DNA of 64,000 nucleotides from an uncultured bacterium (lineage in GTDB: Bacteria; Deinococcota; Deinococci; Deinococcales; Trueperaceae). The position numbers and the translations under genes were made by a program. The notes beneath the pieces are model-generated. The model did no database searches and was not told where the DNA came from. It saw only the letters and a program-made list of their open reading frames with translations. The stretch spans positions 43 to 64,042 of the forward strand of contig CAYNOS010000009.1 of assembly GCA_964398985.1 (NCBI GenBank). Direction: 5' to 3'. Within the stretch, counting starts at the first letter, position 1, and each line of letters begins with the position of its first letter. Of the stretch, positions 1-64,000 are shown piece after piece.

Positions 1-47
1 TCCTTCGTTCGTTGTGATATTGGAGAGCTACGGCAGCCTTACGGCGT

Positions 48-683
48 TCAGTTACCACCCCCGTCCAGCAGCAACGCCTGAACCGCTTCGCCGCGCAGCA
101 GGCCGCGCATCACGCCGTCGATGTGCAGTTCGGCTGCCGGCACCACGATGGTGGGGTAGGCGGGATTGTGGGGGCGGAGACGGTATCTCTTGCGCCTCGC
201 TACGGGGCCCTGCCACTCGAGGTACTTGAGCGTGCTCTCGTCCTCGCCCACGCGCACCGCGCAGATCTCACCGGAGCGTTGCGGCTGCGTCCGTTGCAGC
301 AGGACCACGTCCCCGTGCTCGATGCGATCGGCCATCGAGTCTCCCCGCACGCGCAGGGCGAACTGGTCTGGCATAGCGCGCAATCCGAGGTGGCCCTCAG
401 GTTCTGGATAGCTGCCGACGGGCACCCCGGCGGCGATCTCACCGAAGAGCGGCAAGCCGCGAGGGATGGTGCGCAAGGTAAGCCGAGGGCTGCGACCAGG
501 ACCACGGCTCTCCAGCGTCAACTCGCCCTTGGCCTGCAAGGCTTCCAAGTGCTCGCGCAGCGTCGGGTAGCTGATGCCGAAGCTGCGTGCCAGGGCGCTC
601 AGTTCGAGAGGTCCGTCACCGCGCTCCTGCGCGGCGCGCAAGGCCTCGAGGATCTGCAGTTGACGGATGGGGCGGGGCGGCAC
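48..683 (-). CDS. lexA: LexA-type repressor (wHTH + S24 self-cleaving peptidase)
   Basis: N-terminal wHTH (LSALARSFGISYPTLREHLEALQ). Ala-Gly cleavage context (GEIAAGVP). S24 core (LRVRGDSM ... STLKYL). GTG start at 683 is preceded by GGAGAGGAG. Confidence 0.9.
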   Translation of the reverse strand: MPPRPIRQLQILEALRAAQERGDGPLELSALARSFGISYPTLREHLEALQAKGELTLESRGPGRSPRLTLRTIPRGLPLFGEIAAGVPVGSYPEPEGHLGLRAMPDQFALRVRGDSMADRIEHGDVVLLQRTQPQRSGEICAVRVGEDESTLKYLEWQGPVARRKRYRLRPHNPAYPTIVVPAAELHIDGVMRGLLRGEAVQALLLDGGGN

Positions 684-704
684 TGTGAACTCCTCTCCGA
701 ACGA

Positions 705-721
705 CCCTTAGAAACTAAGGG
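705..721 (-). promoter_or_regulatory. Perfect palindrome CCCTTAG-N3-CTAAGGG; candidate LexA operator (SOS box)
   Basis: 7-bp arms with a 3-nt spacer. It lies 6 nt downstream of the predicted -10 and upstream of the lexA RBS. Confidence 0.5.
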
Positions 722-727
722 TAACAC

Positions 728-756
728 AGAATAGGAGGAGCCGCCGGCCCTGTCAA
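728..756 (-). promoter_or_regulatory. Predicted sigma70-type promoter of lexA
   Basis: Minus strand reads TTGACA (751-756), a 17-nt spacer, then TATTCT (728-733). Confidence 0.55.
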
Positions 757-800
757 CCGGGTTGGAGCCTAGTACAAAGGACGCACGATCGCTGCAGGCC

Positions 801-1700
801 CTACCGACGAACGGTCCGGACCGACCTCACAAGGCGTAGCTCGTCGAGCCTCACCAGCACCACGCCGATGACGATGAGCAGTCCACCCAGCAGCTGCGCA
901 GGCCCCGGCAGTTCGCGTAGCAGCAGCCACGCCCACAGCACGGCGAAGCCAACCTCGCTCAGAGCGATGACCGAAGCCAGCCTCGGCCCCAACCGCCGCG
1001 CCGCGCCGATTCCGACCGAATAGGCCATCGCCGTCGAGAACAGCGCCAACATCGCCACGGCCGCCCACCAAGGCAGCAGCGCTCCCAGCAGCCCAACCTC
1101 GCCAACCTGCCAGCGAAACTCGACCAGCCCGATAGCACTGGCCGCGAGGAGCGCCACCGCGCCCACGATGAGCCCTCCAGCCGCCGTCGCCATCCCGGGC
1201 AGGCCGTGACTCACGTCAGCCGAGATCAAGAAGTAAGCCGCCAGCCCCACCGCCGCCAGCAGCCCCCACAAGACTCCGACAGGGTCCGAGCGAGAGGCGC
1301 CGAAGACGTCGAGCATCAGCGCAAGTCCCGCCAAGGCGAAGCCGGCGCCGACCAGGGTCAACGGTTGTGGCCTCTGTCCTCGCCGCAACCACAGCCACAG
1401 CACGACCAGTACGACGCCGGAGTACTCGATGAGCAGCGCAACCGCCACCGACAGCCGCTCCACGGCGAAGAAGAAGGCCAGCTGGCAAGTGGCAACGGCG
1501 AGCAGCCCGAAGAGCACGACGCTCGGCCAACCCTCGCGCAGCAGCTGCCAGCGCCCCCGCAGCTGGAACGCGGCTGGCACTGCCAGCACCAACGCCGCCC
1601 CCACCACACGCCAGGTGACGGCCGCCGCAGGGCTCCAACCGGCACCCAGCAGTCCCTTCGCGAGCGCTCCAGAGGCACCGAAAGCCAGGGCGGACAACAC
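801..1700 (-). CDS. EamA/DMT family transporter
   Basis: About 10 hydrophobic helices, Ala/Leu/Gly-rich, with a two-fold EamA-like architecture. Confidence 0.75.
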   Translation of the reverse strand: MLSALAFGASGALAKGLLGAGWSPAAAVTWRVVGAALVLAVPAAFQLRGRWQLLREGWPSVVLFGLLAVATCQLAFFFAVERLSVAVALLIEYSGVVLVVLWLWLRRGQRPQPLTLVGAGFALAGLALMLDVFGASRSDPVGVLWGLLAAVGLAAYFLISADVSHGLPGMATAAGGLIVGAVALLAASAIGLVEFRWQVGEVGLLGALLPWWAAVAMLALFSTAMAYSVGIGAARRLGPRLASVIALSEVGFAVLWAWLLLRELPGPAQLLGGLLIVIGVVLVRLDELRLVRSVRTVRR

Positions 1701-1774
1701 CGCCAGCGCCAGCCCACTCCCGAACCTGCCTGGTATGAGATCCTCCTCGGTCCGCCCCTCAGGACCTCAGCACG

Positions 1775-3601
1775 TCAGTCGCCGGCGGCCGCCAGCGACT
1801 CGAGCTCGGCCACGTGACGTTCGAGCACTGCGAAGGCGCGCTCGATGGGCTCTGCGGTCGTGAAGTCGAGACCGGCGATCTCCCATGCCTCGATCGGCGA
1901 CACCGAGGCGCCCGCGCGCAGCATCGCCAAGTAGCGTTCTGCGGCGCCATCGACGCCGCGGTAGACGTCGTCGGCCAGAGCGGCCGCTGCTGCGATGCCG
2001 GCCGCGTATTGGAACGTGTAGAACGGCACGTAGAGATGACCGAACTGCGCCCACGTGATTCCGGTGCGCTCGTCGGCGACGATCTCCTCGCCGTAACCCT
2101 CCTGGTAGAGCGAGCGCATGATCTCGTTGAGACGGCCCGACGTCAGGCCCTCGCCACGTTCGACCGCGCCGTGCACCGCCAGTTCGAAGCGCACCAGCGT
2201 CGGCATGATGAAGAAGTAGCGGTGGAAGTTCTGGAACGCCTCCTCGAGCACAGCCAGCCTGCCCGCCGGATCTGTGAGCGTCTCCAGCAGGTGGCTCCTC
2301 ACCAATGCCTGGTTGAAGTTCGAGGCGGTTTCGGCGACCACCATCGCGTAGGTCGTGTAGGCAAGCGGCTGCACCTCGTGCATCAGGACGCCGTGCATCG
2401 CGTGCCCCAGCTCGTGGGCCAGCGTCGAGAGGCTGGCCAGGTCGCCCTGATAGCTCATCATGATGTAGGGTCTCGCGCCGGGCGGGTGGTTCGCGAAGGC
2501 CCCATCACGCTTGCCGCGGTTCGGATAGACGTCCACCCAGCGGTCGCGCTCCAGGCCTCGACGCATCTTGCCGACGTAATCCTCTCCCAGCGGAGCCATG
2601 CCCGCGACTATCCAGTCGATCGCGGTCTGGTACGAAACCGGGAACTCTTCCTTGCCTAGCGGCGCGAAGAGATCGGCTTCCTCGAGCTTGTCGACTCCCA
2701 ACAGCCGCCGCCTGGCCGCGAAGTAGCGGTGCCAGACGCCAAGGTTGGCGGAGAAGGTGTCGACGACGGCGTCCAGCACGCTCAGCGGCACCTCACGGGG
2801 CTTGAGCTGTTCCTCGACCGTGCTTGCGTAGCCGCGGGCGCGTGAGGTGAACACGCTCTGCTTGACGCGGCCAAGGTACAACTCGGTCAACGTGTCCGAG
2901 AACTTGAGGAAGCCGTCGCTGAACGCAGCGTGTGCGTTGCGTCTGAGCGTGCGGTCGCGTGATGCCCGCAGCGCGGGCTGGGTGCTGCGGGCGACCTCGT
3001 GCTCGGCGCCGCTGGCGTCGGAGGCGTAGCCGAACGCGATCTCACCGTTGGCGAGGGCGTTGTACGCGCGCTCGGCGGCGCCGAACGCGTCGCTGGTGGC
3101 GCCCAACAGGGTCTCGACCTCGGCTGACCTGATGTGGTCCTTCGCCGTCTCCAGGCGCTCGAAGTAGCGCGCCAACTTGGCCAAGCGCTCGTCTTCGGCC
3201 TGCCATGCCTCCAGGGTGGCGGAGCCGATGGCCAAGAGCTCCGGCTGCACGAACGCGACGGCGCTGGCGAAGCGCGCCGCCAGCGCCTGGAAGCGGCCCG
3301 CCTCGGCGCGCGCGGGAGCATCGCCCTGGTCAACGGAGACCGGCAGGTTCGCGTATGCGCGCAGCCTGGCCATGCGGCCCAGAGAGTCCCAATAGGCGTC
3401 CATGAACTCGCCGAGCGCGCCGGCGTTCTTGCCGAGTTGCCCACGGAAGGCGGCGAGAGACGTGAGCTCTTGCTCGGCTCTGGCGAACTCGGCTCGATAC
3501 GCTTCGGGTGTGGGGTAGAGCGCGGTCAGGTCCCAGGTGAACGCCGGATCGACCTCGGAGCGGGCGGGCAGCGGCTGTCGGTGTGCAGCGGTATCGGTCA
3601 C
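1775..3601 (-). CDS. pepF: Oligoendopeptidase F (M3B metallopeptidase)
   Basis: 608 aa with the zinc motif TLAHELGHAMHG. Length and N-terminal region match the PepF family. Confidence 0.85.
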   Translation of the reverse strand: MTDTAAHRQPLPARSEVDPAFTWDLTALYPTPEAYRAEFARAEQELTSLAAFRGQLGKNAGALGEFMDAYWDSLGRMARLRAYANLPVSVDQGDAPARAEAGRFQALAARFASAVAFVQPELLAIGSATLEAWQAEDERLAKLARYFERLETAKDHIRSAEVETLLGATSDAFGAAERAYNALANGEIAFGYASDASGAEHEVARSTQPALRASRDRTLRRNAHAAFSDGFLKFSDTLTELYLGRVKQSVFTSRARGYASTVEEQLKPREVPLSVLDAVVDTFSANLGVWHRYFAARRRLLGVDKLEEADLFAPLGKEEFPVSYQTAIDWIVAGMAPLGEDYVGKMRRGLERDRWVDVYPNRGKRDGAFANHPPGARPYIMMSYQGDLASLSTLAHELGHAMHGVLMHEVQPLAYTTYAMVVAETASNFNQALVRSHLLETLTDPAGRLAVLEEAFQNFHRYFFIMPTLVRFELAVHGAVERGEGLTSGRLNEIMRSLYQEGYGEEIVADERTGITWAQFGHLYVPFYTFQYAAGIAAAAALADDVYRGVDGAAERYLAMLRAGASVSPIEAWEIAGLDFTTAEPIERAFAVLERHVAELESLAAAGD

Positions 3602-3610
3602 GTAGAGAGT

Positions 3611-4519
3611 CTATGACGCCCTGGGATCCAGCGCGTCCCTCACCGCATCGCCGAGCAGATTGAAGCCCAGCACGGTCAGCGACACTGCTGCGCCGGGGAA
3701 GACCATCAGCCAGGTGGCGCCGGGCAGATAGCGCCTGCCGCGCGCCAACATCTCGCCCCAATCCGACACCGGCGGCTGCACGCCGAGACCCAGGAACGAG
3801 AGCCCAGCTATCGCCATGATCGCGAAGCCGATCCCGAGCGTGGCCTGAACCACCACTGGCCCGACGGCGCTGGGCAGGACGTGGCGCACCATCACGCGCC
3901 ACTGGCCGGCGCCCAGCGCACCGGCGGCCTGGACGTACTCCTCCTCCTTGGAGGCGAGCACCACGCTGCGCACGATGCGCGCGTACTCCGGGATGCCGAC
4001 GATGCTGATCGCGATGACGGCATTGACGAGACCCGGCCCCAGCGTGCCGACCACAGCCAACGCCAGCAGCAGGCTAGGGAATGCCAACAGCACGTCCATC
4101 AAGCGCATCAGCAGCCCGTCGATGCGCCCACCGCTGAATCCGGCCAGCAACCCGATCAAGGCGCCGATGGTCAGTGCCACGACCACCGGCACCAGACCCG
4201 TCAGCAGCGAGATCCTGGCCCCGTGTACGGTGCGCGAGAGCATGCTGCGACCGAATTCGTCGGTGCCGAACGGCTGCTCGGCGCTGGGGGGACGCAGCCT
4301 CAGCCGCAAGTTCTGTTGGTCGGGGGGACGGTCAGCGATCAAGGGGGCGAACGCGGCAATCAGCACCATCAGCAGGACGAGGCCACCGCCGACCCACGCG
4401 CTTGGACTGCGACGAAACCGCCGCAGACCCGGGCTGGTGCGGCCCCTACTCGGTGTCGGAACCGCCGAGCTCGTCGTTGGTGCATCAGCCATAGCGCACC
4501 CGAGGGTCGATCGCGGCAT
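3611..4519 (-). CDS. Peptide/nickel ABC transporter permease (DppC/OppC-like)
   Basis: Six TM segments with an EAA-type loop (EEYVQAAGALGAG). It overlaps the upstream permease by 35 nt. Confidence 0.85.
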   Translation of the reverse strand: MPRSTLGCAMADAPTTSSAVPTPSRGRTSPGLRRFRRSPSAWVGGGLVLLMVLIAAFAPLIADRPPDQQNLRLRLRPPSAEQPFGTDEFGRSMLSRTVHGARISLLTGLVPVVVALTIGALIGLLAGFSGGRIDGLLMRLMDVLLAFPSLLLALAVVGTLGPGLVNAVIAISIVGIPEYARIVRSVVLASKEEEYVQAAGALGAGQWRVMVRHVLPSAVGPVVVQATLGIGFAIMAIAGLSFLGLGVQPPVSDWGEMLARGRRYLPGATWLMVFPGAAVSLTVLGFNLLGDAVRDALDPRAS

Positions 4520-5414
4520 AGAGAAGGTCGACGACGAGGTTGACCAGGATGAACGTGAGCGCCAGGACCAGCACGGTGCCCTGAACCAGCGGCAGGTCGC
4601 GGTTGGTGATGGCGTCGACCAGCAACCTGCCGAGTCCGGGCCACGCGAACACGGACTCGGTCAATACGGCGCCGCCCAGCAGGCCTCCGAGCTGCAGGCC
4701 GACGACGGTGATGATCGGCATAAGAGCGTTGCGTAGCGCGTGCTTCACCACCACGAGGCGTTTCGAGACGCCCTTGGCCCTGGCGGTACGAACGTAGTCG
4801 CGCGAGAGCGACTCGATCATCGTTGAGCGGGTGATCCTCGCGATGAAGGCTGCCGAAGAGAGGCCGATGGTGATCGCCGGCAGCACCAGATGGCGCCAGC
4901 TGCCGCTGCCGCTGGCCGGCAGCCAGCGCAACTCGAGGGAGAAGGCGATCATCAGCAGGAAGCCCGACCAGAAGACCGGCACCGACACGCCTACGAGTGC
5001 GATCGCGATGGCCGCGAAGTCGACCAGAGTGCCGCGGCGCAGCGCCGCCATGATGCCGAGCGAGACGCCGAGCACGATCGCCAGGGTCATGCCTGCCAGA
5101 GCCAACGAAGCGGTGGCCGGAGCGCGCTCGACGATCTCCGTGAGAACTGCTCGCCCCGACCTCAGGGAGTCCCCGAGGTCGCCCCTGAGGAGCCGCAGCA
5201 GGTAGTCGAGGTACTGGCGCGGCAGCGGCTCGTCGAGGCCAAGCTGCGTCCTCAACTCCTCGATTGCGGACGCGCTGAGGCCCTGGGCCGACTCTCCCAG
5301 CAGCGCGATGACCGGATCGCCGGGCGTCAACGCCGTCATGATGAACACGACGAACGTGACGCCCAACAGCACGGGCACGGTGCTGGCCAAACGGCCGAGG
5401 GCGTAGTTGAGCAT
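4485..5414 (-). CDS. Peptide/nickel ABC transporter permease (DppB/OppB-like)
   Basis: N-terminus MLNYALGRLASTVPVLLGVTFVVF is typical of DppB. Carries the motif YVRTARAKGVS. Confidence 0.85.
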   Translation of the reverse strand: MLNYALGRLASTVPVLLGVTFVVFIMTALTPGDPVIALLGESAQGLSASAIEELRTQLGLDEPLPRQYLDYLLRLLRGDLGDSLRSGRAVLTEIVERAPATASLALAGMTLAIVLGVSLGIMAALRRGTLVDFAAIAIALVGVSVPVFWSGFLLMIAFSLELRWLPASGSGSWRHLVLPAITIGLSSAAFIARITRSTMIESLSRDYVRTARAKGVSKRLVVVKHALRNALMPIITVVGLQLGGLLGGAVLTESVFAWPGLGRLLVDAITNRDLPLVQGTVLVLALTFILVNLVVDLLYAAIDPRVRYG

Positions 5415-5477
5415 CTTGGGAGGATAGCTGGCGGGCGCCGCAAGTAACGGCGGCGCCCGCCCTGTCGTTGCCGGCGG

Positions 5478-6962
5478 TCAGTCCGTCAGGCTGGCGCTCC
5501 TCAGATCGAGGTAGATCCACGAGAAGGCGACGACTTCGCCTTGGAGACGGTCGCTCTTGACGTAGTTGGAAAGCGGGTAGACGAGCGGGACCATCGTCAC
5601 GGCTGCCTGCGCGCGCTCCTGCACCTGCGCGTAGGCATCGGCGCGCACGGCCGCGTCGGGATCGGCCCGGCCGAGTTCGAGCAAGGCGTCGACCTCGGGA
5701 TCGGAGAAGCGCGAGGCGTTGTTGACCGGGATCTCGCTCGAGTGATAGAAGGCGAAGAGCGTGTAATCCGCATCGAGTGTGACGGTGCCCCACCCGCTGA
5801 TGTAGAGCTCGGTGTCGTCCTTGACCGTCTGTTCGGCGTAGGCGGCGTAAGGCTGTACCCGCACGTCGACGGCGACGCCGATCTCAGAGAACATGAACTG
5901 CAAGGCCTGCGCGATCGTCTCGAGCGGGGCGTTCTGGTAGACGTCGAGAGTCAGCGCGAGGCCGCTGCCGCCCGCCTCGGCGAGCAGGGCGCGGGCGCGC
6001 TCAGGATCGTAAGGGTACGCCTCGTCCTGGTCGACGTGGTAACGGACCGTCGGCGCGATCGCCGAGACGGCCGGGCTAGCCTGCCCGCGCAGCAATTCCT
6101 CCGCGATCAGCTCCTTGTCGATCGCGTGGGCCAGGGCCTGGCGCACGCGGATGTCAGCGAGCTTCGGGTTGGCGCTGTTGAACCCGACCAGGTGAGTCCC
6201 CCAACCGGGAAAGGCGCGGGACTCGAGACCGGCCTCCCCGGCCAGCGCGTCGTAGTTGTCGGCAGGCAGAGTGAAGGCGATGTCCACTCCTCCGGTCTGC
6301 AGCTCGACGACCTGCGTGCTGATCTCAGGGATGATCCTGATCACGACCTCGTCGATCGCGGCCTCGCCGCCCCAGTAGTCGGGGTAGGCACGCAACACGA
6401 CCTCGCTGTTGTCGACCCAGTTGACGAACTGGAAGGGCCCGCTGCCGATGGGCTGGCGGGCGAGCGTGTCGGAGTGCGCGACGGGCACGATCGCGGTCAC
6501 CGGGTGTGCCAGGTGAGCCAGAAGCGGGGCGAACGGAGCAGTCGTGACGATGTCGACGGTCGTCTCGTCGATCGCCGTCACCGCGCTGATGGCGGCCAGC
6601 ACGAAACGTCCCGGGCGCGTCGCGGACGGGTCCAAGAAGCGTTCGAGGGAGGCGACGACGGCCTCGGCGTCGAGCGCGGAGCCGTCGTGGAACGTCACGC
6701 CCTCTCGCAAGACCAGGCGCAGGGTGTTGGCGTCCGGGTAGCTCCACGAGGCAGCCAGGCCCGGCACCGCTTCAGCAGCCGGACTCAGGCGTACGAGGGT
6801 CTCGTAGACCTGGTTCGTGACTCCGAAGGTCAACCCATTGAAGGTGGCGTGTGGGTCGAGAGTCGGCGGGTTGCCCGACGAAGCGATCGTGAGGCGTTGG
6901 GCCGAGGCGATGGATCCGCCAACGATAGCGATGGCGAGAAGTGACAGCAGCAATCTTCGCAT
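5478..6962 (-). CDS. ABC transporter substrate-binding protein, family 5 (peptide/nickel)
   Basis: Family-5 SBP length and motifs. I prefer the internal ATG at 6962, which gives the signal peptide MRRLLLSLLAIAIVGGSIASA, over the track start at 7070. Confidence 0.8.
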   Translation of the reverse strand: MRRLLLSLLAIAIVGGSIASAQRLTIASSGNPPTLDPHATFNGLTFGVTNQVYETLVRLSPAAEAVPGLAASWSYPDANTLRLVLREGVTFHDGSALDAEAVVASLERFLDPSATRPGRFVLAAISAVTAIDETTVDIVTTAPFAPLLAHLAHPVTAIVPVAHSDTLARQPIGSGPFQFVNWVDNSEVVLRAYPDYWGGEAAIDEVVIRIIPEISTQVVELQTGGVDIAFTLPADNYDALAGEAGLESRAFPGWGTHLVGFNSANPKLADIRVRQALAHAIDKELIAEELLRGQASPAVSAIAPTVRYHVDQDEAYPYDPERARALLAEAGGSGLALTLDVYQNAPLETIAQALQFMFSEIGVAVDVRVQPYAAYAEQTVKDDTELYISGWGTVTLDADYTLFAFYHSSEIPVNNASRFSDPEVDALLELGRADPDAAVRADAYAQVQERAQAAVTMVPLVYPLSNYVKSDRLQGEVVAFSWIYLDLRSASLTD

Positions 6963-7126
6963 GAGCTCGAGGTCTCCTTCGTCCCGGTTGCCGACTGGCG
7001 TCGGGCCGGTGAGCAGCAGGTTATTGCGCCTGCCCGCATGAAGCGTGTTCCGGGGCCGACGTGCGAGCACGGCCGGCCCCGGAACGAGTCGGGAACTGTG
7101 TATCGGCGGCTCGGGGCCGCAAGCCT

Positions 7127-8443
7127 TCAGGCCAGGACGTTGAGCGCCTTGTCGAGCGCCTCGAGCCCGAACTCGAGATCTGGTCTCGCGATGGTCAAGG
7201 GCGGGGTGATCAGCATGACGTTGTAGCGACCGAACGCGTAGACGCCTTCCTTGCGCAGGGCTGCCGTGAGCTTGGCGGCCGGGGTGTTATCACCGCCGTA
7301 CCAAGGGACCAGCGGCTCTCTCGTCGCTTGGTCCTTGACCAGCTCGATGGCGAAGAACGCTCCGACGCCGCGCGCGTCGCCGACGACGCCGTGGTTGGCC
7401 TTGAGCGCGCTCAGGCCTTGTTGCATCAGCGGCTCCAACTCCTTCGCTCGCTGGAACAGGCCCTCCTGCTTCATCGCCTTGACGGTGGCGAGCCCGGTCG
7501 CCATCGCCAGCGGGTGGCCGGCATAGGTGTGGCCGCACATCAGCGCGTTGTCATCGAAGTGGCTCGCCAGCTTCTCACGCACCAGCACGCCGCCGAGAGG
7601 GATGTAGGCGGAGGCCACGCCCTTCGCGAACACGATCATGTCGGGGGTGACGTCGAAGCGCTGCGACGCGAAGGTGTCACCAGTCCGCCCGAAGCCGGTC
7701 ATCACCTCGTCGAAGATCAACACGATGCCATGTTCGGCTGTGATGCGGCGCAGCCCCGCCAGGTAGCCCTCGGGGTAGACGATCACGCCGTTGGAGCCGA
7801 CGACCGGCTCGATGAGCAGCGCGGCGACGTTGTGAGCCCCTTCGAAGGTGAGAACCGTCTCGAGGTGCTCCAGTGCACGCTGAGTCTCGGTCTCGGGGTC
7901 CTCGGTGAAGAACGGGCTGCGATACGGGTAAGGCGTGAAGAAGTGGACCACGCCGGGCATGCCGGGCTCGTTGGCCCAACGCCGGTCCTCGCCGGTCAGC
8001 GAGCCGGCACCCGGTGCGGAACCGTGGAATGAGCGGTAGCCGACGAGCACCTTGTGACGCCCCGTGATCATGCGGGACATCTTGACTGCGTCCTCGTTGG
8101 CCTCGCCCCCGCCGGTGGTGAAGAAAGCGCGGGCGCCTTCGTCCCACGGCGAGATCTCAGAGAGGATTTCGGCGAACTCGGAGCGGGTGTCGTTCCTCAT
8201 CGAGGGCGCCACGTAGCAGACGCGCTCGGCCTGTTCCTTGATCGCCGCTACGACGGCTGGGTGCCCGTGCCCGAGGTTCACTGCCACGAGGCCGGCCGAG
8301 AGATCGAGGTACTTGCTACCGGCGTCGTCGTACAGGTACGAGCCTTGGGCCCGGACGATCGTGGGCGTGCTGATCGCCCCTTGTTTGCTCCACGGGGTGA
8401 GGACGTGGCGGTGGCTTCTGGCGGTGGCTGTTGAAGCTGACAT
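7127..8443 (-). CDS. Class-III PLP-dependent aminotransferase (omega-aminotransferase type)
   Basis: Motifs LIFDEVMTGFGRTG and GHTYAGHP. I prefer the ATG at 8443, which has GGAG 7 nt upstream; the track start at 8569 adds an Arg-rich extension. Confidence 0.8.
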   Translation of the reverse strand: MSASTATARSHRHVLTPWSKQGAISTPTIVRAQGSYLYDDAGSKYLDLSAGLVAVNLGHGHPAVVAAIKEQAERVCYVAPSMRNDTRSEFAEILSEISPWDEGARAFFTTGGGEANEDAVKMSRMITGRHKVLVGYRSFHGSAPGAGSLTGEDRRWANEPGMPGVVHFFTPYPYRSPFFTEDPETETQRALEHLETVLTFEGAHNVAALLIEPVVGSNGVIVYPEGYLAGLRRITAEHGIVLIFDEVMTGFGRTGDTFASQRFDVTPDMIVFAKGVASAYIPLGGVLVREKLASHFDDNALMCGHTYAGHPLAMATGLATVKAMKQEGLFQRAKELEPLMQQGLSALKANHGVVGDARGVGAFFAIELVKDQATREPLVPWYGGDNTPAAKLTAALRKEGVYAFGRYNVMLITPPLTIARPDLEFGLEALDKALNVLA

Positions 8444-8607
8444 ACCCGGGCTCCTTACACACACGGGCCGCCGCAAGAGGTGGGCGGCCGTTAGTCCGAA
8501 GCCTACAGCAAAGTGCATAGGTACGCGTGCCGACCGGACCGGGAGCCGCCACAACCGCCGCGTGCTCATGCCGCCGGCCCAGGCCGCTCTCGCGGTAGAA
8601 CTGGTCA

Positions 8608-10056
8608 GTGGCCGACAAAGAGTCCAGAGACACGGCGCCTCAACTCGCGGTAGACGACCTGCTCGGCGATCGGAGGGCCATCGCTCCTCGGGAGCGGTTG
8701 TTGAACGCGCTGGCAGCGACGCTGAGGCGCGACCAGATCGACGCTGCCGATAGCACGCGAGCGCTGTTCGCGCACGGGGAGTCCTATGCCGGCGGCAGGG
8801 AGCCGGACGTCGTCGTCTACCCGGAGTCGACGGAGGACGTGAGGCAGGTCGTTCTGGTGGCTCGTGACCTGGACGCAGCCATCACGCCTGTGGGGGCAAA
8901 CTCCAGTCTCGAAGGGCACACGGTGCCGATTCACGGTGGCATCTCGCTGAGCCTGGCGCGCATGGACAAGGTCAAGGAGATAGCGACCGAGGACTTCCTG
9001 GCTGTCGTAGAGCCGGGCGTCACCTATCCGCGCCTCAACGATGCGCTCCGGAGCACGGGCCTCTTCTTTCCAATCGACCCCGGCGCCGAGGCGACGTTGG
9101 GCGGGATGGCGTCGACCAACGCGTCGGGCACGATGGCTGTGAAGTACGGGGTGACCAGCGATCTGATCATGGGTCTCGAGGTCGTGCTGGCCAGCGGTGA
9201 GGTCATACGCACTGGTGGCCGTTCACGCAAGTCGACCAGTGGCTACGCGTTGACGAAGCTGTTCTGCGGAGCGGAAGGGACGTTGGGAGTCATCACCGAG
9301 CTGACGGTGAGACTCGTGGCGCGCCCCGAGGCGACTGTCGGAGTGAGGGCGTCCTTCGCCACCATAGCCGCATGCGTCGCGTACGTCACCGAGTTGATCC
9401 AAACGGGCGCCAACCCCACGCGCTGTGAGTTGGTCGATGCTGCCAGCATCGAGGCCATCAACGCCCATCTCGGTCTGAACCTCGAAGTTGCCTCCACGGT
9501 CTTTCTGGAACTGGCTGGGAGCCGGGCGGCGGCTGAGTCGACGGCCCGTGACGCTGCGAATCTGGCACGAGACCACGCGGCCACCGCGTGTGACCTGGCA
9601 TTCGGAAGCGACGACCTGAGCCGTCTCTGGAGGGCGCGCCACCAAGCTTTCTACTGCCTCGTGGCCGTCAACCCGGGGCTGGCCAACCTCATCACCGACC
9701 TGGGCGTGCCGGTCTCGAGGTTGGCCGAGGTGATCGAGGCCTGCACGTCGCTCGTCGCGGAGGCTGGGATGCCCGCCTACGTGCTGGGCCACGTGGGTGA
9801 CGGCAACTTCCACCTGACACTGTTCTATCCGCGTGACGATGAGGCCGCCGAAGCGCGGGCCCACGCCGTGCATGCCGCGCTCGTCGACATCACGCTTGCC
9901 GCTGGCGGCACCTGCACAGCGGAGCACGGCGTAGGGCTCAGGAAACTGTCGTACGTGCGCAAGGAGCACGGTTCCGCGGTGGACGTCATGTGGGCGATCA
10001 AGAGGGCGCTAGATCCGCAGGGGATCATGAACCCGGGGAAGAAGCTGCCGGCGTGA
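8608..10056 (+). CDS. FAD-linked oxidase (GlcD / D-lactate dehydrogenase family)
   Basis: FAD_binding_4-like N-terminal half (VVYPESTEDVRQVV ... GANSSLEGH) and a C-terminal half ending TAEHGVGLRK. Confidence 0.8.
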   Translation: MADKESRDTAPQLAVDDLLGDRRAIAPRERLLNALAATLRRDQIDAADSTRALFAHGESYAGGREPDVVVYPESTEDVRQVVLVARDLDAAITPVGANSSLEGHTVPIHGGISLSLARMDKVKEIATEDFLAVVEPGVTYPRLNDALRSTGLFFPIDPGAEATLGGMASTNASGTMAVKYGVTSDLIMGLEVVLASGEVIRTGGRSRKSTSGYALTKLFCGAEGTLGVITELTVRLVARPEATVGVRASFATIAACVAYVTELIQTGANPTRCELVDAASIEAINAHLGLNLEVASTVFLELAGSRAAAESTARDAANLARDHAATACDLAFGSDDLSRLWRARHQAFYCLVAVNPGLANLITDLGVPVSRLAEVIEACTSLVAEAGMPAYVLGHVGDGNFHLTLFYPRDDEAAEARAHAVHAALVDITLAAGGTCTAEHGVGLRKLSYVRKEHGSAVDVMWAIKRALDPQGIMNPGKKLPA

Positions 10057-10072
10057 CGGACGCCGTGTCCTC

Positions 10073-10930
10073 ATGCTCCCCTCACCCGTAACATGGGCAA
10101 CCATGCGGCACAACGGCCCTGCGACCGTCTCGTTGATGTATCACGATGTTTGGCACCGCGAAGCCGGGGACGCGGCGGTTCCCAAGCACCAGAGCGGATT
10201 TCGCAACCCGGGCGCTGAACTCTACAAGCTGTCGTCGGACAGCTTCGCCGCTCATCTGAGGGCTATCGGCGCGGCGGGTAGTGCCCCGACGACGGTTTCG
10301 GAGCTACATCACACACCCCGCGCCCGCCTGGCCGTGACCTTGACGTTCGACGACGGTGGCTCCAGTGCGCACCAGGTCATCGCGCCACTTCTGGAGGAAA
10401 TGGGCTGGCGCGGGCACTTCTTCGTTCCAACCGACTTCATCGGTACTACTGGATTCATGGACGCCGAGCAACTGGTTGACCTGAGTCGCCGCGGGCACGT
10501 CGTGGGCTCACACTCGTGCAGCCATCCGGAGATCATGTCGAAGCTCGACGGACAGCGTCTACGGCACGAGTGGACACGCAGTCGCGAGGTCTTGGCCGAC
10601 ATCCTGGGGCACGAAGTCACGGTCGCCTCGGTGCCCAATGGCTACTCATCACCTGCCGTGGTCGCTGCGGCCGCGAGCGCCGGCATCGAGTGCTTGTTCA
10701 CGTCGGAGCCTTCGGCAGTTCCGACCCGGCATGGCAACTGCCTGGTCTTGGGTCGCTACTCGGTGCAGACCAACACCAGCACGAGGGCAGTAGCTGACTT
10801 GGTGAGGCGGCCGTCGGTCGGGCGCGCCTATCAGGCTCTGAGCTGGGGTCTCAAGAAAGCGGTCAAGGCAGCCGCCGGCGATAGCTACCTCGCCCTGCGC
10901 GCCACCCTCTTGCGTGCCCGGTCATCCTGA
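10073..10930 (+). CDS. Polysaccharide deacetylase family protein
   Basis: NodB-type motifs LTFDDGGSS and GSHSCSHP. The start may instead be the ATG at 10103. Confidence 0.7.
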   Translation: MLPSPVTWATMRHNGPATVSLMYHDVWHREAGDAAVPKHQSGFRNPGAELYKLSSDSFAAHLRAIGAAGSAPTTVSELHHTPRARLAVTLTFDDGGSSAHQVIAPLLEEMGWRGHFFVPTDFIGTTGFMDAEQLVDLSRRGHVVGSHSCSHPEIMSKLDGQRLRHEWTRSREVLADILGHEVTVASVPNGYSSPAVVAAAASAGIECLFTSEPSAVPTRHGNCLVLGRYSVQTNTSTRAVADLVRRPSVGRAYQALSWGLKKAVKAAAGDSYLALRATLLRARSS

Positions 10931-11722
10931 GCGGCTCCTGAAGTGAACCCACTCGGGTTCGTTCTCGAACTGCCAGCGGTAGTAGTCGATCCCCTCGAGG
11001 TTGGCGGCTGCGGCTTCGTCGATCATGACGATGCAGTGCGGGTGGAGCTGTAGAGCACTGGCGCTCACCATCGACGTGATCGGGCCTTCGGTGGCCAGAG
11101 CCAGCATGTCGGCCTTGTGGGGTCCCGTCACCACCATCAGCACCTCGCGGGCCTCGAGGATGGTCCCGACTCCCATCGTGAGGGCCCGTGGTGGCACGGC
11201 TTCTGGATCGCCTCCGAACATGGGAGCGTTCTGCTGTCTGGTGATGGGAGCGAGGGCTTTCTCGCGAGTGCGCGACATCAAGGCAGAGAGCGGCTCGTTG
11301 AAGCCGATATGGCCCGTGCTGCCGAGCCCCAAGAGCTGGAGGTCGATACCTCCGACGCTCTTGATCAGAGCCTCGTAGCGCAGCGCTTCGAGCGGGAGGT
11401 CGTCCGCATCACCGCGAGGGATGTGGGTGTGCTCCGGGCGCAGGTTCACGTGCTGGAAGAGGTGCTGGCGCATGTAGGCGTGATATGAACGCGGATCTTC
11501 CGCCGGCAGCCCAACGTACTCGTCGAGGTTGAAGGTCCGTACGGCGGCGAAGTCGAGTCCCTGCTCGCGATGAAGCCTGACCAACTCGGCGTAGATGCCC
11601 TCCATGGTGCGTCCGGTGGCGCAGCCAAGCACGAGCTCCGGCTTGGTGCGCATCCGGTCGGCAACGAAGCGAGCGGCGAAGGCCTCGGCCGCCTTGGGGG
11701 TTTCGAGGATCAGGATCTCCAT
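10922..11722 (-). CDS. nagB: Glucosamine-6-phosphate deaminase
   Basis: N-terminal LGCATGRTMEGIY, plus GLGSTGHIGFNEP and the C-terminal half typical of NagB. Confidence 0.85.
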   Translation of the reverse strand: MEILILETPKAAEAFAARFVADRMRTKPELVLGCATGRTMEGIYAELVRLHREQGLDFAAVRTFNLDEYVGLPAEDPRSYHAYMRQHLFQHVNLRPEHTHIPRGDADDLPLEALRYEALIKSVGGIDLQLLGLGSTGHIGFNEPLSALMSRTREKALAPITRQQNAPMFGGDPEAVPPRALTMGVGTILEAREVLMVVTGPHKADMLALATEGPITSMVSASALQLHPHCIVMIDEAAAANLEGIDYYRWQFENEPEWVHFRSRSG

Positions 11723-11739
11723 ACAGCTCAGCGACGCTA

Positions 11740-12816
11740 TCAGGACCCAGGCAGGGCGTGAAGTGCTCCGGTGGCCACGACTACCGGATCCCCTGCGGAG
11801 AACATGCCGGTCGCCGCCGGGTTCGAGACCTCGGCCTGGATCGTCGTACCGGCCACCTCCACCTCGTAGTCCGCGTGACTGCCCAGGAACGTGGCGCGAC
11901 GAACGACGCCAGGAAGTGCGTCGGACGAGCCCTCGGTCGGTCGCGATAGTGCGATGGCCTCGGGCCTGGCCACCAGCGTCACGGTGCTTCCTGCAGGGGT
12001 CTCGGTAGGGGAGACGAGAGCGATCTGGCGGCCCGCGACCTCGACCTTGTCGGCGTTGACGACACGGCCCTCCAAGAAGTTCGCCTTGCCGATGAAGTCG
12101 GCGACGAAGCGGTTGGCTGGGGTGGCGTAGATGGCGCGGGGGCTGCCGATCTGCTCGACCTTCCCGTGGTTCATGACGAGGATCAGGTCCGACATCGCCA
12201 TCGCCTCGGTCTGGTCGTGGGTGACGTAGACGGCCGTGATGCCGAGGCGCTGCTGGAGATCGCGGATCTCGAAGCGCATCTGCTCCCTGAGCTTGGCGTC
12301 GAGGTTCGAGAGCGGCTCGTCGAACAGCAGCAACCGCGGTTCCAACACGATGCAGCGAGCGAGAGCCACACGTTGCTGCTGCCCACCGGAGAGGGCGCTT
12401 GGCTGCCTGCGGGCCATCTTCGTCAGACCGACGAGTTCGAGTACGCGCGCGACCCGTTGTTCGATCTCCGTGCCCCGCAGGCGCTGCATTCGCAGGCCGA
12501 AGGCGACGTTCTCGAAAACGTTCAGATGCGGGAAGATGGCATAAGACTGGAAGACCATCGCGGTGTCGCGGGCGTTGGGAGCGAGCATGTCGACGCGCTC
12601 GTCACCGAACCAGACTTCCCCGCTGGTGGCCTCCTCGAAGCCGGCGATGATCCTCAGCAGCGTGGTCTTCCCGCAACCAGACGGGCCCAACAAGGTCACG
12701 AACTGTCCCTTGTCAACCTCCAAGTCGACATCGTCGACAGCGACGACATCGCCGTCGGTTGCCGAATGGCCCGCGAACACCTTTCGCAACCTCACCAGTT
12801 TCAGGTCAACCGACAT
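11740..12816 (-). CDS. ABC transporter ATP-binding protein (FbpC/PotA-like)
   Basis: Walker A GPSGCGKTT, signature LSGGQQQRVA, Walker B LLLFDEPLS, and a C-terminal TOBE-like domain. Confidence 0.85.
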   Translation of the reverse strand: MSVDLKLVRLRKVFAGHSATDGDVVAVDDVDLEVDKGQFVTLLGPSGCGKTTLLRIIAGFEEATSGEVWFGDERVDMLAPNARDTAMVFQSYAIFPHLNVFENVAFGLRMQRLRGTEIEQRVARVLELVGLTKMARRQPSALSGGQQQRVALARCIVLEPRLLLFDEPLSNLDAKLREQMRFEIRDLQQRLGITAVYVTHDQTEAMAMSDLILVMNHGKVEQIGSPRAIYATPANRFVADFIGKANFLEGRVVNADKVEVAGRQIALVSPTETPAGSTVTLVARPEAIALSRPTEGSSDALPGVVRRATFLGSHADYEVEVAGTTIQAEVSNPAATGMFSAGDPVVVATGALHALPGS

Positions 12817-12843
12817 CGCTGCTCCTTGCGGGGGTGCCGCATC

Positions 12844-14520
12844 TCAGAACCTGACCGTGGACGCGCTCTCGGCGCGGCGCCCGACCAACATCTGGATCGC
12901 CAGCATCGCCAGCAGCACGATCACCAATAGCACCATGCTGAACGCAGCTGCGACACCGAGACGCCCTGAGCCGACTTGGTTCAGGATCTGGACCGTCATC
13001 AAGTTCCAGTTGGCCGAGACCAGGAAGATCGCGGCACTGATGGCCGTCATCGCCCTCACGAACGCGAAGACGAGACCGGAGAAGAACGCCGGTGCAATCA
13101 GCGGCAGCGTGACCTTGCGGAAGGTGGTCAAGGCGCTGGCGCCGAGGTTCTGAGCAGCTTCCTCGATGGACGGATCGATCTGTCTGAGGACTGCGATCCC
13201 GGACTGAATCCCGACCGGCACGTAACGGAACACGAAGTTGAGCACCAGGATCGCGAGCGTGCCGGTGAGGATCAGCGGCGGCTGATTGAAGGTGAGGATG
13301 TAGCCGATGCCGGCGACGGTCCCTGGGACGGCGAAGTTGAGGATCGAGAAGAACTCCATCGCGCCTTTGCCGGGGAATCTCTTGCGGACGACGAGGAAGG
13401 CGACCAGCATCCCGAGAATCCCGCTGATCGGTGTCGATGTCACGGCGACGATGATCGTGTCCTTCACCGTGTCCCAGCCGACGTCGAAGACGTATCTGAA
13501 GTGACGCAGCGTCGGCGTGAAGTCGAACCCCCACACGTTGGTCGACGCGCCGACGACGATCACGCCGTAGAAGAGGACCACCATCAGACCGTAGGCGACC
13601 ACGATGCCGAAGAGGATCCACTTGGCGACGGGAGCCACTGCCTTGGTCGTTGCGGCCGTGGGTTTGCCGGTCACCGTGACGTACTGACGCTTCGAGATGT
13701 AGTAGCGCTGAATGGCGAAGGCGGTGATCGAGGGCAAGAGCAGCACCACTGCCAGCATCGCACCGCGTGGCAGATTGAACGAACCCGTGATCTCCAGGAA
13801 CGCCTGGGGCGCCAGCATGGGGAAGGCGGCGCCGGCCAGGACCAAAGGGTTGCCGAAGTCAGCCATCGACTCGATCAGCACGACCAGAAACGCGCTCGCC
13901 ACACCGGGCAGCGAGAGCGGGAACACCACGCGCCAGAACACCTGCCAGCGGCTGGCCCCGACGTTGAGGGCGGCGTCTTCGAGAGTTGGGTTGATGCCGG
14001 CCAAGACCCCTCTCAGCGAGAGGTAGGCGATGGGTGCGAAGGTGAACACCTGAGAGAGCACGACCCCGTGGAAGCCGTAGATGCTGAAGCCCTCGAGCCC
14101 CAGCAGTTGCTTCGTGATGAGGCCGTTGAACCCGAACAGGAACAGGATCGATACGGCTCCCGCGAACGGGGGAGAGATGATCGGCAGCATGACCAGCACG
14201 TGCAGCACGCGTTTGAGCGGCACCGAGGTGCGCTCGATGACGTAAGCACAGACGTAGCCGAGCATGACTCCGAGCACCCCGACCACGCTGCCGACCGCCA
14301 GGCTGTTGCGGAGGGCGTTGCGATACAGCCTGCGTGAGCCCATCAACGCGTAGTTGTCCAGTCCGAGGCCGTCCGGGGTCCGGAAGCTCGCGACCAACAC
14401 GTTGACCAACGGGACCACCACGAACACGACCAGAGCTGCCAGGATGATCACGACCAGGATCAGCAGCAGCGGGTCTCTAGCCAGGTTGCGGATCTCGCGC
14501 AGAGCGTTGCGCATGTTCAC
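12844..14520 (-). CDS. Iron(III)-type ABC transporter permease (duplicated, FbpB-like)
   Basis: 558 aa with about 12 TM segments and two permease modules in tandem. Confidence 0.8.
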   Translation of the reverse strand: MNMRNALREIRNLARDPLLLILVVIILAALVVFVVVPLVNVLVASFRTPDGLGLDNYALMGSRRLYRNALRNSLAVGSVVGVLGVMLGYVCAYVIERTSVPLKRVLHVLVMLPIISPPFAGAVSILFLFGFNGLITKQLLGLEGFSIYGFHGVVLSQVFTFAPIAYLSLRGVLAGINPTLEDAALNVGASRWQVFWRVVFPLSLPGVASAFLVVLIESMADFGNPLVLAGAAFPMLAPQAFLEITGSFNLPRGAMLAVVLLLPSITAFAIQRYYISKRQYVTVTGKPTAATTKAVAPVAKWILFGIVVAYGLMVVLFYGVIVVGASTNVWGFDFTPTLRHFRYVFDVGWDTVKDTIIVAVTSTPISGILGMLVAFLVVRKRFPGKGAMEFFSILNFAVPGTVAGIGYILTFNQPPLILTGTLAILVLNFVFRYVPVGIQSGIAVLRQIDPSIEEAAQNLGASALTTFRKVTLPLIAPAFFSGLVFAFVRAMTAISAAIFLVSANWNLMTVQILNQVGSGRLGVAAAFSMVLLVIVLLAMLAIQMLVGRRAESASTVRF

Positions 14521-14604
14521 ACGTGCGGGTGGGTTGCGCCGGCCACGTCACGGCGCGCCCACCTGCGGTCCCCTCTCGGCACAGGTGCTAGGCGGTGGAA
14601 ACCG

Positions 14605-15597
14605 CTACTGGCCCAGCACGCGCTCCACCCAGAGGTCGACCAAACGCTGCCGGTTGCCGGCCGCGAACTCGGGATCGAAGCTGATCAAGTTGATCTCCGC
14701 AAGCGAGGGAACACCTTCTCCGGCGCTGACATCGGTGCGAATCGGCATGAAGTAGGTCTTGACGACCGACAGCGCCTGCTGGCCAGCCTCCGACGTGATC
14801 CAGTCGGTGAGCGTCCTGGCAGCCTCCAGGTTGGTCGCGCCCTGCAGGATCGACATCGCCGCGACTTCGTATCCGACGCCCTCGCTCGGGAAGATCACTT
14901 GGACGGGGAAGCCCTCGTCTATCAAGCGCAAGAAGCCCGGCGAGAACTGGATCGCGACCGCCGTCTCACCGACGCCCAGGGCCGCGCTCGGGGCCGTTCC
15001 GCTCTGTGTATAGGTCTGGACGTTGGCGTTGAGTTCGGCCAGGTACTCGAACGCTCCGTCCTCGCCGTAGATCTCGCGCAGGGCGAGGATGGCGTTGTAT
15101 GCGGTTCCAGACGACTGCGGCGATGGCATCTGGATCAAGCCGGCGTACTGCGGATCGAGCAGGTCGGCCCAACTGGTGGGGACCGCGGCCCCGCGCGCGC
15201 TCAGGATGTCCGACCGTACGCCGACGGCCATGGGGTTGGTGTAGATCGCGTGCCAGTAGCCTTCGGCATCCTTGAACTCGGCGGGCAGTGCGTCGGCGTT
15301 CTGCGAGATGTAGGGCTGCGTGAGGCCGCGCTCCTTGGCGAGGATGTGGTTCTCGCTGGGGGCGCCGAACCACACGTCAGCCTGAGGGCGCACTCGTTCT
15401 GCCTCGATGCGGGAAAGCGCCGGGCCCGAAGAGAGGAAGACCATCTGGACTTCGACTCCCGTTTGCTCGGTGAAGGCGCCAAGGATCGCGCGCGCGTTCT
15501 CCTCGTCGACGCTCGAGTAGACCACGAGGCTTTGGGCCTGTGCGAGGCCGAGGGTTACGAGTGCGACGATCGCGGTGAATAGCGCTTTGCGGAACAT
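14605..15597 (-). CDS. ABC transporter substrate-binding protein (family 1, iron(III)/thiamine-type)
   Basis: Signal peptide MFRKALFTAIVALVTLGLAQA. It is the first gene of the SBP-permease-ATPase operon. Confidence 0.75.
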   Translation of the reverse strand: MFRKALFTAIVALVTLGLAQAQSLVVYSSVDEENARAILGAFTEQTGVEVQMVFLSSGPALSRIEAERVRPQADVWFGAPSENHILAKERGLTQPYISQNADALPAEFKDAEGYWHAIYTNPMAVGVRSDILSARGAAVPTSWADLLDPQYAGLIQMPSPQSSGTAYNAILALREIYGEDGAFEYLAELNANVQTYTQSGTAPSAALGVGETAVAIQFSPGFLRLIDEGFPVQVIFPSEGVGYEVAAMSILQGATNLEAARTLTDWITSEAGQQALSVVKTYFMPIRTDVSAGEGVPSLAEINLISFDPEFAAGNRQRLVDLWVERVLGQ

Positions 15598-15717
15598 TCA
15601 ACACCTCCTGATTGCGATGGCCGGACTCCTGCCGGTCTCGGAAAGCAGTGTCAGCCGCACCATCTTAGCGCCGAGCGCAGATGGCGGCAGCCGAGGTCTG
15701 CTGGGGGGGCAGGTCCG

Positions 15718-16728
15718 TCACAACCGCGCGCTGGTGTAACTGATCAGCGTGCGCATGTAGTTGGCCCTCTCGAACGCTTCGGGATCGGGCGAGTTGCGCT
15801 GGCTGAGGCTGCCGCGCAACTCGTCCACGCTCGTGTACTCCCGCTCCTCGAGCCAAGCCCTCATGTCCCTCAAGAGCTCGCCCACATGCTGAGCGCCGTT
15901 GATCAGCAGACTGCTCGCCAACTGCACGGTGTCGGCTCCGGCCAGCAGCAGCTTGATCACGTCATGCCAAGAGTGCGCACCGCCGCCCGCCGCCAACGAC
16001 GCCCGCGTGTAGGCGCGCAGGATCGCCATCCAGCGCAGCGCCAGGCGCGACTCGTCGGAACTCGACAGTGTCAAGCGCGGCACTACGGTCAAGTCATCCA
16101 GGTCGATGTCCGGCTGGAGGAAGCGGTTGAAGAGGACCAAGCCCCCGGCTCCCGCCTCAGTGAGGCGCATGACGAAGTTCGGCAGCGAGGAGAAGAAGGG
16201 GGCCAGTTTGACCGCGATCGGAATGGAGACCTGAGCGCTGACGTCGGCGACGAGCTCGAGGTAGCGCTCCTCGACCGCTGTCGCATCGACAGCGGGATCG
16301 GTGGCGAGGAAGTAGATGTTGAGCTCGATGGCGTCGGCGCCGGCCTGCTCGAAGAGGGAGGCGTAGCGCGTCCAGCCACCCGCCGAATGCCCGTTGAGGC
16401 TCGCGATGACCGGGATCCTCAGCGTGCGCTTGGCGGCCTCGATGTGCCTCAGGTAGGCGTCAGGACCCGTGTTGTAGTCCTCGAGCTCGGGGAAGAAGCC
16501 GCTTAGCTCCGGGGAGATCTCCGAGCCGTAGTGATGAAGATCGTGAGCCTGGAACTCCTCGTGCTCGATCTGTTCCTCGAACAACGAGTTGAGAACCACG
16601 GCGGAGGCGCCCGCCTCCTCAAGCTCCCGGAGCCCCGTGAGCGTCGAGGTGAGCGGCGAGGCCGCAGCCACCAACGGGTTGCCTAGTTCGAGCCCAAGGT
16701 AGCGGCTGGTGAGGTCGACTGACATCAT
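15718..16728 (-). CDS. Dihydroorotate dehydrogenase-like protein (PFOR-associated)
   Basis: TIM-barrel DHOD-like motifs (PLVAAASPLT, IPIAVKLAPF). Its ATG overlaps the PFOR TGA as ATGA. Confidence 0.75.
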   Translation of the reverse strand: MMSVDLTSRYLGLELGNPLVAAASPLTSTLTGLRELEEAGASAVVLNSLFEEQIEHEEFQAHDLHHYGSEISPELSGFFPELEDYNTGPDAYLRHIEAAKRTLRIPVIASLNGHSAGGWTRYASLFEQAGADAIELNIYFLATDPAVDATAVEERYLELVADVSAQVSIPIAVKLAPFFSSLPNFVMRLTEAGAGGLVLFNRFLQPDIDLDDLTVVPRLTLSSSDESRLALRWMAILRAYTRASLAAGGGAHSWHDVIKLLLAGADTVQLASSLLINGAQHVGELLRDMRAWLEEREYTSVDELRGSLSQRNSPDPEAFERANYMRTLISYTSARL

Positions 16729-19700
16729 GCTTCCTCTCGGCCGGCCCCAACCAGCTCGCCGGCGACGGCCCCGACCGATGTGCGCTGGGCGCTCGACGCG
16801 AGGCGCTCGTAGCTACGGTAACGGGCATCGATATCAGACTGCGCCTGAGCGAAGAGCTCCTGGGCCCGGTCCGGATGCGCTCTCTGGAGCATCGCGAACC
16901 GCCCCTCGCTTTGGGCGAAGTCCGCGAACGGCACGTTCGGCGGGCGGGAGTCGAGACGCATCGGGCTCTGGGCTCCCGCGACCTCGGCGCCGGGATCGTA
17001 GCGGTAGAGAGGCCAGTAGCCGCTGCGCACGGCCTGCCGCTGCTTGGTCATGGCTGTGGACATCTCGATACCGTGCGCGATGCAGTGGCTGTACGCGATC
17101 ACCAGCGAGGGGCCTGGCCAGCTGGCGGCTTCGCGCAGCGCCTTCACCGTCTGCGCGGGGTTCGCTCCGATGGCCACCTGAGCGACGTAGACGTCGCCGT
17201 AGGTGATAGCCCCCATGCCGAGGTCCTTCTTGGCGGTGGGCTTGCCGGCGGCGGCGAACTTGGCGATAGCGGCTCGCGGTGTCGCCTTCGAGGCCTGGCC
17301 GCCAGTGTTGCTGTAGACCTCGGTGTCAAGCACCAACACGTTGACGTTCCGGCCCGTCGAGAGCACGTGATCGAGGCCTCCGTAGCCGATGTCGTAGGCC
17401 CAGCCGTCGCCGCCGACGATCCAGACTGCCGTTGGGACCAGTGCCTCGGCGACCTCGAGCAGGGTTCGCAGCTCCTTGGCGGTGGCCGCGTCGGCCGCGG
17501 TCATCAGCTCAGCGACTCGGTGCTGCAGAGCCGCCACTCGTTCGCGTTGCGCCGCCAACGCGACGTCGTCTCCGACGTCGGCGTGCGCACCGGCGATAAG
17601 TTGGCTCGCCAGTTCTGAGCCCACTCGTCCGCCCAGTCGCTCGGCCAATGTCAGTGCCAGGTTGCGGCGGGCATCGAGCGAGAGGCGCATGCCGAGGCCG
17701 AACTCGGCGTTGTCCTCGAACAGGGAGTTCGCCCAGGCCGGCCCGCGGCCCGCCTCGTCCTTGGCCCACGGTGTGGTTGGCAGGTTGGCGCCGTAGATCG
17801 ACGAGCAGCCAGTGGCGTTGGCCACCACCATGCGGTCGCCGAACAGCTGCGTGATGAGCTTGAGGTAAGGGGTCTCGCCGCAGCCCCCGCAGGCGCCGGA
17901 GAACTCGAACAACGGCAGCCTCAGCTGCGAGGCCTTGATCGGATCAAGTTCGTCGAACGACGGCCTGGGTGTCGGGAGGGCCCGGTAGAAGTCGAACGCC
18001 GCGCGCTCCACGTCGAGATGGGGTCCCTTCGGCTCCATGTTGAGAGCCTTGCGCTTGGCTTCGGACTTGCTGCGTGCCGGGCAGACATCGACGCAGACGC
18101 CGCAACCGGTGCAGTCATCGGGTGCCAACTGCACGGTGAAGGCGAAGCCTTGCAGAGAAGCGTCCTTGCCCTTCCAAGGACGGGACTTGAACCCTGCCGG
18201 CGCTGCGTCGAGCGCGGCCGGATCGTAGGCGTTGATGCGGATGGCGGAGTGGGGACAGGCGATTGCGCAGAGCGCGCACTGGGTACAGATGTCAGGCTCC
18301 CAGATGGGCACCTCGTGAGCTATCGAGCGCCTCTCGTAACGGCTGGTGCCGGTAGGGAAGGTGCCGTCGACGGGCATGGCCGAGACGGGCAGCCGATCGC
18401 CATGGCCCTCGATGATGCGCGCGGTCACGCGCTGAACGAAGTCCGGTGCCGATTCCGGGACGGCTGGACGACGCCGGTGCGTGGCGGTGACGGTGGGAGG
18501 CACCTTGACTTCGTGCAGCCCTGCCAGCGACGCATCAACGGCAGCGTAGTTGCGCTCGATGACCGCACGTCCGCGCTTGCCATAGCTGATGTCGATGGCC
18601 CGCTTGATCTGCGCCATCGCTTCATCCCTTGGCAGCACACCCGCCAAGGCGAAGAAGCAGGCCTGCATGACCGTGTTGATGCGGCCTGCCAAGCCAGCTT
18701 GCTCTGCGACTTCGAGTGCGTCGACCACGTACAACTTCAAATGCCTCTGGATGACCGTCTCTTGGAACTCGACTGGCAGTTGCCCCCACACCTCCTCAGG
18801 ACCGAAGGGGCTGTTGAGCAAGACGGTGGCGCCATCACAAGCATTCGCCAGGACATCGAGCTTGCTGACGAACTCGAACTGATGAACGCCGATGAAGTCT
18901 GCCTGGCCGATCAGGTACGTCGAGTCGATGCGCTGGGGTCCGAAGCGCAGGTGGGAGACAGTGACGGCCCCCGACTTCTTCGAGTCGTACACGAAGTAGC
19001 CCTGGGCGTGCAGGTCCGTCTGTTCGCCAATGATCTTCACGCTGTTGCGCGTTGCACCGACGGTGCCATCACTCCCCAACCCGTAGAACAGCGCACGCTT
19101 GACGTTGTCGGGTTCGGTGGTGAAGTCCTCGTCGTGCTTGAGGCTGCGGTGCGTCACGTCGTCGACGATGCCGAGCGTGAAGCCGTCGAGCGGCATGTCA
19201 AGGGTCAGCTCGTCAAGGGCCGCCTTGACCATCGCCGGCGTGAACTCTTTCGAGGCGAGCCCGTAGCGGCCACCGATGACGACGATTGGGTTGCCTTCCA
19301 CGTCGCGCCTGCGACCGGAGTGCAGGGCGGCTAGCACGTCCTGGTACAGCGGCTCGCCGCGTGCTCCTGGCTCCTTGGTGCGGTCGAGCACAGCGATGCC
19401 CTTGGTGGTGAGCGGCAGGGCGTTCAAGAAAGCCCGCGTGTCGAACGGACGGTACAGCCGTACCGCAACCAGGCCTACCTTATCGCCAGATTCGTTCATC
19501 TTGGCGACGGCCTCGCGAGCCGCTCCAACGCCAGAGCCCATCAGGACCACGACACGCTCGGGAGCGGGATCGCCGTGGTACTCGAAGGCGCTGTAGCGTC
19601 TCCCGGTTCTCTCCGCGAACTCCGTGAGCACTTGCTCGAGTACCAGTGGGACGGCGTCGTAGAAGGCGTTGCAGGCCTCGCGCGCCTGGAAGAACACGTC

Positions 19701-20366
19701 AGGGTTCTGAGCCGTACCACGCAGCACGGGCCGCTCGGGCGACAGGCCGCGCCTGCGGTGCGCATCGACGCTCTCGCCGTCCATGAGGGCCCGCACGTCA
19801 TCCTCGCTCAGCAGGTCGACGATATTGACCTCGTGACTGGTTCGGAAGCCGTCGAAGACGTGAAGGAACGGAACTCGTGAGCGCAGCGTCGCCAGCTGGG
19901 CGACCAGCGCCATGTCTTGCGCCTCCTGCGGGGAGTTGGCGAAGAGCATTCCCCAGCCGGCACTGCGAACCGCCATGACGTCGGAGTGGTCACCGAAGAT
20001 CGACAGCGCGTGGCTGGCGACAGCCCTGGCGGCGATGTGGAAGACGGTCGGCGTCAGCTCGCCGGCGATCTTGAACATGTTCGGGTACATCAACAAAAGG
20101 CCCTGGGACGCCGTGAAGGTAGTCGCCAACGATCCCGCCTGAAGCGCGCCGTGAACGGCTCCAGCGGCCCCCGCTTCGCTCTGCAGCTCGGCGACTTCGG
20201 GCACCGCGCCCCACAAGTTGGTGCGGCCCGCCGCGCTCCAGGCATCCGCCAACTCACCCATCGCCGATGCCGGCGTGATCGGGTAGATGGCGATCACCTC
20301 GTTGGTCAAGTGGGCGATGCGTGCTGCTGCTTCGTTGCCGTCGATGACGGCTCGCTGCCTGTCCAT
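16725..20366 (-). CDS. nifJ: Pyruvate:ferredoxin (flavodoxin) oxidoreductase, single-chain
   Basis: 1213 aa with two 4Fe-4S ferredoxin motifs (CTQCALCAIACP, CTGCGVCVDVCP) and the TPP motif GGDGWAYDIGYGGLDH. Confidence 0.93.
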   Translation of the reverse strand: MDRQRAVIDGNEAAARIAHLTNEVIAIYPITPASAMGELADAWSAAGRTNLWGAVPEVAELQSEAGAAGAVHGALQAGSLATTFTASQGLLLMYPNMFKIAGELTPTVFHIAARAVASHALSIFGDHSDVMAVRSAGWGMLFANSPQEAQDMALVAQLATLRSRVPFLHVFDGFRTSHEVNIVDLLSEDDVRALMDGESVDAHRRRGLSPERPVLRGTAQNPDVFFQAREACNAFYDAVPLVLEQVLTEFAERTGRRYSAFEYHGDPAPERVVVLMGSGVGAAREAVAKMNESGDKVGLVAVRLYRPFDTRAFLNALPLTTKGIAVLDRTKEPGARGEPLYQDVLAALHSGRRRDVEGNPIVVIGGRYGLASKEFTPAMVKAALDELTLDMPLDGFTLGIVDDVTHRSLKHDEDFTTEPDNVKRALFYGLGSDGTVGATRNSVKIIGEQTDLHAQGYFVYDSKKSGAVTVSHLRFGPQRIDSTYLIGQADFIGVHQFEFVSKLDVLANACDGATVLLNSPFGPEEVWGQLPVEFQETVIQRHLKLYVVDALEVAEQAGLAGRINTVMQACFFALAGVLPRDEAMAQIKRAIDISYGKRGRAVIERNYAAVDASLAGLHEVKVPPTVTATHRRRPAVPESAPDFVQRVTARIIEGHGDRLPVSAMPVDGTFPTGTSRYERRSIAHEVPIWEPDICTQCALCAIACPHSAIRINAYDPAALDAAPAGFKSRPWKGKDASLQGFAFTVQLAPDDCTGCGVCVDVCPARSKSEAKRKALNMEPKGPHLDVERAAFDFYRALPTPRPSFDELDPIKASQLRLPLFEFSGACGGCGETPYLKLITQLFGDRMVVANATGCSSIYGANLPTTPWAKDEAGRGPAWANSLFEDNAEFGLGMRLSLDARRNLALTLAERLGGRVGSELASQLIAGAHADVGDDVALAAQRERVAALQHRVAELMTAADAATAKELRTLLEVAEALVPTAVWIVGGDGWAYDIGYGGLDHVLSTGRNVNVLVLDTEVYSNTGGQASKATPRAAIAKFAAAGKPTAKKDLGMGAITYGDVYVAQVAIGANPAQTVKALREAASWPGPSLVIAYSHCIAHGIEMSTAMTKQRQAVRSGYWPLYRYDPGAEVAGAQSPMRLDSRPPNVPFADFAQSEGRFAMLQRAHPDRAQELFAQAQSDIDARYRSYERLASSAQRTSVGAVAGELVGAGREEA

Positions 20367-20468
20367 CTGCGCTCCTTCCAGCTGGGCGCCAGGGAAAAGG
20401 CGCCCGCAGGACGGTGCGCCGGCCCTCGGCTCGAGTGTAGGGTGCAGGGACTAGGACAGTGGTCCCGG

Positions 20469-21101
20469 TCAGTCTCCAGTGAGCGCTCGGTACTTCTCGG
20501 CTACGCGCGAGAACAGGCTCAGACCGACGGGCGTGCTCAACTTCAGCTGCGCCGCCGCGAAGAACTCGTCGAGACCCTTGAATCCGCCGCTCGACAAGAG
20601 CTCCACCGCCGCGTCGTGGCGGCCGCGTTCCTGGTAGTAGAGGGCCTGCAGGCACATGTCGATGAGGTTCATGTCCCGTACGAAGTCCGCCACCAGGCCG
20701 TCGCGATTCTCGTAAGCGAGCCACAGCTCTCTCAACGAGCTGGCTGCGTCCGGAAGCAGCCTCTCCATCGCCTCATGCTCGAGGCGAGCCTTGTCGGACA
20801 CGCTGATCTGGCGATCGCTCTCGTCGGCGCGCGCGACGATGTCACCGGTCTCGACCTCGGCCAGGTCGTGGACGATCGCCATCGCCACTGCCCTGTCCCT
20901 ATCCACTCCCGCTGAGGCGGCGAACAGCAGGCAGAGCAGCGCGGTTCCCCAGCTGTGGTCGGCAACCGACTCCGGGTCACTGACGCCTCTCATGGCCCAG
21001 CCGGCGCGGCGCACGTCTTTCAGCTCCAGGGCGCGGTAGGCGAGAACCAACATGGCGTCGTCGCCAGGCCCGCCGTCTCGCTGATCACGAGCGAACGGCA
21101 T
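20469..21101 (-). CDS. HD domain phosphohydrolase (YfbR-like 5'-nucleotidase family)
   Basis: Motifs ESVADHSW and AIVHDLAEVETGD. Confidence 0.7.
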   Translation of the reverse strand: MPFARDQRDGGPGDDAMLVLAYRALELKDVRRAGWAMRGVSDPESVADHSWGTALLCLLFAASAGVDRDRAVAMAIVHDLAEVETGDIVARADESDRQISVSDKARLEHEAMERLLPDAASSLRELWLAYENRDGLVADFVRDMNLIDMCLQALYYQERGRHDAAVELLSSGGFKGLDEFFAAAQLKLSTPVGLSLFSRVAEKYRALTGD

Positions 21102-21102
21102 C

Positions 21103-22428
21103 TCAGTCTCCCGGTGCGTGCCGCGTCACCGCGCCGCTCACCGGTTGTCGGGCCGTTCGAGCGACTCCGACGTAGGCAAGGCACGCCACCATCGTGAAGC
21201 AGCCGGCTATCAAGAGCGAGGTGCGCGGCCCAAGCTGGGACGCCACCCACCCCAGAGGGCCGGCGGCGACCGCGATGCCTATGTAGAACACCATCGACTG
21301 AACGCTCAACATGGTCGAGCGTGTCGCCGAAGGCAGGACCTTGTGGAGCAGCGCGTCATGCGGGACGTTGCTGGTTGCCAGAGCGAAGAACGCCAGGGCC
21401 ATGGCGATGCCGAAGCCGCCTGGCGATGCCGTCAGGGCGAACAGCACCAAGGCAGCGCCGCGCAACAGGGTGCTGAACCCTGCAAGAGCGGCCGCGCCCC
21501 CGGGGAACTCCATGCCCCAGCGCAGCACGGCCAAGCTTCCCAGCAGCGCGGCGACTCCGGCCATCGTCCCCAGAACGGCGAACGGTTGACTGCTCGAGGC
21601 CTCGGCGCCGAACACGGTAGCGGCGATCGGCTGCCAGAAGGTCTCGAAACTGACCAGGGCGAGGCCGCTGCTGGCGGCGGCGAGGAACAGCCAACGAATC
21701 GACGGGATCCTCCGGACCAGCCTGCCGGCGTCCTTGAGAATGCCAGGAACGTCCACCAAGCCTGCATCGCGCCCCTGGGGCTTCACCGGTTCCCGGATCA
21801 ACGCCAGAGTCGCGAACCACGCCACCACGCGCAGCGCGACGCCTGCGAACAGCGCGATCCCGAAGGCCGAAAGGGGCCAAGGAAGTTCGAGGCCCGCAGT
21901 CAGGCTGGGGAGAAGACCTCCCAACATGGTTCCCACTAGAATCCCGGCTGCCCGCAGCACCTCGACCGCGGCGAGATGCGGCTGGAGCGGCGTGCTGGGG
22001 TCGAGCCGCTTGAGCTCGTCGACGTACCAGGCGTCCATGGCGCCCGAATGAAGGGCAGCCCCGATGCCTTGGAACACGGCGTAGGCGATCGCGGTTGCCG
22101 GACCGCTGAGGAACAGCAGAAGTGCGAACGAGATCAAGGTGAACAGCTGCGATGCCAGCGCGACCGGTCGCCTTCCGATGGCATCGGCCAAGCCCCCGGT
22201 CGGGAGCTCCAATACCACCACCAGCAGAGCGCGTACGGCGAAGACCAAGCCGATGACCGTCAGGTCAAGGCCGCGGCCGGTCAGGTGCAGAACCAGGACC
22301 GGCATCGGCACCGCGATGGCCAGTTCCAACAGGCCGGCGAGGGCGGCGAACCTGTAGGTGAGGGATCGGGCGGGGCCTGGCGTCACGTAATCTCCTCGCT
22401 GCGACCTGCACAGCGCAGCGTGCAACAC
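21103..22428 (-). CDS. MFS transporter
   Basis: About 12 TM helices with the MFS loop motif GGLADAIGRRP. It ends 1 nt before the HD gene. Confidence 0.75.
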   Translation of the reverse strand: MLHAALCRSQRGDYVTPGPARSLTYRFAALAGLLELAIAVPMPVLVLHLTGRGLDLTVIGLVFAVRALLVVVLELPTGGLADAIGRRPVALASQLFTLISFALLLFLSGPATAIAYAVFQGIGAALHSGAMDAWYVDELKRLDPSTPLQPHLAAVEVLRAAGILVGTMLGGLLPSLTAGLELPWPLSAFGIALFAGVALRVVAWFATLALIREPVKPQGRDAGLVDVPGILKDAGRLVRRIPSIRWLFLAAASSGLALVSFETFWQPIAATVFGAEASSSQPFAVLGTMAGVAALLGSLAVLRWGMEFPGGAAALAGFSTLLRGAALVLFALTASPGGFGIAMALAFFALATSNVPHDALLHKVLPSATRSTMLSVQSMVFYIGIAVAAGPLGWVASQLGPRTSLLIAGCFTMVACLAYVGVARTARQPVSGAVTRHAPGD

Positions 22429-22554
22429 GTCACTGGGGTTCCGAACGCCCCCAGCGGTGTAGGTCGGTTCACAGCGCCCAGCGCTCGAATGGATGTGCCA
22501 AGTGCCGCGGGCGAGTCAGTCCGGAGATGATAGCAGAGCGGCATCGACTGCCCA

Positions 22555-24786
22555 CTAGGCCCTTGCCGTCACGAAGTACGAAGCGTGTGTCCATGGGACC
22601 TCGCTGTTTGCGAGCTGCTGCCTGAACAGCCTCTCCAGCAGGGCGAGCTCTCGATCGTCCAGGCTCGCCGAGAGCTGGTCCGCATAGCTGGCCGGTTCGC
22701 TTCGCCGCGCGAACCAGCGGTCGATGGCAAGCGGGTTGACCGCGTGTGGGAAGGTGCTCTCGATGCGAGTGAACGAGACGTCTTCGAGACCAGCTTCTCG
22801 TGCCAGGCGTTCGGTCTCCGCGAGCCCTTGGTCGCTTCCCGGCACTCCGCGAGCGTAGATGGCTTCCTCTGCAGCCGCGATCCTCTCGGACAGGTCGTCC
22901 GGCAGCGTTCGCAAGTCGACGAGGCGGTAGAGCCTTTGAGAGCGAGATACATCGACCTCTGCGAGCACCAGCCGACCGGACGAGGCAAGCAGCCGAGCGG
23001 CTTCACGCAGCACGGCGCCGGCGTTCTCGGGCTTCCCGAGCGCCTGGCGTCCGACGATGACATCCAACCCCGTGGCTCCGCCGGCACCGGCACCGAGCGC
23101 TTCCTGCACCAGGGCCGCCGCACCCGGCAGCGATCCTTGCACGACTACCGGACGCTGCAGTTCTGGGAGCGCCGCAGCCTGCTCTTTCAAGGCGATGACC
23201 GCCGCACCGTCTTCCTCCAGTGCAACGACCATGCCGTCGGGCGCCCGCCGCGTTGCCTCCCAAGTGAGCAGGCCGCTGCCGGCCCTGAGATCGAGGACGA
23301 GGTGATGCCTCTCAACGCCGGCCAACTCGAAGAGCCGGTCACGGAGGAGTCCGAGTCTCTTGCCCGAACGCGACACCGTTCTCTCCAGCCAGCGGTCTCG
23401 CGCCGCGTCGATGCGCTGCTTGCCCCCAGGCTCACGTGACACTTCGAGCTCACGATCCAGCATCGCGGCCAACTGCGCCTCGCGGCTTCGCGCGACACCC
23501 TCGGCGATGCCGGCCTCGAAGCCCTGGCTGCTCGGGCGATAGAAGACCTTCCCCTGCAGCGATGAAGGCAGGTACTGCTGAGCGACCCAATGATCCCTGT
23601 AAGCGTGCGGGTACAGGTAACCGGCACCGTGACCCAGACCTTCGCTGTCGCGATTGGCGTCCTTGAGGTGATCGGGTGGCTGCGACTCGCGCTCGTTCGC
23701 GACCGCCGCCAAGGCGTCGAAGAACCCCATCGTGGAATTGCTCTTTGGGGCCGTTGCCAGGTACAGCGTCGCCTGAGCGAGATGGTAGCGCCCCTCCGGC
23801 ATGCCGACGTAGTCGTAAGCCGCAGCGGCCGACGCCACGACGGCCAGAGCGTCAGGAGCAGCCAGCCCAACGTCTTCGCTGGCCAGGACGAGGAGTCGCC
23901 TGAGGATGAAGCGGGGATCCTCACCGGCATAGACCATCTTGGCCAGCCAGTAGAGAGAAGCATCCGGATCCGATCCGCGCACGCTCTTGATGAAGGCGCT
24001 GATGGTGTCGAAGTGAGCATCGCCTTCCTTGTCGTAGAGCACGGCCCGGCGCTGGATCGACTCCTCGGCAACCTCAAGGGTCACTTCGATCACCCCGTCC
24101 TCGCCGGCTGGAGTGGTGGTCACGGCCAACTCAAGAGCGTTCAAGAGCGCTCGCGCATCGCCGTTCGCGACGTTGACGAGATGATCGCGAGCGTCCTGGG
24201 CCACCCGGACCTCCAGGCGTCCGTAGCCGCGTTCAGCGTCTTCGAGGGCCTGCTCCAGAACACGCTCGAGGTCGGACGACTCCAGGGGCGTTAGCTCGAA
24301 GATACGGCTACGGCTTACGAGCGCCTTGTTGACCTCGAAGTAGGGGTTCTCCGTGGTGGCGCCAATCAGGATCACGGTGCCGTTCTCGACCCACGGGAGA
24401 AGTGCGTCCTGCTGTGCCTTGTTGAAGCGATGGACTTCGTCCACGAACAGGATCGTGCGCCGTCCGGCGGTGAGCTCTCGCTGCGCTGCCGCGACGGCTT
24501 CGCGGATGTCCTTCACGCCAGCGAGCACGGCGTTCAGTGCGGTGAACCGCGCTTTGGTGGTGTTCGCGATGACCCTGGCAAGCGTCGTCTTTCCGGTTCC
24601 GGGCGGGCCGTAGAAGATGACCGAACTGAGTTGGTCAGCCTCGATGGCTCTTCGAAGGAGCCGGCCACGACCGACGATCCGCTCCTGACCCACGAACTCG
24701 TCTAGCGTCCGTGGCCGCATGCGCGCAGCCAGCGGCTCTTCGACGGCCGCTGCGAACAGCCCGCTGGTTGTCTCGGGTTCCGGCAT
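22555..24786 (-). CDS. rarA: Replication-associated recombination protein A (RarA/MgsA) fused to a C-terminal class-I methyltransferase-like domain
   Basis: Residues 1 to ~435 carry Walker A GPPGTGKTT, Walker B FVDEVHRFNK and an MgsA_C-like part (GHGAGYLYPH). Residues ~480-743 carry the SAM-MTase motif I-like VLDLRAGSGLL. Confidence 0.8.
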   Translation of the reverse strand: MPEPETTSGLFAAAVEEPLAARMRPRTLDEFVGQERIVGRGRLLRRAIEADQLSSVIFYGPPGTGKTTLARVIANTTKARFTALNAVLAGVKDIREAVAAAQRELTAGRRTILFVDEVHRFNKAQQDALLPWVENGTVILIGATTENPYFEVNKALVSRSRIFELTPLESSDLERVLEQALEDAERGYGRLEVRVAQDARDHLVNVANGDARALLNALELAVTTTPAGEDGVIEVTLEVAEESIQRRAVLYDKEGDAHFDTISAFIKSVRGSDPDASLYWLAKMVYAGEDPRFILRRLLVLASEDVGLAAPDALAVVASAAAAYDYVGMPEGRYHLAQATLYLATAPKSNSTMGFFDALAAVANERESQPPDHLKDANRDSEGLGHGAGYLYPHAYRDHWVAQQYLPSSLQGKVFYRPSSQGFEAGIAEGVARSREAQLAAMLDRELEVSREPGGKQRIDAARDRWLERTVSRSGKRLGLLRDRLFELAGVERHHLVLDLRAGSGLLTWEATRRAPDGMVVALEEDGAAVIALKEQAAALPELQRPVVVQGSLPGAAALVQEALGAGAGGATGLDVIVGRQALGKPENAGAVLREAARLLASSGRLVLAEVDVSRSQRLYRLVDLRTLPDDLSERIAAAEEAIYARGVPGSDQGLAETERLAREAGLEDVSFTRIESTFPHAVNPLAIDRWFARRSEPASYADQLSASLDDRELALLERLFRQQLANSEVPWTHASYFVTARA

Positions 24787-24878
24787 CGCGCTGCCGTAAG
24801 ACTAACCGCGTGCGCGCTCTCGACGTGCAGCGTGCGGGGGTGTCGAGGTTGCCGAGACTGTAAACGAGCCTAGGTCGA

Positions 24879-25682
24879 CTAGTTGGTCTCGACGAAACGT
24901 CTGACCTCGAGCGTGTAGGCGCCGCTCTCACCGGGGAAGTAGCTGGAAGCCGCCAAGACGTAGCTGCCGGGCTCCAACTCGACGAACAACCGTGCGTCGG
25001 AGGTCATTTCGAAGTCGTCGTTCTGCGCCACCACCTCGCCGTCCTCCGCGAAGAGCGTGAGCAGCGCGTCAATCTCCCAGGAGCTCATCGAGATCTGCAG
25101 GAATGCGGGAGACGTGATCTCGAGCGCGAAGTACTCGGTGCCGCCACCGGGGAAGCTTCCAAGAAGCGGCATCTCGATGGTGATCGAGGACTCCAAGACT
25201 CCCGGCACGGGCAGCGGGGCCGTGGGCATGGCTGCGGCCGGTGCGGAATCGACTCGCTCGATGAAGTACCTGCCGAGGTCGTACTGGGAGTAACCACTGA
25301 CCACCACCAGGTACCTCCCGGCCATGGGCAACCGAAGCTCGACACCGGCGTCCGTCCCGGCACCCTGATAGTAATCGTCATTGGTGGCTAGCAACGAACC
25401 GCTCGGATCGTAGACCGACAGGAAGGGGTCGAACTCGCCGCTGTTGACGATAATCGTCACGAGATCGTCCTGCATGCCCTGGAAGCTGTACAGATCTAGG
25501 TAGCTGCCGTCCTTGAAGTTCTGGCCATCCGACGCGGACAACTCCCCCTCCAGCAGCTCGCCGGCCGCCAACGACGGCAACTGGAAAGCGAAGTAGTTGG
25601 GAGGGTTGAGGGGTCGTTGCCCGAAGGCGACGGTGCTGATGGCGAAGGCTATGAAGTAGCTGACGAACCGGAGTCTGGGCAT
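24879..25682 (-). CDS. Secreted protein with two pre-peptidase C-terminal (PPC)-like repeats
   Basis: Signal peptide MPRLRFVSYFIAFAISTVAFG. An internal duplication repeats the D..L.L....G..(V)A.NDD pattern. Confidence 0.55.
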   Translation of the reverse strand: MPRLRFVSYFIAFAISTVAFGQRPLNPPNYFAFQLPSLAAGELLEGELSASDGQNFKDGSYLDLYSFQGMQDDLVTIIVNSGEFDPFLSVYDPSGSLLATNDDYYQGAGTDAGVELRLPMAGRYLVVVSGYSQYDLGRYFIERVDSAPAAAMPTAPLPVPGVLESSITIEMPLLGSFPGGGTEYFALEITSPAFLQISMSSWEIDALLTLFAEDGEVVAQNDDFEMTSDARLFVELEPGSYVLAASSYFPGESGAYTLEVRRFVETN

Positions 25683-25772
25683 CTATGGCTTCCCTTCGCC
25701 AACAGATCCCTGGCGGCTCGGGGCCGCTTCGAGCATCTGCTGGTCGCTGCGCTGAGCCTAGATTAGCTGGGA

Positions 25773-26918
25773 CTAGAAAAGTGTGCCCTGTCTCATTCTG
25801 CCTGGAACAGCGAAGTGTTGCGCCTCGAGTGGCTGCGAACGGGCGGGGATGCCAAGTCTCTTGCGAGTCGCACGGAACAAGGCGCCGACCTGTTCGGCGT
25901 ATGGGCCGGTACCTGTCATCCTCTTGCCGAAGCGCCGATCATCGGCCTCGCCAGCGTGCGCAGCGAGGATCTTGTTGAGCACCTTCTGCTTGCGAAGCGG
26001 CGCATGCCGGTCGAGCCATTGCGCGAAGATCTCCGACACAGCCCCAGGCAGGCGCAGCAGCGTGAAGCCGGCGTGCGTCGCGCCTGCGGCGGCCGCGGCC
26101 GCCAGCAACTCGGGAATCTCATCGTCGGTCAGGCCCGGGATGATAGGCGCCATGTTCACCCCTACTGGGACCCCGGCCTCGGACAAAGCCTTGACCGCGT
26201 TCAAACGGTTGCGGATCGTAGACGTTCTGGGCTCGAGGGCGCCACGCAATCCCTCGTCAAGCGTGGTTATCGACAGCGTGACGCTCGCACCGTTCCACGT
26301 CGCCATTTCCGAGAGAACGTCGATGTCGCGCGTTACCAACGCGTTCTTGGTGATCAGGGAAACGGGGTTCTTGAAGCTCGCCAACACCTTCAAGCACTCA
26401 CGCGTGATCCCTAGTCGCCGCTCGATCGGTTGATACGGATCGGTAACGCCCGATAGCATCACCGGTCGGGGTCGCCAGCTGGGTGAACGCAGGTCGTTCT
26501 CGAGGAGCGTGGGAGCGCTCTTCTTCACCAGGATGACCCGTTCGAAGTCGAGACCAGCCGAGAGCCCGAAGTATTCGTGAGTGGGGCGGGCGTAACAGTA
26601 GGAGCAGCCGTGCTCGCAACCCCGGTAGGGATTCAGGCTGGCGTCGAAACCGAGGTCTGGGCTGGTGTTCGTGCTGATCACCGTGCGCGAAGTGTCATCC
26701 AGGTAACGGGTCTGGGAGCCAAGGTCTGCCTCGGTCAGTTCGGAAGCGTCGATCTCGACGACCATCTCCGAGAAGCGGTTGGCGGTGTTGCTGGAGGATC
26801 CCCGCCCTCGATGAGCCGGCAGATCGGTGCTCCCGCTCGGGGACGCCGCGAGGGCGCCGGTGGTCAAGTTCTCGCCAGGGCTTCTTGGGGGCATGGAAGA
26901 CAGTAGTCGATACCTCAT
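25773..26918 (-). CDS. Radical SAM protein (PA0069 / SplB-like family)
   Basis: CxxxCxxC motif CEHGCSYCYARP. Length and C-terminal half are typical of the PA0069 family. Confidence 0.75.
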   Translation of the reverse strand: MRYRLLSSMPPRSPGENLTTGALAASPSGSTDLPAHRGRGSSSNTANRFSEMVVEIDASELTEADLGSQTRYLDDTSRTVISTNTSPDLGFDASLNPYRGCEHGCSYCYARPTHEYFGLSAGLDFERVILVKKSAPTLLENDLRSPSWRPRPVMLSGVTDPYQPIERRLGITRECLKVLASFKNPVSLITKNALVTRDIDVLSEMATWNGASVTLSITTLDEGLRGALEPRTSTIRNRLNAVKALSEAGVPVGVNMAPIIPGLTDDEIPELLAAAAAAGATHAGFTLLRLPGAVSEIFAQWLDRHAPLRKQKVLNKILAAHAGEADDRRFGKRMTGTGPYAEQVGALFRATRKRLGIPARSQPLEAQHFAVPGRMRQGTLF

Positions 26919-26963
26919 TATCTAAGTGTCGCCTGGTATGCAGTCGGCTGCGCGAAGACAGAG

Positions 26964-27971
26964 ATGGTCGGTGGAGTTCCGCCCGCGGTAGGGTATGCCC
27001 CGATGACGAGTCCCAATGATGAGCGCCGACAGGGCGCGGTTCGCCGGTCTACAGATCCCACGCGTGCAGGTGGTGCACGTTCGCCGATGACGATGCGGCA
27101 GAAGGTTCTGCGCGAGGTTCGCGGCTACGCAGAAGCCTTGGCGATCGCCTTCCTGGTCGTGACCTTCGTGTTCACTACCGTTGGCGTGGTTGGCTCGTCG
27201 ATGGACCCGAATCTCGACGGAGGACAAGGACGAGGCAACCTGCTGAGGGCGCTGCTGACCGGCGATCGCGTGTTCATCCCCAAGTACGACACGTGGTTGC
27301 GCCGCATGGGCGTTCTCGGCGAGTTCGAGCGGGGCGCGGTGGTTGTGTTGCGTGAACCCGCGAACGCGCCGACCGCTCTCGAGACCGGTCAGCGCAAGTT
27401 CTTCATCAAGCGAGTCATCGCTGGTCCAGGCGACGCCATCAGGATCGAGGGCGGGCAGGTCTACGTGAACGACCATCCGATCGATCAGGGCTTCATCACC
27501 GATTCCGGCCAAGTGAGGGTTGCCCGCGTTGACTTTCCCAAGGTCGTGGTGGAGGACGGTAAGGTGACCTCGATGGTCATGGGCTTCGAGACATCTCGTT
27601 CGGGCAATGCCCTGCCGATGCTGCCAACAGGGGGCTTCGACCCAGTGCCTGTGGCGGTAAGTGATCCACGCGTGCAACTCTTCTACGGCAACGTGATCAG
27701 CGCGCTCGAGGTGCCCGCCGGCGTCGGCGACGGGGTGCCGGTCGTGTTGAACCTGCGGGTGCCTGACGGACACTACTTCGTGATGGGCGACAACCGCAGT
27801 GCGGCCGGGAGCGAGGACTCCCGTTACTTCGGCCCGGTCAAGGCCATGGACATTGCCGGGCGCGCGACGGCCGTGATATGGCCGCCACGGCGCGATGGCG
27901 AGTGGAACTGGCGCGGCCTGGCCGCCCCGGAAGCGTTCGACAGCATTCCAGAGCCTATCGCCGCCCGCTGA
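26964..27971 (+). CDS. lepB: Signal peptidase I
   Basis: S26 boxes GSSMDPNL, RGAVVVL, FIKRVIAGPGD and GDNRSAAGSEDSRYFGPV. The start is uncertain; several in-frame Met lie before the TM segment. Confidence 0.85.
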   Translation: MVGGVPPAVGYAPMTSPNDERRQGAVRRSTDPTRAGGARSPMTMRQKVLREVRGYAEALAIAFLVVTFVFTTVGVVGSSMDPNLDGGQGRGNLLRALLTGDRVFIPKYDTWLRRMGVLGEFERGAVVVLREPANAPTALETGQRKFFIKRVIAGPGDAIRIEGGQVYVNDHPIDQGFITDSGQVRVARVDFPKVVVEDGKVTSMVMGFETSRSGNALPMLPTGGFDPVPVAVSDPRVQLFYGNVISALEVPAGVGDGVPVVLNLRVPDGHYFVMGDNRSAAGSEDSRYFGPVKAMDIAGRATAVIWPPRRDGEWNWRGLAAPEAFDSIPEPIAAR

Positions 27972-28008
27972 ATCTGGCGGAGCAAGCTTTCCCGTCTCCC
28001 CGAGCTGG

Positions 28009-30426
28009 CTACCGGGCCCGCCAGCGGCCGGCTTCGAGTGAGTGGGGAACCCAAACCAGTCCCAGGTAGCGAACCGCGACATCTCTGCTGGTGGGTCGGA
28101 CGCTCACGGTGTCCAACTGCAGATCGTCGGGGTGCACAGGCTTGCGTTTGACGGCTTCGAGAGCGTCCGCCAGTTCTGCCATGAGGTTGGTCTGCTCGTC
28201 GCGAGCGGCAGCCAACCTGTCCTTGGCGCGTTGAACGTCGCCCATGTCCTTGGAGCCTCCCGACGCCTTGCGCAGCACGCTGCCGATGGCACCGGAGCGG
28301 CTGCCTCGCCCGATGATGGCATCAAGCACGCTGCCTGCCGTGTCGAGCGCCCGGTGCTGAAACTGCTGCTGCTCGCGTCCCACGGCCTGCTCGGCACTCA
28401 GCACGCGGCGCTCGATGGTGGACAGCTGGCTGCGATAGCGCTGACGAACCCTCTCCAGCTCGCTGTCGCGAGCCTCCCGCGCCGCTTGAGAACAACGCAA
28501 CCTGAAGGTCGACTCGTCCTCGTCAGGTCGCGACACGGCCTTGGTGTCGTTGTGCCGCCACAGCGTCAGCGCCCCGTCGGTGCGCGCCCAGCGGACGAAG
28601 TCGTTCCCCCACGCCTTCAGCGCGGGTTCGTCAAGTGAGATCGCCGGGAGCTCCGCATGCGTCGCTCCAGCGGCAGGCGCCTGCAGGAGGTCGTCGAGAT
28701 CCACCATGGCGTCTTCGCCTTCGGACCAGTTCACGGCGACCGGCCCTTCTCGCGGTTCCACCAGCCTGGTGACCCGTCGGGTGTGCTCGACGCCATGGGT
28801 CTTCGAGTAGTAGTGCACGTCCGCTGCCGCCAGCACGAACGGGAAGTAGGTGATGTCGGACCCGGAGGCCGTGGTCGGTAGGTACATGGCGGGCAGGTGG
28901 CGTGGGAGCGCAGGAGGTCCGCCCCCCCTGTCCAACGTTGCCGGAGCCGGCGAGGTCGCGACCGAGGGGGCAGGCCTACGCTCAACCGCGTTCTCAAGCG
29001 GTTCTCCCCCCGTCAGGCGGGTGGTAGAGCCGACCTTCTCGCTGAGCAGCTTGACCTGGTCGCGGGACAACGGCCCGGCCAGGTACGACATCACCCACCG
29101 GGTCTGGAAGGCCGTGGGGCGTCTGTCATGAACGTTGTTCATCAGGAACGTGCGCTTGGGAAGCGCTCCGATCTTGGCCTCGAGTGCCTGCGGGTCGGTG
29201 CTGCCTGACGCGCTTGTGAGGCCGTCGATGAGCCTGCCTTTGTCGCGCTCGGTCTGGAGACGGCCGATGAACCAGGTTCCAGCGTTCGACAGCCCTTTGT
29301 AGTCGAGGTCCACCGGGTTCTGGGTCGACAACACGAGCCCGACGCCGAATGCGCGGGCTTGCTTCAGCAGCGTCAACAAGGGGCGCTTCGTCGAAGGTTC
29401 TGCGACCGGTGGCATGAAGCCGAAGAGCTCGTCGATGTAGACGATCGCTCGGAGGCTGGACGTGCCGCTCTGGGCACGCGTCCACGCGACCACCTCGGTC
29501 AGCAGCAACGTGAGGAAGAACTCCCGCTCGGCGTCGCCTAGATGGCTGAGCGTGACGACTGCGATCCGTGGGTGTCCGTTGTCGTCGTACAGCAGCTCCT
29601 GAACGTCCAGGGCAGCGCCCGTCGTCCACGCTTCGAAGCCAGGTGCCGCCAGGAGGTTGTTGAGCGACATGGCCAAGCGCAGCCTGTCGCGGGGAGGGAA
29701 GACCGTGGCCAGGTCCATGACTCCCAACTGCCTGAATGGAGGCTCTTGGACGGCAGAGATCAGCTCGGCCAGGTCCACATCGCGTCCGGCTCGCCAGTAG
29801 TGCTCGAGGATGCTTGCTATCAGCACGTGCTCGCGACCGAGGGGATCGGTGTCGTGCCCCAAGAGCCCGAGAATGCCTCCGGAGGTCGCCGCCAGCCTAT
29901 CGTTGAGAAGATCCCGGTCCCCCAGCACGGCGGCCTTGGGTGCCGCGAACGAACGCAGTATCGAGATGGGCCGTCCGGCCACCGAACCGGGAGTGTAGAT
30001 CGTGACCTCGGCAGACCGCCGCAGGCGCTCGATGCGCTCGGACGACTGCCCCCAGGCCGCGAGCCCCTCGCGCCACGCCTGCGCCTGCTGTTCAGCATAG
30101 ACAGAAAGGTCTAGCCCAGCACGGGCGGCATCGCCGGGGTCGACCCACGGCTCGAAGTCGGCGCCCGACAACTCAGGAAAGGTGAGGGCCAGGTTGCCCA
30201 TGTCGCCTTTGGGGTCGATCACCAGCGCTGGGATCCCGTCGATCGCCGCTTCCTCGATGAGAGCCACGCCCAGACCGGTCTTGCCGCTTCCGGTCATGCC
30301 CACGATGACGGCGTGGGTAGTGAGGTCGGCAGCGTCATACAGCAGTGGGCGCTCGGTGGCGTGGGTGAGGTCGTCGTCCGAAACCTCGCGGCCCAGGTAG
30401 AAGGCGCCAAGATGCTCGAAGTCCAC
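28009..30426 (-). CDS. HerA/FtsK-like P-loop ATPase with a long C-terminal extension
   Basis: Walker A GMTGSGKTG and Walker B-like IVYIDELFGF. About 350 C-terminal residues include a coiled-coil-like segment. Confidence 0.65.
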   Translation of the reverse strand: MDFEHLGAFYLGREVSDDDLTHATERPLLYDAADLTTHAVIVGMTGSGKTGLGVALIEEAAIDGIPALVIDPKGDMGNLALTFPELSGADFEPWVDPGDAARAGLDLSVYAEQQAQAWREGLAAWGQSSERIERLRRSAEVTIYTPGSVAGRPISILRSFAAPKAAVLGDRDLLNDRLAATSGGILGLLGHDTDPLGREHVLIASILEHYWRAGRDVDLAELISAVQEPPFRQLGVMDLATVFPPRDRLRLAMSLNNLLAAPGFEAWTTGAALDVQELLYDDNGHPRIAVVTLSHLGDAEREFFLTLLLTEVVAWTRAQSGTSSLRAIVYIDELFGFMPPVAEPSTKRPLLTLLKQARAFGVGLVLSTQNPVDLDYKGLSNAGTWFIGRLQTERDKGRLIDGLTSASGSTDPQALEAKIGALPKRTFLMNNVHDRRPTAFQTRWVMSYLAGPLSRDQVKLLSEKVGSTTRLTGGEPLENAVERRPAPSVATSPAPATLDRGGGPPALPRHLPAMYLPTTASGSDITYFPFVLAAADVHYYSKTHGVEHTRRVTRLVEPREGPVAVNWSEGEDAMVDLDDLLQAPAAGATHAELPAISLDEPALKAWGNDFVRWARTDGALTLWRHNDTKAVSRPDEDESTFRLRCSQAAREARDSELERVRQRYRSQLSTIERRVLSAEQAVGREQQQFQHRALDTAGSVLDAIIGRGSRSGAIGSVLRKASGGSKDMGDVQRAKDRLAAARDEQTNLMAELADALEAVKRKPVHPDDLQLDTVSVRPTSRDVAVRYLGLVWVPHSLEAGRWRAR

Positions 30427-30571
30427 TGTCTCTCCAATCGCTCGCGAATGGCGAAGCGCGAGTCACGCCGCAGTCATTCTGCCCGTTCGTCAGGGCGGCA
30501 GGCTCCTCGCCAGACTAACCAGCGGCGGCCATACCAGGGAGCTTGGGCAGTGTCTGGTAGACTCAGCCGCC

Positions 30572-33343
30572 TTGAAGACTTTCTACCTAATCGATGGGCA
30601 TGCTCAGCTCTTCCGTGCCTATTACGCGCCGTTTCGCGATCTGACATCACCTACCGGCGAGAACGTGAAGGCCGTCTACGTGTTCACGCAGATGCTCTTG
30701 AATCTGCTCAAGAACGTGAAGCCGGACTACTTGGCGGTCGCCTTCGATGTCAGCGATTCGACTACGCAGCGCAAGGGCTGGTTCCCTGAGTACAAGGCCA
30801 ACCGCGAAGCGTCACCTGAAGACCTGCATGGCCAGTTCCTGCGCATCCGGCAGATCGTCGGGGCGCTGCGGCTGCCGATCTTCGAGCTCGAGGGCTACGA
30901 GGCTGATGACCTGATCGCGACCATCGCGCGGAGGCTCGCCGGTCGCGGTGTCGAGCTCAGGATCGGGAGCAAGGACAAGGATCTCCATCAGATCCTGACC
31001 GATCAGGTCAAGCTCTGGGACCCATCCTCCGGCGACCTGTTGGACGTCGCGACGCTTCTGGCCACCAGGGGCTATGCGCCGGAGCAAGCGGTCGAGATCC
31101 AGACGTTGACCGGCGACAGCACGGACAACATCCCTGGCGCGAGAGGGGTGGGCGTGAAGACCGCGGCCAGACTCATCGCCCAGTTCGGGACCGCCGAGGA
31201 GGTGGTGGCGAACGCTGCTCAGCTGACCCCCAAGCTGCGCGAGAACCTGCTCGCGCACGCTCCCATGATGCCTCTGACGCGGCGTCTGGTGACGCTCGAT
31301 CAGGAGGCGCCGCTTGACTTCGATCTCGAGGCGTGCGCCACGCCGCGACCGACGCGCGGCGACCTCAAGCCGCTGTTCGACGAGTTGGGGTTCCGCTCGT
31401 TCGGTGACTGGCTTCCCGAGGAACCTGGCCTCGAGGTCGGCGTCGTGAGCGCAGGCAGTGGCCGGCCAGCCCAAGCCGAGAGTGTGCAGACCGGTCTATC
31501 CACCGCCCCAGCGGCTGGCGATTACCGCGTCGTGAACACGCCACAGGGCTTCGCCGCGTTCCTCGACCAGCTGTCCGCCCAGCCGGTCTTCTGCATCGAC
31601 ACCGAGACAACGGCTCTGCGTGCCGTCGATGCCGACATCGTCGGATATGCCTTCAGTTGGAAGGCGGGGACAGGCTGGTACCTTCCGGTTCGGGGCGATC
31701 ACGGTCAGAACCTCGATCCCGACGCCACGGCCGCCGCGCTGAGGCCGATACTCGAGCGCTCCGACACCCTGAAAGTCGGCCAGAACCTCAAGTACGACAT
31801 CATCGTGCTGGATCGCGCCGGCATTCGACTGGGGGGACCGCTGTTCGACACGATGGTGGCTGCCGCGCTGCTCTTCCCACAGCGTCGGACCAACAACATG
31901 GACGATCTGGCCCGGGACTTGCTTCAGATCGCAACGACGCCGATCACGGATCTGATCGGGAAGGGCAAGACGCAAATCAGCATGCTCCAGGTGCCGCTCG
32001 ACAAGGTCGCCGATTACGCCGCGGAAGACGCTGACGTGACCTGGCGGCTCTACGAGCGCCTCGCCGAGGAGCTCGAGGCGATCAGTAAGGCGACCCCCGG
32101 CGCCGCGGTACTCGGCAAGCTGTTCCAAGAGGTCGAGATGCCGTTGGTGAGGGTGCTGGCCGCCATGGAGCGAGAAGGAGTCGCCCTCGATGCAGGTCTG
32201 CTCGAAGCCTACGCGGGCCGCGTTGCTGGGCGGATCGAGCAGGTCAGGGCGGAGGCGATGAGCGCCGCTGGCATCGAGTTCAATCCAGACTCGCCGAAGC
32301 AGCTGGCTGAGGTGCTATTCGACCGGCTGGCCCTGCGGGTCGTCAAGACGACGAAAACCGGGCGCTCGACGGATGCCGAAGTGCTCGAGACTCTGGCGGC
32401 CGAATCACAGCATCTTCTGCCGCGGATCTTGCTCGAGTACCGTGAGCTCTCCAAGCTGTTGGGGACCTACCTGCAACCCCTGCCAGGCTATCTGAGCAAG
32501 ACGACAGGGCGACTGCACGCTTCGTTCCATCAGACGGGCGCTGCCACTGGCCGCCTCTCATCCAGCGACCCGAACATCCAGAACATCCCCATCCGAACCG
32601 AGATGGGCAGAGAGGTCCGGCGGGCGTTCACCGCACGCGATGCTGAGTGCCTGTTGCTGACGGCCGATTACTCGCAAGTCGAGTTGAGGATGCTCGCGCA
32701 CTTCAGCGCTGACGAGGAGCTCAGCGCTGCTTTCTTCGAAGGCCGCGACATTCACGCGCACGTCGCCTCTCAGATCTTCGATGTTCCTCTCGAGGCTGTG
32801 ACGCCCGACCAGCGTCGCATCGCCAAGACCGTGAACTTCGGGATCATCTACGGTCAGACGGCGTTCGGGTTGGCGAGGACCTTGCGAATCCCGCAGAGCG
32901 AAGCGGGTGCCTTCATTGCGGCCTACAAGGAGCGCTACACCGGACTCGAGCGATTCTTGAGGTCGTGCGTGGAGCAGGCCGAGGAGCTCGGCTACGTCAC
33001 GACCATCCTTGGTCGAAGGCGCGCCATCGAAGAGGTTCGCTCACGAAACCGCAACCTGAGACAGCTGGGGGAACGCCTGGCGATCAACACGGTCATCCAG
33101 GGCAGCGCGGCCGATCTGATCAAGGTCGCGATGGTGCGCCTCGATGAACGCCTGCGGGAACTAGGCGGAGGCGCTCGGCTGCTGATCCAGGTCCACGACG
33201 AGCTGGTCCTGGAGACCCCCAGGAGTCTGGCCGAAGAGGTCAAGGCCGTCACGGTCGAGACCATGACCCACGCTCTCGACCTTCGGGTGCCTCTGAAAGT
33301 CGACGTCGGCGTCGCTCACAACTGGCTGGAAGGCAAAGCCTAG
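30572..33343 (+). CDS. polA: DNA polymerase I
   Basis: TTG start. 5'-nuclease N-terminal domain, 3'-5' exonuclease motif (FCIDTETTAL), and polymerase motifs DYSQVELRMLAH and QVHDELVLE. Confidence 0.95.
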   Translation: MKTFYLIDGHAQLFRAYYAPFRDLTSPTGENVKAVYVFTQMLLNLLKNVKPDYLAVAFDVSDSTTQRKGWFPEYKANREASPEDLHGQFLRIRQIVGALRLPIFELEGYEADDLIATIARRLAGRGVELRIGSKDKDLHQILTDQVKLWDPSSGDLLDVATLLATRGYAPEQAVEIQTLTGDSTDNIPGARGVGVKTAARLIAQFGTAEEVVANAAQLTPKLRENLLAHAPMMPLTRRLVTLDQEAPLDFDLEACATPRPTRGDLKPLFDELGFRSFGDWLPEEPGLEVGVVSAGSGRPAQAESVQTGLSTAPAAGDYRVVNTPQGFAAFLDQLSAQPVFCIDTETTALRAVDADIVGYAFSWKAGTGWYLPVRGDHGQNLDPDATAAALRPILERSDTLKVGQNLKYDIIVLDRAGIRLGGPLFDTMVAAALLFPQRRTNNMDDLARDLLQIATTPITDLIGKGKTQISMLQVPLDKVADYAAEDADVTWRLYERLAEELEAISKATPGAAVLGKLFQEVEMPLVRVLAAMEREGVALDAGLLEAYAGRVAGRIEQVRAEAMSAAGIEFNPDSPKQLAEVLFDRLALRVVKTTKTGRSTDAEVLETLAAESQHLLPRILLEYRELSKLLGTYLQPLPGYLSKTTGRLHASFHQTGAATGRLSSSDPNIQNIPIRTEMGREVRRAFTARDAECLLLTADYSQVELRMLAHFSADEELSAAFFEGRDIHAHVASQIFDVPLEAVTPDQRRIAKTVNFGIIYGQTAFGLARTLRIPQSEAGAFIAAYKERYTGLERFLRSCVEQAEELGYVTTILGRRRAIEEVRSRNRNLRQLGERLAINTVIQGSAADLIKVAMVRLDERLRELGGGARLLIQVHDELVLETPRSLAEEVKAVTVETMTHALDLRVPLKVDVGVAHNWLEGKA

Positions 33344-33350
33344 CGGGGAG

Positions 33351-34283
33351 TCACTCGCCCTCGTCGTCGCTGGAAGCCGGTTCTGGCTGCGAGAGGCGCA
33401 AAGACTCCCGCGTGAACCACTCGTAGTTCGGGTTCGTTGGCTCGAGGGCCAAGGCTCTGCTGTAGGCGGCGTGAGCGTCTTCGAAGAAGCCCTGCTCGAA
33501 ATGCACGCGCCCCAGCCACGACCAGGCGAGCGCGTAGTTCGCGTTGCGGGCAGTGGCACTCGCGAAGCTGTTGCGGGCGAGAGCGAGGCTTCCCGCCTCG
33601 TACAAGCGGATGCCCTCGTAGAAGTCGTTGGCGGCATCCACGCCCCAACGCGCTTGCGCCTGAGCGAGTTGCAGGAAATACTCCGCCCCCTCGGCATCCG
33701 GATCGATCTCCAGCAGCGTGCGCCAGGCTGCCACGGCCTGTTCGGGGCGCCTCGTCTCCAGCATGATGCGACCGAGCCACCTGTGGGCCTCGGCGTCGTC
33801 AGGCACGTAGTGGGTGACCAGAGCATAGGTCTCGGCAGCGCGGGCTAGGTCGCCCGCCTGATAGGCGGCAAAGGCGTTCTCGTTGGCTGACGCTGCGAAA
33901 AGGGCCGCTTGCTCTTCGTCCAGCATCCCACCGGCGGCGAAGTACAGCTTCCAGGTCTCCACTGCCGGTCCGTGCCAGTTCGAGCGGCTGTAGGCTTCGG
34001 CCAGGAAGCCTAGCGGCTCGGGATGACCTGGTGCGAGGCTCACCGCCGTGCGGCCCTCGCGGAAAGCCTGCTGCCACAGAGGCCGGTCAGGATACTGCGC
34101 AGGGTAGGTTGCGAGAGCCTCTTGCATCGCGGCTTCGCCACGAGCCAGGGCCTCGCTGGCGTTACCGGGCAGGGCCTGGGCCGCGGACACGTTCGTCACG
34201 ACGAAGGCAACGAGCGCGAGTAGGTAGCTCAGGCCCAAGGCCAGACGTCGAGCTGTGGGTAGGTGATCGGTCATGACGTTCAT
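33351..34283 (-). CDS. Membrane-anchored tetratricopeptide-repeat protein
   Basis: N-terminal TM or signal segment followed by repeated A..Y/W TPR-like units. Confidence 0.6.
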   Translation of the reverse strand: MNVMTDHLPTARRLALGLSYLLALVAFVVTNVSAAQALPGNASEALARGEAAMQEALATYPAQYPDRPLWQQAFREGRTAVSLAPGHPEPLGFLAEAYSRSNWHGPAVETWKLYFAAGGMLDEEQAALFAASANENAFAAYQAGDLARAAETYALVTHYVPDDAEAHRWLGRIMLETRRPEQAVAAWRTLLEIDPDAEGAEYFLQLAQAQARWGVDAANDFYEGIRLYEAGSLALARNSFASATARNANYALAWSWLGRVHFEQGFFEDAHAAYSRALALEPTNPNYEWFTRESLRLSQPEPASSDDEGE

Positions 34284-34402
34284 CTAGCACCTCCGAGAAA
34301 GGGCTCGGCGCCACTCGATTTCCAGGCGCGAAGTGATTTCGTTCACTCTACGGTAGCCGCGCCAAGGGCCCAGACCTCCGTGCGACTACGGCTCGACCGC
34401 GC

Positions 34403-36466
34403 TCAGTTCAGATCGCGCGGAGTCTTGATCGGGTCAACTGGCAGCGGGAGCCGGCTCTTCAGTGTCGCTTGCCCGTGTCGTACCGAAGGCTCAGGCCGTC
34501 CAGGCTTGACGTTCGCCAACAAGTACCCCTGACCGAACTCGACGCCGGCCGAGATCAGCCAGGCTCGCTGATGCTCGGTCTCGATGCCTTCGGCCACCAG
34601 TTCCATTCCTATTCCTCGCGAGAACTCCACGAGTGCACGGATCAAGTGCTCATCCTTGCTCCGACGTCCGATGCCTCGCGTGAAGCTGGCATCGATCTTC
34701 AGCGACGAAACAGGTAGCCGATCCAAGGTGCTCAGAGACGAGTGCCCGGTTCCGAAATCGTCGAGCGCTATGCGTACGCCCAGGCTCTCGAGTTCGGAGA
34801 GGATGGCTGCCGAGAGCTCGTAGTTCTCCAAGGCGCTGCGCTCCGTGATCTCCAAGATCAGACGAGTCGCGGGAGCCCGGGTGGCCTCGAGCAAGGCTCT
34901 GACCCGGCCGGGAAGGTCGACATCGGACACGGACTGCGCTGAGAGGTTGACCGACACTGCGATGTCCGAACCGGCTTCGCTCCAGCGTGCCAGCTCTCGC
35001 ACCGCGACTGCCAGGGCCCACTCGTCCAGTCGCCTTGCAAGACCGGTCGCCTCCGCCAGGCATATGAACTCGGTCGTCGGTACGCGGCCTCGCCGGGAGT
35101 GGTTCCAGCGCGCCAATGCCTCGACCGCCACGACTTCGCCGGTGGTGAGGCGGCAGATTGGCTGGTAGTGCTGCTCGAGACCGCCCTCCTTGATAGCTTC
35201 GGCCAGCTCGTTCTCGAGGTAGATGCTGTGATACGTCTGCGAGTCGCTGCCCTGACGGTAGAACCGCATCGGAAGGCGCAGTGTCTTGGCTCGGTACATG
35301 GCTTTCTCGGCCTTCTGGAGAAGCGTATGCAGATCGACCCCGTCGCGTGGGAACAGCGAGACTCCGATGCTGGCCTCGAGTCGAACGCCTCGACCGCCAG
35401 CGCGAAAGGGTCTCTTGATGGCGTCCGCGATCCGCTCGACGGCGGCATGGGCCGTGGCTTCGGTCGCGCCCGGCAATACCATGGCAAACTCGTCGCCTCC
35501 GAGCCGAGCGATGTAGTCTCCGAGCCTCATCTGACCCTTCAGGCGCCTGGCGAGGTCCTGGAGCATCCGGTCACCTTGGTGCCTTCCCAGCGTGTCGTTG
35601 ACCGCCTTGAAGCGATCGATGTCGAGGAGGACGATGGCGACCGAGCGACCGGTGCGCCCGTGATGATCGAACACCTGTTTGGCGGCGGCCTCCAGGAAGA
35701 AGTTGTTGGGGAGTTGTGTCAGCGGGTCGACGAACGATCGGTTGGCCAGTCTGCGCACCAACGGCACTATGAGAGCGAGGAACGCCAACGTGATTCCGAG
35801 CACGCCGACCGTGACTATCCAGCGCGCGACGTTCAGTTCGCCTCTCAGTGCACCCAGGTCCTGAACCACCTCGATGGCGCCGGCAGGTTGCCCGGCGACC
35901 GTGCTCAGTGGAATCAGCGTCGAGTAGCTGCGACTGGGCGTTCCCAACAGCGAAGCCGAGAAGCGCGTCGAACGCTTGCCGGCCAGAGCCTCGGCGAGCT
36001 TGGCGTCCTGCGTAGGCTCCATGCCGACGAGGTCGGGATTGGTCGCGTAGGCGATGCGCCCGTGCTGGTCATAGGCACGAACAGCCACCGTGTTGGGGTT
36101 GCGCTCGGTGAGCGCGCCGAAGTGGGCCCAGGCATCGGCAGCGCCGTGAGCCGGTTCGGTGATGACGATCTTGCTGCCGTTCGTGTCGCTTGCGAGCCCG
36201 GTCTGTTGCAGGAGGCCAGCTACGTGAGAAGTTACCTCGCTGCTGCCGGCGTGAACGATGCTGCTGGAGATGCGCAGCATCACGAAACTCGCGAGCAGCC
36301 AAGCCAGCCCCACCGCAGGAGCTACGATGCCCAGCGCTATTCCCAGCAGGTACCGTCGTTGCGGGTTGGCTCTGACAGTTCGGTCGGAAACCGTTCGGTG
36401 TCGCCGGTTGACTGGTGTGTTGGCTTGGTCGTGACGGGCGGGTGACCAGGCCGAGTTCCGCCGCAT
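34403..36466 (-). CDS. Sensor diguanylate cyclase/phosphodiesterase (TM sensor - GGDEF - EAL)
   Basis: RLGGDEFAMV (GGDEF), EITERSAL and DDFGTGHSS (EAL), and two TM segments flanking a periplasmic region. Confidence 0.88.
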   Translation of the reverse strand: MRRNSAWSPARHDQANTPVNRRHRTVSDRTVRANPQRRYLLGIALGIVAPAVGLAWLLASFVMLRISSSIVHAGSSEVTSHVAGLLQQTGLASDTNGSKIVITEPAHGAADAWAHFGALTERNPNTVAVRAYDQHGRIAYATNPDLVGMEPTQDAKLAEALAGKRSTRFSASLLGTPSRSYSTLIPLSTVAGQPAGAIEVVQDLGALRGELNVARWIVTVGVLGITLAFLALIVPLVRRLANRSFVDPLTQLPNNFFLEAAAKQVFDHHGRTGRSVAIVLLDIDRFKAVNDTLGRHQGDRMLQDLARRLKGQMRLGDYIARLGGDEFAMVLPGATEATAHAAVERIADAIKRPFRAGGRGVRLEASIGVSLFPRDGVDLHTLLQKAEKAMYRAKTLRLPMRFYRQGSDSQTYHSIYLENELAEAIKEGGLEQHYQPICRLTTGEVVAVEALARWNHSRRGRVPTTEFICLAEATGLARRLDEWALAVAVRELARWSEAGSDIAVSVNLSAQSVSDVDLPGRVRALLEATRAPATRLILEITERSALENYELSAAILSELESLGVRIALDDFGTGHSSLSTLDRLPVSSLKIDASFTRGIGRRSKDEHLIRALVEFSRGIGMELVAEGIETEHQRAWLISAGVEFGQGYLLANVKPGRPEPSVRHGQATLKSRLPLPVDPIKTPRDLN

Positions 36467-36669
36467 TTCACGATTGTCTCACCGTCAGATGAGAAGCGAT
36501 GCGGCAAATGGACATCCCATCTCATCTGGCGGTCCGCGGTGCTGCGGTGGTGGTGCCGACGTGGGGCTATGATGTCTGGTCCTTGATGCCTGACGGTGGC
36601 CTGCGGCGCACCATCTCGAGAGAGTGGTCCACGCCCGGGGCGTTCTTCGGGCGAGAGCCGGAGCCCTAG

Positions 36670-37407
36670 ATGAGAATCCTAGTGAGCAATGACGACGGCA
36701 TCTTCAGCCCCGGGATACTTGCGCTTGCGCGCGTGGCGGCCGACTTCGGTGACGTTCGCATCGTCGCCCCTGACGTAGAGCAATCGGCGATGAGCCATGC
36801 GATCACCGTGCGGCGGCCGCTACACTATCGCAGGACGCCCATCGACACCTTCGAGGCCTATCGCGTGGACGGGACCCCCGCGGACTGCGTCGCTTTGGGA
36901 ACGCACCATTGGGATGCCGTCGACCTGGTGCTGACTGGCATCAACCTCGGCCACAACCTAGGTCACAACATCTGGCACTCCGGAACCGTGGCCGCTGCGA
37001 AGCAAGCGGCATTCCTTGGTATCCGAGCGGTCGCGTTCAGCGCCCCCTATAGCGACAGCCCAACTGACTACGACGTCCTGGGACCGTTCCTGCGCCGCGT
37101 GATCGATCATGCGATCGTCATGACCGATGGCCTTCTGCTCAACGTGAACTTCCCGGACGAACCGATCGGGATGATGTGGACGAGGCAGTCAGTGAGGCAC
37201 TACGAAGGCTACGTACTCCCGGGTGAGGATCCGATGGGTCGCCTCCACTACTGGTTCGCGGAAGAGCCTCGCGAACCGGTGGAGGAGGGCACCGACAGGT
37301 GGGCGATCGAGCAGAGGCTCGTCTCGGTCACTCCGCTGAGGCTCGATCTCACCGACGACGTGTTGCTGGCACGCTCTCGCGCTGTCGACCCCCGGTGGGG
37401 AAGCTAG
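36670..37407 (+). CDS. surE: 5'/3'-nucleotidase SurE
   Basis: N-terminus MRILVSNDDGIFSPGILAL, plus GINLGHNLG and SGTVAAA. Confidence 0.9.
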   Translation: MRILVSNDDGIFSPGILALARVAADFGDVRIVAPDVEQSAMSHAITVRRPLHYRRTPIDTFEAYRVDGTPADCVALGTHHWDAVDLVLTGINLGHNLGHNIWHSGTVAAAKQAAFLGIRAVAFSAPYSDSPTDYDVLGPFLRRVIDHAIVMTDGLLLNVNFPDEPIGMMWTRQSVRHYEGYVLPGEDPMGRLHYWFAEEPREPVEEGTDRWAIEQRLVSVTPLRLDLTDDVLLARSRAVDPRWGS

Positions 37408-37413
37408 CGCGTC

Positions 37414-38379
37414 TCACGCTCGACCAGCAGAGACGTCGCGCAGATGCTCGAGTACCGCGATCACCAACCTGGCGTCCTCGGCTCCTCGGTGCGCCTGGGC
37501 GGCACGAGCCACGCCTTCGATCACAGCGGCTCTCTGTAGTCCGACAGCCCCGCGCCCGACTCCTCGGCAGTGGGCGTACGCGTGCATGGCGCATTCGAAC
37601 GGCGGCAAGTCGTGAGGCGCCCCCCACGCCCGCGACGACTGAAGTACCAGTCGCTCGTCGAAGGCGGCGTTCCAGGCGAGCACCCTGCGTCCGTCGATGC
37701 ACTCGTGCAAGCGCGCGCTCACTTCCGGCCACCGGGGGGCGTCGCGCAGGTCTGCCGCGCTCAGGCGATTGACGCGGCTGGCAGCAGGATGCATCACTGC
37801 CCGCCTCGGTCTGACGAGCGTCTCCATGAGCAGCGTTCCGTCGGACGCTACCGCAGCGACCTCGACGACCTCGTCATGAGCTCCGAGACCGGTGGTCTCG
37901 GTGTCGACGACCACGAAGCCCTCGCGGAACAACTCGATGAGCCAGCGCCGCGGGGCGTCAAGCAGCGTGGTTCTGCGCGCGGTGGCGGGACGAACGACCA
38001 CGCCGAACGCGCGACCCTTTGGCTTCTCGTCTGGTGACGAGCGCAACGACGTTCGTCCCCGGCGCTCCTCAACTGGCACAGCGGCTGGTGTACTCCGACG
38101 CGGGAGCCTGGCCCAATCGTCGCCGCGCAGCTTGCGTGCTTCAGACGTGCTGTAGAGGGCGACCGCAGCCGGCCCCTCGGGGGCCACACTCTGCGGTTGC
38201 AGGTGCCGCAGCCACGCCACCGGCTCACCAAGGAGCACGAAGCCACCGGCACGAAGTTCGGGCTCGGTGCGAAGATCACGAGGGACTTGGCCAGGCTCCG
38301 TATAGACCGGCAGGCGATCGCCTTGCTCCACCGCAAGCAGTCTAGCTGCTGGCGAGTCACCTCCTGCGACCGCCGCCAC
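37414..38379 (-). CDS. DEDDh 3'-5' exonuclease (DnaQ-like) with an uncharacterised N-terminal extension
   Basis: Exo motifs VVVDTETTG, AWNAAFDE and HRGAEDA. The track ORF runs to 38853 but would overlap the CBS gene. GTG 38379, with AGGA 4 nt upstream, is my best guess for the start; later starts are possible. Confidence 0.65.
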   Translation of the reverse strand: MAAVAGGDSPAARLLAVEQGDRLPVYTEPGQVPRDLRTEPELRAGGFVLLGEPVAWLRHLQPQSVAPEGPAAVALYSTSEARKLRGDDWARLPRRSTPAAVPVEERRGRTSLRSSPDEKPKGRAFGVVVRPATARRTTLLDAPRRWLIELFREGFVVVDTETTGLGAHDEVVEVAAVASDGTLLMETLVRPRRAVMHPAASRVNRLSAADLRDAPRWPEVSARLHECIDGRRVLAWNAAFDERLVLQSSRAWGAPHDLPPFECAMHAYAHCRGVGRGAVGLQRAAVIEGVARAAQAHRGAEDARLVIAVLEHLRDVSAGRA

Positions 38380-38421
38380 CGAGGTCCTAATATGAGCCGA
38401 GTCGGCGAAGGAGGTGGCGCT

Positions 38422-38865
38422 ATGCAAGTTCGGCGTACCGTCAGGCAACTGCTGCAAGACAAGGGCTACAGCGTGTGGACGATCCATCCCGACGCCAGTG
38501 TGCTGGAAGCCCTGCAACTGATGGCGGACAAGAACATCGGATCTCTCGTAGTGATGGACGGTTCGGCGGTCGTCGGTGTCTTCACGGAACGAGACTACGC
38601 GCGTAAGGTCGTCTTGCTCGGCCGTGCTTCCAGGCAGTTGGCCGTGCGTGAGATCATGACGTCCGATCTCGTGACGGTCGGCGCCGACGCTTCGCTTGCC
38701 GACTGCATGCGCTTGATGACCGATCGCCGCGTGAGGCATCTGCCTGTCATGGAGAACGGTGCCCAGATCGGGCTCGTCTCCATAGGTGACGTGGTGAAGG
38801 CCGTGATGGCCGAGCAGGAGTTCCTCATCGAGCAGCTCCAGGGGTACATCCAAGGCGCGATCTGA
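38422..38865 (+). CDS. CBS-pair domain protein
   Basis: Two CBS motifs (GSLVVMDGSAVVGVFTERD; HLPVMENGAQIGLVSIGD). The ATG at 38422 is preceded by GAAGGAGG. Confidence 0.8.
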   Translation: MQVRRTVRQLLQDKGYSVWTIHPDASVLEALQLMADKNIGSLVVMDGSAVVGVFTERDYARKVVLLGRASRQLAVREIMTSDLVTVGADASLADCMRLMTDRRVRHLPVMENGAQIGLVSIGDVVKAVMAEQEFLIEQLQGYIQGAI

Positions 38866-38973
38866 CCATCAATCGATCGCACTTGTCTCGACCGTAAACC
38901 ACCCTTGCCCGACTTTCACAAGTTCCTACTTGGAAAAGCTGTGTGCTTCTGTTAGCCTAGTTGGTGATAGGCG

Positions 38974-39597
38974 ATGATCAGGACGCTGCCTCACATGCAG
39001 TTGGCGCGAGGAGACACCCTTTACCGCGAGGGCGAGGAGGCATCGCAGCTCTACCTCGTCAGGTCCGGGGTGCTCCGCGTCAGTGTGCGGACGCTGTCAC
39101 AGCGTCGAAGACTTGCAGACCTGGCGGGACCCGGCGATGTGCTCGGAACGGGCACCATCGACGGCGGCGTGCATGTCGACACTGTGGTCGCAGCCGACGT
39201 GGCAGAGGTTGAGCCGATAGACATCGAGGCGACCTTGTTGAGCCGTCAGGGGCGCTCTGCTCTGGCTTCGGCCCTCAACCGGCAGATAGTGCGCAGCAGA
39301 GAGCTGGCAGACGACTTGGGACTGCCCATGGGCGCCAGGATCTGCAGGATGCTGGCGCGAATCGCCCAACGTCTCGGAGAGTCCACGGAGGGGCCGGTAG
39401 ACGAATGGCGTCACCTGCCGTTCAGCCTGACCCACGACGACGTGGCGCTGATGGCAGGTTGTGCGAGGGTGACGGCTACCCGAGTGCTCGGCGAGCTTCG
39501 CGAGGCGGGCGTGCTCGACGGCGGCCGCGGTGACTATGTCCTGGTGCCTGGGGCTCTCGAAGAGGCAGCCGACAGATACGTCTACGACGTCCTGTAG
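38974..39597 (+). CDS. Crp/Fnr family transcriptional regulator
   Basis: cNMP-binding fold (YREGEEASQLYLVRSGVL) plus a C-terminal HTH (LTHDDVALMAGCARVTATRVL). Confidence 0.8.
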   Translation: MIRTLPHMQLARGDTLYREGEEASQLYLVRSGVLRVSVRTLSQRRRLADLAGPGDVLGTGTIDGGVHVDTVVAADVAEVEPIDIEATLLSRQGRSALASALNRQIVRSRELADDLGLPMGARICRMLARIAQRLGESTEGPVDEWRHLPFSLTHDDVALMAGCARVTATRVLGELREAGVLDGGRGDYVLVPGALEEAADRYVYDVL

Positions 39598-39857
39598 GCG
39601 TCAGCTGTCGCACCGCAGGGCTCCGTGCCAGCCGCTTGGCATTGCGACCGGAGAAAGTTCTCGTCGTTGGCGGTCGGGGCTGCATAGCATTGGCGGGGAG
39701 AGGGGGGGTGCCGCAAATCCTCCCGCAGCGATCCCACCAGAGGACACTCCCATCGTGTGCGGGCCGTCACCCTCCTCTCGGTTCTTCGGTGCAGAAGGGT
39801 CGCCCTGGCCGGGGTTGCACCTAGGAAAACGCAGTCCGAGCGTGGTAGAACCAAAGC

Positions 39858-40151
39858 ATGAACAAAACCGAGCTCATCGAGAAGCTTGCCCAGAAGACCG
39901 AGATCAGCACCGCTCTTGCAGCCAAGGTCGTCAACACCTTGTTCTCGACCGAGCCAAGAGAAGGCATCATCGCGGTCGAGCTCGACGCCGGCCGCAAGGT
40001 TCAGATCACTGGCTTCGGCACCTTCGAAACGCGTAGTCGGGCTGCCCGCAAGGGTGTGAACCCCGGTACTGGCGAGACGATCACGATTCCCGCACGCAAG
40101 TACGCCGCCTTCAAGGTGGGCAAGGGTCTCAAGGAGCGCGTCGAGAAGTAA
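39858..40151 (+). CDS. hup: HU family DNA-binding protein
   Basis: MNKTELIEKLA ... GFGTFETRSRAARKGVNPGTGETITIPA, the canonical HU arm. Confidence 0.92.
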   Translation: MNKTELIEKLAQKTEISTALAAKVVNTLFSTEPREGIIAVELDAGRKVQITGFGTFETRSRAARKGVNPGTGETITIPARKYAAFKVGKGLKERVEK

Positions 40152-40172
40152 GCCCCTCGCAATTCTTTGTGG

Positions 40173-40215
40173 CTGCGGCTGTCACGCTCTCTAGTGGCAG
40201 CCGCAGTTCTTTTCT
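40173..40215 (+). terminator. Rho-independent terminator downstream of the HU gene
   Basis: 13-bp stem CTGCGGCTGTCAC / GTGGCAGCCGCAG (one G-U pair), an 8-nt loop, then TTCTTTTCTC. Confidence 0.7.
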
Positions 40216-40566
40216 CTAGGCCAGGCTCTCGTTGCCGAGACCGCTCTTCATGTTCTTGCGAGCCCACGCATCGATCGAGTCGATGACGCCTTGGAGCTCA
40301 CACCCTGCTGTGCTCAGCTCATAGCGAGTCTTCGGTGGCATGGTCGACTCGATCGTCTTCGTGACGATGCCCAGCCGCTCGAGATGGTCCAGGCGCTGAG
40401 TCAGCGTCGTGGTGTTGACGCCACCTACCGCGCGACTCAGGGCGTTGAAGCCGCTTGGTCCGGCGAGCAGGGCACGGATGATGTGCAGTACCCACTTCTC
40501 CTGAAGAAGCTCGATCGACTGGTGCACCGGGCACGGGGCCTCGGTTTCGTGGGTTCGTGAAGCCAC
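40216..40566 (-). CDS. HxlR family transcriptional regulator
   Basis: CPVHQSIELLQEKWVLHIIRAL ... TLTQRLDHLERLGIV. Confidence 0.85.
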   Translation of the reverse strand: MASRTHETEAPCPVHQSIELLQEKWVLHIIRALLAGPSGFNALSRAVGGVNTTTLTQRLDHLERLGIVTKTIESTMPPKTRYELSTAGCELQGVIDSIDAWARKNMKSGLGNESLA

Positions 40567-40686
40567 GCGCCAACACTAGCACATCGAAGAGAACTTCAAG
40601 TGCTTGACACTTTGGTGTGCTTGAGAATATGGTGTACCGCATCGGGGCCGTAGCGCCTTCGAACTACCCACTCCAAGGAGTCACCG

Positions 40687-41226
40687 ATGAACTGGAACCT
40701 CGACAAGGACCACAGCAGTGTTGAATTCGCCGTACGCCACCTGGGCTTCGCAACGGTCCGCGGCCTTTTCGACGACTTCGATGTCGTCGTCACGACCAAT
40801 GACAACGGCGTCCCATCGTCGGTGCGTGCGGAAATCGCGGTGGCCAGCATCCGGACCGGCGCACCTGATCGCGACGCTCACCTGCGGTCACCCGACTTCT
40901 TCGATGCCGACGTCCATCCGAAGGTGTCCTTCGTATCCACCGGCGTAGTCCCGCTCGGCGACCGGCGCTATCGAGTGGAAGGGCAGCTGACGGTCCGCGG
41001 CCAGACTCACCCCGCCTCACTGGTGACCGAGGTCAGCGACTTCACCACCGACCCATGGGGTAACCAGCGGCTGGCGGCGCATACGACGGGGAAGATCGAC
41101 CGCAGCCAGTGGGGCTTGACCTGGAACCAAGTCCTTGAGGCGGGATCTCTGCTGGTCGGCGAGGAAGTGCGCTTGACCATCGATACACAGGTGGTCGCCG
41201 AGAAGTCGCTGGTCGCCGCTGGCTGA
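40687..41226 (+). CDS. YceI family protein
   Basis: WNLDKDHSSVEFAVRHLGFATVRG ... DRDAHLRSPDFFD. Confidence 0.85.
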   Translation: MNWNLDKDHSSVEFAVRHLGFATVRGLFDDFDVVVTTNDNGVPSSVRAEIAVASIRTGAPDRDAHLRSPDFFDADVHPKVSFVSTGVVPLGDRRYRVEGQLTVRGQTHPASLVTEVSDFTTDPWGNQRLAAHTTGKIDRSQWGLTWNQVLEAGSLLVGEEVRLTIDTQVVAEKSLVAAG

Positions 41227-41473
41227 ACTCAGCAGTCCGCCACTCGTCAAACAACTCGACGGCGCCGCCCCCGCCCTCGCCCGCCCGGCAGTCATCCTTC
41301 GGTGCGCGGGGGACAAAGCGCCCTAAGCACCACCCTCGCCGAGCACTAGCCTTGAGGCGGTACGGGACGACCTCCTCGCGAGGGAGCTGGACGATTGAGC
41401 GTTCGCGCGCCATGCTCCTGCTCGAGCGTCCACTTCCGACGAGCGAGGAGCATGATTCGCCCCGTTCTGAGTC

Positions 41474-41509
41474 GGCCGGAGCCGTCTTCTCGGTGTTGCG
41501 GCTCCGGCC
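41474..41509 (-). terminator. GC-rich hairpin downstream of the TetR gene (possible terminator, no U-tract)
   Basis: 11-bp stem GGCCGGAGCCG / CGGCTCCGGCC with a 14-nt loop, 35 nt past the stop of the minus-strand gene. Confidence 0.3.
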
Positions 41510-41543
41510 CTCCCATGTCTTCCATCGAGATCCGCGTGGGAGT

Positions 41544-42125
41544 TCAATCGATCGCGATCAGCCGGCGAGCCGCTTCGAGGGCTGCTTGTGCGGGCTGCGA
41601 TCCGCCCCTGACGAGACTTGCGATCGAGGCTCCTTCGATGAGGACCAGCAGCTCTTCGGCGAGTTGCTCGGGGCGATCGAGGCCTGCCTGACGAGCCCGT
41701 TCGGCGAAGTACTCCCTGGTGGTCTCGTGATGCGCCTGCGCGTAAGGGCGTGCGGCATTGAGTTGCCCGCCAAGCTCCACTGTCGCTGCAACCAATGGGC
41801 AGCCTCGGAAGTCCGGCGTCTCCGACCACTCGACCATCATCTCGAACACTGCAAGTAGCTGGCCGAGAGGGTCTTCCGAACGTGCAGAGGCGCGCTCCAG
41901 CCATTCGCCGCGCTCGTTGCGTCGCCGCTCGAGGACCGCCTTGACGAGGGCGTCCTTGGAGGGGAAGTGGTGATAGAGGGTCATTCGCGCCACGCCGGCC
42001 CGTGCGATGATCTCGTTGATGCCCACGTTGGAAACGCCGCGCGTGTAGAACAATCTCGCGGCTGCGTCCAGCAGCCTGTCGGCCGCGCCGGGACCCTGTT
42101 GCTCGCTCATGAAGTAATCGTACAT
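41544..42125 (-). CDS. TetR/AcrR family transcriptional regulator
   Basis: N-terminal HTH (LFYTRGVSNVGINEIIARAGVARMTLYHHFPSKDAL). Confidence 0.85.
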   Translation of the reverse strand: MYDYFMSEQQGPGAADRLLDAAARLFYTRGVSNVGINEIIARAGVARMTLYHHFPSKDALVKAVLERRRNERGEWLERASARSEDPLGQLLAVFEMMVEWSETPDFRGCPLVAATVELGGQLNAARPYAQAHHETTREYFAERARQAGLDRPEQLAEELLVLIEGASIASLVRGGSQPAQAALEAARRLIAID

Positions 42126-42270
42126 ACCGTTCGGTCTTACCGCAAGCCGGGTCCTCGGATGCCAGCAGCAGGAGTAGACTCTAGAGGAGAGGCGCCTCGC
42201 TGCGGGTTCGTCGGGCTCGACCCAAGCATCGACTGTCCACCGTTGTCGCAGGTGTCAACCTGGAGGGACC

Positions 42271-43512
42271 ATGTACGACGCATTCTCAAGCCGGCTGGCC
42301 GGCCGCACGAGGACACTCACTTCCTCGGCCATCAGGGAGATCCTGAAGGTCGCGACTCGCCCTGACATCACCTCGTTCGCCGGCGGGCTTCCGGCGCCTG
42401 ACTTGTTCCCAGTAGCCGAGCTGGCTGCGGCTGCTGAGCGCGCTCTCAGCCGCGAACCTACCAGGTCACTGCAGTACGGTCCCACCGATGGCATGCCCGA
42501 ACTCCGGTCTTGGATCGCTGCGGAAGTGAGTCGTGCCGACGCTGCCGCATGGCGAGCTGCCGGCTTGGGCGAGCCGGCGCCTGTGACGCCGGACATGGTG
42601 ATGATCACTACCGGGTCACAGCAGTCGCTCGACCTGATCGGCAAGCTGCTCATCGATGAGGGCGATCGAGTCGTGGTCGAGGCGCCAAGCTACCTGGGAG
42701 CATTGCAGGCGTTCACCCTTTACCAGCCTCGCTACGCCTCCGTGGCCATGGACGACGACGGCGCCCTGGACGAGGATCTCCAGAGAGAGCTGACTCCGCA
42801 CACCAAGCTCGCCTACCTGCTCCCGACCTTCCAGAACCCGACCGGCCGAACGATGGGCAGTGCGCGACGCCTTCGGGCTGCCGAAGCAGTGCGGGCCAGC
42901 GGCGTCCCGTTGGTCGAGGACGACCCGTACGGCGCCCTGTTCTACGACGGAGCGGCACCGGGACCGAGTCTGCGGTCTCTCGCTCCCGAGCTGACCGTGG
43001 CACTGGGCACGTTCTCGAAGACGCTCGCGCCGGGTCTGAGGGTCGGGTGGCTGATCGGACAGCCGGCGGTGCTGGCGCGTCTCATCCAGCTGAAGCAGTC
43101 CGCCGACCTGCACACCTCGAGTCTCGCTCAGTACGTCGCCTACGAGGCCGTCAGCGCCGGCATCCTCGATGACCACCTCGAGCGCCTGCGGGAGGTGTAC
43201 GCCGAGCGCCGTGACGCGATGCTGCAGGCGATCGGTGAGGAGTTCCCCGAAGGGGTCTCCTGGACGCGACCGACTGGCGGGATGTTCGTTTGGGTCACAC
43301 TTCCTGTGGGCCTCGACGCTGCCAGCCTGCTGCCGACTTGCGTCGAGCAGCAGCGCGTGGCCTTCGTGCCGGGGGCTCCGTTCCATGTCACCGGGGGTGG
43401 GCAAAACACCCTGCGACTCAACTTCACGCATGCGCCGCCTGCGGTCATCCGAGCGGGGGTCAGGGGCCTCGCCGAGGTCTTGCGGAAGGCGATGGCTTCG
43501 GTACCAGCCTAG
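42271..43512 (+). CDS. PLP-dependent aminotransferase (class I/II, 2-aminoadipate/LysN-like)
   Basis: SSAIREILKVATRPDITSFAGGLPAPDLFP and the PLP-lysine context TFSKTLAPGLRVGW. Confidence 0.8.
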   Translation: MYDAFSSRLAGRTRTLTSSAIREILKVATRPDITSFAGGLPAPDLFPVAELAAAAERALSREPTRSLQYGPTDGMPELRSWIAAEVSRADAAAWRAAGLGEPAPVTPDMVMITTGSQQSLDLIGKLLIDEGDRVVVEAPSYLGALQAFTLYQPRYASVAMDDDGALDEDLQRELTPHTKLAYLLPTFQNPTGRTMGSARRLRAAEAVRASGVPLVEDDPYGALFYDGAAPGPSLRSLAPELTVALGTFSKTLAPGLRVGWLIGQPAVLARLIQLKQSADLHTSSLAQYVAYEAVSAGILDDHLERLREVYAERRDAMLQAIGEEFPEGVSWTRPTGGMFVWVTLPVGLDAASLLPTCVEQQRVAFVPGAPFHVTGGGQNTLRLNFTHAPPAVIRAGVRGLAEVLRKAMASVPA

Positions 43513-43546
43513 CTGCGGCCACCGGCTGCCAGCGTCGGCCGGGGAG

Positions 43547-44680
43547 CTAGTCCCAGTCGGTCACGCTAGCGGCCAGCTTCCGTCGGTCGGATCTTGCGTA
43601 ACGACGCGCCATGTCGAGCGTGGCGTGACGTAGGTGGTCCTGCACCAGGCCGAGGTCTCCCGTGCGCTGGTACAGGCGCGTTCCGGCACTGTGCCTGAGG
43701 GCGTGCACGCCCTTGAAAGTGACCTCGGCACGTACGCACACTTTGCGGAGCCGGTTGTAGACACCGAACTGACTGCGTAGCTCCAGCACCGCCTCGCCTC
43801 TGATCCCGCGCGCCTCCTGTGCGCGCCGGTACGTCAACAGCGCCGACGAGAGCTTGACGCTCATTACCACCGTTGCTGCCTTGCCGCCTTTGCCTCGCGC
43901 CACCAAGAGCTCGCCGGACCGGTGGTCGACATCACCCCAGGTGAGCGCCAGCATCTCGCTCACCCGCAGCCCCGCGTGCGATCCCAGGAGCAAGATCACG
44001 CGCTCTTGCTGGTCCCTGGTGGCGTCGAGGAGCCGGCTCAGTTCGGTCTCGCTGTAGATTCGGGCGCCGGGGTTGTCGGCGAGGGACGCGCGCGGCTTGC
44101 CTAGCTTGACGGCCCGGAATGGATCCGCTTCGGTGGCGCCTGCCCAAGCGAGGGCGTCGTACAGGACTCTAGCGGCAGCTACCCGGAGCGACACCGTGGC
44201 GCGGGCCAGAGGACCCCTCTTGGCTCGACGGCCCCGCCCCGAAGGCTTGGTCTCGATGCCAACTTCACCCGCGAGCATCCGCTGGACGTAGTCGCTACCG
44301 GCGTCACGTCCGGGCCGCAGCAGGTTCTCGCCGGACCAAGCCACCAGTAGCGCTTCGAGTCCGCGCCGATAGGCTCGTAGCGTGTGCCTGCTGGTGTCGA
44401 CTCCGCGTGTGCCGTTGAGCGTGAGATAGGCTTCCATCAGCTCCCAAAGGCTTTCGACGTCGCGCTCGGCAGCCGCCGTGACCGCGTAGCGGCGAAGCTG
44501 CTGATCGGACAGGCGGCGCAGCCGTTCGACGCGCTGCAGGCGCGTAGCCATCGATAGCTCGAGGGAGCTGACGGCAGCCGGCTCAAGGCCTGGCTCCAGT
44601 TCCGGCACCCCCGACGACGCCTGGGACGTCGCCTGAGACGTCTCCTGCCCAAGGATTTCCGCGTCTGGACGAGACTTCAC
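43547..44680 (-). mobile_element. Tyrosine-type site-specific recombinase/integrase
   Basis: Catalytic signature AGLRVSE ... HALRHSAGT ... LRHATLDMARRY, with a long N-terminal SAM-like domain. Confidence 0.85.
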
Positions 44681-44714
44681 TCCTGGAGCCTAACTGCCGG
44701 CAAAGGCGCCGGAA

Positions 44715-45209
44715 GTGACGGGGCTCGCATTATCAAATGTTGTTGGACGGCGTACCCTCACCACCGTCCGCCGCTGCTTGAGAACCCATTCTCACCTGCT
44801 AGAGTTAGGGGTGTCCCGAACGACGAACCAGCAGCGAACCGTTCTCGCCGTCCTGAACGAGGCTCCTGGCCCTCTCACGGCGCATGAGGTGTTCGACCGT
44901 GCGCGCGCCTCGCTGAAGGGGATAGGCTTGGCGACCGTCTACCGCAACCTCGGATCGCTCGAGTCCAAGGGCGAGATCGTTTCGGTTCACCTGCCCCAGG
45001 ACCCCGTCCGCTTTGAACCTGCTGGGCGGCAGCACCATCATCACTTTCGTTGCAGGGAGTGCCTGACGGTCTTCGAGCTGCGAGACGACTGCCCGGTGCC
45101 GGGGTTGGAAGGTACGACGCTTCCCGGCGGACTCAAGGTGACCGGCCACGAACTCCTGCTGCTCGGCATCTGCAGCGCTTGTCAAAGCTCACCGGCCAAC
45201 AACCTGTAG
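44715..45209 (+). CDS. Fur family transcriptional regulator
   Basis: QRTVLAVLNEAPGPLTAHEVF ... HHHHFRCRECLTVFE ... CSAC metal sites. The true start is probably downstream (for example GTG 44811). Confidence 0.8.
   Translation: MTGLALSNVVGRRTLTTVRRCLRTHSHLLELGVSRTTNQQRTVLAVLNEAPGPLTAHEVFDRARASLKGIGLATVYRNLGSLESKGEIVSVHLPQDPVRFEPAGRQHHHHFRCRECLTVFELRDDCPVPGLEGTTLPGGLKVTGHELLLLGICSACQSSPANNL
44777..44792 (+). promoter_or_regulatory. Palindrome TGAGAA-N4-TTCTCA upstream of the conserved Fur core; candidate autoregulatory operator
   Basis: 6-bp perfect arms, 19 nt upstream of the alternative GTG start at 44811. Confidence 0.35.
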
Positions 45210-45272
45210 GCTGGGGGAGCAGGCCGTTCCGGCCAGGCGGCTCACGCGCCCGAGAGCGCTTCTGGAGGAGAT

Positions 45273-45758
45273 ATGCCGACCGACCCAGCAGCGGAACTGA
45301 GTGAACTCGAGTTGGACGCTCTTTGGACGATCTACGAGGGCCACAGCCTAGTGATCGAGACGCCGCAGAGCGACGACCTGGACCCAAGCGCGAATGCGAT
45401 TCTCTCGGTCGCCTACGACGAGGCCGACGAGGCTATCGCCGAGGCCGCTGAGATCCCGATGGATACCGTCGAACGCCTCATCGCGATGGGATTCCTCGAA
45501 CGCAGCGATGACGGCCCGGTTCTCGATGCCACCAGTTGGTACGACGATGAGCTTGGCTGCGAGGTTCACGCCGAGGAGTACGTGTTGAGCCGCCTCGGGC
45601 AGCAGGTCGTCGACGCTACCGCCGACGGACCTGGGGAGTTGGGCGACTTCCTCGACGAAGACGAGGATGACGACGAGGACTGGGACGACGACGAAGACCT
45701 CGATGATGAGTTCGGAGACGAACTAAGCGACGACGACGACGAGGACGAGGACCTCTAG
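45273..45758 (+). CDS. Hypothetical extremely acidic protein
   Basis: 161 aa. About 70 percent of the last ~41 residues are Asp/Glu (DEDEDDDEDWDDDEDLDDEF...DDDDEDEDL). I recognised no known motif. Confidence 0.55.
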   Translation: MPTDPAAELSELELDALWTIYEGHSLVIETPQSDDLDPSANAILSVAYDEADEAIAEAAEIPMDTVERLIAMGFLERSDDGPVLDATSWYDDELGCEVHAEEYVLSRLGQQVVDATADGPGELGDFLDEDEDDDEDWDDDEDLDDEFGDELSDDDDEDEDL

Positions 45759-45826
45759 CCGCCGGGGCGACACCACTACAGTCAAGGACTCTGCGCTGAG
45801 GAGCTCGAGCACTTGTCATCGAGGCT

Positions 45827-45869
45827 CTGCAATTGCATTTGATAAGACACCTTATCTTATTGCATATGC
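45827..45869. promoter_or_regulatory. AT-rich ~43-bp imperfect palindrome (TGCAATTGCA-TTT-GATAAG acac CTTATC-TTAT-TGCATATGCA)
   Basis: Three nested perfect palindromes: 45827-45836, 45840-45855 and 45860-45869. It forms a local AT-rich island inside GC-rich DNA. Confidence 0.6.
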
Positions 45870-46000
45870 ACCCATACCATATACGTGCTGCCAGCTCTCG
45901 GCCAACCGCTTGCGCCCAAACCATCACAAGACGCATATTCACGGCGCCGGCTGTGCACGCTGAGTCTGCCGACCGGTGAGATCGTCGAGGCTGGCCCGCG

Positions 46001-46030
46001 CTTGACTTCTCGCCAAGACGACCCCTACGC
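46001..46030 (+). promoter_or_regulatory. Predicted promoter of the GntR gene
   Basis: TTGACT (46001-46006), an 18-nt spacer, then TACGCT (46025-46030). Confidence 0.45.
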
Positions 46031-46036
46031 TGAGCC

Positions 46037-46049
46037 CGTGGTTCGACCA
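46037..46049 (+). promoter_or_regulatory. GTGGT-N3-ACCAC palindrome (FadR/GntR-type tGGTnnnACCa operator)
   Basis: Perfect 5-bp arms. It sits between the predicted -10 and the GTG start at 46075. Confidence 0.5.
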
Positions 46050-46074
46050 CTGGTATACCCGGGAGACGCTTAAG

Positions 46075-46722
46075 GTGGCGAGCGCTTCCGCTCGCACGCG
46101 CGGAGCCGCGCTGGAGCAGGCACTCGCAGCCCTCGAGAACTACTTGTCGCTGGTGGAACCAGGCTCCTTGCTTCCGTCAGAGAGGACCCTGTCCAAGCAC
46201 TTCGGAGTCTCTCGCACCACGCTGAGGAGCGCCATCGCCGAACTCGCCGTCAAAGGCAGGCTGGAGATCAGGCATGGCACAGGGACAGTCGTCTTGTCGC
46301 CCCCGCGAGCTGCCGACCTGCGAGGCGCTCCCGCCGCCCATCGGGCGCCGCCCCCCAGGGATTGGCTCGAGATCTGTCACCTCGTCTTGGCTCCGCTGGC
46401 TGGTCTGGCCGCCAGGCGGGCCACGCCAGATCTACATGAGGCACTGGACCGTGCTGCCTCCCGCACCGCCGAGGAGTTCCATGAGGAGCTCGCCGCAGCC
46501 ACCGGCAACGCGGCGGCCCCGGAGCTGCTGGCTTGGCTTCGCGAAGGCGTCGCAGAGTCGATGGTCGTTGCTGTGCCCGAGCGCTCCGTCGGCAGAGAGC
46601 GCCTGCACGTCGACCTGCGGCGTGCCGTCGTCTCCGCGATCGCCGTCGGGGACGCCGCGGCCGCCGAAGGAGCGATGGCCGTCTATCTCGAGACCTATCT
46701 CAGCCCGGTACGACCACCTTAG
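46075..46722 (+). CDS. GntR family transcriptional regulator (FadR/FCD subfamily)
   Basis: N-terminal wHTH LPSERTLSKHFGVSRTTLRSAIAELAVKGRLEIRHGTGTVV plus an all-helical C-terminal domain. Confidence 0.8.
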   Translation: MASASARTRGAALEQALAALENYLSLVEPGSLLPSERTLSKHFGVSRTTLRSAIAELAVKGRLEIRHGTGTVVLSPPRAADLRGAPAAHRAPPPRDWLEICHLVLAPLAGLAARRATPDLHEALDRAASRTAEEFHEELAAATGNAAAPELLAWLREGVAESMVVAVPERSVGRERLHVDLRRAVVSAIAVGDAAAAEGAMAVYLETYLSPVRPP

Positions 46723-46729
46723 ATGGGCG

Positions 46730-48337
46730 TCACGGCCCGGCGGCGCGTCTGATCATGTAGGCGCCGGGCCTGATCTGGTTGAAGCGGTCGCGGTCCTCTG
46801 ACAGCCGCTCCATCGCCCTCTCGGCCAACGCCAGCTCCAGGCCGAGTTCGTTCGCGAGCGTCACCGTCTGCACTATCGCCGGAGTCTGGGGCCGCAACAG
46901 ATACTTGTTGATCTGAGGCAGCACGTCGTCGACACGCAGTGGCTGATCCGAGGACACGCTGATGGTCTCCGTCTGCTCGCCGGCGTCCGCGGACCGCAGC
47001 GGAGCGACCCTGACTTCGCCGCGGGCGAGCGCCTCGCTGACCGGGTCAGCTGGTCTCGTGGCACTCCGGTCGCCCGTGGTCGCACGCGTCGGAACGTCTT
47101 CCGCCGGAACCGTCAGCGGGGTGACCTCGCGCTGCACAGGGCGAGCTGGAGTGTTGCCGCGCGCGGCTTTCCGCCACAGCGCCGAGGGCCGCACATCCGC
47201 TGGCCGCTCCTGAGGGTCCTGCAGGAACGCTTCGAACGCCTGATGCTCGTGGTGCGACGCAGCCGCAGAACCCACAGACACAGCTTCAGCGACAGGACTT
47301 TCGACGGGCGCCGACGGATTGACCGGGAGTTGAGCGGCCTTGGCCGATGCGGCCGGCAGCTCTTGTGGCGAGACCGACTCCTCAGCCGCCAAAACCAAGG
47401 CTGGCTGCTCGGAAACCGCTTCGCGCGGAATGAAGTCCTCCTCGGTGATCTGCTCAGGTGCACCCTGGCCAACCGGTCGCGCTGCACCGCGATCGGACCA
47501 GAAGCGGACACCGAAGCGCGCCAGAAGGGGGCTTGGGGTGCGGCGCGCCGCCGCCTGATCGGCGACTACGGCAGCGGAGCTCCCGCGAACCTCGACCGGC
47601 AGGCTGGGCCGGCCGCCGCCATCGCGCGGCGCTGCGATCGCCTCCGGGGCAGCAGTGTCGGCCGACACCACGACATCCTCGGTGGTTACGGCGTGGTTAG
47701 TGCTGCCTCGTCCGCGGTGGACGACTCGCACGTTCGTGAGCCGGTCGGCTTCCGTGGCGCCCGGCTTGACTGACTCTCGCGAGACGCTGTCGAGCGGCGC
47801 CCACGCGTTGGTCGAACCTCTGGCCTGTCGCTGCGCGTCCGGCTGCATCTCCGCTTCGTCGGTCCGTTCGGAGGGCTGCGCAGCGATGCGCACCTTGCGC
47901 ACGGCCCTGACCACCGGTGAGGATTCCTCGTACGTGACCGTCACGGGCGCGGCACCCGCTGGCCTCCTGGCCTCAGCGCGACCCGCTGCCTGGGGGTGGC
48001 TGGCTTCGTTCGACTTGGGGCGCTCGCGGCGTTCGGCGACGAGCTTGAGGCTCGGAACGCCGTTGCTGGAGCCTTCGAACGACATCCGCAATCGGTCATT
48101 GGCTCGCAGACCCTGCGTCTCGAAGAACTGCTTCAGCCCCGCAAGGGTTCGCGGTCTACTGAAAGCCAGTTCCACCTCTCCCCCACCGGCGAGAGCCTTG
48201 ACAGGTCCTTCTTCGAAGTAGCCGACGATCTTGGCAGGCAGTTGCAGAGCGCCCGTGCGGACGCAGACTGAGGTCAAGTCGAGGACGAACTCGTTCACTT
48301 CAAACACCACCCAACCCTCGAGCAAAGGGCTATACAT
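46730..48337 (-). CDS. Hypothetical protein: small N-terminal beta-rich domain, ~380-aa low-complexity linker, C-terminal wHTH-like domain
   Basis: Long ORF with a coding-like composition. I prefer the ATG at 48337 (MYSPLLEGW...). I recognised no catalytic motif. Confidence 0.5.
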   Translation of the reverse strand: MYSPLLEGWVVFEVNEFVLDLTSVCVRTGALQLPAKIVGYFEEGPVKALAGGGEVELAFSRPRTLAGLKQFFETQGLRANDRLRMSFEGSSNGVPSLKLVAERRERPKSNEASHPQAAGRAEARRPAGAAPVTVTYEESSPVVRAVRKVRIAAQPSERTDEAEMQPDAQRQARGSTNAWAPLDSVSRESVKPGATEADRLTNVRVVHRGRGSTNHAVTTEDVVVSADTAAPEAIAAPRDGGGRPSLPVEVRGSSAAVVADQAAARRTPSPLLARFGVRFWSDRGAARPVGQGAPEQITEEDFIPREAVSEQPALVLAAEESVSPQELPAASAKAAQLPVNPSAPVESPVAEAVSVGSAAASHHEHQAFEAFLQDPQERPADVRPSALWRKAARGNTPARPVQREVTPLTVPAEDVPTRATTGDRSATRPADPVSEALARGEVRVAPLRSADAGEQTETISVSSDQPLRVDDVLPQINKYLLRPQTPAIVQTVTLANELGLELALAERAMERLSEDRDRFNQIRPGAYMIRRAAGP

Positions 48338-48477
48338 CCCGGTCTGCCTTGCATTGCTACACAATGTCACATCTGAGCCGCGGGTGGGTCAAGTCAGCTC
48401 GTTAGCAGCGCGATCTTCTGGGACGGCCGGCCACATTGTGGCGTTGCATCACTATATGCGTCGTTGCTCCGGACCGC

Positions 48478-48873
48478 TCACGGACCGACGAATACCAGCA
48501 CGCCGCGCACCAAGGCGTTGCCGCCTTCCGAGAGGTAGACCTGGAGTTCCCCGTAGTTCCCGGTTTCGAACCGCAGGGTCACGGACCAGACACCGTTCGC
48601 CGCGCGCCAACCATCGGTTGAGAGGCCGGCCGACCGGTAGTCGTCAATGACCTCCTCGAGTTGCGTGGCGAGATAGGAGGGACCCGCGAGCGTCACAGTG
48701 AAGCAGACGTCGAACGACGCGATCGCCCCAACGCATTCGGCGACCTCCGCGCCAAACGCAGTCAGAAGGTCGTTGGCTACGACTCCATAAGGAGTGGCAA
48801 GTAGCCGGTCCTTCGCGTGTGCGCCCGGAAGCCACAGGCTCAGCGCGGTCAAGAGGGTGAGGCAGCGTCGCAA
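48478..48873 (-). CDS. Hypothetical small secreted protein
   Basis: Signal peptide MRRCLTLLTALSLWLPGAHA. 131 aa. Confidence 0.5.
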   Translation of the reverse strand: MRRCLTLLTALSLWLPGAHAKDRLLATPYGVVANDLLTAFGAEVAECVGAIASFDVCFTVTLAGPSYLATQLEEVIDDYRSAGLSTDGWRAANGVWSVTLRFETGNYGELQVYLSEGGNALVRGVLVFVGP

Positions 48874-48971
48874 GCGGGGGGAACCTCGCGTTCACCAGAT
48901 GCTAACAGCCCGTCCGGCCACCTGGCACGTTGCCCCGCCGGCCGGCCCCAAACCGGTCCTGACACGAGCAA

Positions 48972-49943
48972 GTGGTAGCGTCTGGAATGCCGCAGGCAAC
49001 GTCCGGTGAGGGTGAAACTGCGCTCCTCGAAGAAGGAAACTTGGAGGAGGCTCGCAGGCTACTCGAGAGCAGTGGGCGCTACCGGGTCCTGGAGAGGTTG
49101 GACAAGCCCACGACCTTCGCGCCCGGCATCGAGCCCACGCCTCCGCTGTTCACCGGGCTCTACCTGGACGTCGAGACCACAGGCATCGACAGCGCAGATC
49201 AGATCATCCAGCTCGGGTGTCTCGAGTTCGAGTACGACGCCGCCGGCAGAATCCATGCCGTCCTCGATGAGATCGACGAGTACGAGGATCCTGGCCGGCC
49301 GATCCCCCCAGAGATCACACGTCTCACGGGCATCACGGACGCGGATGTGGCGGGCAAGAGGATCGACGAAGACAGGGTCGGTTCCGCCTTGCAGCGCGCG
49401 AACCTCGTGATCGCGCACAACGCGTCCTTCGACAGGCCATTCGTCGAGCGGCGCCTGCCTGACTTCGAGAACGCGTACTGGGCCTGTTCGATCAGCGATG
49501 TCGACTGGCGCTCGGAGGGCTTCGCCAGCAGCAAGCTGGAGTGGCTGGCCTACCAGCACGGGTTCTTCTTCGAGGGACACAGGGCCACCATCGACTGCCT
49601 GGCGGGTGTGCGACTGCTTGCGCTCGAGTTGCCAAAGAGCGGACAGACCGCCATGGCCAAGCTTCGGTCCTGCGCCCAGAAGCGCACCGTGCGGCTCTGG
49701 GCGGTGGGCTCTTCGTTCGACAGCAAGGAGGCCCTGCGCCGACGTGGCTACCGTTGGAACGCAGAAGGCAAGGTGTGGTGGCGCGATCTGACGGCCGACG
49801 ACCACGAGGCCGAACTCGAGTGGTTGAGCGCCAACGCCTACGGCGGCCGCCGCCGGCCCCTCCCCTACTTCGGCTACGACGCCAAGCTCCGCTACTCCGC
49901 CCGCGTGCCGCTCGGGTACTCGCCCACCACGGACGTCCGCTAG
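48972..49943 (+). CDS. DEDDh 3'-5' exonuclease with a C-terminal Trp/Arg-rich extension
   Basis: Exo motifs LYLDVETTG, AHNASFDRPF and HRATIDC. C-terminal RRGYRWNAEGKVWWRDL. The start is likely a downstream Met (MPQATSG). Confidence 0.75.
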   Translation: MVASGMPQATSGEGETALLEEGNLEEARRLLESSGRYRVLERLDKPTTFAPGIEPTPPLFTGLYLDVETTGIDSADQIIQLGCLEFEYDAAGRIHAVLDEIDEYEDPGRPIPPEITRLTGITDADVAGKRIDEDRVGSALQRANLVIAHNASFDRPFVERRLPDFENAYWACSISDVDWRSEGFASSKLEWLAYQHGFFFEGHRATIDCLAGVRLLALELPKSGQTAMAKLRSCAQKRTVRLWAVGSSFDSKEALRRRGYRWNAEGKVWWRDLTADDHEAELEWLSANAYGGRRRPLPYFGYDAKLRYSARVPLGYSPTTDVR

Positions 49944-50024
49944 CTTCCTCGAACCCCCGCCATAGCGATATTGCGTGCGCTACTGCGCAAGCAGCGCCTC
50001 GAGAGGCCGTACCCCAGACGGCCG

Positions 50025-51767
50025 TCAGGTCTTCGCGAGGGCTCTCTTCAGCGATGCCAACGGCAGCGTATTGAGCACCTCGGAAGGCTCGATCCAGGCA
50101 CGCCGCGCCTGCGAGACCCCCAACTCCATGGCGGCGAGCCCGCGGACCGAATGAGCGTCGGTTCCGATGGCTATCACCGCCCCGGCCCGCCTTGCGATCT
50201 CGAGGTTCTCGACGCTCAGATCGAGGCGCTTCCCGGCGGCGTTGAGCTCGACGCACACTCGGTTGGCGACGCACGCCAGCAGCACCGCCTCGAGATCGAC
50301 ATCGATCGGATCCCGCGCACCGATCAACCGGGCCGTCGGATGGGCGAGCACGTTCACTTGTGGGTGCGAGACCGCGCGGATGATCCTCGCCGTCTGCTCC
50401 TCACGGCTGAGGTCCTGATGCGCATGTACGCTGACGATGACCAGGTCGAGGCGCTCCAACCACTCCTCCGGCAGATCGAGCGAGCCATCCTTCAGAATGT
50501 CCACCTCTAAACCCCTGAGCACGGTGATGCCCTCGACCTCGGCCGTCACTGCGTCGATCTCAAGCTGTTGCCGCTCGAGCTTGGCCGCGTCGAGCCCTCC
50601 CAGGAACGCTTGGCTGGCGCTGTGGTCGGTGATCGCGACGTACTCGTAACCCCTGGCTCGGGCAGCCAGCACCATGTCGCGGATCGAGTCGCGTCCATCC
50701 GACCAGGTGCTGTGCATGTGAAGGTCACCCCGGATGTCCGCGAGTTCGATCAGCGACGGGAGATTGCGCGCCGCCGCTGCTTCGATCTCACCTCGTCCCT
50801 CGCGCAGCTCGGGAGGGATGAATGCCAAGTCGAGCAGGCCGTAGATCTCCTCCTCGCTGGCACCGCCCAAGCGCCTGCCGCCCGCCCTCTCACGGCCCGG
50901 CGCACCACCCTCGAAGAGACCGTACTCGTTGAGGTGCCAGCCTCTCTCCAGTGCTCGCTGACGCAGGGCGACTCCGTGCTCCTTGGAACCCGTGAAGTAG
51001 AGCAGCGCAGCACCGAAGCTCTCCGGAGCGACGACGCGCAAGTCGACCTGCAGCCCGTTGCCGAGCACCACCGACGTCTTGGTCTCGCCGCTGCCCAGCA
51101 CCTCCCGCACGTCCGGCCAACTGGTCAGTGCCTCTGACACCGGCGCGCCGTCGAGCGTTGCCGCGATCAGGTCGATGTCACCGACGCTCTCACGCCGCCT
51201 GCGGTAGGAGCCGGCGACCTCCAGCCGCGCTACCGACGGGGCCGCCCGGAGCCGCGCCAGCAGCGGCTGAAGGACGCCATCGACCTCCGACAATCGCAGC
51301 CGCCCCACGTTGCGCCTGAAGCTCTCGATCCCCTTCAGGATCCGCTGCTCGGTCTTCTCTCCGAACCCGGCCAGTCCCGCGACCCGACCCGCGATCGCTG
51401 CCGTCTCGAGGTCATCGACCGTAGCCACGGCGAGCCCCTCCCACAGGGCCCGCGCCTGCTTCGCTCCCACGCCCTTGATCTGCGTGAGCTCGAGGAGGCC
51501 CTCAGGAACCCTCTCGCGCAACGCCGCCAGCTGGGGCAATGTCCCGGTCTCGACTAGTACCTCGAGCTTCCTGGCGATCTCCTTGCCGATGCCCTTGATG
51601 GCCGTCAGATCGTGGCCTGCCGCCAGCAGCACAGAAACCTGATCATCGAGAGCGCTGACGGTGCCGGCGGCGTTGCGGTAGGCCCGCACGCTGAACGGGT
51701 TCGCGCCGTCAAGCTCGGACAAGTCGGCCAGCAAGAGCAGGTGGCGCGCCAGTTCGGCGTTCGTCAC
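50025..51767 (-). CDS. polX: Family X DNA polymerase with PHP domain (PolX)
   Basis: N-terminal HhH/Pol-beta-like region ([10 protein letters not shown] ... [15 protein letters not shown]) and C-terminal PHP ([11 protein letters not shown]). The GTG start overlaps the ligA TGA as GTGA. Confidence 0.9.
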
Positions 51768-53797
51768 GACGCCTCCGCCCGCTGCGCGACCAGCGCGAGG
51801 TACTCCTCCTCGCTCAGGACCTCGACGCCCAGCTCCTCGGCTCTCGTCAGCTTCGATCCCGCCCCTGGTCCCGCGACGAGGTAACTCGTCTGTCGACTCA
51901 CGGAACCTGACGCCTTCCCGCCGAGTCCCCTCACTTGCTCCTCGGCCTCTCCCCTGCTCATGGTCTCGAGCGACCCGGTGAACACGAACGTCATGCCCTC
52001 GAAGGGCGCGGCGGCCCCCGCCCCCGGTTCCTGCCGCTCGGCACTCAGGGGACGCAGTCGACCAGCGAGGAGCCGATCGAAGGCGGCGGCGTTGGCCGGT
52101 TCGGCGAAGAAGCCGCTGATCTGTTCGGCCATCACCCTGCCGATGCCCTCAACCTGCATCAGCTCGTCGACGCTGGCGGCCCGAACACTCTCGATGTCGC
52201 CGAAGTGCGCAGCGAGGCTCCTGGCGACCGCACTGCCGACCTCCGGCACCCCGAGTGCGAACAGCAGCCGCGGCAGTTCCGGTTGCGACGAGGCGGCGAT
52301 GGCAGCCACCAGTTTGGCTGCCGACTTCTCTGCGAAGCCTTCGAGCCCAGCGACCTGCTCCTGAGTGAGGTCGAACAGATCGGCAGGCTCGCTGATCAAG
52401 CCGGTCTCGACCAGCTGCCTGACCGTGCGTTCGCCAAGGCCTTCTATGTCGAGGCCGCCGCGGCTCCCGAAGTGCGTCAGGCGTCCCACCAGTTGTGCAG
52501 GGCACCCGAAGCTGTTCGGGCACACGGTGTAGGGCCCGCGGCGAGCCAACGCGGTGCCGCAACTGGGGCACACGGTCGGCATGGCGAAAGGCGCCCCTCT
52601 GTGCGCCGCCGTCTCGATGACTTCGACCACCTGGGGAATGACGTCCCCGGCGCGCTCGACGCGCACCTCATCGCCCTCGCGAATGTCCTTGCGTTCGATG
52701 TCGTCGACGTTGTGCAGGTTGGCTCGACTGACAGTGACTCCGCCGATGTTGACGGGGCGCATCAGCGCAATGGGAGTCACCACCCCGGTGCGTCCGACGC
52801 TGGGGACGATCTTCAGTACCTGCGTGATCTCCTTGCGCGGCTTGAACTTGAGCGCATACGCCCACCGCGGATGGTGCGACGTGGTCCCCAGGCGCTCCCT
52901 GGCCGCGATGGCGTCCAGCTTGACCACGACGCCGTCGATCTCGTAAGGCAGTTCGTCGCGCTGTGCCTCGATCTTCCCGAAGTACTCGAGGATGCCTTCA
53001 ACGTCGGTCGTGGTCTCGTTGAGCCGGTTGACCGGCAGTCCCCAGTCGGCGAGAGCGCTCAGCAGTTCGCCCTGCGAGTCGAACTCCTCCCCGCCGGCCA
53101 GCAGGTCGTAGCAGTAGAGGCGCAGCGGCCGCATGGCCGTGAGCCGAACGTCCTGCTGCCTGATCGTTCCCGCCGCGGCGTTGCGTGGGTTCGCAAACGG
53201 CTCCTTGCCTTCGTTGAGCTGCTCGGCGTTGATGTTCTCGAAAGCGCTCAGCGGCAGGTAGATCTCACCGCGCAACGCGACCTCTTCTGGAACGGCACGG
53301 TGCGTGTCGTGAAGGCGCAGCGGGAGCGAGCGGATCGTCCGCACGCCGGCGGTGATGACCTCCCCCACCAACCCGTCACCGCGTGTCACGGCACGCTCCA
53401 GGACGCCGCGTGAGTAGACGAGTTCCACGCTCAGCCCATCGATCTTCGGCTCCAGAGAGTAGGCGACCGTCGTGCCCTCTCCCAGGCCACGACGCACCCG
53501 CCTGTCGAATGCGACAACGTCCTCTTCCCTGGCGCTCGAGTCGAGGCTCAGCATCGGCGCAGCATGGCGTGCCGTGACGACTCCCGAAGCGGGGGCACCG
53601 CCGACTCGTTGCGTGGGTGAGTCCGCGGTTACGAGCGCAGGAAAGCGGTCCTCGAGATCCCGAAGCTCGCGAACCAGTTCGTCATAGAGCTCGTCGGAGA
53701 CCTCGGGGTCGTCGAGAACGTGGTAGCGGTGATCATGGCGTCTGATCTCTCGCCGAAGCGTCTCCAAGCGAGCTGTGGCTGCCTTGAGATCGTCCAC
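51764..53797 (-). CDS. ligA: NAD-dependent DNA ligase
   Basis: Adenylation motif EPKIDGLS, zinc finger CPSCGTALARRGPYTVCPN, HhH repeats and a C-terminal BRCT (FVFTGSL). Confidence 0.95.
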   Translation of the reverse strand: MDDLKAATARLETLRREIRRHDHRYHVLDDPEVSDELYDELVRELRDLEDRFPALVTADSPTQRVGGAPASGVVTARHAAPMLSLDSSAREEDVVAFDRRVRRGLGEGTTVAYSLEPKIDGLSVELVYSRGVLERAVTRGDGLVGEVITAGVRTIRSLPLRLHDTHRAVPEEVALRGEIYLPLSAFENINAEQLNEGKEPFANPRNAAAGTIRQQDVRLTAMRPLRLYCYDLLAGGEEFDSQGELLSALADWGLPVNRLNETTTDVEGILEYFGKIEAQRDELPYEIDGVVVKLDAIAARERLGTTSHHPRWAYALKFKPRKEITQVLKIVPSVGRTGVVTPIALMRPVNIGGVTVSRANLHNVDDIERKDIREGDEVRVERAGDVIPQVVEVIETAAHRGAPFAMPTVCPSCGTALARRGPYTVCPNSFGCPAQLVGRLTHFGSRGGLDIEGLGERTVRQLVETGLISEPADLFDLTQEQVAGLEGFAEKSAAKLVAAIAASSQPELPRLLFALGVPEVGSAVARSLAAHFGDIESVRAASVDELMQVEGIGRVMAEQISGFFAEPANAAAFDRLLAGRLRPLSAERQEPGAGAAAPFEGMTFVFTGSLETMSRGEAEEQVRGLGGKASGSVSRQTSYLVAGPGAGSKLTRAEELGVEVLSEEEYLALVAQRAEAS

Positions 53798-53887
53798 CCG
53801 ACCATCCTAAGCATGCGAACACCAAAGAGCCTGACCGCCAGAGCGTTGGTGCCGACCGTCTGTCGAGGCTGGTGGGCGGTGACCCAG

Positions 53888-54163
53888 TCAGCGGAGCTTG
53901 GGGGACCTCTTGAGCGGAGTAGTGGCAGCGCGTTGGGCTGCGAACTGCATGGGCTCGTAGCGGCGCTCTCGCTTGACCACCGCGGGCGCCGCTGGCGACA
54001 AGCGCAGCCGTCCCCGGTTGAGGCTGCGTTCGGTGCGCTCCTGCAGCCCGCTCCCGGAGGTCTCAACAGACGCGTCCAGGCGGTCCTCCAAGAACACCAA
54101 TAGCGAGCCTACGGCGATGATGGCTCCGAAACTGCCGGCGAGGATCAACAGGGTGTGCGCCAC
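53888..54163 (-). CDS. Hypothetical small membrane protein
   Basis: One N-terminal TM helix (LLILAGSFGAIIAVGSLLVFL) followed by a basic tail. It lies between rep and ligA on the same strand. Confidence 0.35.
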   Translation of the reverse strand: MAHTLLILAGSFGAIIAVGSLLVFLEDRLDASVETSGSGLQERTERSLNRGRLRLSPAAPAVVKRERRYEPMQFAAQRAATTPLKRSPKLR

Positions 54164-54229
54164 GGATGAAGCCTACCTAAGTATTTGAGGTAGCCGTGTG
54201 TACTGGTTTACACCCGCGTCTCGGTCCGG

Positions 54230-55741
54230 CTAGACAGTGTCCTTGAGCTCGGCGACGATCTGCTCAGCGATGTCCTTCGGGTACTCGGCCAAGAGGTCGA
54301 AGGTGGCGAGGTAGTTGGCGATGTCTTGCAGATGCGTCGGCAGCGACGCGAAGCCGTGGCTCAGCATCACTTCGAGGCGACTCGACTCGTAGAGCGGGCC
54401 CTGCCAACCGTCGGAGTTGAGTCGGTCGAGGGTGAAGCGGTGGAGCGTGGCGTTCATCAACGTATGAACCAGCTCGCGGTTCTCGTTGTTGAGCTCCTCC
54501 CATGCCGTCTGCACCCTCTGCCGGCGGCTATGGTGGAAGCTGTCGGCGAACGAGGTCGCGATGCTCCGCACCTCGTCCCGACTCAGGCCCTCGCGCTCTG
54601 CCTCTTCGGGTTCGCGAGGGGGTTCGACGCCCTGCTGCAGCAAGCTGTTCACGAAACCGGCGACATTGTAGATGGGTCTGCCGGCCGACTCGGACTTCGC
54701 CTGCAGTCTGCGAGCGTAAGCGACGATCTCAAGCACTCGCTGCGCCCCGTACCTCTGAATCGTGCGCTCGGCGTCCTGGGTCCAGCCGATCTCACGGAGT
54801 GCATCCAGCGCCTGTAGCTCCTTCAACAGCTGTTCCTTGTCGGCATCGCGCTGGACGCGGCGCGCCAGGCTCTCGGGCAGGCGCACGCGAGGCTGAAAGA
54901 CCTCGTTCTTGAAGATGCTGAAGGTCACGCGCTGGTACTTGCGGCCCACCTTCTTTGCAACGTAGTCGAAACCCAAGCTGGTGTAGCGGGAGAACTCGTC
55001 TTGAGCGCGATCGAGCACGTAGCGGAAATCCTTGAAGCGTTCGTACTTTCCGTCCAGGCCGAGGCGCAGTTTGAGGTCGTCGACGTCGAAGGTCAACTCG
55101 CTGCGTTCACCGGCGTAGCTGGCCGTATACAGCACTTCGAAGAGCCTCATGCTGTTGAAACTCTCGAAACTCAGCAGCTGCTCGGTCGGGATGATGCTGA
55201 AGTCGCGGCGCAGCTGGATCAGGTAGGGCTTGAGCTTGTCATGGATCTTCAGCTCGATGCACGCCATCTGGTCCCTGCTGTCGCGACCGTTCTCGTAACG
55301 CGCTTCCGAGACCCACTGAAACATCACCCAGTCGCCGTTCGGCTCCTTGACCTGCACAGTCTGTTCGAGCAACTCGCGCGCCGACTCCTCGATACGCGAG
55401 TAGATGCTCTTGCCCGTGATGTTGAACAGCTGGGAGTACTCCCATGCCGTGATCCGTATCGGCTCGATCGTAAGATCGTCCTTGGTGATGTCAGAGAGCG
55501 CAAGCACCAGCAACCGCTTGGTGAGGATCCCCATGTCTTGGCGACTCAAGGCCAGGGTGTTGGCCTGCGTAACGGCGAGCTTGGTCCCGCTACGACGCTC
55601 GCTGCCCCGCTTGGCCTGCCTCGGCCGCCCGCGACCACGACCGCCAGCACGCGGTCCCTTGCCCAGCGGCTCGATCAGCACCTCTCCCCTGCCCTCTTCG
55701 GCCCCACTTGCCGTCATCGCCCCGCCTCGCCCTCCGGACAC
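54230..55741 (-). CDS. Plasmid-type replication initiator (Rep_3/RepB-like)
   Basis: The core (VTQANTLALSRQDMGILTKRLLVLAL ... FESFNSMRLFEVL ... LRLGLDGKYERFKDFRYVL) resembles iteron-binding Rep_3 initiators. The gene has a GTG start and sits next to iterons and parAB. Confidence 0.75.
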   Translation of the reverse strand: MSGGRGGAMTASGAEEGRGEVLIEPLGKGPRAGGRGRGRPRQAKRGSERRSGTKLAVTQANTLALSRQDMGILTKRLLVLALSDITKDDLTIEPIRITAWEYSQLFNITGKSIYSRIEESARELLEQTVQVKEPNGDWVMFQWVSEARYENGRDSRDQMACIELKIHDKLKPYLIQLRRDFSIIPTEQLLSFESFNSMRLFEVLYTASYAGERSELTFDVDDLKLRLGLDGKYERFKDFRYVLDRAQDEFSRYTSLGFDYVAKKVGRKYQRVTFSIFKNEVFQPRVRLPESLARRVQRDADKEQLLKELQALDALREIGWTQDAERTIQRYGAQRVLEIVAYARRLQAKSESAGRPIYNVAGFVNSLLQQGVEPPREPEEAEREGLSRDEVRSIATSFADSFHHSRRQRVQTAWEELNNENRELVHTLMNATLHRFTLDRLNSDGWQGPLYESSRLEVMLSHGFASLPTHLQDIANYLATFDLLAEYPKDIAEQIVAELKDTV

Positions 55742-55758
55742 GCTCTCAGCCCGAAGCG

Positions 55759-55788
55759 ACTGTACCCGTGCAGGGGAATCCAGGTCAA
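55759..55788 (-). promoter_or_regulatory. Predicted rep promoter
   Basis: Minus strand reads TTGACC (55783-55788), an 18-nt spacer, then TACAGT (55759-55764). A partial iteron (55792-55807) abuts the -35. Confidence 0.4.
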
Positions 55789-55830
55789 CTATTCCCCTTT
55801 TTCTCCCACTATGAGGGGGTGGCGCGTTAA

Positions 55831-55961
55831 GTCCCCCCGGTTCCCCGCCTGAGTCCCCCTGCGTTCCCGCTTGGTCCCCCTCCCTTCCCAGCCAGTCCCC
55901 GCTCCTTTCCCGACTCGGTTCCCCATCTCACCCCCTACGGTCCCTCTACTTCCCCAGCTTC
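55831..55961 (+). repeat. Six tandem 21-23 bp iterons (GTCCCCnnnn(G)TTCCCnnnnnn), i.e. 12 half-units phased at ~10.8 bp
   Basis: Unit starts are 55831, 55853, 55874, 55895, 55918 and 55940. T-CCC cores recur every 10-12 bp. Confidence 0.8.
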
Positions 55962-55995
55962 CTTCCTCCAAGCGCGTGCTGGACGGCCTTCGCAT

Positions 55996-56046
55996 GCTCT
56001 CTAAAGTAGAATGGAATAGAACTGAAGAATAGACAGCAATCACTTG
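55996..56046. other. AT-rich segment, candidate DNA-unwinding element of the origin
   Basis: ctctaaagtagaatggaatagaactgaagaatagacagcaatcac. It is flanked by iterons on both sides, and the GAATAGA motif is repeated within it. Confidence 0.55.
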
Positions 56047-56090
56047 CTGTTGACTGGAGATCAAGGTGAGCCGTCCTCTGACGCCAGCGA

Positions 56091-56142
56091 GTACCCTGGC
56101 TTTCCCGGCTACCTACCCCGGTCCCCTCTCTTCCCCACTTCC
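56091..56142 (+). repeat. Two further iteron copies, same orientation
   Basis: gtaccctggctttcccggctac (56091-56112) and gtcccctctcttccccacttcc (56121-56142). The second closely matches the unit at 55940-55961. Confidence 0.7.
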
Positions 56143-56308
56143 TCCTCCAGGAGCGCGCATCCAAGTGCTGAACGCACCTTGGGTCTACGGCGCGCTGATC
56201 AGCGACAGGCCGTTCAGGCCGCAGGATCGCCACCACGCAGGGCACCTGCTCAAGTGGGAAATCACTGGGACGGTCGCTGGACCACACCACACGCTCGCCC
56301 TGTGGCCT

Positions 56309-56366
56309 CGCAATAACGTTATGGCTCGGAGCCGGGTCTCCGTCGGCGCCGCAATAACGCTATGGC
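56309..56366 (+). repeat. Two copies of a 17-bp element containing a 16-bp near-palindrome GCAATAACG(T/C)TATGGC; candidate parS or par operator
   Basis: 56309-56325 and 56350-56366 match at 16 of 17 positions and sit 41 bp apart, about 125-180 bp upstream of parA. Confidence 0.5.
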
Positions 56367-56489
56367 ACGAAGTCGACGCAGCCTGAGCGGACGCGAATGC
56401 TCGCTGCATCCGGGCTACAATCGCCGCATGACGGTGCTTGGCCGGCGTCCGGCCTGTTGCGAACGTGCCGGAGCAGGGCGGCGGCAACC

Positions 56490-57278
56490 ATGCAGGTGCT
56501 GACGTTCTTCAACCACGCCGGCGGTGTTGCGAAAACCAGCTCCGTAAGGGATCTCGGGTATGTGTTCGCCGAGGGCGGCAAGCGCGTTCTCCTGATCGAT
56601 CTCGATCCGCAGGCCAACCTGACCCGTTGGCTCGGAATCTCAGGAGCCGTGGGCCTCGAACAGACGGTCTACCCAGCGGTGATGAGTGAAGCGACAGAAC
56701 TGGAGGCCGCCTCCCTGCCATTGCCCGTGCGAACTCATGGCATGGACCTCGTTCCTGCAACGCTGAAGTTGGCGGCGCTCGAGCGCGAACTGGTCGGCCA
56801 GTTCATGGGGGTCGTGCGATTGCGCGAGGCGCTGCGGCGCCTTGAGTCGTACGACCTAGTGCTCATCGATCCGCCCCCGAGCCTGGGTCAGCTGTCCGCG
56901 TTGGCGGTGGTGGCGGCCGATCGCGTAGTGGTGCCGCTACCGACGAACAGGAAGGGCATAGACGGCCTGGCAGCCGTTCTCGGCATGGTGAAGGAGTATC
57001 GGAGGGCCGCCCCCGGTCTCGACGTGGCACTCTTCATCCTGACGCAGCACGACCGGCGGACACGCCATGACCGCGAGAGCCTGGCGGCGATTCGCAGGCA
57101 GTTGTCGGCGGTGGCGCCGGTGTCCACGCCGTTGCACAGCCGGCCGGCTTACTACTCCGACGCCCAGATCGCCGGTGCTCCGGTGCCGGTGTTCGCACCG
57201 GGAAGCGAGGCGGACTTGGAGATACGGCAAGTGGCACGCGAGTTGAGCGCTGCGATGGAGGGAACCACACGTGGCTAG
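56490..57278 (+). CDS. parA: ParA-family partition ATPase (deviant Walker A lacking the signature lysine)
   Basis: MQVLTFFNHAGGVAKTSS ... LLIDLDPQANLT ... VLIDPPPSLG. I prefer the ATG at 56490 over the track start at 56397. Confidence 0.85.
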   Translation: MQVLTFFNHAGGVAKTSSVRDLGYVFAEGGKRVLLIDLDPQANLTRWLGISGAVGLEQTVYPAVMSEATELEAASLPLPVRTHGMDLVPATLKLAALERELVGQFMGVVRLREALRRLESYDLVLIDPPPSLGQLSALAVVAADRVVVPLPTNRKGIDGLAAVLGMVKEYRRAAPGLDVALFILTQHDRRTRHDRESLAAIRRQLSAVAPVSTPLHSRPAYYSDAQIAGAPVPVFAPGSEADLEIRQVARELSAAMEGTTRG

Positions 57279-58227
57279 GCGAAAGAGCGACATCGATCGA
57301 GCGGCAGTCTTCGAAGCGATCCTCGGAGATCTCGGCGAAGTGAGCGCGGGGGGTCTTAGCGGCCCAGCGACCATTCCGTTGCAGGCGATTAGCTTCAACC
57401 CGCGTCAGCCGCGCAAGCATGTGGGCGAGGATGGGCTGGAGGAGCTGGCGGCATCGATTCGCGAGCGCGGGGTTCTTGAGCCTGTGATAGTGCGTCCGGC
57501 GGCAAGCGGCTATGAGTTGGTGGCTGGCGAGAGGCGGACCCGCGCTGCGGCTCTGGCAGGGCTCACCGAAGTCCCCGCGATCGTCATCGAGGTCGACGAT
57601 CGCGGCGCGCTCGAGATCGCGATGATCGAGAACCTGCAGCGGGAGGATCTCAATGCGGTGGAGGAGACCGAAGCCCTGCTCGGTCTGTTAGAGATTTCAC
57701 TGGATCGCAGCAGAGACGAAGTCGTGGCTCTGCTGCAGGCTCTCTACGGCGAGGAGCGAGGTCGGCCCGTATCTGGCAGGTTCAGCGAGCAGGAGCGGAG
57801 CGAGACTCACGCGCTGTTCTCGCGGCTGGGGCGCTTCAGCCTCAGCTCCTTCGTGAGCAATAGGCTGCCGATCCTCGAGTTCCCTGCGCCGCTGCTCGAG
57901 GCCGTGCGGGGAGGGAAGCTGGCGTTCACGAAGGCCCAGGCGATCGCGCGGGTCGAGGATGGAGGCGACCGCCAGAGGCTACTGCGCGCGGCCATCAGCG
58001 ACGATCTGTCCCTCAGTCAGATCAGGCGACGGATCACGGAGCTGAGGCGTGGCGGGAGCGGCGAGAGCCCTGGCCACGCTGTGCCGGCCTCAGTTGCGAC
58101 CCAGACGTTGGCATCGAACACCAAGAGGCTGTTGAACCGCCGGAAGCTGGCGGGACTGTCGGTGGAGCGCCTGGACAGGGTCAATGAGCTGCTGCGCGAG
58201 TTGCGAGAGGTCCTGCAAGGCGACTGA
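57271..58227 (+). CDS. parB: ParB/Spo0J-family partition protein
   Basis: PRQPRK..., GVLEPVIVRP, the arginine patch VAGERRTRAA, and an HTH region. It overlaps parA by 8 nt. Confidence 0.88.
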   Translation: MARRKSDIDRAAVFEAILGDLGEVSAGGLSGPATIPLQAISFNPRQPRKHVGEDGLEELAASIRERGVLEPVIVRPAASGYELVAGERRTRAAALAGLTEVPAIVIEVDDRGALEIAMIENLQREDLNAVEETEALLGLLEISLDRSRDEVVALLQALYGEERGRPVSGRFSEQERSETHALFSRLGRFSLSSFVSNRLPILEFPAPLLEAVRGGKLAFTKAQAIARVEDGGDRQRLLRAAISDDLSLSQIRRRITELRRGGSGESPGHAVPASVATQTLASNTKRLLNRRKLAGLSVERLDRVNELLRELREVLQGD

Positions 58228-58309
58228 CCTCACAAGAGTGGGTCTAGGAGTCATGTGCATGCCGCCGCGGAATCGGCCATCGGGCTAGGCTGGTACGCCG
58301 GAGGTCGCG

Positions 58310-58786
58310 ATGTTGGAGGTAGGAGATTACGCTCCTGAGTTCGAGTTGCCGGACCAGGACGGGAGAGTGTGGACGCTCAGGGGGGAACGCGGAAGTTGGG
58401 TCGTCGTCTACTTCTACCCGAAGGACGACACGCCAGGTTGCACCGCCGAAGCGTGTGCGTTCCGCGATGCGCTGCCTGTGTTTGAGGAACTCGACGCCAG
58501 AATCTTCGGGGTCTCGAGCGATGACCAAGACAGCCACGCTGCGTTCAGCAGCAAGTTCGATCTGAACTTCCCGCTGCTGGCCGATCCGGATCGCCAAGCA
58601 CTCGAGGCATATGGTGTCTACGGCGAGAAGGAGCTTGCCGGAACCAAGTACATGGGCACGCACCGCAACACGTTCCTCGTCGGGCCGGATGGTCGCATTG
58701 CGCACATCTGGCGCAAGGTCGATCCGGCCGTCCACGGCGACGAGGTGAAGGCCGCGTTGGAAGCGCTGCGGGGTGGATTTGCCTAG
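58310..58786 (+). CDS. bcp: Thioredoxin-dependent peroxiredoxin (Bcp-type)
   Basis: VVVYFYPKDDTPGCTAEAC ... GVSSDDQDSHAAF. Confidence 0.88.
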   Translation: MLEVGDYAPEFELPDQDGRVWTLRGERGSWVVVYFYPKDDTPGCTAEACAFRDALPVFEELDARIFGVSSDDQDSHAAFSSKFDLNFPLLADPDRQALEAYGVYGEKELAGTKYMGTHRNTFLVGPDGRIAHIWRKVDPAVHGDEVKAALEALRGGFA

Positions 58787-58875
58787 GCGCCGGCGTGCGC
58801 CGTGGCGTGCGGGGTGCTGGCGCGCGATGCGGTCGAGGCTGTGTCTGCCTGTCGCGCAAGCTCCTGATCGCTAGT

Positions 58876-59044
58876 GGGAAATGAACGGTACCCCATGGGC
58901 GCCAGGACACGGGTTCCCGCCCACCTGGTGGAAGTGGGGATTCCTGGGAACTATGTCCGGCGATGTTGGCGCGCCCGGCCGTCAGCGTGGTTGATGAAGC
59001 GGGAAAGCAGGGGTACTCAACCACAAGTGGGGAACTAGGGGGAC
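58876..59044 (-). repeat. Distal cluster of iteron-like copies, mostly inverted relative to the origin array
   Basis: The reverse complement of 59029-59044 is GTCCCCCTAGTTCCCC (compare 55853-55868 gtccccctgcgttccc). The reverse complement of 59001-59016 is GTACCCCTGCTTTCCC (compare 56091-56106). Further copies lie at 58936-58951, 58911-58920 and 58876-58894. Confidence 0.6.
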
Positions 59045-59092
59045 GTAGTCCGGCGTGCTGGTGGGAGGGCCAAGGTACTTGGCGGGCTCTGG

Positions 59093-62000
59093 TCACCCGC
59101 CGTAGTGATAGCCGCGCACCGTGATCGGCATGGGTAGAGCCGCCAAGGTAGTGGCTTTCAGCGCCGGCTGATGCCCTGTGTCTTCGACGGTTGCGTCGAC
59201 GACTAAGAACGACGCATCCCTGAGCAGGCTGCGGTGGCTGGCCCACAGGTCGGGGGAGATGATGAGCTGCGCTCGGTGGGGGCCGTCTTCGATGACGAAG
59301 AAGGCGAAACCTTTGGCGGTAGGCGGCTTCTGGCGCGCCACCACCATGCCTGCAGTGCGAAGCAGAGTCTTGCGGGCGCTGCGGCGGGCGCGCCAAAGAG
59401 GCACGCACCCGAGCTCGCGGAGCTGATCTCTCACCAAGTCGGCTGGGTGCACCTCGAGTGTGCTGAGGCGCGTCGTTTCGAAGTCCCATACGAAGCGGTC
59501 CGCCACCGGTAGGGGAGCCAGCGAGGGCGTTTCGGGGACGCCTACCAGAAGAGTGGCCGCGCCGGCGACGTGGGCATTGCAGAGCACACCGACCCGGTAG
59601 AGCGCCTCGCGTCGAGGTTGCACGTCGTCGAAGGCGCCAGCACGCACCACGGCCTCGAGTGCCTCGCGGGGCACAGCGAGACGTTGGTAGAGGTCGTCGA
59701 CGTCTCGGTACGGTCCGTGGCGTAGCCGTTCGGTGAGGATCTCGGTGGACACGCTATGCGACACGTCCTTGATCTGGCTCAATGGAGGCCGGATCGCTTT
59801 TACCCGCCCGGTCGTCTCCGAGATGGCGAGTTCACAGCGGTAGTGCGCGCCGCTACGGTTGATGTCGAATGGGAGGAAGGGAACGCCCCACGAGCGCGCC
59901 TCATGGCGCTTGGTGAGTTGCGGCCACATGCCTGGCTCCTCGGACAGGATGGCGGCCATGTACTCGGCCGGGTAGTGAACCCGCAACCAACCAGAGGCGT
60001 AGGCGTGCTGCGCGAAGGCCCATGCGTGCGACTCGGCGAAGCCGAAGCCTTGGTAGTTCTTCACGGCATCGAAGACGGCCGTGGCCTCTTCGCGACTGGC
60101 GCCGACATGGCGCATGCCTCCCGCGATGAAGGCGTCGCGGTATGGCTCGATGTCGGAGACGGAATCTCCCCAGTCGGAGACCATCTTGCGGAAGCGGGAC
60201 GCCTCGGTCCAGGTCATGCCGGCGAAGTGCACGGCGATGCGCAGCACATCATCCTGGAAGAGCAGGACGCCGTAGGTCTTGGACAGCAGCTTCTCCAGGC
60301 TGGGGTGCCAGTAGCTGATGGGTTCCTTGCCCTGACGCCGTCGGAGGTAAGGGTGCACGGTGCCGGACTGGATCGGGCCGGGACGGATCAGCGCCACTTG
60401 ATGGGCGAGGTCTCTGAGGTTTCGAGGCCGCATGGCGCGGCTCGTTTGCATCTGGCTGGGGCTTTCGACCTGGAACAGCCCCAGGGTCGCGCCCTCTGCG
60501 ATCAGGTCCCAGACGCGCTCGTCATCTGGCAGCGTGAAGAGGTCCAGCCAGGTGCCTTCGATACGAAACACTTCCTCGCGCGCGCGTTCGAGAGCGGCCA
60601 GCATGCGCAGGCCGAGTAGGTCGAGCTTGACCAGCCCCATGGCCTCGGCGTCGTCCTTGTCGAGTTGGAGCAGACGGATGCCACCGGTCGAACGCTCCAG
60701 CGGCGAGTAGTCGGTGAGCTCGCCGCGTACCATCACCACGCCGCCGGAGTGCGGAGCCAGGTGCCGCGCGTGCTTGCTCTCCATGCCGGTCAACAGATCG
60801 AGCAGGACGGTGAGCGCAGGCGCATCGCCGCACACCTCGCGCAGCGCTGCGGTCGCCAGATGTGCCTGAGGTGGACGGCGGCCGCGGAAATCGCGCCCTA
60901 ACGCCCGGCTCAGCCGGTCTCTGAGCTCCTTGGGTAGGCCCAGTGCCCGACCCATGTCTTGCAGTGCCAGAGGGAGGCGGTAGGTGATCTTGTTGCAGAC
61001 CATCGCCTCGGTGGTGGCGCCGAAGTGCTCCTCGACCCAAGCCAGGAGGTCGTCGCGGCGGGCCGACGAGACGTCGATGTCGATGTCGGGCATCGCTTTC
61101 ATGCCGGTGTGCAAGAAGCGCTCGAAGAGCAGGCCGTTGGCGATGGGGTCGGCCTTGGTGACGCCGAGCAGGTAGCAGACCACGCTGGCCGCTGCCGATC
61201 CGCGGCCCGTGGCGAGGATGCCACTGCGCCGGCAGTGGTCGGTGACCTCGGCCGCTACCAGGAAGAAGTCGGCGAGATCGTAATCACGGATGACAGCGAG
61301 CTCCTCGCGGAGGCGTGCTTCTGCCTCGGTGCGCAGGCCAAGGTCCGGATAACAAGTGGCGAGGGCGGTGTGGCAACGACCTTCCAGATGCTGTTGTGGG
61401 GTCAGCCCTGACGGCACGCGTGCGCGAGGGGGTGTGACGCGCTCCGGCAGCAGTTCGAAGCTGGCTTGTTCCGCCACCCAGGCGGCGTTGAGCCTGGCTT
61501 CGGGGAAGGGGAGACGGTCGGCAACGTCGACCGGCGCCGGCAGATGCTGACAGGCGTTCTGGGGTCGGCGCGGATGCGGCTGTTGCACGCTGATGCCCAG
61601 CCGCGCACAGACCAGCGCGTCGTAGAGCCGGTAGTCCGAGGCCTGCGCGTATCTAACCTCGGGGGCGGCGACTACCGGCAACGACTGGCTCTGCGCTAGT
61701 TGCCTGATGACCCGCGCTCGCCGTGAGTCCCAACGGTAACGATCGTGGAAGAGCTGCAAGTAGAAGCGCTCGCCGAACGCCTCCTTGAGCCGGGCGAGCA
61801 GACGCTCCAGCTCGGTAATGCGCCGCTCGGCCAAGAGCTTCGCCACCACTCCCTCGCGCGGGCCACTCAAAAGGATGACGTCCTCGGCGTGCTCGAGGAG
61901 CGTCTCGAGGTCGACATCACGCTCGTCGCGCGCATGCAGGCGCGTCAGGAGCCTACAGATGGTGGCGTAGCCGCTGCGTGATGCTGCCAGTAGGACGAAC

Positions 62001-62248
62001 GGATAGCTCGCCCCGTTGCTGATGACCGGCACCGTCGCGCCGATGAGGGCCTTGATGCCGTTCTCGCGCGCCGCTTGGAAGAGCTCGACGCCGCCGGTGA
62101 TGTTGGCATCGTCGGTAAGGGCGATGTGGTTGTAGCCGAGTTCCGCAGCGCGCTTCACCAGCGTGGTGGGGCTCGCGGTCCCCGCGCCGAAACTGAAGTA
62201 GGAGTGGACGTTCAGCAGCGCTGTCAGTCGCTCATCTTGGCTAGCCAC
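59093..62248 (-). CDS. dnaE2: Error-prone DNA polymerase (DnaE2-type Pol III alpha paralogue)
   Basis: PHP N-terminus LNVHSYFSFGAGTASP, about 1050 aa, immediately downstream of imuB. I prefer the GTG at 62248, which has AGGGGA 6 nt upstream, over the track start at 62356. Confidence 0.88.
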   Translation of the reverse strand: MASQDERLTALLNVHSYFSFGAGTASPTTLVKRAAELGYNHIALTDDANITGGVELFQAARENGIKALIGATVPVISNGASYPFVLLAASRSGYATICRLLTRLHARDERDVDLETLLEHAEDVILLSGPREGVVAKLLAERRITELERLLARLKEAFGERFYLQLFHDRYRWDSRRARVIRQLAQSQSLPVVAAPEVRYAQASDYRLYDALVCARLGISVQQPHPRRPQNACQHLPAPVDVADRLPFPEARLNAAWVAEQASFELLPERVTPPRARVPSGLTPQQHLEGRCHTALATCYPDLGLRTEAEARLREELAVIRDYDLADFFLVAAEVTDHCRRSGILATGRGSAAASVVCYLLGVTKADPIANGLLFERFLHTGMKAMPDIDIDVSSARRDDLLAWVEEHFGATTEAMVCNKITYRLPLALQDMGRALGLPKELRDRLSRALGRDFRGRRPPQAHLATAALREVCGDAPALTVLLDLLTGMESKHARHLAPHSGGVVMVRGELTDYSPLERSTGGIRLLQLDKDDAEAMGLVKLDLLGLRMLAALERAREEVFRIEGTWLDLFTLPDDERVWDLIAEGATLGLFQVESPSQMQTSRAMRPRNLRDLAHQVALIRPGPIQSGTVHPYLRRRQGKEPISYWHPSLEKLLSKTYGVLLFQDDVLRIAVHFAGMTWTEASRFRKMVSDWGDSVSDIEPYRDAFIAGGMRHVGASREEATAVFDAVKNYQGFGFAESHAWAFAQHAYASGWLRVHYPAEYMAAILSEEPGMWPQLTKRHEARSWGVPFLPFDINRSGAHYRCELAISETTGRVKAIRPPLSQIKDVSHSVSTEILTERLRHGPYRDVDDLYQRLAVPREALEAVVRAGAFDDVQPRREALYRVGVLCNAHVAGAATLLVGVPETPSLAPLPVADRFVWDFETTRLSTLEVHPADLVRDQLRELGCVPLWRARRSARKTLLRTAGMVVARQKPPTAKGFAFFVIEDGPHRAQLIISPDLWASHRSLLRDASFLVVDATVEDTGHQPALKATTLAALPMPITVRGYHYGG

Positions 62249-62373
62249 CAAGCATCCCCTTCCCGGAACAGCTCCGCCCTGACGCCACCTTCGATCTCGA
62301 CAAGGTAGTAGTCCCGATTGATCTCGCCATCCCACCAATGCCCGTCGTAGCGCCACTGGTCCACGATCCGCAC
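62224..62373 (-). CDS. Small Trp-rich ORF between imuB and dnaE2 (function unknown)
   Basis: (V)RIVDQWRYDGHWWDGEINRDYYLVEIEGGVRAELFREGDAWWLAKMSD. Third-position GC is about 78 percent by hand count. The frame stays open up to 62508, overlapping the imuB tail, and the ORF overlaps the dnaE2 start by 25 nt. Confidence 0.5.
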   Translation of the reverse strand: MRIVDQWRYDGHWWDGEINRDYYLVEIEGGVRAELFREGDAWWLAKMSD

Positions 62374-62377
62374 GACG

Positions 62378-63811
62378 CTACGTGGAAGGAGCTGCGAGCG
62401 GCGACGTTGGCGTCGAGACTGGCCCTGAGCCAGGGGATCCCAACTCACGGTGGCGGGTGTCTGTTGCGGTGTCAATGTCACCGCCGCGGGGGTCAGTAGT
62501 TGTCGCATGAGGCCTCGTTACGGGAAGCTGGGTGGTGTCGGCGTCAGGCGTGGGCGGTTCGAACAGCGGGACCGCGGTGACGGCAGCCCGAAGCGAGCTC
62601 GGGACGGCGGCCCGGGACGCTCGCGTGCCGGGCCGCGGCGGCCGCCGGATCGCGATGGCGGGGTGCGTTGCTCCGGGTTCGAGCGAGTCGCTGTAAGCTT
62701 GCCAGCTCCACGCGAGGTCGTCGGCTTGGGTGTGGGGATCGCGCCATTCCAAGCGCCTGGGAGCGTGAGGGAAGCGCTCGAAGGTCGCTTCCAGTGCTCT
62801 TTGCCTGCGCTCCCGTTGCGGCCACAGGCCGTCTTGTTGGGCTGCGCGCTGTGGGTCAGAGAGTTCGATCGTCAGCCTCTCGATGTGCTGACCGGCGACG
62901 CCGCTGTCACGTAGCGCGAACAGAGCCTGCTGACGGATGTGCCGCGCTTGAGCCAAGGGCCGTTTGCTGAGCCGGCTGGCGCGAAGCTGGCCGACACCTA
63001 GCGCGGTGGTGAGCGTCAGGCGGTGCGAAGCGCGACCGTCGAGTGCGCGCTCCAGCTCCGACGAGAGCTTGTCCAGCGCAGGGATCAGTTGCCGTGGCTC
63101 CCGAACAGGTCGAGAGAAGGCCAGCGAACGCGCGAGGGTCTCGGGCAGGCTGAACGGTCTGAGGACGTCCCGCCTGGGGCCATGCAAGTAAGCGATGAGC
63201 GCCGACCCCTCTTCGCCCAGGTAGGAACTCAACTGCGGCTTGGTCCAGGCAGCAAGGTCAGCCGCAGTGTTGATGCCCAACCACTCGAGGCGCGTGAGGT
63301 TGCGAGCGCTCAACGCTACGCCTTTGAGGAAGCGTAAAGGTAGGCGGGCAAGGAAGGCGGTTTCGGCGGCTGTGGTGGGTGCTATCTTCCTGCAGGCGCC
63401 AGGGCTGGTAGCCAATGCGGCGAGCTCGGCCAGCTCACAGTTGCGAGCCACGCCGACGCTGACATCGAAACGGTGAGCTAGTTGAACGGCTTCGGTGGCC
63501 GCGACCTCGACGAACGCCAGTCCGCGGCGGGCGCCCTCCACCCAGGGGGTAATGGCGTGGAGTTCCCCCAGCAACTCCCGCCAACCGTGTTCAAGGTCGG
63601 GTTCGGGGATGGACACGACCCGCAGCCCCTCGACCCGCAAGCGCGCACCGTCCAGCAGCATGCCGGCGCTGATGCCATGGCGGCGGGCCAGGGCGTTGGC
63701 GTGCAGCACACGCCCGTCTTCGACGTGTACCAGCGGCGTGCGCGACAAGACCGGGTCGGCGCGCCGCGCTAGGTAGAGCGGCAGGGGAGTGAAGCAGAGC
63801 GCGGCGATCAT
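62378..63811 (-). CDS. imuB: ImuB/ImuY-like Y-family polymerase homologue (mutagenesis cassette)
   Basis: N-terminus MIAALCFTPLPLYLA is typical of ImuB. Y-family little-finger-like middle region, low-complexity C-terminal tail, and a position upstream of dnaE2. Confidence 0.8.
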   Translation of the reverse strand: MIAALCFTPLPLYLARRADPVLSRTPLVHVEDGRVLHANALARRHGISAGMLLDGARLRVEGLRVVSIPEPDLEHGWRELLGELHAITPWVEGARRGLAFVEVAATEAVQLAHRFDVSVGVARNCELAELAALATSPGACRKIAPTTAAETAFLARLPLRFLKGVALSARNLTRLEWLGINTAADLAAWTKPQLSSYLGEEGSALIAYLHGPRRDVLRPFSLPETLARSLAFSRPVREPRQLIPALDKLSSELERALDGRASHRLTLTTALGVGQLRASRLSKRPLAQARHIRQQALFALRDSGVAGQHIERLTIELSDPQRAAQQDGLWPQRERRQRALEATFERFPHAPRRLEWRDPHTQADDLAWSWQAYSDSLEPGATHPAIAIRRPPRPGTRASRAAVPSSLRAAVTAVPLFEPPTPDADTTQLPVTRPHATTTDPRGGDIDTATDTRHRELGSPGSGPVSTPTSPLAAPST

Positions 63812-64000
63812 CGCCCGGCCGTCCCCGGTTGAGGTTGAGCACGACCGGCCACCACTGCTCGTATGCGCGTAGACAGCCGGGGGCGTAGAGCGGGCGCTCT
63901 GCCCGGTCGGCGCGGTGGGGATGGCAGCGGAGGAACCGGCGCGTTCGCGGTTGACGGTGATAGCATGACCTCGTACCTGACGGTTGGAACGCTAAGAGCG

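Follow-up and report, generated by a model that had tools for sequence, protein, structure and literature searches.

A circular, repair-rich replicon of an uncultured Trueperaceae bacterium as a probable small chromid

Background

Chromids, as defined by Harrison et al. (2010), reportedly combine plasmid-type replication and partition with chromosome-like composition and codon usage, carry core genes as the only copy and are conserved at the level of the genus or family. In Deinococcus radiodurans, chromosome II and the megaplasmid have sizes of about 412 kb and about 177 kb, respectively, compared with 64 kb for the replicon described here. Both harbor an origin array of direct repeats just upstream of parAB, which also has a centromere-like function, and binding of both DnaA and ParB to the repeats has been reported (PMC7671480). 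Another described system is p74 of Leptospira biflexa, a circular replicon of 74,114 bp in which rep and a partition operon occupy the skew-predicted origin and which carries the housekeeping repair genes recBCD, chromosomal in relatives (PMC2229662). An 80-aa ImuB-C gene is found between imuY and dnaE2 in Deinococcus, for example in the D. deserti lexA-imuY-imuB-C-dnaE2 cassette Deide_1p01870-1p01900 (PMC8072749), whose locus tags, by their “1p”, hint at a location on a plasmid. The sole complete genome of the Trueperaceae, that of T. radiovictrix, consists of one replicon (PMC3072082), and its copies of ligA, polA, lepB and HU should therefore be chromosomal.

The stretch analysed here (64,000 nt, hereafter the window) is probably an essentially complete circular secondary replicon of an uncultured Trueperaceae (Deinococcota) bacterium, that is, a small, repair-rich and vertically inherited chromid. 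It resembles p74 in being a small circle (about 64,054 bp) with par and rep genes at the skew origin and with repair genes. However, its initiator is a Rep_3 iteron protein, whereas that of p74 is a phage LE1-type Rep, and its cargo consists of ligA, polA, polX, lexA-imuY-dnaE2 and rarA instead of recBCD. Moreover, this lineage is conserved in about 50 species and p74 is known from one, the essentiality of both being putative. With the secondary replicons of D. radiodurans, from the same phylum, it shares a direct-repeat array immediately upstream of parAB, but here a dedicated Rep_3 gene lies beside the repeats, there is no DnaA box, and the candidate parS palindromes are distinct from the iterons.

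Results and discussion

Closure and composition of the replicon

The Logan contigs L052, L053 and L054, retrieved by an exact-protein look-up of imuY and coming from three samples, run from window position 781 to 1, continue through 54 nt and resume from position 64000 to 61439, with 99.9-100% identity. In a blastn alignment, positions 1-781 of L054 correspond to window 781-1 and positions 836-3397 to window 64000-61439, at 100% identity and with a 54-nt gap. The gene order on these contigs is oppA-oppB-oppC-pepF-eamA-lexA-imuY-dnaE2-bcp-parB-parA, and the order over the junction is also present in the relatives L001, L034 and L067 (a JGI contig whose Rep is 67% identical). Since three independent assemblies bridge 64000 to 1, the window represents a circle of about 64,054 bp without these 54 nt; circularity was among the points that an earlier note on this DNA had listed for checking. 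The short-read contigs L051 and L052 both end within the origin region; continuity over 55947-56114 in this strain is supported by the window itself and by the relatives. A terminal overlap was looked for in a 61,422-bp contig of a relative, and none was found.

The earlier note had placed the last 20 kb, as a plasmid-like module, inside something else, starting at the tyrosine recombinase (Table 1). In fact nothing delimits such a module, and the replicon comprises all 64 kb. The comparison of 1-43 with 43-64 kb that the note proposed gave a uniform composition without any break at 43.5 kb (GC3 0.81 versus 0.79, RSCU r = 0.99; tetranucleotide r = 0.94-0.98 between the two parts), no convincing pair of att-like direct repeats flanks the recombinase around 40-50 kb, and relatives remain syntenic to either side of the presumed block. 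The recombinase scores 61-81 bits with the XerC, XerD and XerA models, far under their cut-offs; in more distant relatives it was not seen at 10 kb or less from rep, and it does not delimit an island. The circular closure, the uniform composition, the lack of att repeats and the two-sided synteny lead us to reject the reading as a plasmid that inserted beside core genes, and the window is not embedded in a larger chromosome as an ICE or a genomic island would be. Population SNPs comprise 27 synonymous and 13 non-synonymous changes.

Pfam scans of about 50 ORFs of the window identified no phage genes and neither a relaxase nor type IV secretion genes, the last two being marks of a conjugative or mobilisable plasmid, and the HerA/FtsK-like ATPase encoded beside polA has no more than weak TraD-type matches (NCBIfam). 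There are no tRNA or Rfam matches and no rRNA, tRNA or ribosomal-protein genes within the 64 kb.

Table 1. Main features of the replicon (positions in the window)
Feature	Position	Strand	Remarks
lexA-position gene	48..683	-	Peptidase_S24 + HTH
rarA/mgsA-type replication-associated recombination ATPase, 743 aa	22555..24786	-	syntenic in L058, L065
lepB, signal peptidase I	26964..27971	+	housekeeping; syntenic in L065
polA, DNA polymerase I	30572..33343	+	domains of all three activities
HU-type DNA-binding protein	39858..40151	+	syntenic in L056
Tyrosine recombinase, Xer-like	43547..44680	-	Phage_integrase + SAM_1
Fur	44715-45209	+	
Acidic protein	45273-45758	+	no assigned function
GntR/FCD regulator	46075-46722	+	
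DEDDh 3'-5' exonuclease	48972..49943	+	RNase_T; NF006615 323 bits; conserved beside polX
Palindrome, third copy	49959..49974		DEDDh/polX convergent spacer, downstream of polX
polX with PHP domain	50025..51767	-	Pfam; overlaps ligA stop codon; ligA-polX pair conserved
ligA, NAD-dependent DNA ligase	51764..53797	-	complete, all domains found
Palindrome, weaker copy	53837-53852		
Rep_3-family replication initiator	54230..55741	-	Pfam Rep3_N 1e-23, Rep3_C 1e-10; WH1 + WH2
Iteron block A	55830..55961		about 6 x 22 bp = 12 KTYCCC half-sites, about 11 bp apart
AT-rich stretch	55985..56060		37% GC; candidate DNA-unwinding element
Iteron block B	56095..56140		3-4 half-sites, opposite side of AT-rich stretch
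Palindrome, two copies upstream of parA	56310-56325, 56351-56366		candidate parS or par operator
parA, Walker-type partition ATPase	56397..57278	+	Pfam AAA_31 3e-34; NCBIfam ParA_partition
parB	57271..58227	+	ParB_N 3e-30 + HTH_ParB
Bcp/AhpC peroxiredoxin	58310..58786	+	always adjoins parB in relatives
dnaE2, error-prone Pol III alpha paralogue	59093..62356	-	Pfam; syntenic in relatives
Small ORF, ImuB-C-like	62230..62376	-	between imuY and dnaE2
imuY/imuB Y-family polymerase homologue	62378..63811	-	Pfam IMS

Replication origin and partition

The initiator scores 84.7 bits with PF01051 and 41.9 bits with PF21205, each above the cut-off. Its longest ORF has 503 aa, versus a gene call of 495 aa in other assemblies. 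The WH1 and WH2 domains, as well as the direct iterons of about 22 bp beside an AT-rich stretch and adjoining rep, are shared with Rep_3 iteron plasmids (the class of F RepE, pPS10 RepA and Acinetobacter RepM). In contrast to these, the Rep is extended at its N-terminus by about 55 aa rich in RG and at its C-terminus by about 220 aa without family match, its origin lacks a DnaA box, and no plasmid Rep in PLSDB exceeds 27% identity, while its scores with the NCBIfam RepE and RepM models are far under their cut-offs. Its homologues form more than 100 clusters, nearly all with 59-85% identity, and every named source belongs to the Trueperaceae; T. radiovictrix is absent from the Rep matches.

The iterons noticed earlier beside the Rep_3 gene are non-random: of the 55 KTYCCC half-sites on the plus strand of the 64 kb, 15 fall in the 655-nt rep-parA spacer, 11 of them inside 150 nt (elsewhere the maximum is 3) and spaced by 10-12 nt. 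Tandem Repeats Finder gives them a period of 22 nt and 3.8 copies, and the spacers of relatives show the same GGGRAM-rich repeats. The 60-nt segment at 55994 (37% GC) is the joint lowest of the replicon in GC content. After detrending, the cumulative GC skew is lowest at about 56 kb, the skew passing from -0.16 to +0.12/+0.15 and staying positive across the minus-strand dnaE2 and imuY genes. The earlier observation that a DnaA-box cluster is lacking also holds, with one match in the window versus 2.6 expected when one mismatch is allowed. The predicted origin is thus located at 55.8-56.15 kb, where two blocks of iteron half-sites surround the 37%-GC stretch and the GC skew changes sign. The coincidence of the skew minimum with the iterons lends indirect support to the putative binding of Rep and to autonomous replication from this region.

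The partition operon encodes a Walker-type ParA and a ParB that has both the N-terminal and the HTH domain, the nearest plasmid ParBs (42-45% identity) being found on cyanobacterial, Deinococcus and Thermus plasmids. No canonical parS was found in the window. A perfect 16-bp palindrome, GCCATAACGTTATGGC, was derived as the consensus of 106 sites in 50 Trueperaceae species/loci, and has 6 matches in the window versus 0.26 expected, and 41 strand-hits in 12 loci versus 0 in shuffles. It occupies positions close to par in the 50 species, is also present downstream of polX in ten relatives, and is a candidate parS.

Repair genes and other cargo

Pfam and NCBIfam searches identified all the genes named in the earlier note (recombinase, regulators, DEDDh, polX, ligA, Rep_3, parAB and imuB-dnaE2) in their expected places, with polA 10 kb upstream. 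LigA scores 793 bits with the NCBIfam equivalog, for a cut-off of 369, and possesses K118 within KIDG and a four-cysteine Zn finger. Two proteins without assigned function, 546 aa and 131 aa long, are encoded between the recombinase and the DEDDh exonuclease. A surE gene is a further housekeeping gene of the replicon, beside lepB and HU as cargo.

The imuY-dnaE2 region has the same order as the D. deserti cassette, with a small ORF that separates imuY from dnaE2 and without imuA. Here, however, the small ORF is matched to a Trueperaceae counterpart, an 83-aa ORF at the equivalent place in L067 (45% identity, E 7e-11), and would be ImuB-C-like by its position. The exact ImuY protein occurs on 4 further contigs, and a Peptidase_S24 + HTH gene adjoins imuY in nine contigs. 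LexA would regulate the cassette.

Conservation in the Trueperaceae

The core order dnaE2-bcp-parB-parA-ori-rep-ligA-polX-DEDDh, together with the palindrome, was found in 50 Trueperaceae species (distinct GTDB species), in several of them with lexA-imuY in front. All carriers named at the family level are labelled Trueperaceae or otherwise as Deinococcota, with the exception of one mis-binned 1.5-kb contig. Homologous contigs with a named taxon are binned in Trueperaceae or other Deinococcota MAGs, an indirect sign of a composition close to that of the host chromosome. In about 30 of the 50 loci, at most 10 kb separate ligA from rep. The block from rarA through polA to crp is syntenic wherever sampled and shares contigs with rep, with HU included in at least one species; in L065, synteny extends over about 27 kb from an ABC transporter to crp. 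polA is found on one contig with rep or ligA in 12 species, and about 25 kb from rep on a 215-kb contig.

Among the best 120 matches to each protein, which reach down to 58% identity, a single Trueperaceae cluster takes in 111 of the 121 LigA sequences, and each of its subclusters has Rep-linked members. For PolA, a single cluster holds 116 of 121 sequences, and Rep- or LigA-linked members occur in most of its subclusters, though not in every one. The LigA contexts on contigs of 142 kb and 166 kb are the same ligA-polX-DEDDh locus. The homologous region of relatives sits on contigs of 132-285 kb, so either the replicon is much larger in those species or the region is chromosomal there.

Alternative explanations

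Among the three readings offered by the earlier note, that of a chromid or secondary replicon with core genes is retained, that of an integrated plasmid is abandoned and that of accessory paralogues is disfavoured. In the last case, the circle would be a true accessory repair plasmid, its ligA, polA and polX being extra paralogues of canonical copies on the host chromosome. LigA is indeed found in 217 of 72,556 PLSDB plasmid or chromid records, sometimes annotated as ligA_2, and Deinococcus plasmids bear extra recA copies and lexA-imuY-dnaE2 cassettes (PMC8072749). However, the best 120 matches include no separate Rep-unlinked Trueperaceae clade of LigA and no clear one of PolA, and every sampled ligA or polA context corresponds to one syntenic locus. 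The conservation in at least 50 species, the presumably chromosome-like codon usage, the purifying selection and the co-travelling lepB, HU and surE also make this reading rather unlikely.

We regard as very improbable that the locus belongs to the main chromosome as an old integrated plasmid with lasting rep/par genes, the 64-kb circle being an artefact or a transient excised form. Such an origin would fit the mid-contig position of homologous regions on 142-285-kb contigs, the presence of a tyrosine recombinase and the breaks of short-read assemblies at the iterons, but the junction recovered at 99.9-100% identity from three independent samples has the ancestral gene order, att repeats and a compositional boundary are lacking, and the GC skew changes sign at the origin. 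Moreover, the intact state of rep, parAB, iterons and palindrome, and their conservation over 50 species with 64-85% identity, speak for an origin that functions. Finally, the window could be a mis-circularised piece of a large primary-like Trueperaceae chromosome with a Rep-dependent origin; the lack of DnaA boxes and the mid-contig rep on a 285-kb contig are compatible with this scenario, whereas the closure at 64 kb and the missing rRNA, tRNA and ribosomal-protein genes make it hardly credible.

Conclusions

In the favoured reading as a small chromid, the Rep_3 initiator would bind the two KTYCCC iteron blocks (spacing of about 11 bp), the AT-rich stretch between them (55.83-56.14 kb) would unwind, and forks would depart bidirectionally. 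ParA and ParB would act on the GCCATAACGTTATGGC palindromes for segregation, ParB presumably binding the two sites upstream of parA and the one about 6 kb off, downstream of polX, and the Xer-like recombinase may resolve replicon dimers. The replication and partition of the replicon are plasmid-like (Rep_3, iterons and ParAB, with neither dnaA nor DnaA boxes). It is no recent plasmid, and its core, comprising origin and partition, ligA-polX-DEDDh, bcp-dnaE2 and in some species lexA-imuY, has in all likelihood been inherited vertically in at least 50 species. The recurrence of the rep/par core with ligA and polX in about 50 species makes it look like a miniature chromid and not an inserted plasmid. 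It probably holds the orthologous, and probably only, ligA, polX and polA of the lineage, genes that may thus be single-copy or essential. With its core shared across at least 50 species, the rarA-polA-crp block syntenic wherever sampled and polA linked to rep or ligA in 12, the replicon therefore behaves in a chromid-like manner in the Trueperaceae.

Circular closure of the replicon

The last gene of the window is imuY and the first is lexA, two genes that are adjacent in the order lexA-imuY-dnaE2-bcp-parB-parA-ori-rep-ligA-polX found in relatives. An exact-protein look-up with imuY retrieved the Logan contigs L052, L053 and L054 (99.9-100% identical to the window), which come from three further samples and all have the order oppA-oppB-oppC-pepF-eamA-lexA-imuY-dnaE2-bcp-parB-parA. 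By blastn, positions 1-781 of L054 correspond to window positions 781-1 and positions 836-3397 to 64000-61439, both at 100% identity. Base 64000 is thus joined to base 1 via 54 nt, and the source is circular, with a length of about 64,054 bp. The junction is collinear with the homologous loci L001 and L034, as well as with a contig from JGI that encodes a Rep of only 67% identity and runs contiguously through polA...rarA...ABC-lexA-imuY-ORF83-dnaE2-bcp-parBA-rep...ligA. A metagenome scan with the last 22 nt of the window gave no match, and terminal overlap was absent from a 61,422-bp contig of a relative. The earlier note had described a 20-kb plasmid-like module at the end of the window; given the closure of 64000 onto 1, this framing fails, the module being the part that maintains a replicon to which polA and the rest of the window also belong.

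The lexA-imuY spacer is made up of window positions 63940-64000, the 54-nt gap and positions 1-47. Upstream of imuY, the sequence GGTGATAGCATNACCTCGNACCTGACGGTNGGAACGC differs very little between the window and L001, even though the proteins of the two are only about 75-85% identical; it may be an SOS box or the promoter of the mutasome operon.

Gene content

The gene list of the earlier note was accurate, all the genes named being recovered in order by Pfam and NCBIfam scans (see table). Pfam scans of ~50 ORFs revealed no genes for a relaxase, type IV secretion or phage functions, and there were no matches for the 546-, 131-, 91- and 161-aa proteins, the C-terminal extension of Rep and a 49-aa ORF. 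A small ORF at 62230-62376 is 45% identical to an 83-aa ORF in the same position of L067, a homologous locus.

Features of the replicon in window coordinates
Feature	Position	Strand	Basis or description
polA	30572-33343	+	
Xer-like tyrosine recombinase	43547-44680	-	Pfam/NCBIfam
Fur, acidic protein without assigned function, GntR/FCD regulator, two unknown proteins	between recombinase and DEDDh exonuclease		Pfam/NCBIfam
DEDDh exonuclease	48972-49943	+	Pfam/NCBIfam
PolX with PHP domain	50025-51767	-	Pfam/NCBIfam
LigA, NAD-dependent, complete	51764-53797	-	KIDG lysine 118, four-cysteine zinc finger, BRCT; NCBIfam equivalog, 793 bits
Rep_3 initiator	54230-55741	-	Pfam/NCBIfam
Degenerate 22-bp repeats, about six	55830-55961		each with two KTYCCC half-sites ~11 bp apart
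37%-GC stretch	~55985-56060		
Further half-sites, three or four	56095-56140		
parA and parB	56397-58227	+	Pfam/NCBIfam
Bcp peroxiredoxin	between parB and dnaE2		Pfam/NCBIfam
dnaE2	59093-62356	-	Pfam/NCBIfam
imuB/imuY, Y-family	62378-63811	-	Pfam/NCBIfam

Some gene calls need revision. The ORFs at 37414-38853(-) and 38197-38865(+) overlap on opposite strands and match RNase_T and CBS, respectively. Their counterparts in relatives are a ~300-aa exonuclease and a ~150-aa CBS protein, which indicates that both long ORFs are over-extended; the 479-aa ORF 37414-38853(-) was rejected on this account, the true exonuclease being ~300 aa long and the opposite-strand CBS gene real. Relatives carry dinB (Pol IV) between surE and this exonuclease, a position where the window has none. 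The 193-aa ORF at 41323-41904 has a GC3 of 0.54, against about 0.8 in all other genes, matches no family and is probably not a gene; without it, ~1 kb (41.2-42.3 kb), near a broad GC-skew maximum, holds no convincing gene. A HerA/FtsK-like P-loop ATPase of ~805 aa at 28009-30426(-) is kept directly upstream of polA in the related loci L056 and L066. GAC/GAG repeats (45653-45752) encode an Asp/Glu-rich tail at the C-terminus of the acidic protein, and a 3-nt indel polymorphism there (45741-45743) separates near-identical strains (L051). Finally, the divergent hxlR-yceI spacer contains 2.1 copies of the 17-nt tandem repeat GTGCTTGACAATATGGT (40600-40635), probably an operator.

Candidate origin and partition site

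The 655-nt rep-parA spacer has three parts: repeats, a low-GC stretch and more half-sites. It holds 15 of the 55 plus-strand KTYCCC half-sites of the whole 64 kb, with 11 clustered in a 150-nt stretch; anywhere else the count is at most three. The detrended cumulative GC skew has its minimum at this spacer, across which the skew changes from -0.16 to +0.12/+0.15. It remains positive over dnaE2 and imuY, both on the minus strand, a pattern that fits replication and not transcription. Neither DnaA boxes, whose lack of clustering had already been remarked upon, nor a canonical parS are present in the window. The spacer is a defined candidate origin.

A 16-bp element has six matches in the window (0.26 expected), including two copies upstream of parA and one in the DEDDh/polX spacer. 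Across 50 loci, 106 sites, against none in shuffled sequence, give the perfect palindrome GCCATAACGTTATGGC as consensus, mostly located just upstream of parA, the others downstream of polX or near bcp. GCCATAACGTTATGGC is a candidate parS. The nearest plasmid relatives of ParB, from cyanobacterial, Deinococcus and Thermus plasmids, are 42-45% identical.

The Rep protein is ~200 aa longer than a typical Rep_3 protein. It begins with a tail of ~55 aa rich in Arg and Gly, and its C-terminal ~220 aa match no family. More than 100 homologs are of similar length (about 480-530 aa). An exact look-up with the longest ORF gave no match because the start codon differs, and the 495-aa version (P0001) retrieved a contig of 16 kb whose assembly breaks off in the iterons.

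A replicon lineage conserved in Trueperaceae

A Rep-anchored scan of GTDB species representatives recovered 50 distinct loci with Rep identities of 64-85%. All records naming a family or phylum are Trueperaceae or carry another Deinococcota label, save one mis-binned contig of 1.5 kb (L016, CAZTPJ010000187.1). This contig carries a 99%-identical Rep fragment and is binned in a Phycisphaeraceae MAG, almost certainly in error; apart from it, the species of the window is absent among the representatives found. Public data contain more than 100 Rep protein clusters; in PLSDB, the closest plasmid Rep reaches only 27% identity and no near-identical plasmid is present. This Rep is a new, deeply conserved Rep_3 lineage.

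By tblastn over the 50 loci, bcp-parB-parA-rep is present almost everywhere, and in about 30 of them no more than 10 kb separates ligA-polX from rep; the DEDDh exonuclease and the 131-aa ORF often come next in order, and lexA-imuY-dnaE2 often stands ahead. In 12 species, a PolA homolog lies on a contig that also carries rep or ligA. The block ABC-HD3-MFS-rarA-PPC-rSAM-lepB-polA-TPR-GGDEF/EAL-surE-exo-CBS-crp is syntenic in the related locus L065 and partly so in L056, L058 and L066. In other species, homologous regions lie in contigs of 132-285 kb, so either the replicon differs in size by a factor of four or more, or certain lineages have the region in their chromosome. The one complete Trueperaceae genome, that of T. 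radiovictrix, consists of a single replicon and lacks extrachromosomal elements (PMC3072082), and the species is absent from the Rep, LigA and PolA matches listed.

Some relatives carry additional genes. An SRAP gene (YedK-type abasic-site sensor) lies between rep and ligA in L061 (8881-9546) and L067 (11624-12286), one more repair gene beside the origin, and a heliorhodopsin gene lies next to rarA in L058 (1575-2387; a 61,652-bp JGI contig representing a homologous replicon or region of a relative).

Integrated plasmid, accessory paralogs or chromid

The alternatives raised earlier were a plasmid integrated next to core genes and a plasmid carrying extra paralogs. Integration is rejected since the circle closes, no compositional break is found and att-like repeats are lacking around the tyrosine recombinase region. 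GC3 hardly changes at 43.5 kb (0.81 to the left, 0.79 to the right), codon usage on the two sides is nearly the same (RSCU r = 0.99), and tetranucleotide correlations among all 8-kb segments are 0.94-0.98. If ligA, polA and similar genes were accessory paralogs, canonical copies would exist elsewhere in the genome, a reading that is disfavored. Among the best 120 LigA matches, 111 fall in one Trueperaceae cluster with Rep-linked members in every subcluster; likewise, 116 of 121 PolA sequences form one cluster, most subclusters of which have Rep- or LigA-linked members. The LigA contexts sampled on contigs of 142 kb and 166 kb proved to be this ligA-polX-DEDDh locus again. Near-identical strains differ more often by synonymous than by non-synonymous SNPs (27 versus 13; 6 versus 2 in ligA), and the housekeeping genes lepB, HU, surE and PFOR are carried by the same replicon. 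This indirect evidence favors orthologs over extra paralogs. LigA is found on plasmid-labelled records, though rarely (217 of 72,556), and these are mostly megaplasmids/chromids or mislabelled chromosomes.

The remaining proposal, a secondary replicon or chromid, is supported and can be extended, as the window represents the whole circle and its lineage is conserved across the family. The replicon is of a conserved lineage rather than a recent plasmid. It probably belongs to the chromids, among which it stands out by being small and by having so many replication and repair genes gathered beside its origin.

Chromids are a known class, and multipartite genomes occur in Deinococcus and Thermus; to our knowledge, none has been described for Trueperaceae. 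The closest analog is p74 of L. biflexa, a circle of 74 kb that has its par and rep genes at the skew-predicted origin and to which recBCD was relocated from the chromosome (PMC2229662). Chromosome II and the megaplasmid of D. radiodurans similarly have repeat arrays upstream of parAB; however, these are reported to bind DnaA and ParB and not a dedicated Rep (PMC7671480), whereas the present replicon has a Rep_3 gene.

More generally, core replication genes in MAGs can occur on plasmid-like contigs, which calls for caution. The Rep_3 lineage, the candidate origin and the candidate parS are all of practical use, and the last could seed genetic tools for an uncultured, extremotolerant group. If ligA and polA are single-copy, the replicon would be among the smallest chromids known, and lagging-strand maturation of the chromosome would depend on a 64-kb Rep_3 replicon. 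A bolder proposal, which we regard as rather unlikely, is that a large uncultured Trueperaceae clade keeps its sole NAD-ligase, Pol I and Pol X genes within about 25 kb of a Rep_3 chromid origin, together with an SOS mutasome, RarA, HU and two DEDDh exonucleases, as a "repair toolkit on a lifeboat". Were this true, Okazaki-fragment maturation of the main chromosome would depend on a plasmid-type replicon, and the lifeboat, a small target with possibly higher copy number, would leave repair genes intact and expressible after desiccation or radiation shatters the chromosome.

Follow-up and report, generated by a model that had tools for sequence, protein, structure and literature searches.

The rep-parA locus

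The window analyzed here (the whole 64-kb stretch of Trueperaceae DNA) contains the gene for a replication initiator, rep, and, divergent from it, the partition genes parA and parB. The spacer between rep and parA carries a tandem array of ~22 bp iterons (array A), in each unit of which a G-type half-site (GTCCC) is followed ∼10.5 bp on by a T-type half-site (TTCCC). The features of the locus are as follows, with the strand given where there is one:

54230–55741, minus strand: rep, Rep_3-family initiator of 503 aa (495 aa if the start is ATG 55717)
55759–55788, minus strand: predicted rep promoter; −35 TTGACC (55788–55783), 18-nt spacer, −10 TACAGT (55764–55759)
55773–55807: candidate operator; inverted T-type half-sites GGGGAA (55773–55778) and TTCCCC (55792–55797) around the −35
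55831–55961, plus strand: main iteron array A; six ∼22 bp units starting at 55831, 55853, 55874, 55895, 55919 and 55940
55975–55985: quasi-palindrome CGTGCTGGACG, candidate host-factor site
55996–56046: presumed DNA unwinding element; AT-rich and strand-asymmetric, the plus strand being 67% purine
56033–56050: short inverted repeat ACAGCAA-tcac-TTGCTGT at the edge of the AT-rich stretch
56091–56142, plus strand: auxiliary iteron cluster B; GTACCCtggctTTCCCG at 56091 and GTCCCCtctcTTCCCC at 56121, in the orientation of array A
56256–56271, minus strand: single inverted iteron GTCCCAGTGATTTCCC
56310–56325 and 56351–56366: two copies of a 16 bp palindrome upstream of parA, candidate parS or par operator
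56490–57278, plus strand: parA, divergent from rep; Pfam AAA_31/CbiA and the NCBIfam ParA model
57271–58227, plus strand: parB, divergent from rep; Pfam ParB_N and HTH_ParB and the NCBIfam ParB model
58876–59044, minus strand: distal iteron cluster C, between bcp and dnaE2; iterons at 59044–59029, 59016–59001, 58951–58936 and 58891–58876

The Rep protein

The first-pass annotation had placed a Rep_3-type gene beside the iterons, and its product does pass the Pfam cut-offs for both domains of that family (Rep3_N 84.7 bits, cut-off 22.4; Rep3_C 41.9 bits, cut-off 21.1). The GTG at 55741 that was taken as its start may give way to the ATG at 55717; a protein of identical sequence in the database has 495 aa. 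The protein consists of a disordered Arg/Gly-rich N-terminal tail, WH1 (amino acids 57–204), WH2 (220–276) and an all-helical C-terminal extension of ∼220 aa. Its best solved match by sequence is RepE (PDB structures at E 6e-7), and its AlphaFold2 model (pLDDT 81.7) matches the folds of RepE54 (TM 0.70–0.73) and pi (TM 0.66); the model fits the monomeric RepE54-iteron complexes (TM 0.70–0.73) better than the RepE dimer (0.48–0.56). Judged by sequence and predicted fold, the rep product is a genuine Rep_3 initiator. For the C-terminal extension a Pfam search to E≤10 yields nothing significant, DUF3243 being sub-threshold (16.4 bits where the cut-off is 27; E 0.012), and the PDB offers no fold match. 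A megablast search of PLSDB with bp 54,230–57,300 gave no DNA match, and the protein search of PLSDB returned only plasmid Reps that are <32% identical to this one, none of them from Deinococcus or Thermus.

The main iteron array

Eleven [GT]TCCC cores start at 55831, 55841, 55853, 55864, 55874, 55885, 55895, 55907, 55919, 55940 and 55950, and a twelfth, degenerate core (CACCCCC) lies at ∼55930. All are 10–12 bp apart within 55831–55955, and the half-unit pitch is 10.8 bp (119 bp in 11 intervals); the 12 phased units of ∼10.8 bp in 119 bp that had been described before are thus recovered, at positions one lower than those first listed. Tandem Repeats Finder reports a 22 bp period over 55830–55912, and the period of the six units of array A is 21.7 bp. 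The earlier pairing of the cores into six GTCCCC/TTCCC iterons stands as far as the six ∼22 bp units are concerned, but the fifth opens with TTCCC instead of GTCCC.

The phased repeats are genuine and far above chance. The density of TCCC peaks at array A, where 12 copies per 130 bp is the maximum of the window (mean 0.48, sd 0.84 per 130 bp). The pattern GTCCC-N4-7-TTCCC has nine matches in the 64 kb compared with 0.61 expected, and nine were reached in none of 100 shuffled sequences; seven of the nine are in the rep-parA spacer. Their one-turn phasing had been called unusual; however, two-turn (∼22 bp) iteron spacing is the norm for F, P1, R6K and pPS10 (review PMC4980987), and so what is unusual reduces to the likeness of the two half-sites to one another, and that only mildly.

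The rep promoter and its candidate operator

The predicted rep promoter is the only σ70-like site in 55650–56550 (0.1 expected), and its GTCAA core is kept in relatives. A partial iteron copy at 55792–55807 had been seen to abut the −35; it is indeed present, but its inverted partner GGGGAA (55773–55778) had been overlooked, so that GGGGAA-N13-TTCCCC, read from the sequence, brackets the −35 TTGACC. An additional TCCC lies beside these half-sites at 55804. A −35 box between inverted TTCCCC half-sites looks like a classic dimer operator. The strict pattern GGGAA-N5-9-GTYAA-N1-6-TYCCC is found at the same place in 28 of 47 related loci.

The AT-rich stretch and nearby motifs

About 40 bp past the last iteron of array A lies the AT-rich core that had been proposed as the only strongly AT-rich DNA nearby. 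The core is real: 55996–56045 is 64% AT (99.96th percentile of the 50 bp stretches in the window) and 56002–56051, at 66% AT, ties for the most AT-rich 50 bp of the 64 kb (mean 34%, sd 5.7%). Boxes within it, (C)ATTAAAGGGAATG...TGAAGAA, are kept across the related loci. The quasi-palindrome that precedes it has the family form CGTCCAGCACG, ∼27 bp ahead of the AT-rich box; 26 of the 47 loci have it at a fixed offset with up to two mismatches (background, 0.16 per 80 bp). At the other edge of the stretch, both ACAGCAA/TTGCTGT arms are kept in most loci with 3–33 nt between them, and in some loci GC-rich palindromic insertions separate the arms. As a covarying hairpin this element fares poorly (of the five pairs that RNAalifold gives, only one shows compensatory changes, and the covariation term is −0.03), and its resemblance to a minus-strand terminator comes without an upstream promoter; it is a conserved inverted repeat whose covariation support as a hairpin is weak.

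A DnaA box (TTATCCACA, up to one mismatch) is absent from the rep-parA spacer, the only match in the 64 kb being at 26267. Rfam gave nothing at the gathering threshold across the window and nothing at E≤1 in the spacer, where no known copy-control RNA was found, and the window has no tRNA genes.

Iterons outside the main array

Both of the same-orientation iterons of cluster B (56091–56112 and 56121–56142) had been annotated in the first pass, whereas the single inverted iteron and cluster C, whose four iterons are all inverted relative to array A, had been overlooked. The relaxed iteron pattern has 17 matches in the window (2.6 ± 1.6 expected), four of them within the 170 bp of cluster C. On the par side of the AT-rich box, 45 of 47 related loci have same-orientation iterons (median three) and 37 of 47 have inverted ones. 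Fifteen loci cover more than ∼80 bp of the bcp-dnaE2 spacer, and 11 of these have an inverted cluster downstream of bcp; one subclade has no equivalent of cluster C. The distal clusters are mostly of the GTACC form. A division of the iterons into an origin class (GTCCC) and a control class (GTACC) does not hold, as the main arrays contain nearly equal numbers of the two (100 and 94).

A candidate parS

Two further copies of the 16 bp palindrome upstream of parA lie at 53837–53852 (three mismatches) and 49959–49974 (one mismatch), and the window has six strand-specific matches compared with 0.26 expected. Across the family the consensus of the 16-mer is a perfect palindrome, GCCATAACGTTATGGC, which 42 of 50 loci contain. 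No canonical parS is present in the 64-kb window, and the GCCATAACGTTATGGC palindrome, which is separate from the iterons, appears the likelier parS.

Conservation in the Trueperaceae

The gene order dnaE2-bcp-parB-parA-[ori]-rep-ligA-polX is common to 50 GTDB species-representative genomes, nearly all labelled Trueperaceae, Deinococci, Deinococcota or unclassified (one contig is in a Phycisphaeraceae-labelled bin); counts of synteny and of GCCATAACGTTATGGC refer to these 50 loci, and counts of origin motifs to ∼47 related loci. Distances between half-sites in the related loci peak at 11, 22, 33 ... 109 bp, and the arrays usually span 108–120 bp, the half-unit averaging 10.85 bp. G-type and T-type half-sites alternate in 383 of 485 neighboring steps, with spacings of 10–11 bp from G to T and 11–12 bp from T to G, and the AT-rich box follows the array at a median of 52 bp (47 loci). 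Where Rep is 53% identical, the GGGAA/GGGAC motif is retained; where it is 34% identical, six different 22 bp iterons (GGGGAGAnnTTTAGGG) occupy the same position, and in that relative the par genes are elsewhere, on the other side of rep.

A putative iteron-controlled origin

The rep-parA spacer is very probably the vegetative origin and control region of a Rep_3 iteron replicon of the theta mode. A basic replicon usually has rep and parAB diverging from a spacer of this kind, and a DnaA box is common, though not universal, in classical iteron plasmids. The layout that the first-pass annotation had read as an iteron origin is complete at the level of sequence, with initiator, 22 bp array, adjoining AT-rich element and operator all in place, and the order AT-rich element, iterons, operator, rep is the paradigm for such origins (PMC4980987; PMC4857107). 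Its description as "plasmid-type" fits the mechanism and says nothing of the replicon. Locally, the GC skew switches sign near 56 kb, and to the left of the putative origin ∼83% of coding bases are on the minus strand (counting ORFs of at least 230 aa, and taking the Pfam-supported ORF where two overlap), co-directional with a leftward fork; to the right, however, imuB and dnaE2 are transcribed towards it.

The family membership of Rep, the anatomy of the locus and its conservation in the family are observed directly; how the parts would work together can be sketched from known initiators. By analogy with RepE, RepA and pi, one Rep monomer should bind each 22 bp iteron, with WH2 presumably on the T-type half-site (TTCCCC, the one that recurs in the operator) and WH1 a turn away on the G-type half-site (GTCCC/GTACC). 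Because the half-sites are one helical turn apart, six Rep monomers would be aligned on one face of the helix, where they could bind cooperatively. This complex would melt the adjoining AT-rich element, where Rep might hold the minus strand, the pyrimidine-rich one, in the manner of the loop-back model, and the host helicase would be loaded next, apparently without the help of a DnaA box. Rep dimers on the inverted TTCCCC half-sites around the −35 would repress rep. Cluster B, the inverted iteron and cluster C, which together bracket the parAB-bcp operon, could be extra sinks for Rep or partners in handcuffing or looping that limit copy number, and segregation would proceed through the separate palindrome GCCATAACGTTATGGC bound by ParB.

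Other roles for the array can be imagined. It might be independent of Rep altogether, its C-tract periodicity reflecting a minus-strand G-quadruplex tract or phased bending that tunes the divergent promoters. Two of the four canonical G4 motifs of the window do fall in the array, with their G-runs on the minus strand, and G4 regulation reportedly occurs in Deinococcus. However, the conserved unit is a pair of alternating half-sites with fixed spacings of 10–11 and 11–12 bp rather than G-runs, many half-sites are GTACC, which breaks the G-run, and isolated and inverted copies lie kilobases away, all of which makes this explanation extremely improbable. The array might, on the other hand, be mainly a ParB-bound, parS-like centromere comparable to the repeats of D. 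radiodurans chromosome II and megaplasmid. It lies within the spacer upstream of parAB, and in that member of the same phylum the 18 bp direct repeats preceding parAB are reported to be bound by both ParB and DnaA and to allow a plasmid to be maintained (PMC7671480). Against this, it is the distinct, perfectly palindromic 16-mer near parA that is scattered around the locus in the usual manner of parS, the inverted reuse of the T-type half-site around the rep −35 points to the rep product, the repeats change with Rep in the distant relative that has its par genes elsewhere, and the array is unrelated in sequence to the D. radiodurans repeats; we consider a centromere very unlikely.

A role for Rep binding in autoregulation and copy control only (inc-type), with synthesis starting elsewhere, such as at a DnaA-dependent oriC beyond the window, is also very unlikely. 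It would accord with the large, chromosome-like replicon (>285 kb in a relative), with the lack of a DnaA box in the spacer, and with the multiple iteron clusters, which recall the inc loci of P1 and F. The GC skew could be read in the same way: the cumulative skew has only a local minimum at ∼56 kb, the skew is also positive over 4–40 kb, and the window contains no long-range minimum or clean long-range origin signature. Yet the array adjoins an AT-rich stretch whose boxes and distance are conserved in ∼47 loci, the order of AT-rich DNA, iterons, operator and rep is that of functional origins such as those of pPS10 and F, and the divergent rep and parAB genes are arranged as in an ordinary basic replicon. 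These points favor a vegetative origin in the spacer.

Comparison with known replicons

The design is a textbook one and offers no new mechanism, and it is conserved, on a large molecule rich in repair genes, in ∼50 species of the radiation-resistant Trueperaceae. It most resembles pPS10 oriV/RepA and mini-F ori2/RepE in having a WH1 + WH2 initiator, for which RepE is the closest solved structure in sequence and in fold alike, and in the succession of AT-rich DNA, tandem iterons of ∼22 bp pitch, an operator that shares an iteron half over the rep promoter, and rep; the iterons that lie outside its minimal origin recall F incC. It differs from these systems in that its Rep is less than ∼30% identical to the plasmid Reps in PLSDB (<32% in the protein search) and has the ∼220-aa helical C-terminal domain without a significant Pfam or PDB match, in that its array consists of six iterons whose halves are near-copies in direct orientation (GTCCC/TTCCC), in having no DnaA box, and in the size of the replicon, which in a relative is more than 285 kb and thus not that of a small or medium plasmid. 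The presence of further initiator sites kilobases away, here cluster C (∼3 kb, inverted), recalls P1 oriR/incA and R6K γ/α/β and makes cluster C a natural putative partner for Rep-mediated looping or handcuffing; unlike those of P1 and R6K, however, it is found past the parAB-bcp operon and does not directly follow rep, its sites, 28–65 bp apart, are scattered and not tandem, and it is missing in one subclade.

D. radiodurans cisII and cisMP (PMC7671480) share with this locus the phylum and direct repeats plus AT-rich DNA upstream of parAB, in their case on secondary replicons of a radiation-resistant bacterium, but their 18 bp repeats TCCACAAAGTGCCACAGG and CCGCAAAGGTGTCGCTA are unrelated in sequence, and the Trueperaceae locus has in addition a dedicated Rep_3 gene, a candidate operator and a parS-like palindrome of its own. 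Binding to cisII and cisMP was tested with DnaA and ParB, and a search for RepC and RctB homologs on the secondary replicons of this species, a member of the sister genus, found none (PMC7671480); in the Trueperaceae locus a candidate Rep is evident. Together with the operator, the six iterons, the unwinding element, the auxiliary iterons, the candidate parS and parAB, rep completes a candidate replicon that is defined by sequence, in an extremophile family that has been little studied, and it could seed shuttle vectors for Truepera and its relatives. The classic example of an iteron-controlled, plasmid-type origin that was domesticated on a large replicon with vertical inheritance is Vibrio cholerae chromosome 2. 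It too has parAB nearby and several classes and locations of initiator sites (iteron-like 11/12-mers and 39-mers, bound by RctB), but RctB is not a Rep_3 protein, and no counterpart to the 39-mers, crtS or Dam methylation was seen in the Trueperaceae locus.

A possible chromid

The longest contig found with the locus, from a relative, is 285 kb long and carries it in mid-contig; CAWCUY010000018.1 and JBIQLT010000004.1 are contigs of 215–285 kb with the locus. The locus sits among ligA, polX, polA and imuB-dnaE2, the replicon carries ligA, polA, polX and mgsA, and Trueperaceae LigA homologs are often on the same contigs as Rep. Plasmid-type replication and partition (Rep_3, iterons and parAB) and family-wide conserved synteny are both chromid criteria, and a replicon that exceeds 285 kb in a relative may be a chromid. 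The sole closed Trueperaceae genome is a single 3.26-Mb replicon (PMC3072082); the search for Rep homologs found none from a contig of 3.26 Mb, and no cluster from such a contig was among the best 120 matches of the LigA protein search.

A joint reading can be offered tentatively, as a possibility that we think rather doubtful in its entirety. The spacer would be the origin of a vertically inherited chromid of most Trueperaceae, with ligA, polX, polA, mgsA, imuB-dnaE2 and DnaQ-like exonucleases within ∼35 kb of it, where gene dosage would be highest; the enlarged Rep_3 protein, with its novel C-terminal domain, would replace the DnaA-box/DnaA step in helicase recruitment; and the iteron clusters that bracket parABS would couple copy control to segregation by Rep-mediated looping. 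If a chromid it is, the family would join Vibrio as a second and independent example of an iteron origin that was domesticated and kept, here family-wide, and one in which repair genes are clustered at the origin.

Probable iteron origin between rep and parA

The spacer between rep and parA is very likely an iteron replication origin. The first-pass annotation had proposed a plasmid-type iteron origin at 55759–56142; the sequence there is as it described, and its reading is supported by a Rep_3 initiator, 22-bp iterons, an AT-rich element, a candidate operator and family-wide conservation.

Features of the rep–parA region and its surroundings
54230–55741, minus strand: rep ORF, with Rep3_N (WH1, residues 57–204) and Rep3_C (WH2, residues 220–276) domains, both above Pfam cut-offs
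55764–55759 and 55788–55783, minus strand: predicted rep promoter, −10 TACAGT and −35 TTGACC
55773–55778 and 55792–55797: candidate operator, inverted T-type half-sites GGGGAA and TTCCCC on either side of the −35
55975–55985: quasi-palindrome CGTGCTGGACG (family form CGTCCAGCACG), its orientation inverted in the window
56033–56050: inverted repeat ACAGCAA-N4-TTGCTGT at the far edge of the AT-rich element
49959–49974, 53837–53852, and (upstream of parA) 56310–56325 and 56351–56366: 16-bp palindrome
56490–57278: parA, confirmed by profile matches
57271–58227: parB, confirmed by profile matches
58876–59044, minus strand: distal iteron cluster in the bcp–dnaE2 spacer, ~3 kb from the origin

In the main array (55831–55961) each iteron joins a G-type half-site (GTCCC, variant GTACC) to a T-type half-site (TTCCC). 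The phased T-CCC cores previously read there are found as [GT]TCCC at 55831, 55841, 55853, 55864, 55874, 55885, 55895, 55907, 55919, 55940 and 55950, with a degenerate further unit near 55930, and the half-unit pitch is 10.8 bp. The array has the highest TCCC density of the window (12 per 130 bp; mean 0.48), and the pattern GTCCC-N4-7-TTCCC, expected 0.61 times in 64 kb, occurs nine times (no shuffle reaches nine), seven of them in the rep–parA spacer. Both Tandem Repeats Finder and a repeat finder report a 22-bp period, in agreement with the proposed ~22-bp iterons; the sequence also bears out the two extra copies (56091, 56121) and the partial one at 55792, and a single inverted iteron lies at 56256–56271. 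The 64-kb window has just four canonical G-quadruplex motifs, of which two (55855–55900 and 55921–55955) fall inside the array with their G-runs on the minus strand.

The strict one-turn phasing of the half-sites had been called unusual. The iterons of RK2, F, P1, R6K and pPS10 are 17–22-bp sites for which a ~22-bp pitch, on one helical face, is standard, and displacement by half a turn abolishes cooperativity (PMC4980987). Since this pitch is standard, the claim reduces to the likeness of the iteron halves: the pitch itself is normal, whereas near-copy halves in direct orientation are indeed uncommon and require no new mechanism.

The AT-rich core also holds up; 55996–56051 is 64–66% AT (99.96th percentile) and ties for the most AT-rich 50 bp of the window, which averages 34% AT. 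Across related loci this element carries conserved boxes CATTAAAGGGAATG...TGAAGAA. The rep–parA spacer contains no DnaA box and matches no Rfam family. In 26 of 47 loci the quasi-palindrome precedes the AT-rich box by a constant ~27 bp; it could serve as the site of a host factor in place of a DnaA box. The ACAGCAA and TTGCTGT arms at the other edge are kept in most relatives, 3–33 nt apart, with weak covariation support; in several loci GC-rich perfect palindromes are inserted at this repeat, and its minus strand in the window is terminator-like.

Rep protein and candidate operator

An alternative rep start is ATG 55717, since an identical database protein is 495 aa. By sequence, the best solved relatives of Rep are RepE and the pPS10 RepA WH1 domain. 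An AlphaFold2 model (pLDDT 81.7, 48 homologues as input) superimposes on RepE54–iteron complexes with TM 0.70–0.73 and on the pi–iteron complex with 0.66, and more poorly on the RepE dimer (0.48–0.56). Residues ~285–503 (window 54230–54890) form a conserved C-terminal domain of ~220 aa, predicted with confidence to be all-helical. Classical Rep_3 initiators lack this domain, and it matches no PDB fold and nothing in Pfam at significance. The predicted rep promoter is the sole sigma-70-like promoter in the spacer; placing inverted half-sites at a rep promoter is classic for autorepression by Rep dimers (PMC4857107).

Conservation among relatives

Rep proteins 64–99% identical to that of the window are encoded in 50 species-representative genomes, nearly all Trueperaceae, Deinococci or Deinococcota MAGs, or unclassified MAGs; PLSDB holds nothing similar at the DNA level, and its plasmid Reps are <32% identical. 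These genomes share the gene order dnaE2-bcp-parB-parA-[spacer]-rep-ligA-polX, and every related locus with an intact spacer has arrays of GTCCC/TTCCC-type half-sites. Their pooled distances peak at 11, 22, 33, 44, 55, 65–66, 77, 87–88, 98 and 109 bp; the main array usually spans 108–120 bp (mean half-unit 10.85 bp) and is followed by the AT-rich box after a median of 52 bp. Of 485 steps between neighbouring half-sites, 383 switch between G-type and T-type, at 10–11 bp from G to T and 11–12 bp from T to G. This alternation and these fixed spacings indicate that the unit is a 22-bp iteron with two related but distinct halves (family consensus cGGTCCCcCnnctTTCCCaCTncG). Of 47 loci, 45 have same-orientation iterons beyond the AT-rich box and 37 have inverted ones there.

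Where Rep is only 34% identical (locus L053, 1182–1310, and locus L054), six 22-bp iterons of another sequence, GGGGAGAnnTTTAGGG, lie directly upstream of rep and AT-rich DNA again precedes them; this is a co-variation of initiator and sites such as cognate iterons should show. L053 is on a 13-kb contig and has a ParA with a fused HTH domain and a DDE transposase nearby. A 1.5-kb contig (CAZTPJ010000187.1, locus L016) that is 99% identical to the window's rep/iteron region sits in a Phycisphaeraceae-labelled MAG, probably through a binning error.

Partition locus and distal iterons

The 16-bp palindrome has six strand-specific matches in the window against 0.26 expected. Upstream of parA, 42 of 50 loci carry this palindrome, and its family consensus, GCCATAACGTTATGGC, is perfectly palindromic. 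The canonical parS TGTTTCACGTGAAACA is absent from the window; GCCATAACGTTATGGC is probably the parS of this replicon. A relaxed iteron pattern matches 17 times in the window (2.6 ± 1.6 expected), and four of these matches make up the distal cluster. Equivalents, mostly of the GTACC variant, occur in 11 of the 15 relatives whose loci include more than ~80 bp of the bcp–dnaE2 spacer. This cluster may act in control or looping in the manner of incA.

Comparison with known systems

The order AT-rich element, iterons, operator, rep is the same as in pPS10 and F. In systems of that type monomers bind cooperatively to the helically phased iterons and dimers to the operator, and Reps on iterons cause handcuffing (PMC4980987, PMC4857107); once the element is unwound, RepE also holds its T-rich strand (PMC10602881). 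By analogy, one Rep monomer would bind each 22-bp unit, with WH1 on the GTCCC/GTACC half and WH2 on the TTCCCC half, so assigned because the latter forms the operator. The AT-rich element, with its pyrimidine-rich minus strand, would be melted, and the same-orientation pair at 56091–56142, the distal cluster and the inverted iteron may serve copy control or looping. Unlike the classical systems, the locus has the extra Rep domain and a distal inverted cluster bracketing parAB–bcp, and lacks a DnaA box; its host replicon also differs. Within the phylum, the closest system described is D. radiodurans cisII/cisMP; its repeats are unrelated to these iterons, and a published search found no RepC or RctB homologues there (PMC7671480). 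The literature searched does not mention Truepera together with iterons. The interest of the locus lies in its family-wide conservation and possible chromid, not in the origin design.

Replicon type

The locus fits a chromid or megaplasmid, and a chromosome is also compatible. One relative's locus lies at 147–169 kb of a 285-kb contig, and contigs of others reach 215 kb and 157 kb. The window encodes ligA, polX, polA, mgsA, two DnaQ-like exonucleases, imuB with error-prone dnaE2, and ordinary metabolic genes; rRNA and tRNA genes are absent. Repair and replication genes are clustered around the origin (22555–24786, 30572–33343, 37414–38853, 48972–53797 and 59093–63811), among them an mgsA/rarA-like gene and a cassette of imuB (Y-family-like, 477 aa) and dnaE2. 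The only closed Trueperaceae genome, that of T. radiovictrix RQ-24, consists of one 3.26-Mb replicon (PMC3072082). None of all 108 Rep matches comes from a contig of that size, so this type strain probably lacks rep.

Near 56 kb the GC skew reverses its sign, at a minimum that is only local in the 64-kb window, and left of the origin ~83% of long-ORF coding bases are, by our tally, co-directional with a leftward fork; both give weak support to an origin. Long ORFs are sparse at 38.9–46 kb, a region that may be an integrated element and could be the source of the irregular GC skew left of the origin. A tyrosine recombinase gene lies at 43547–44680, among other AT-rich spots (38913, 40587 and 45831).
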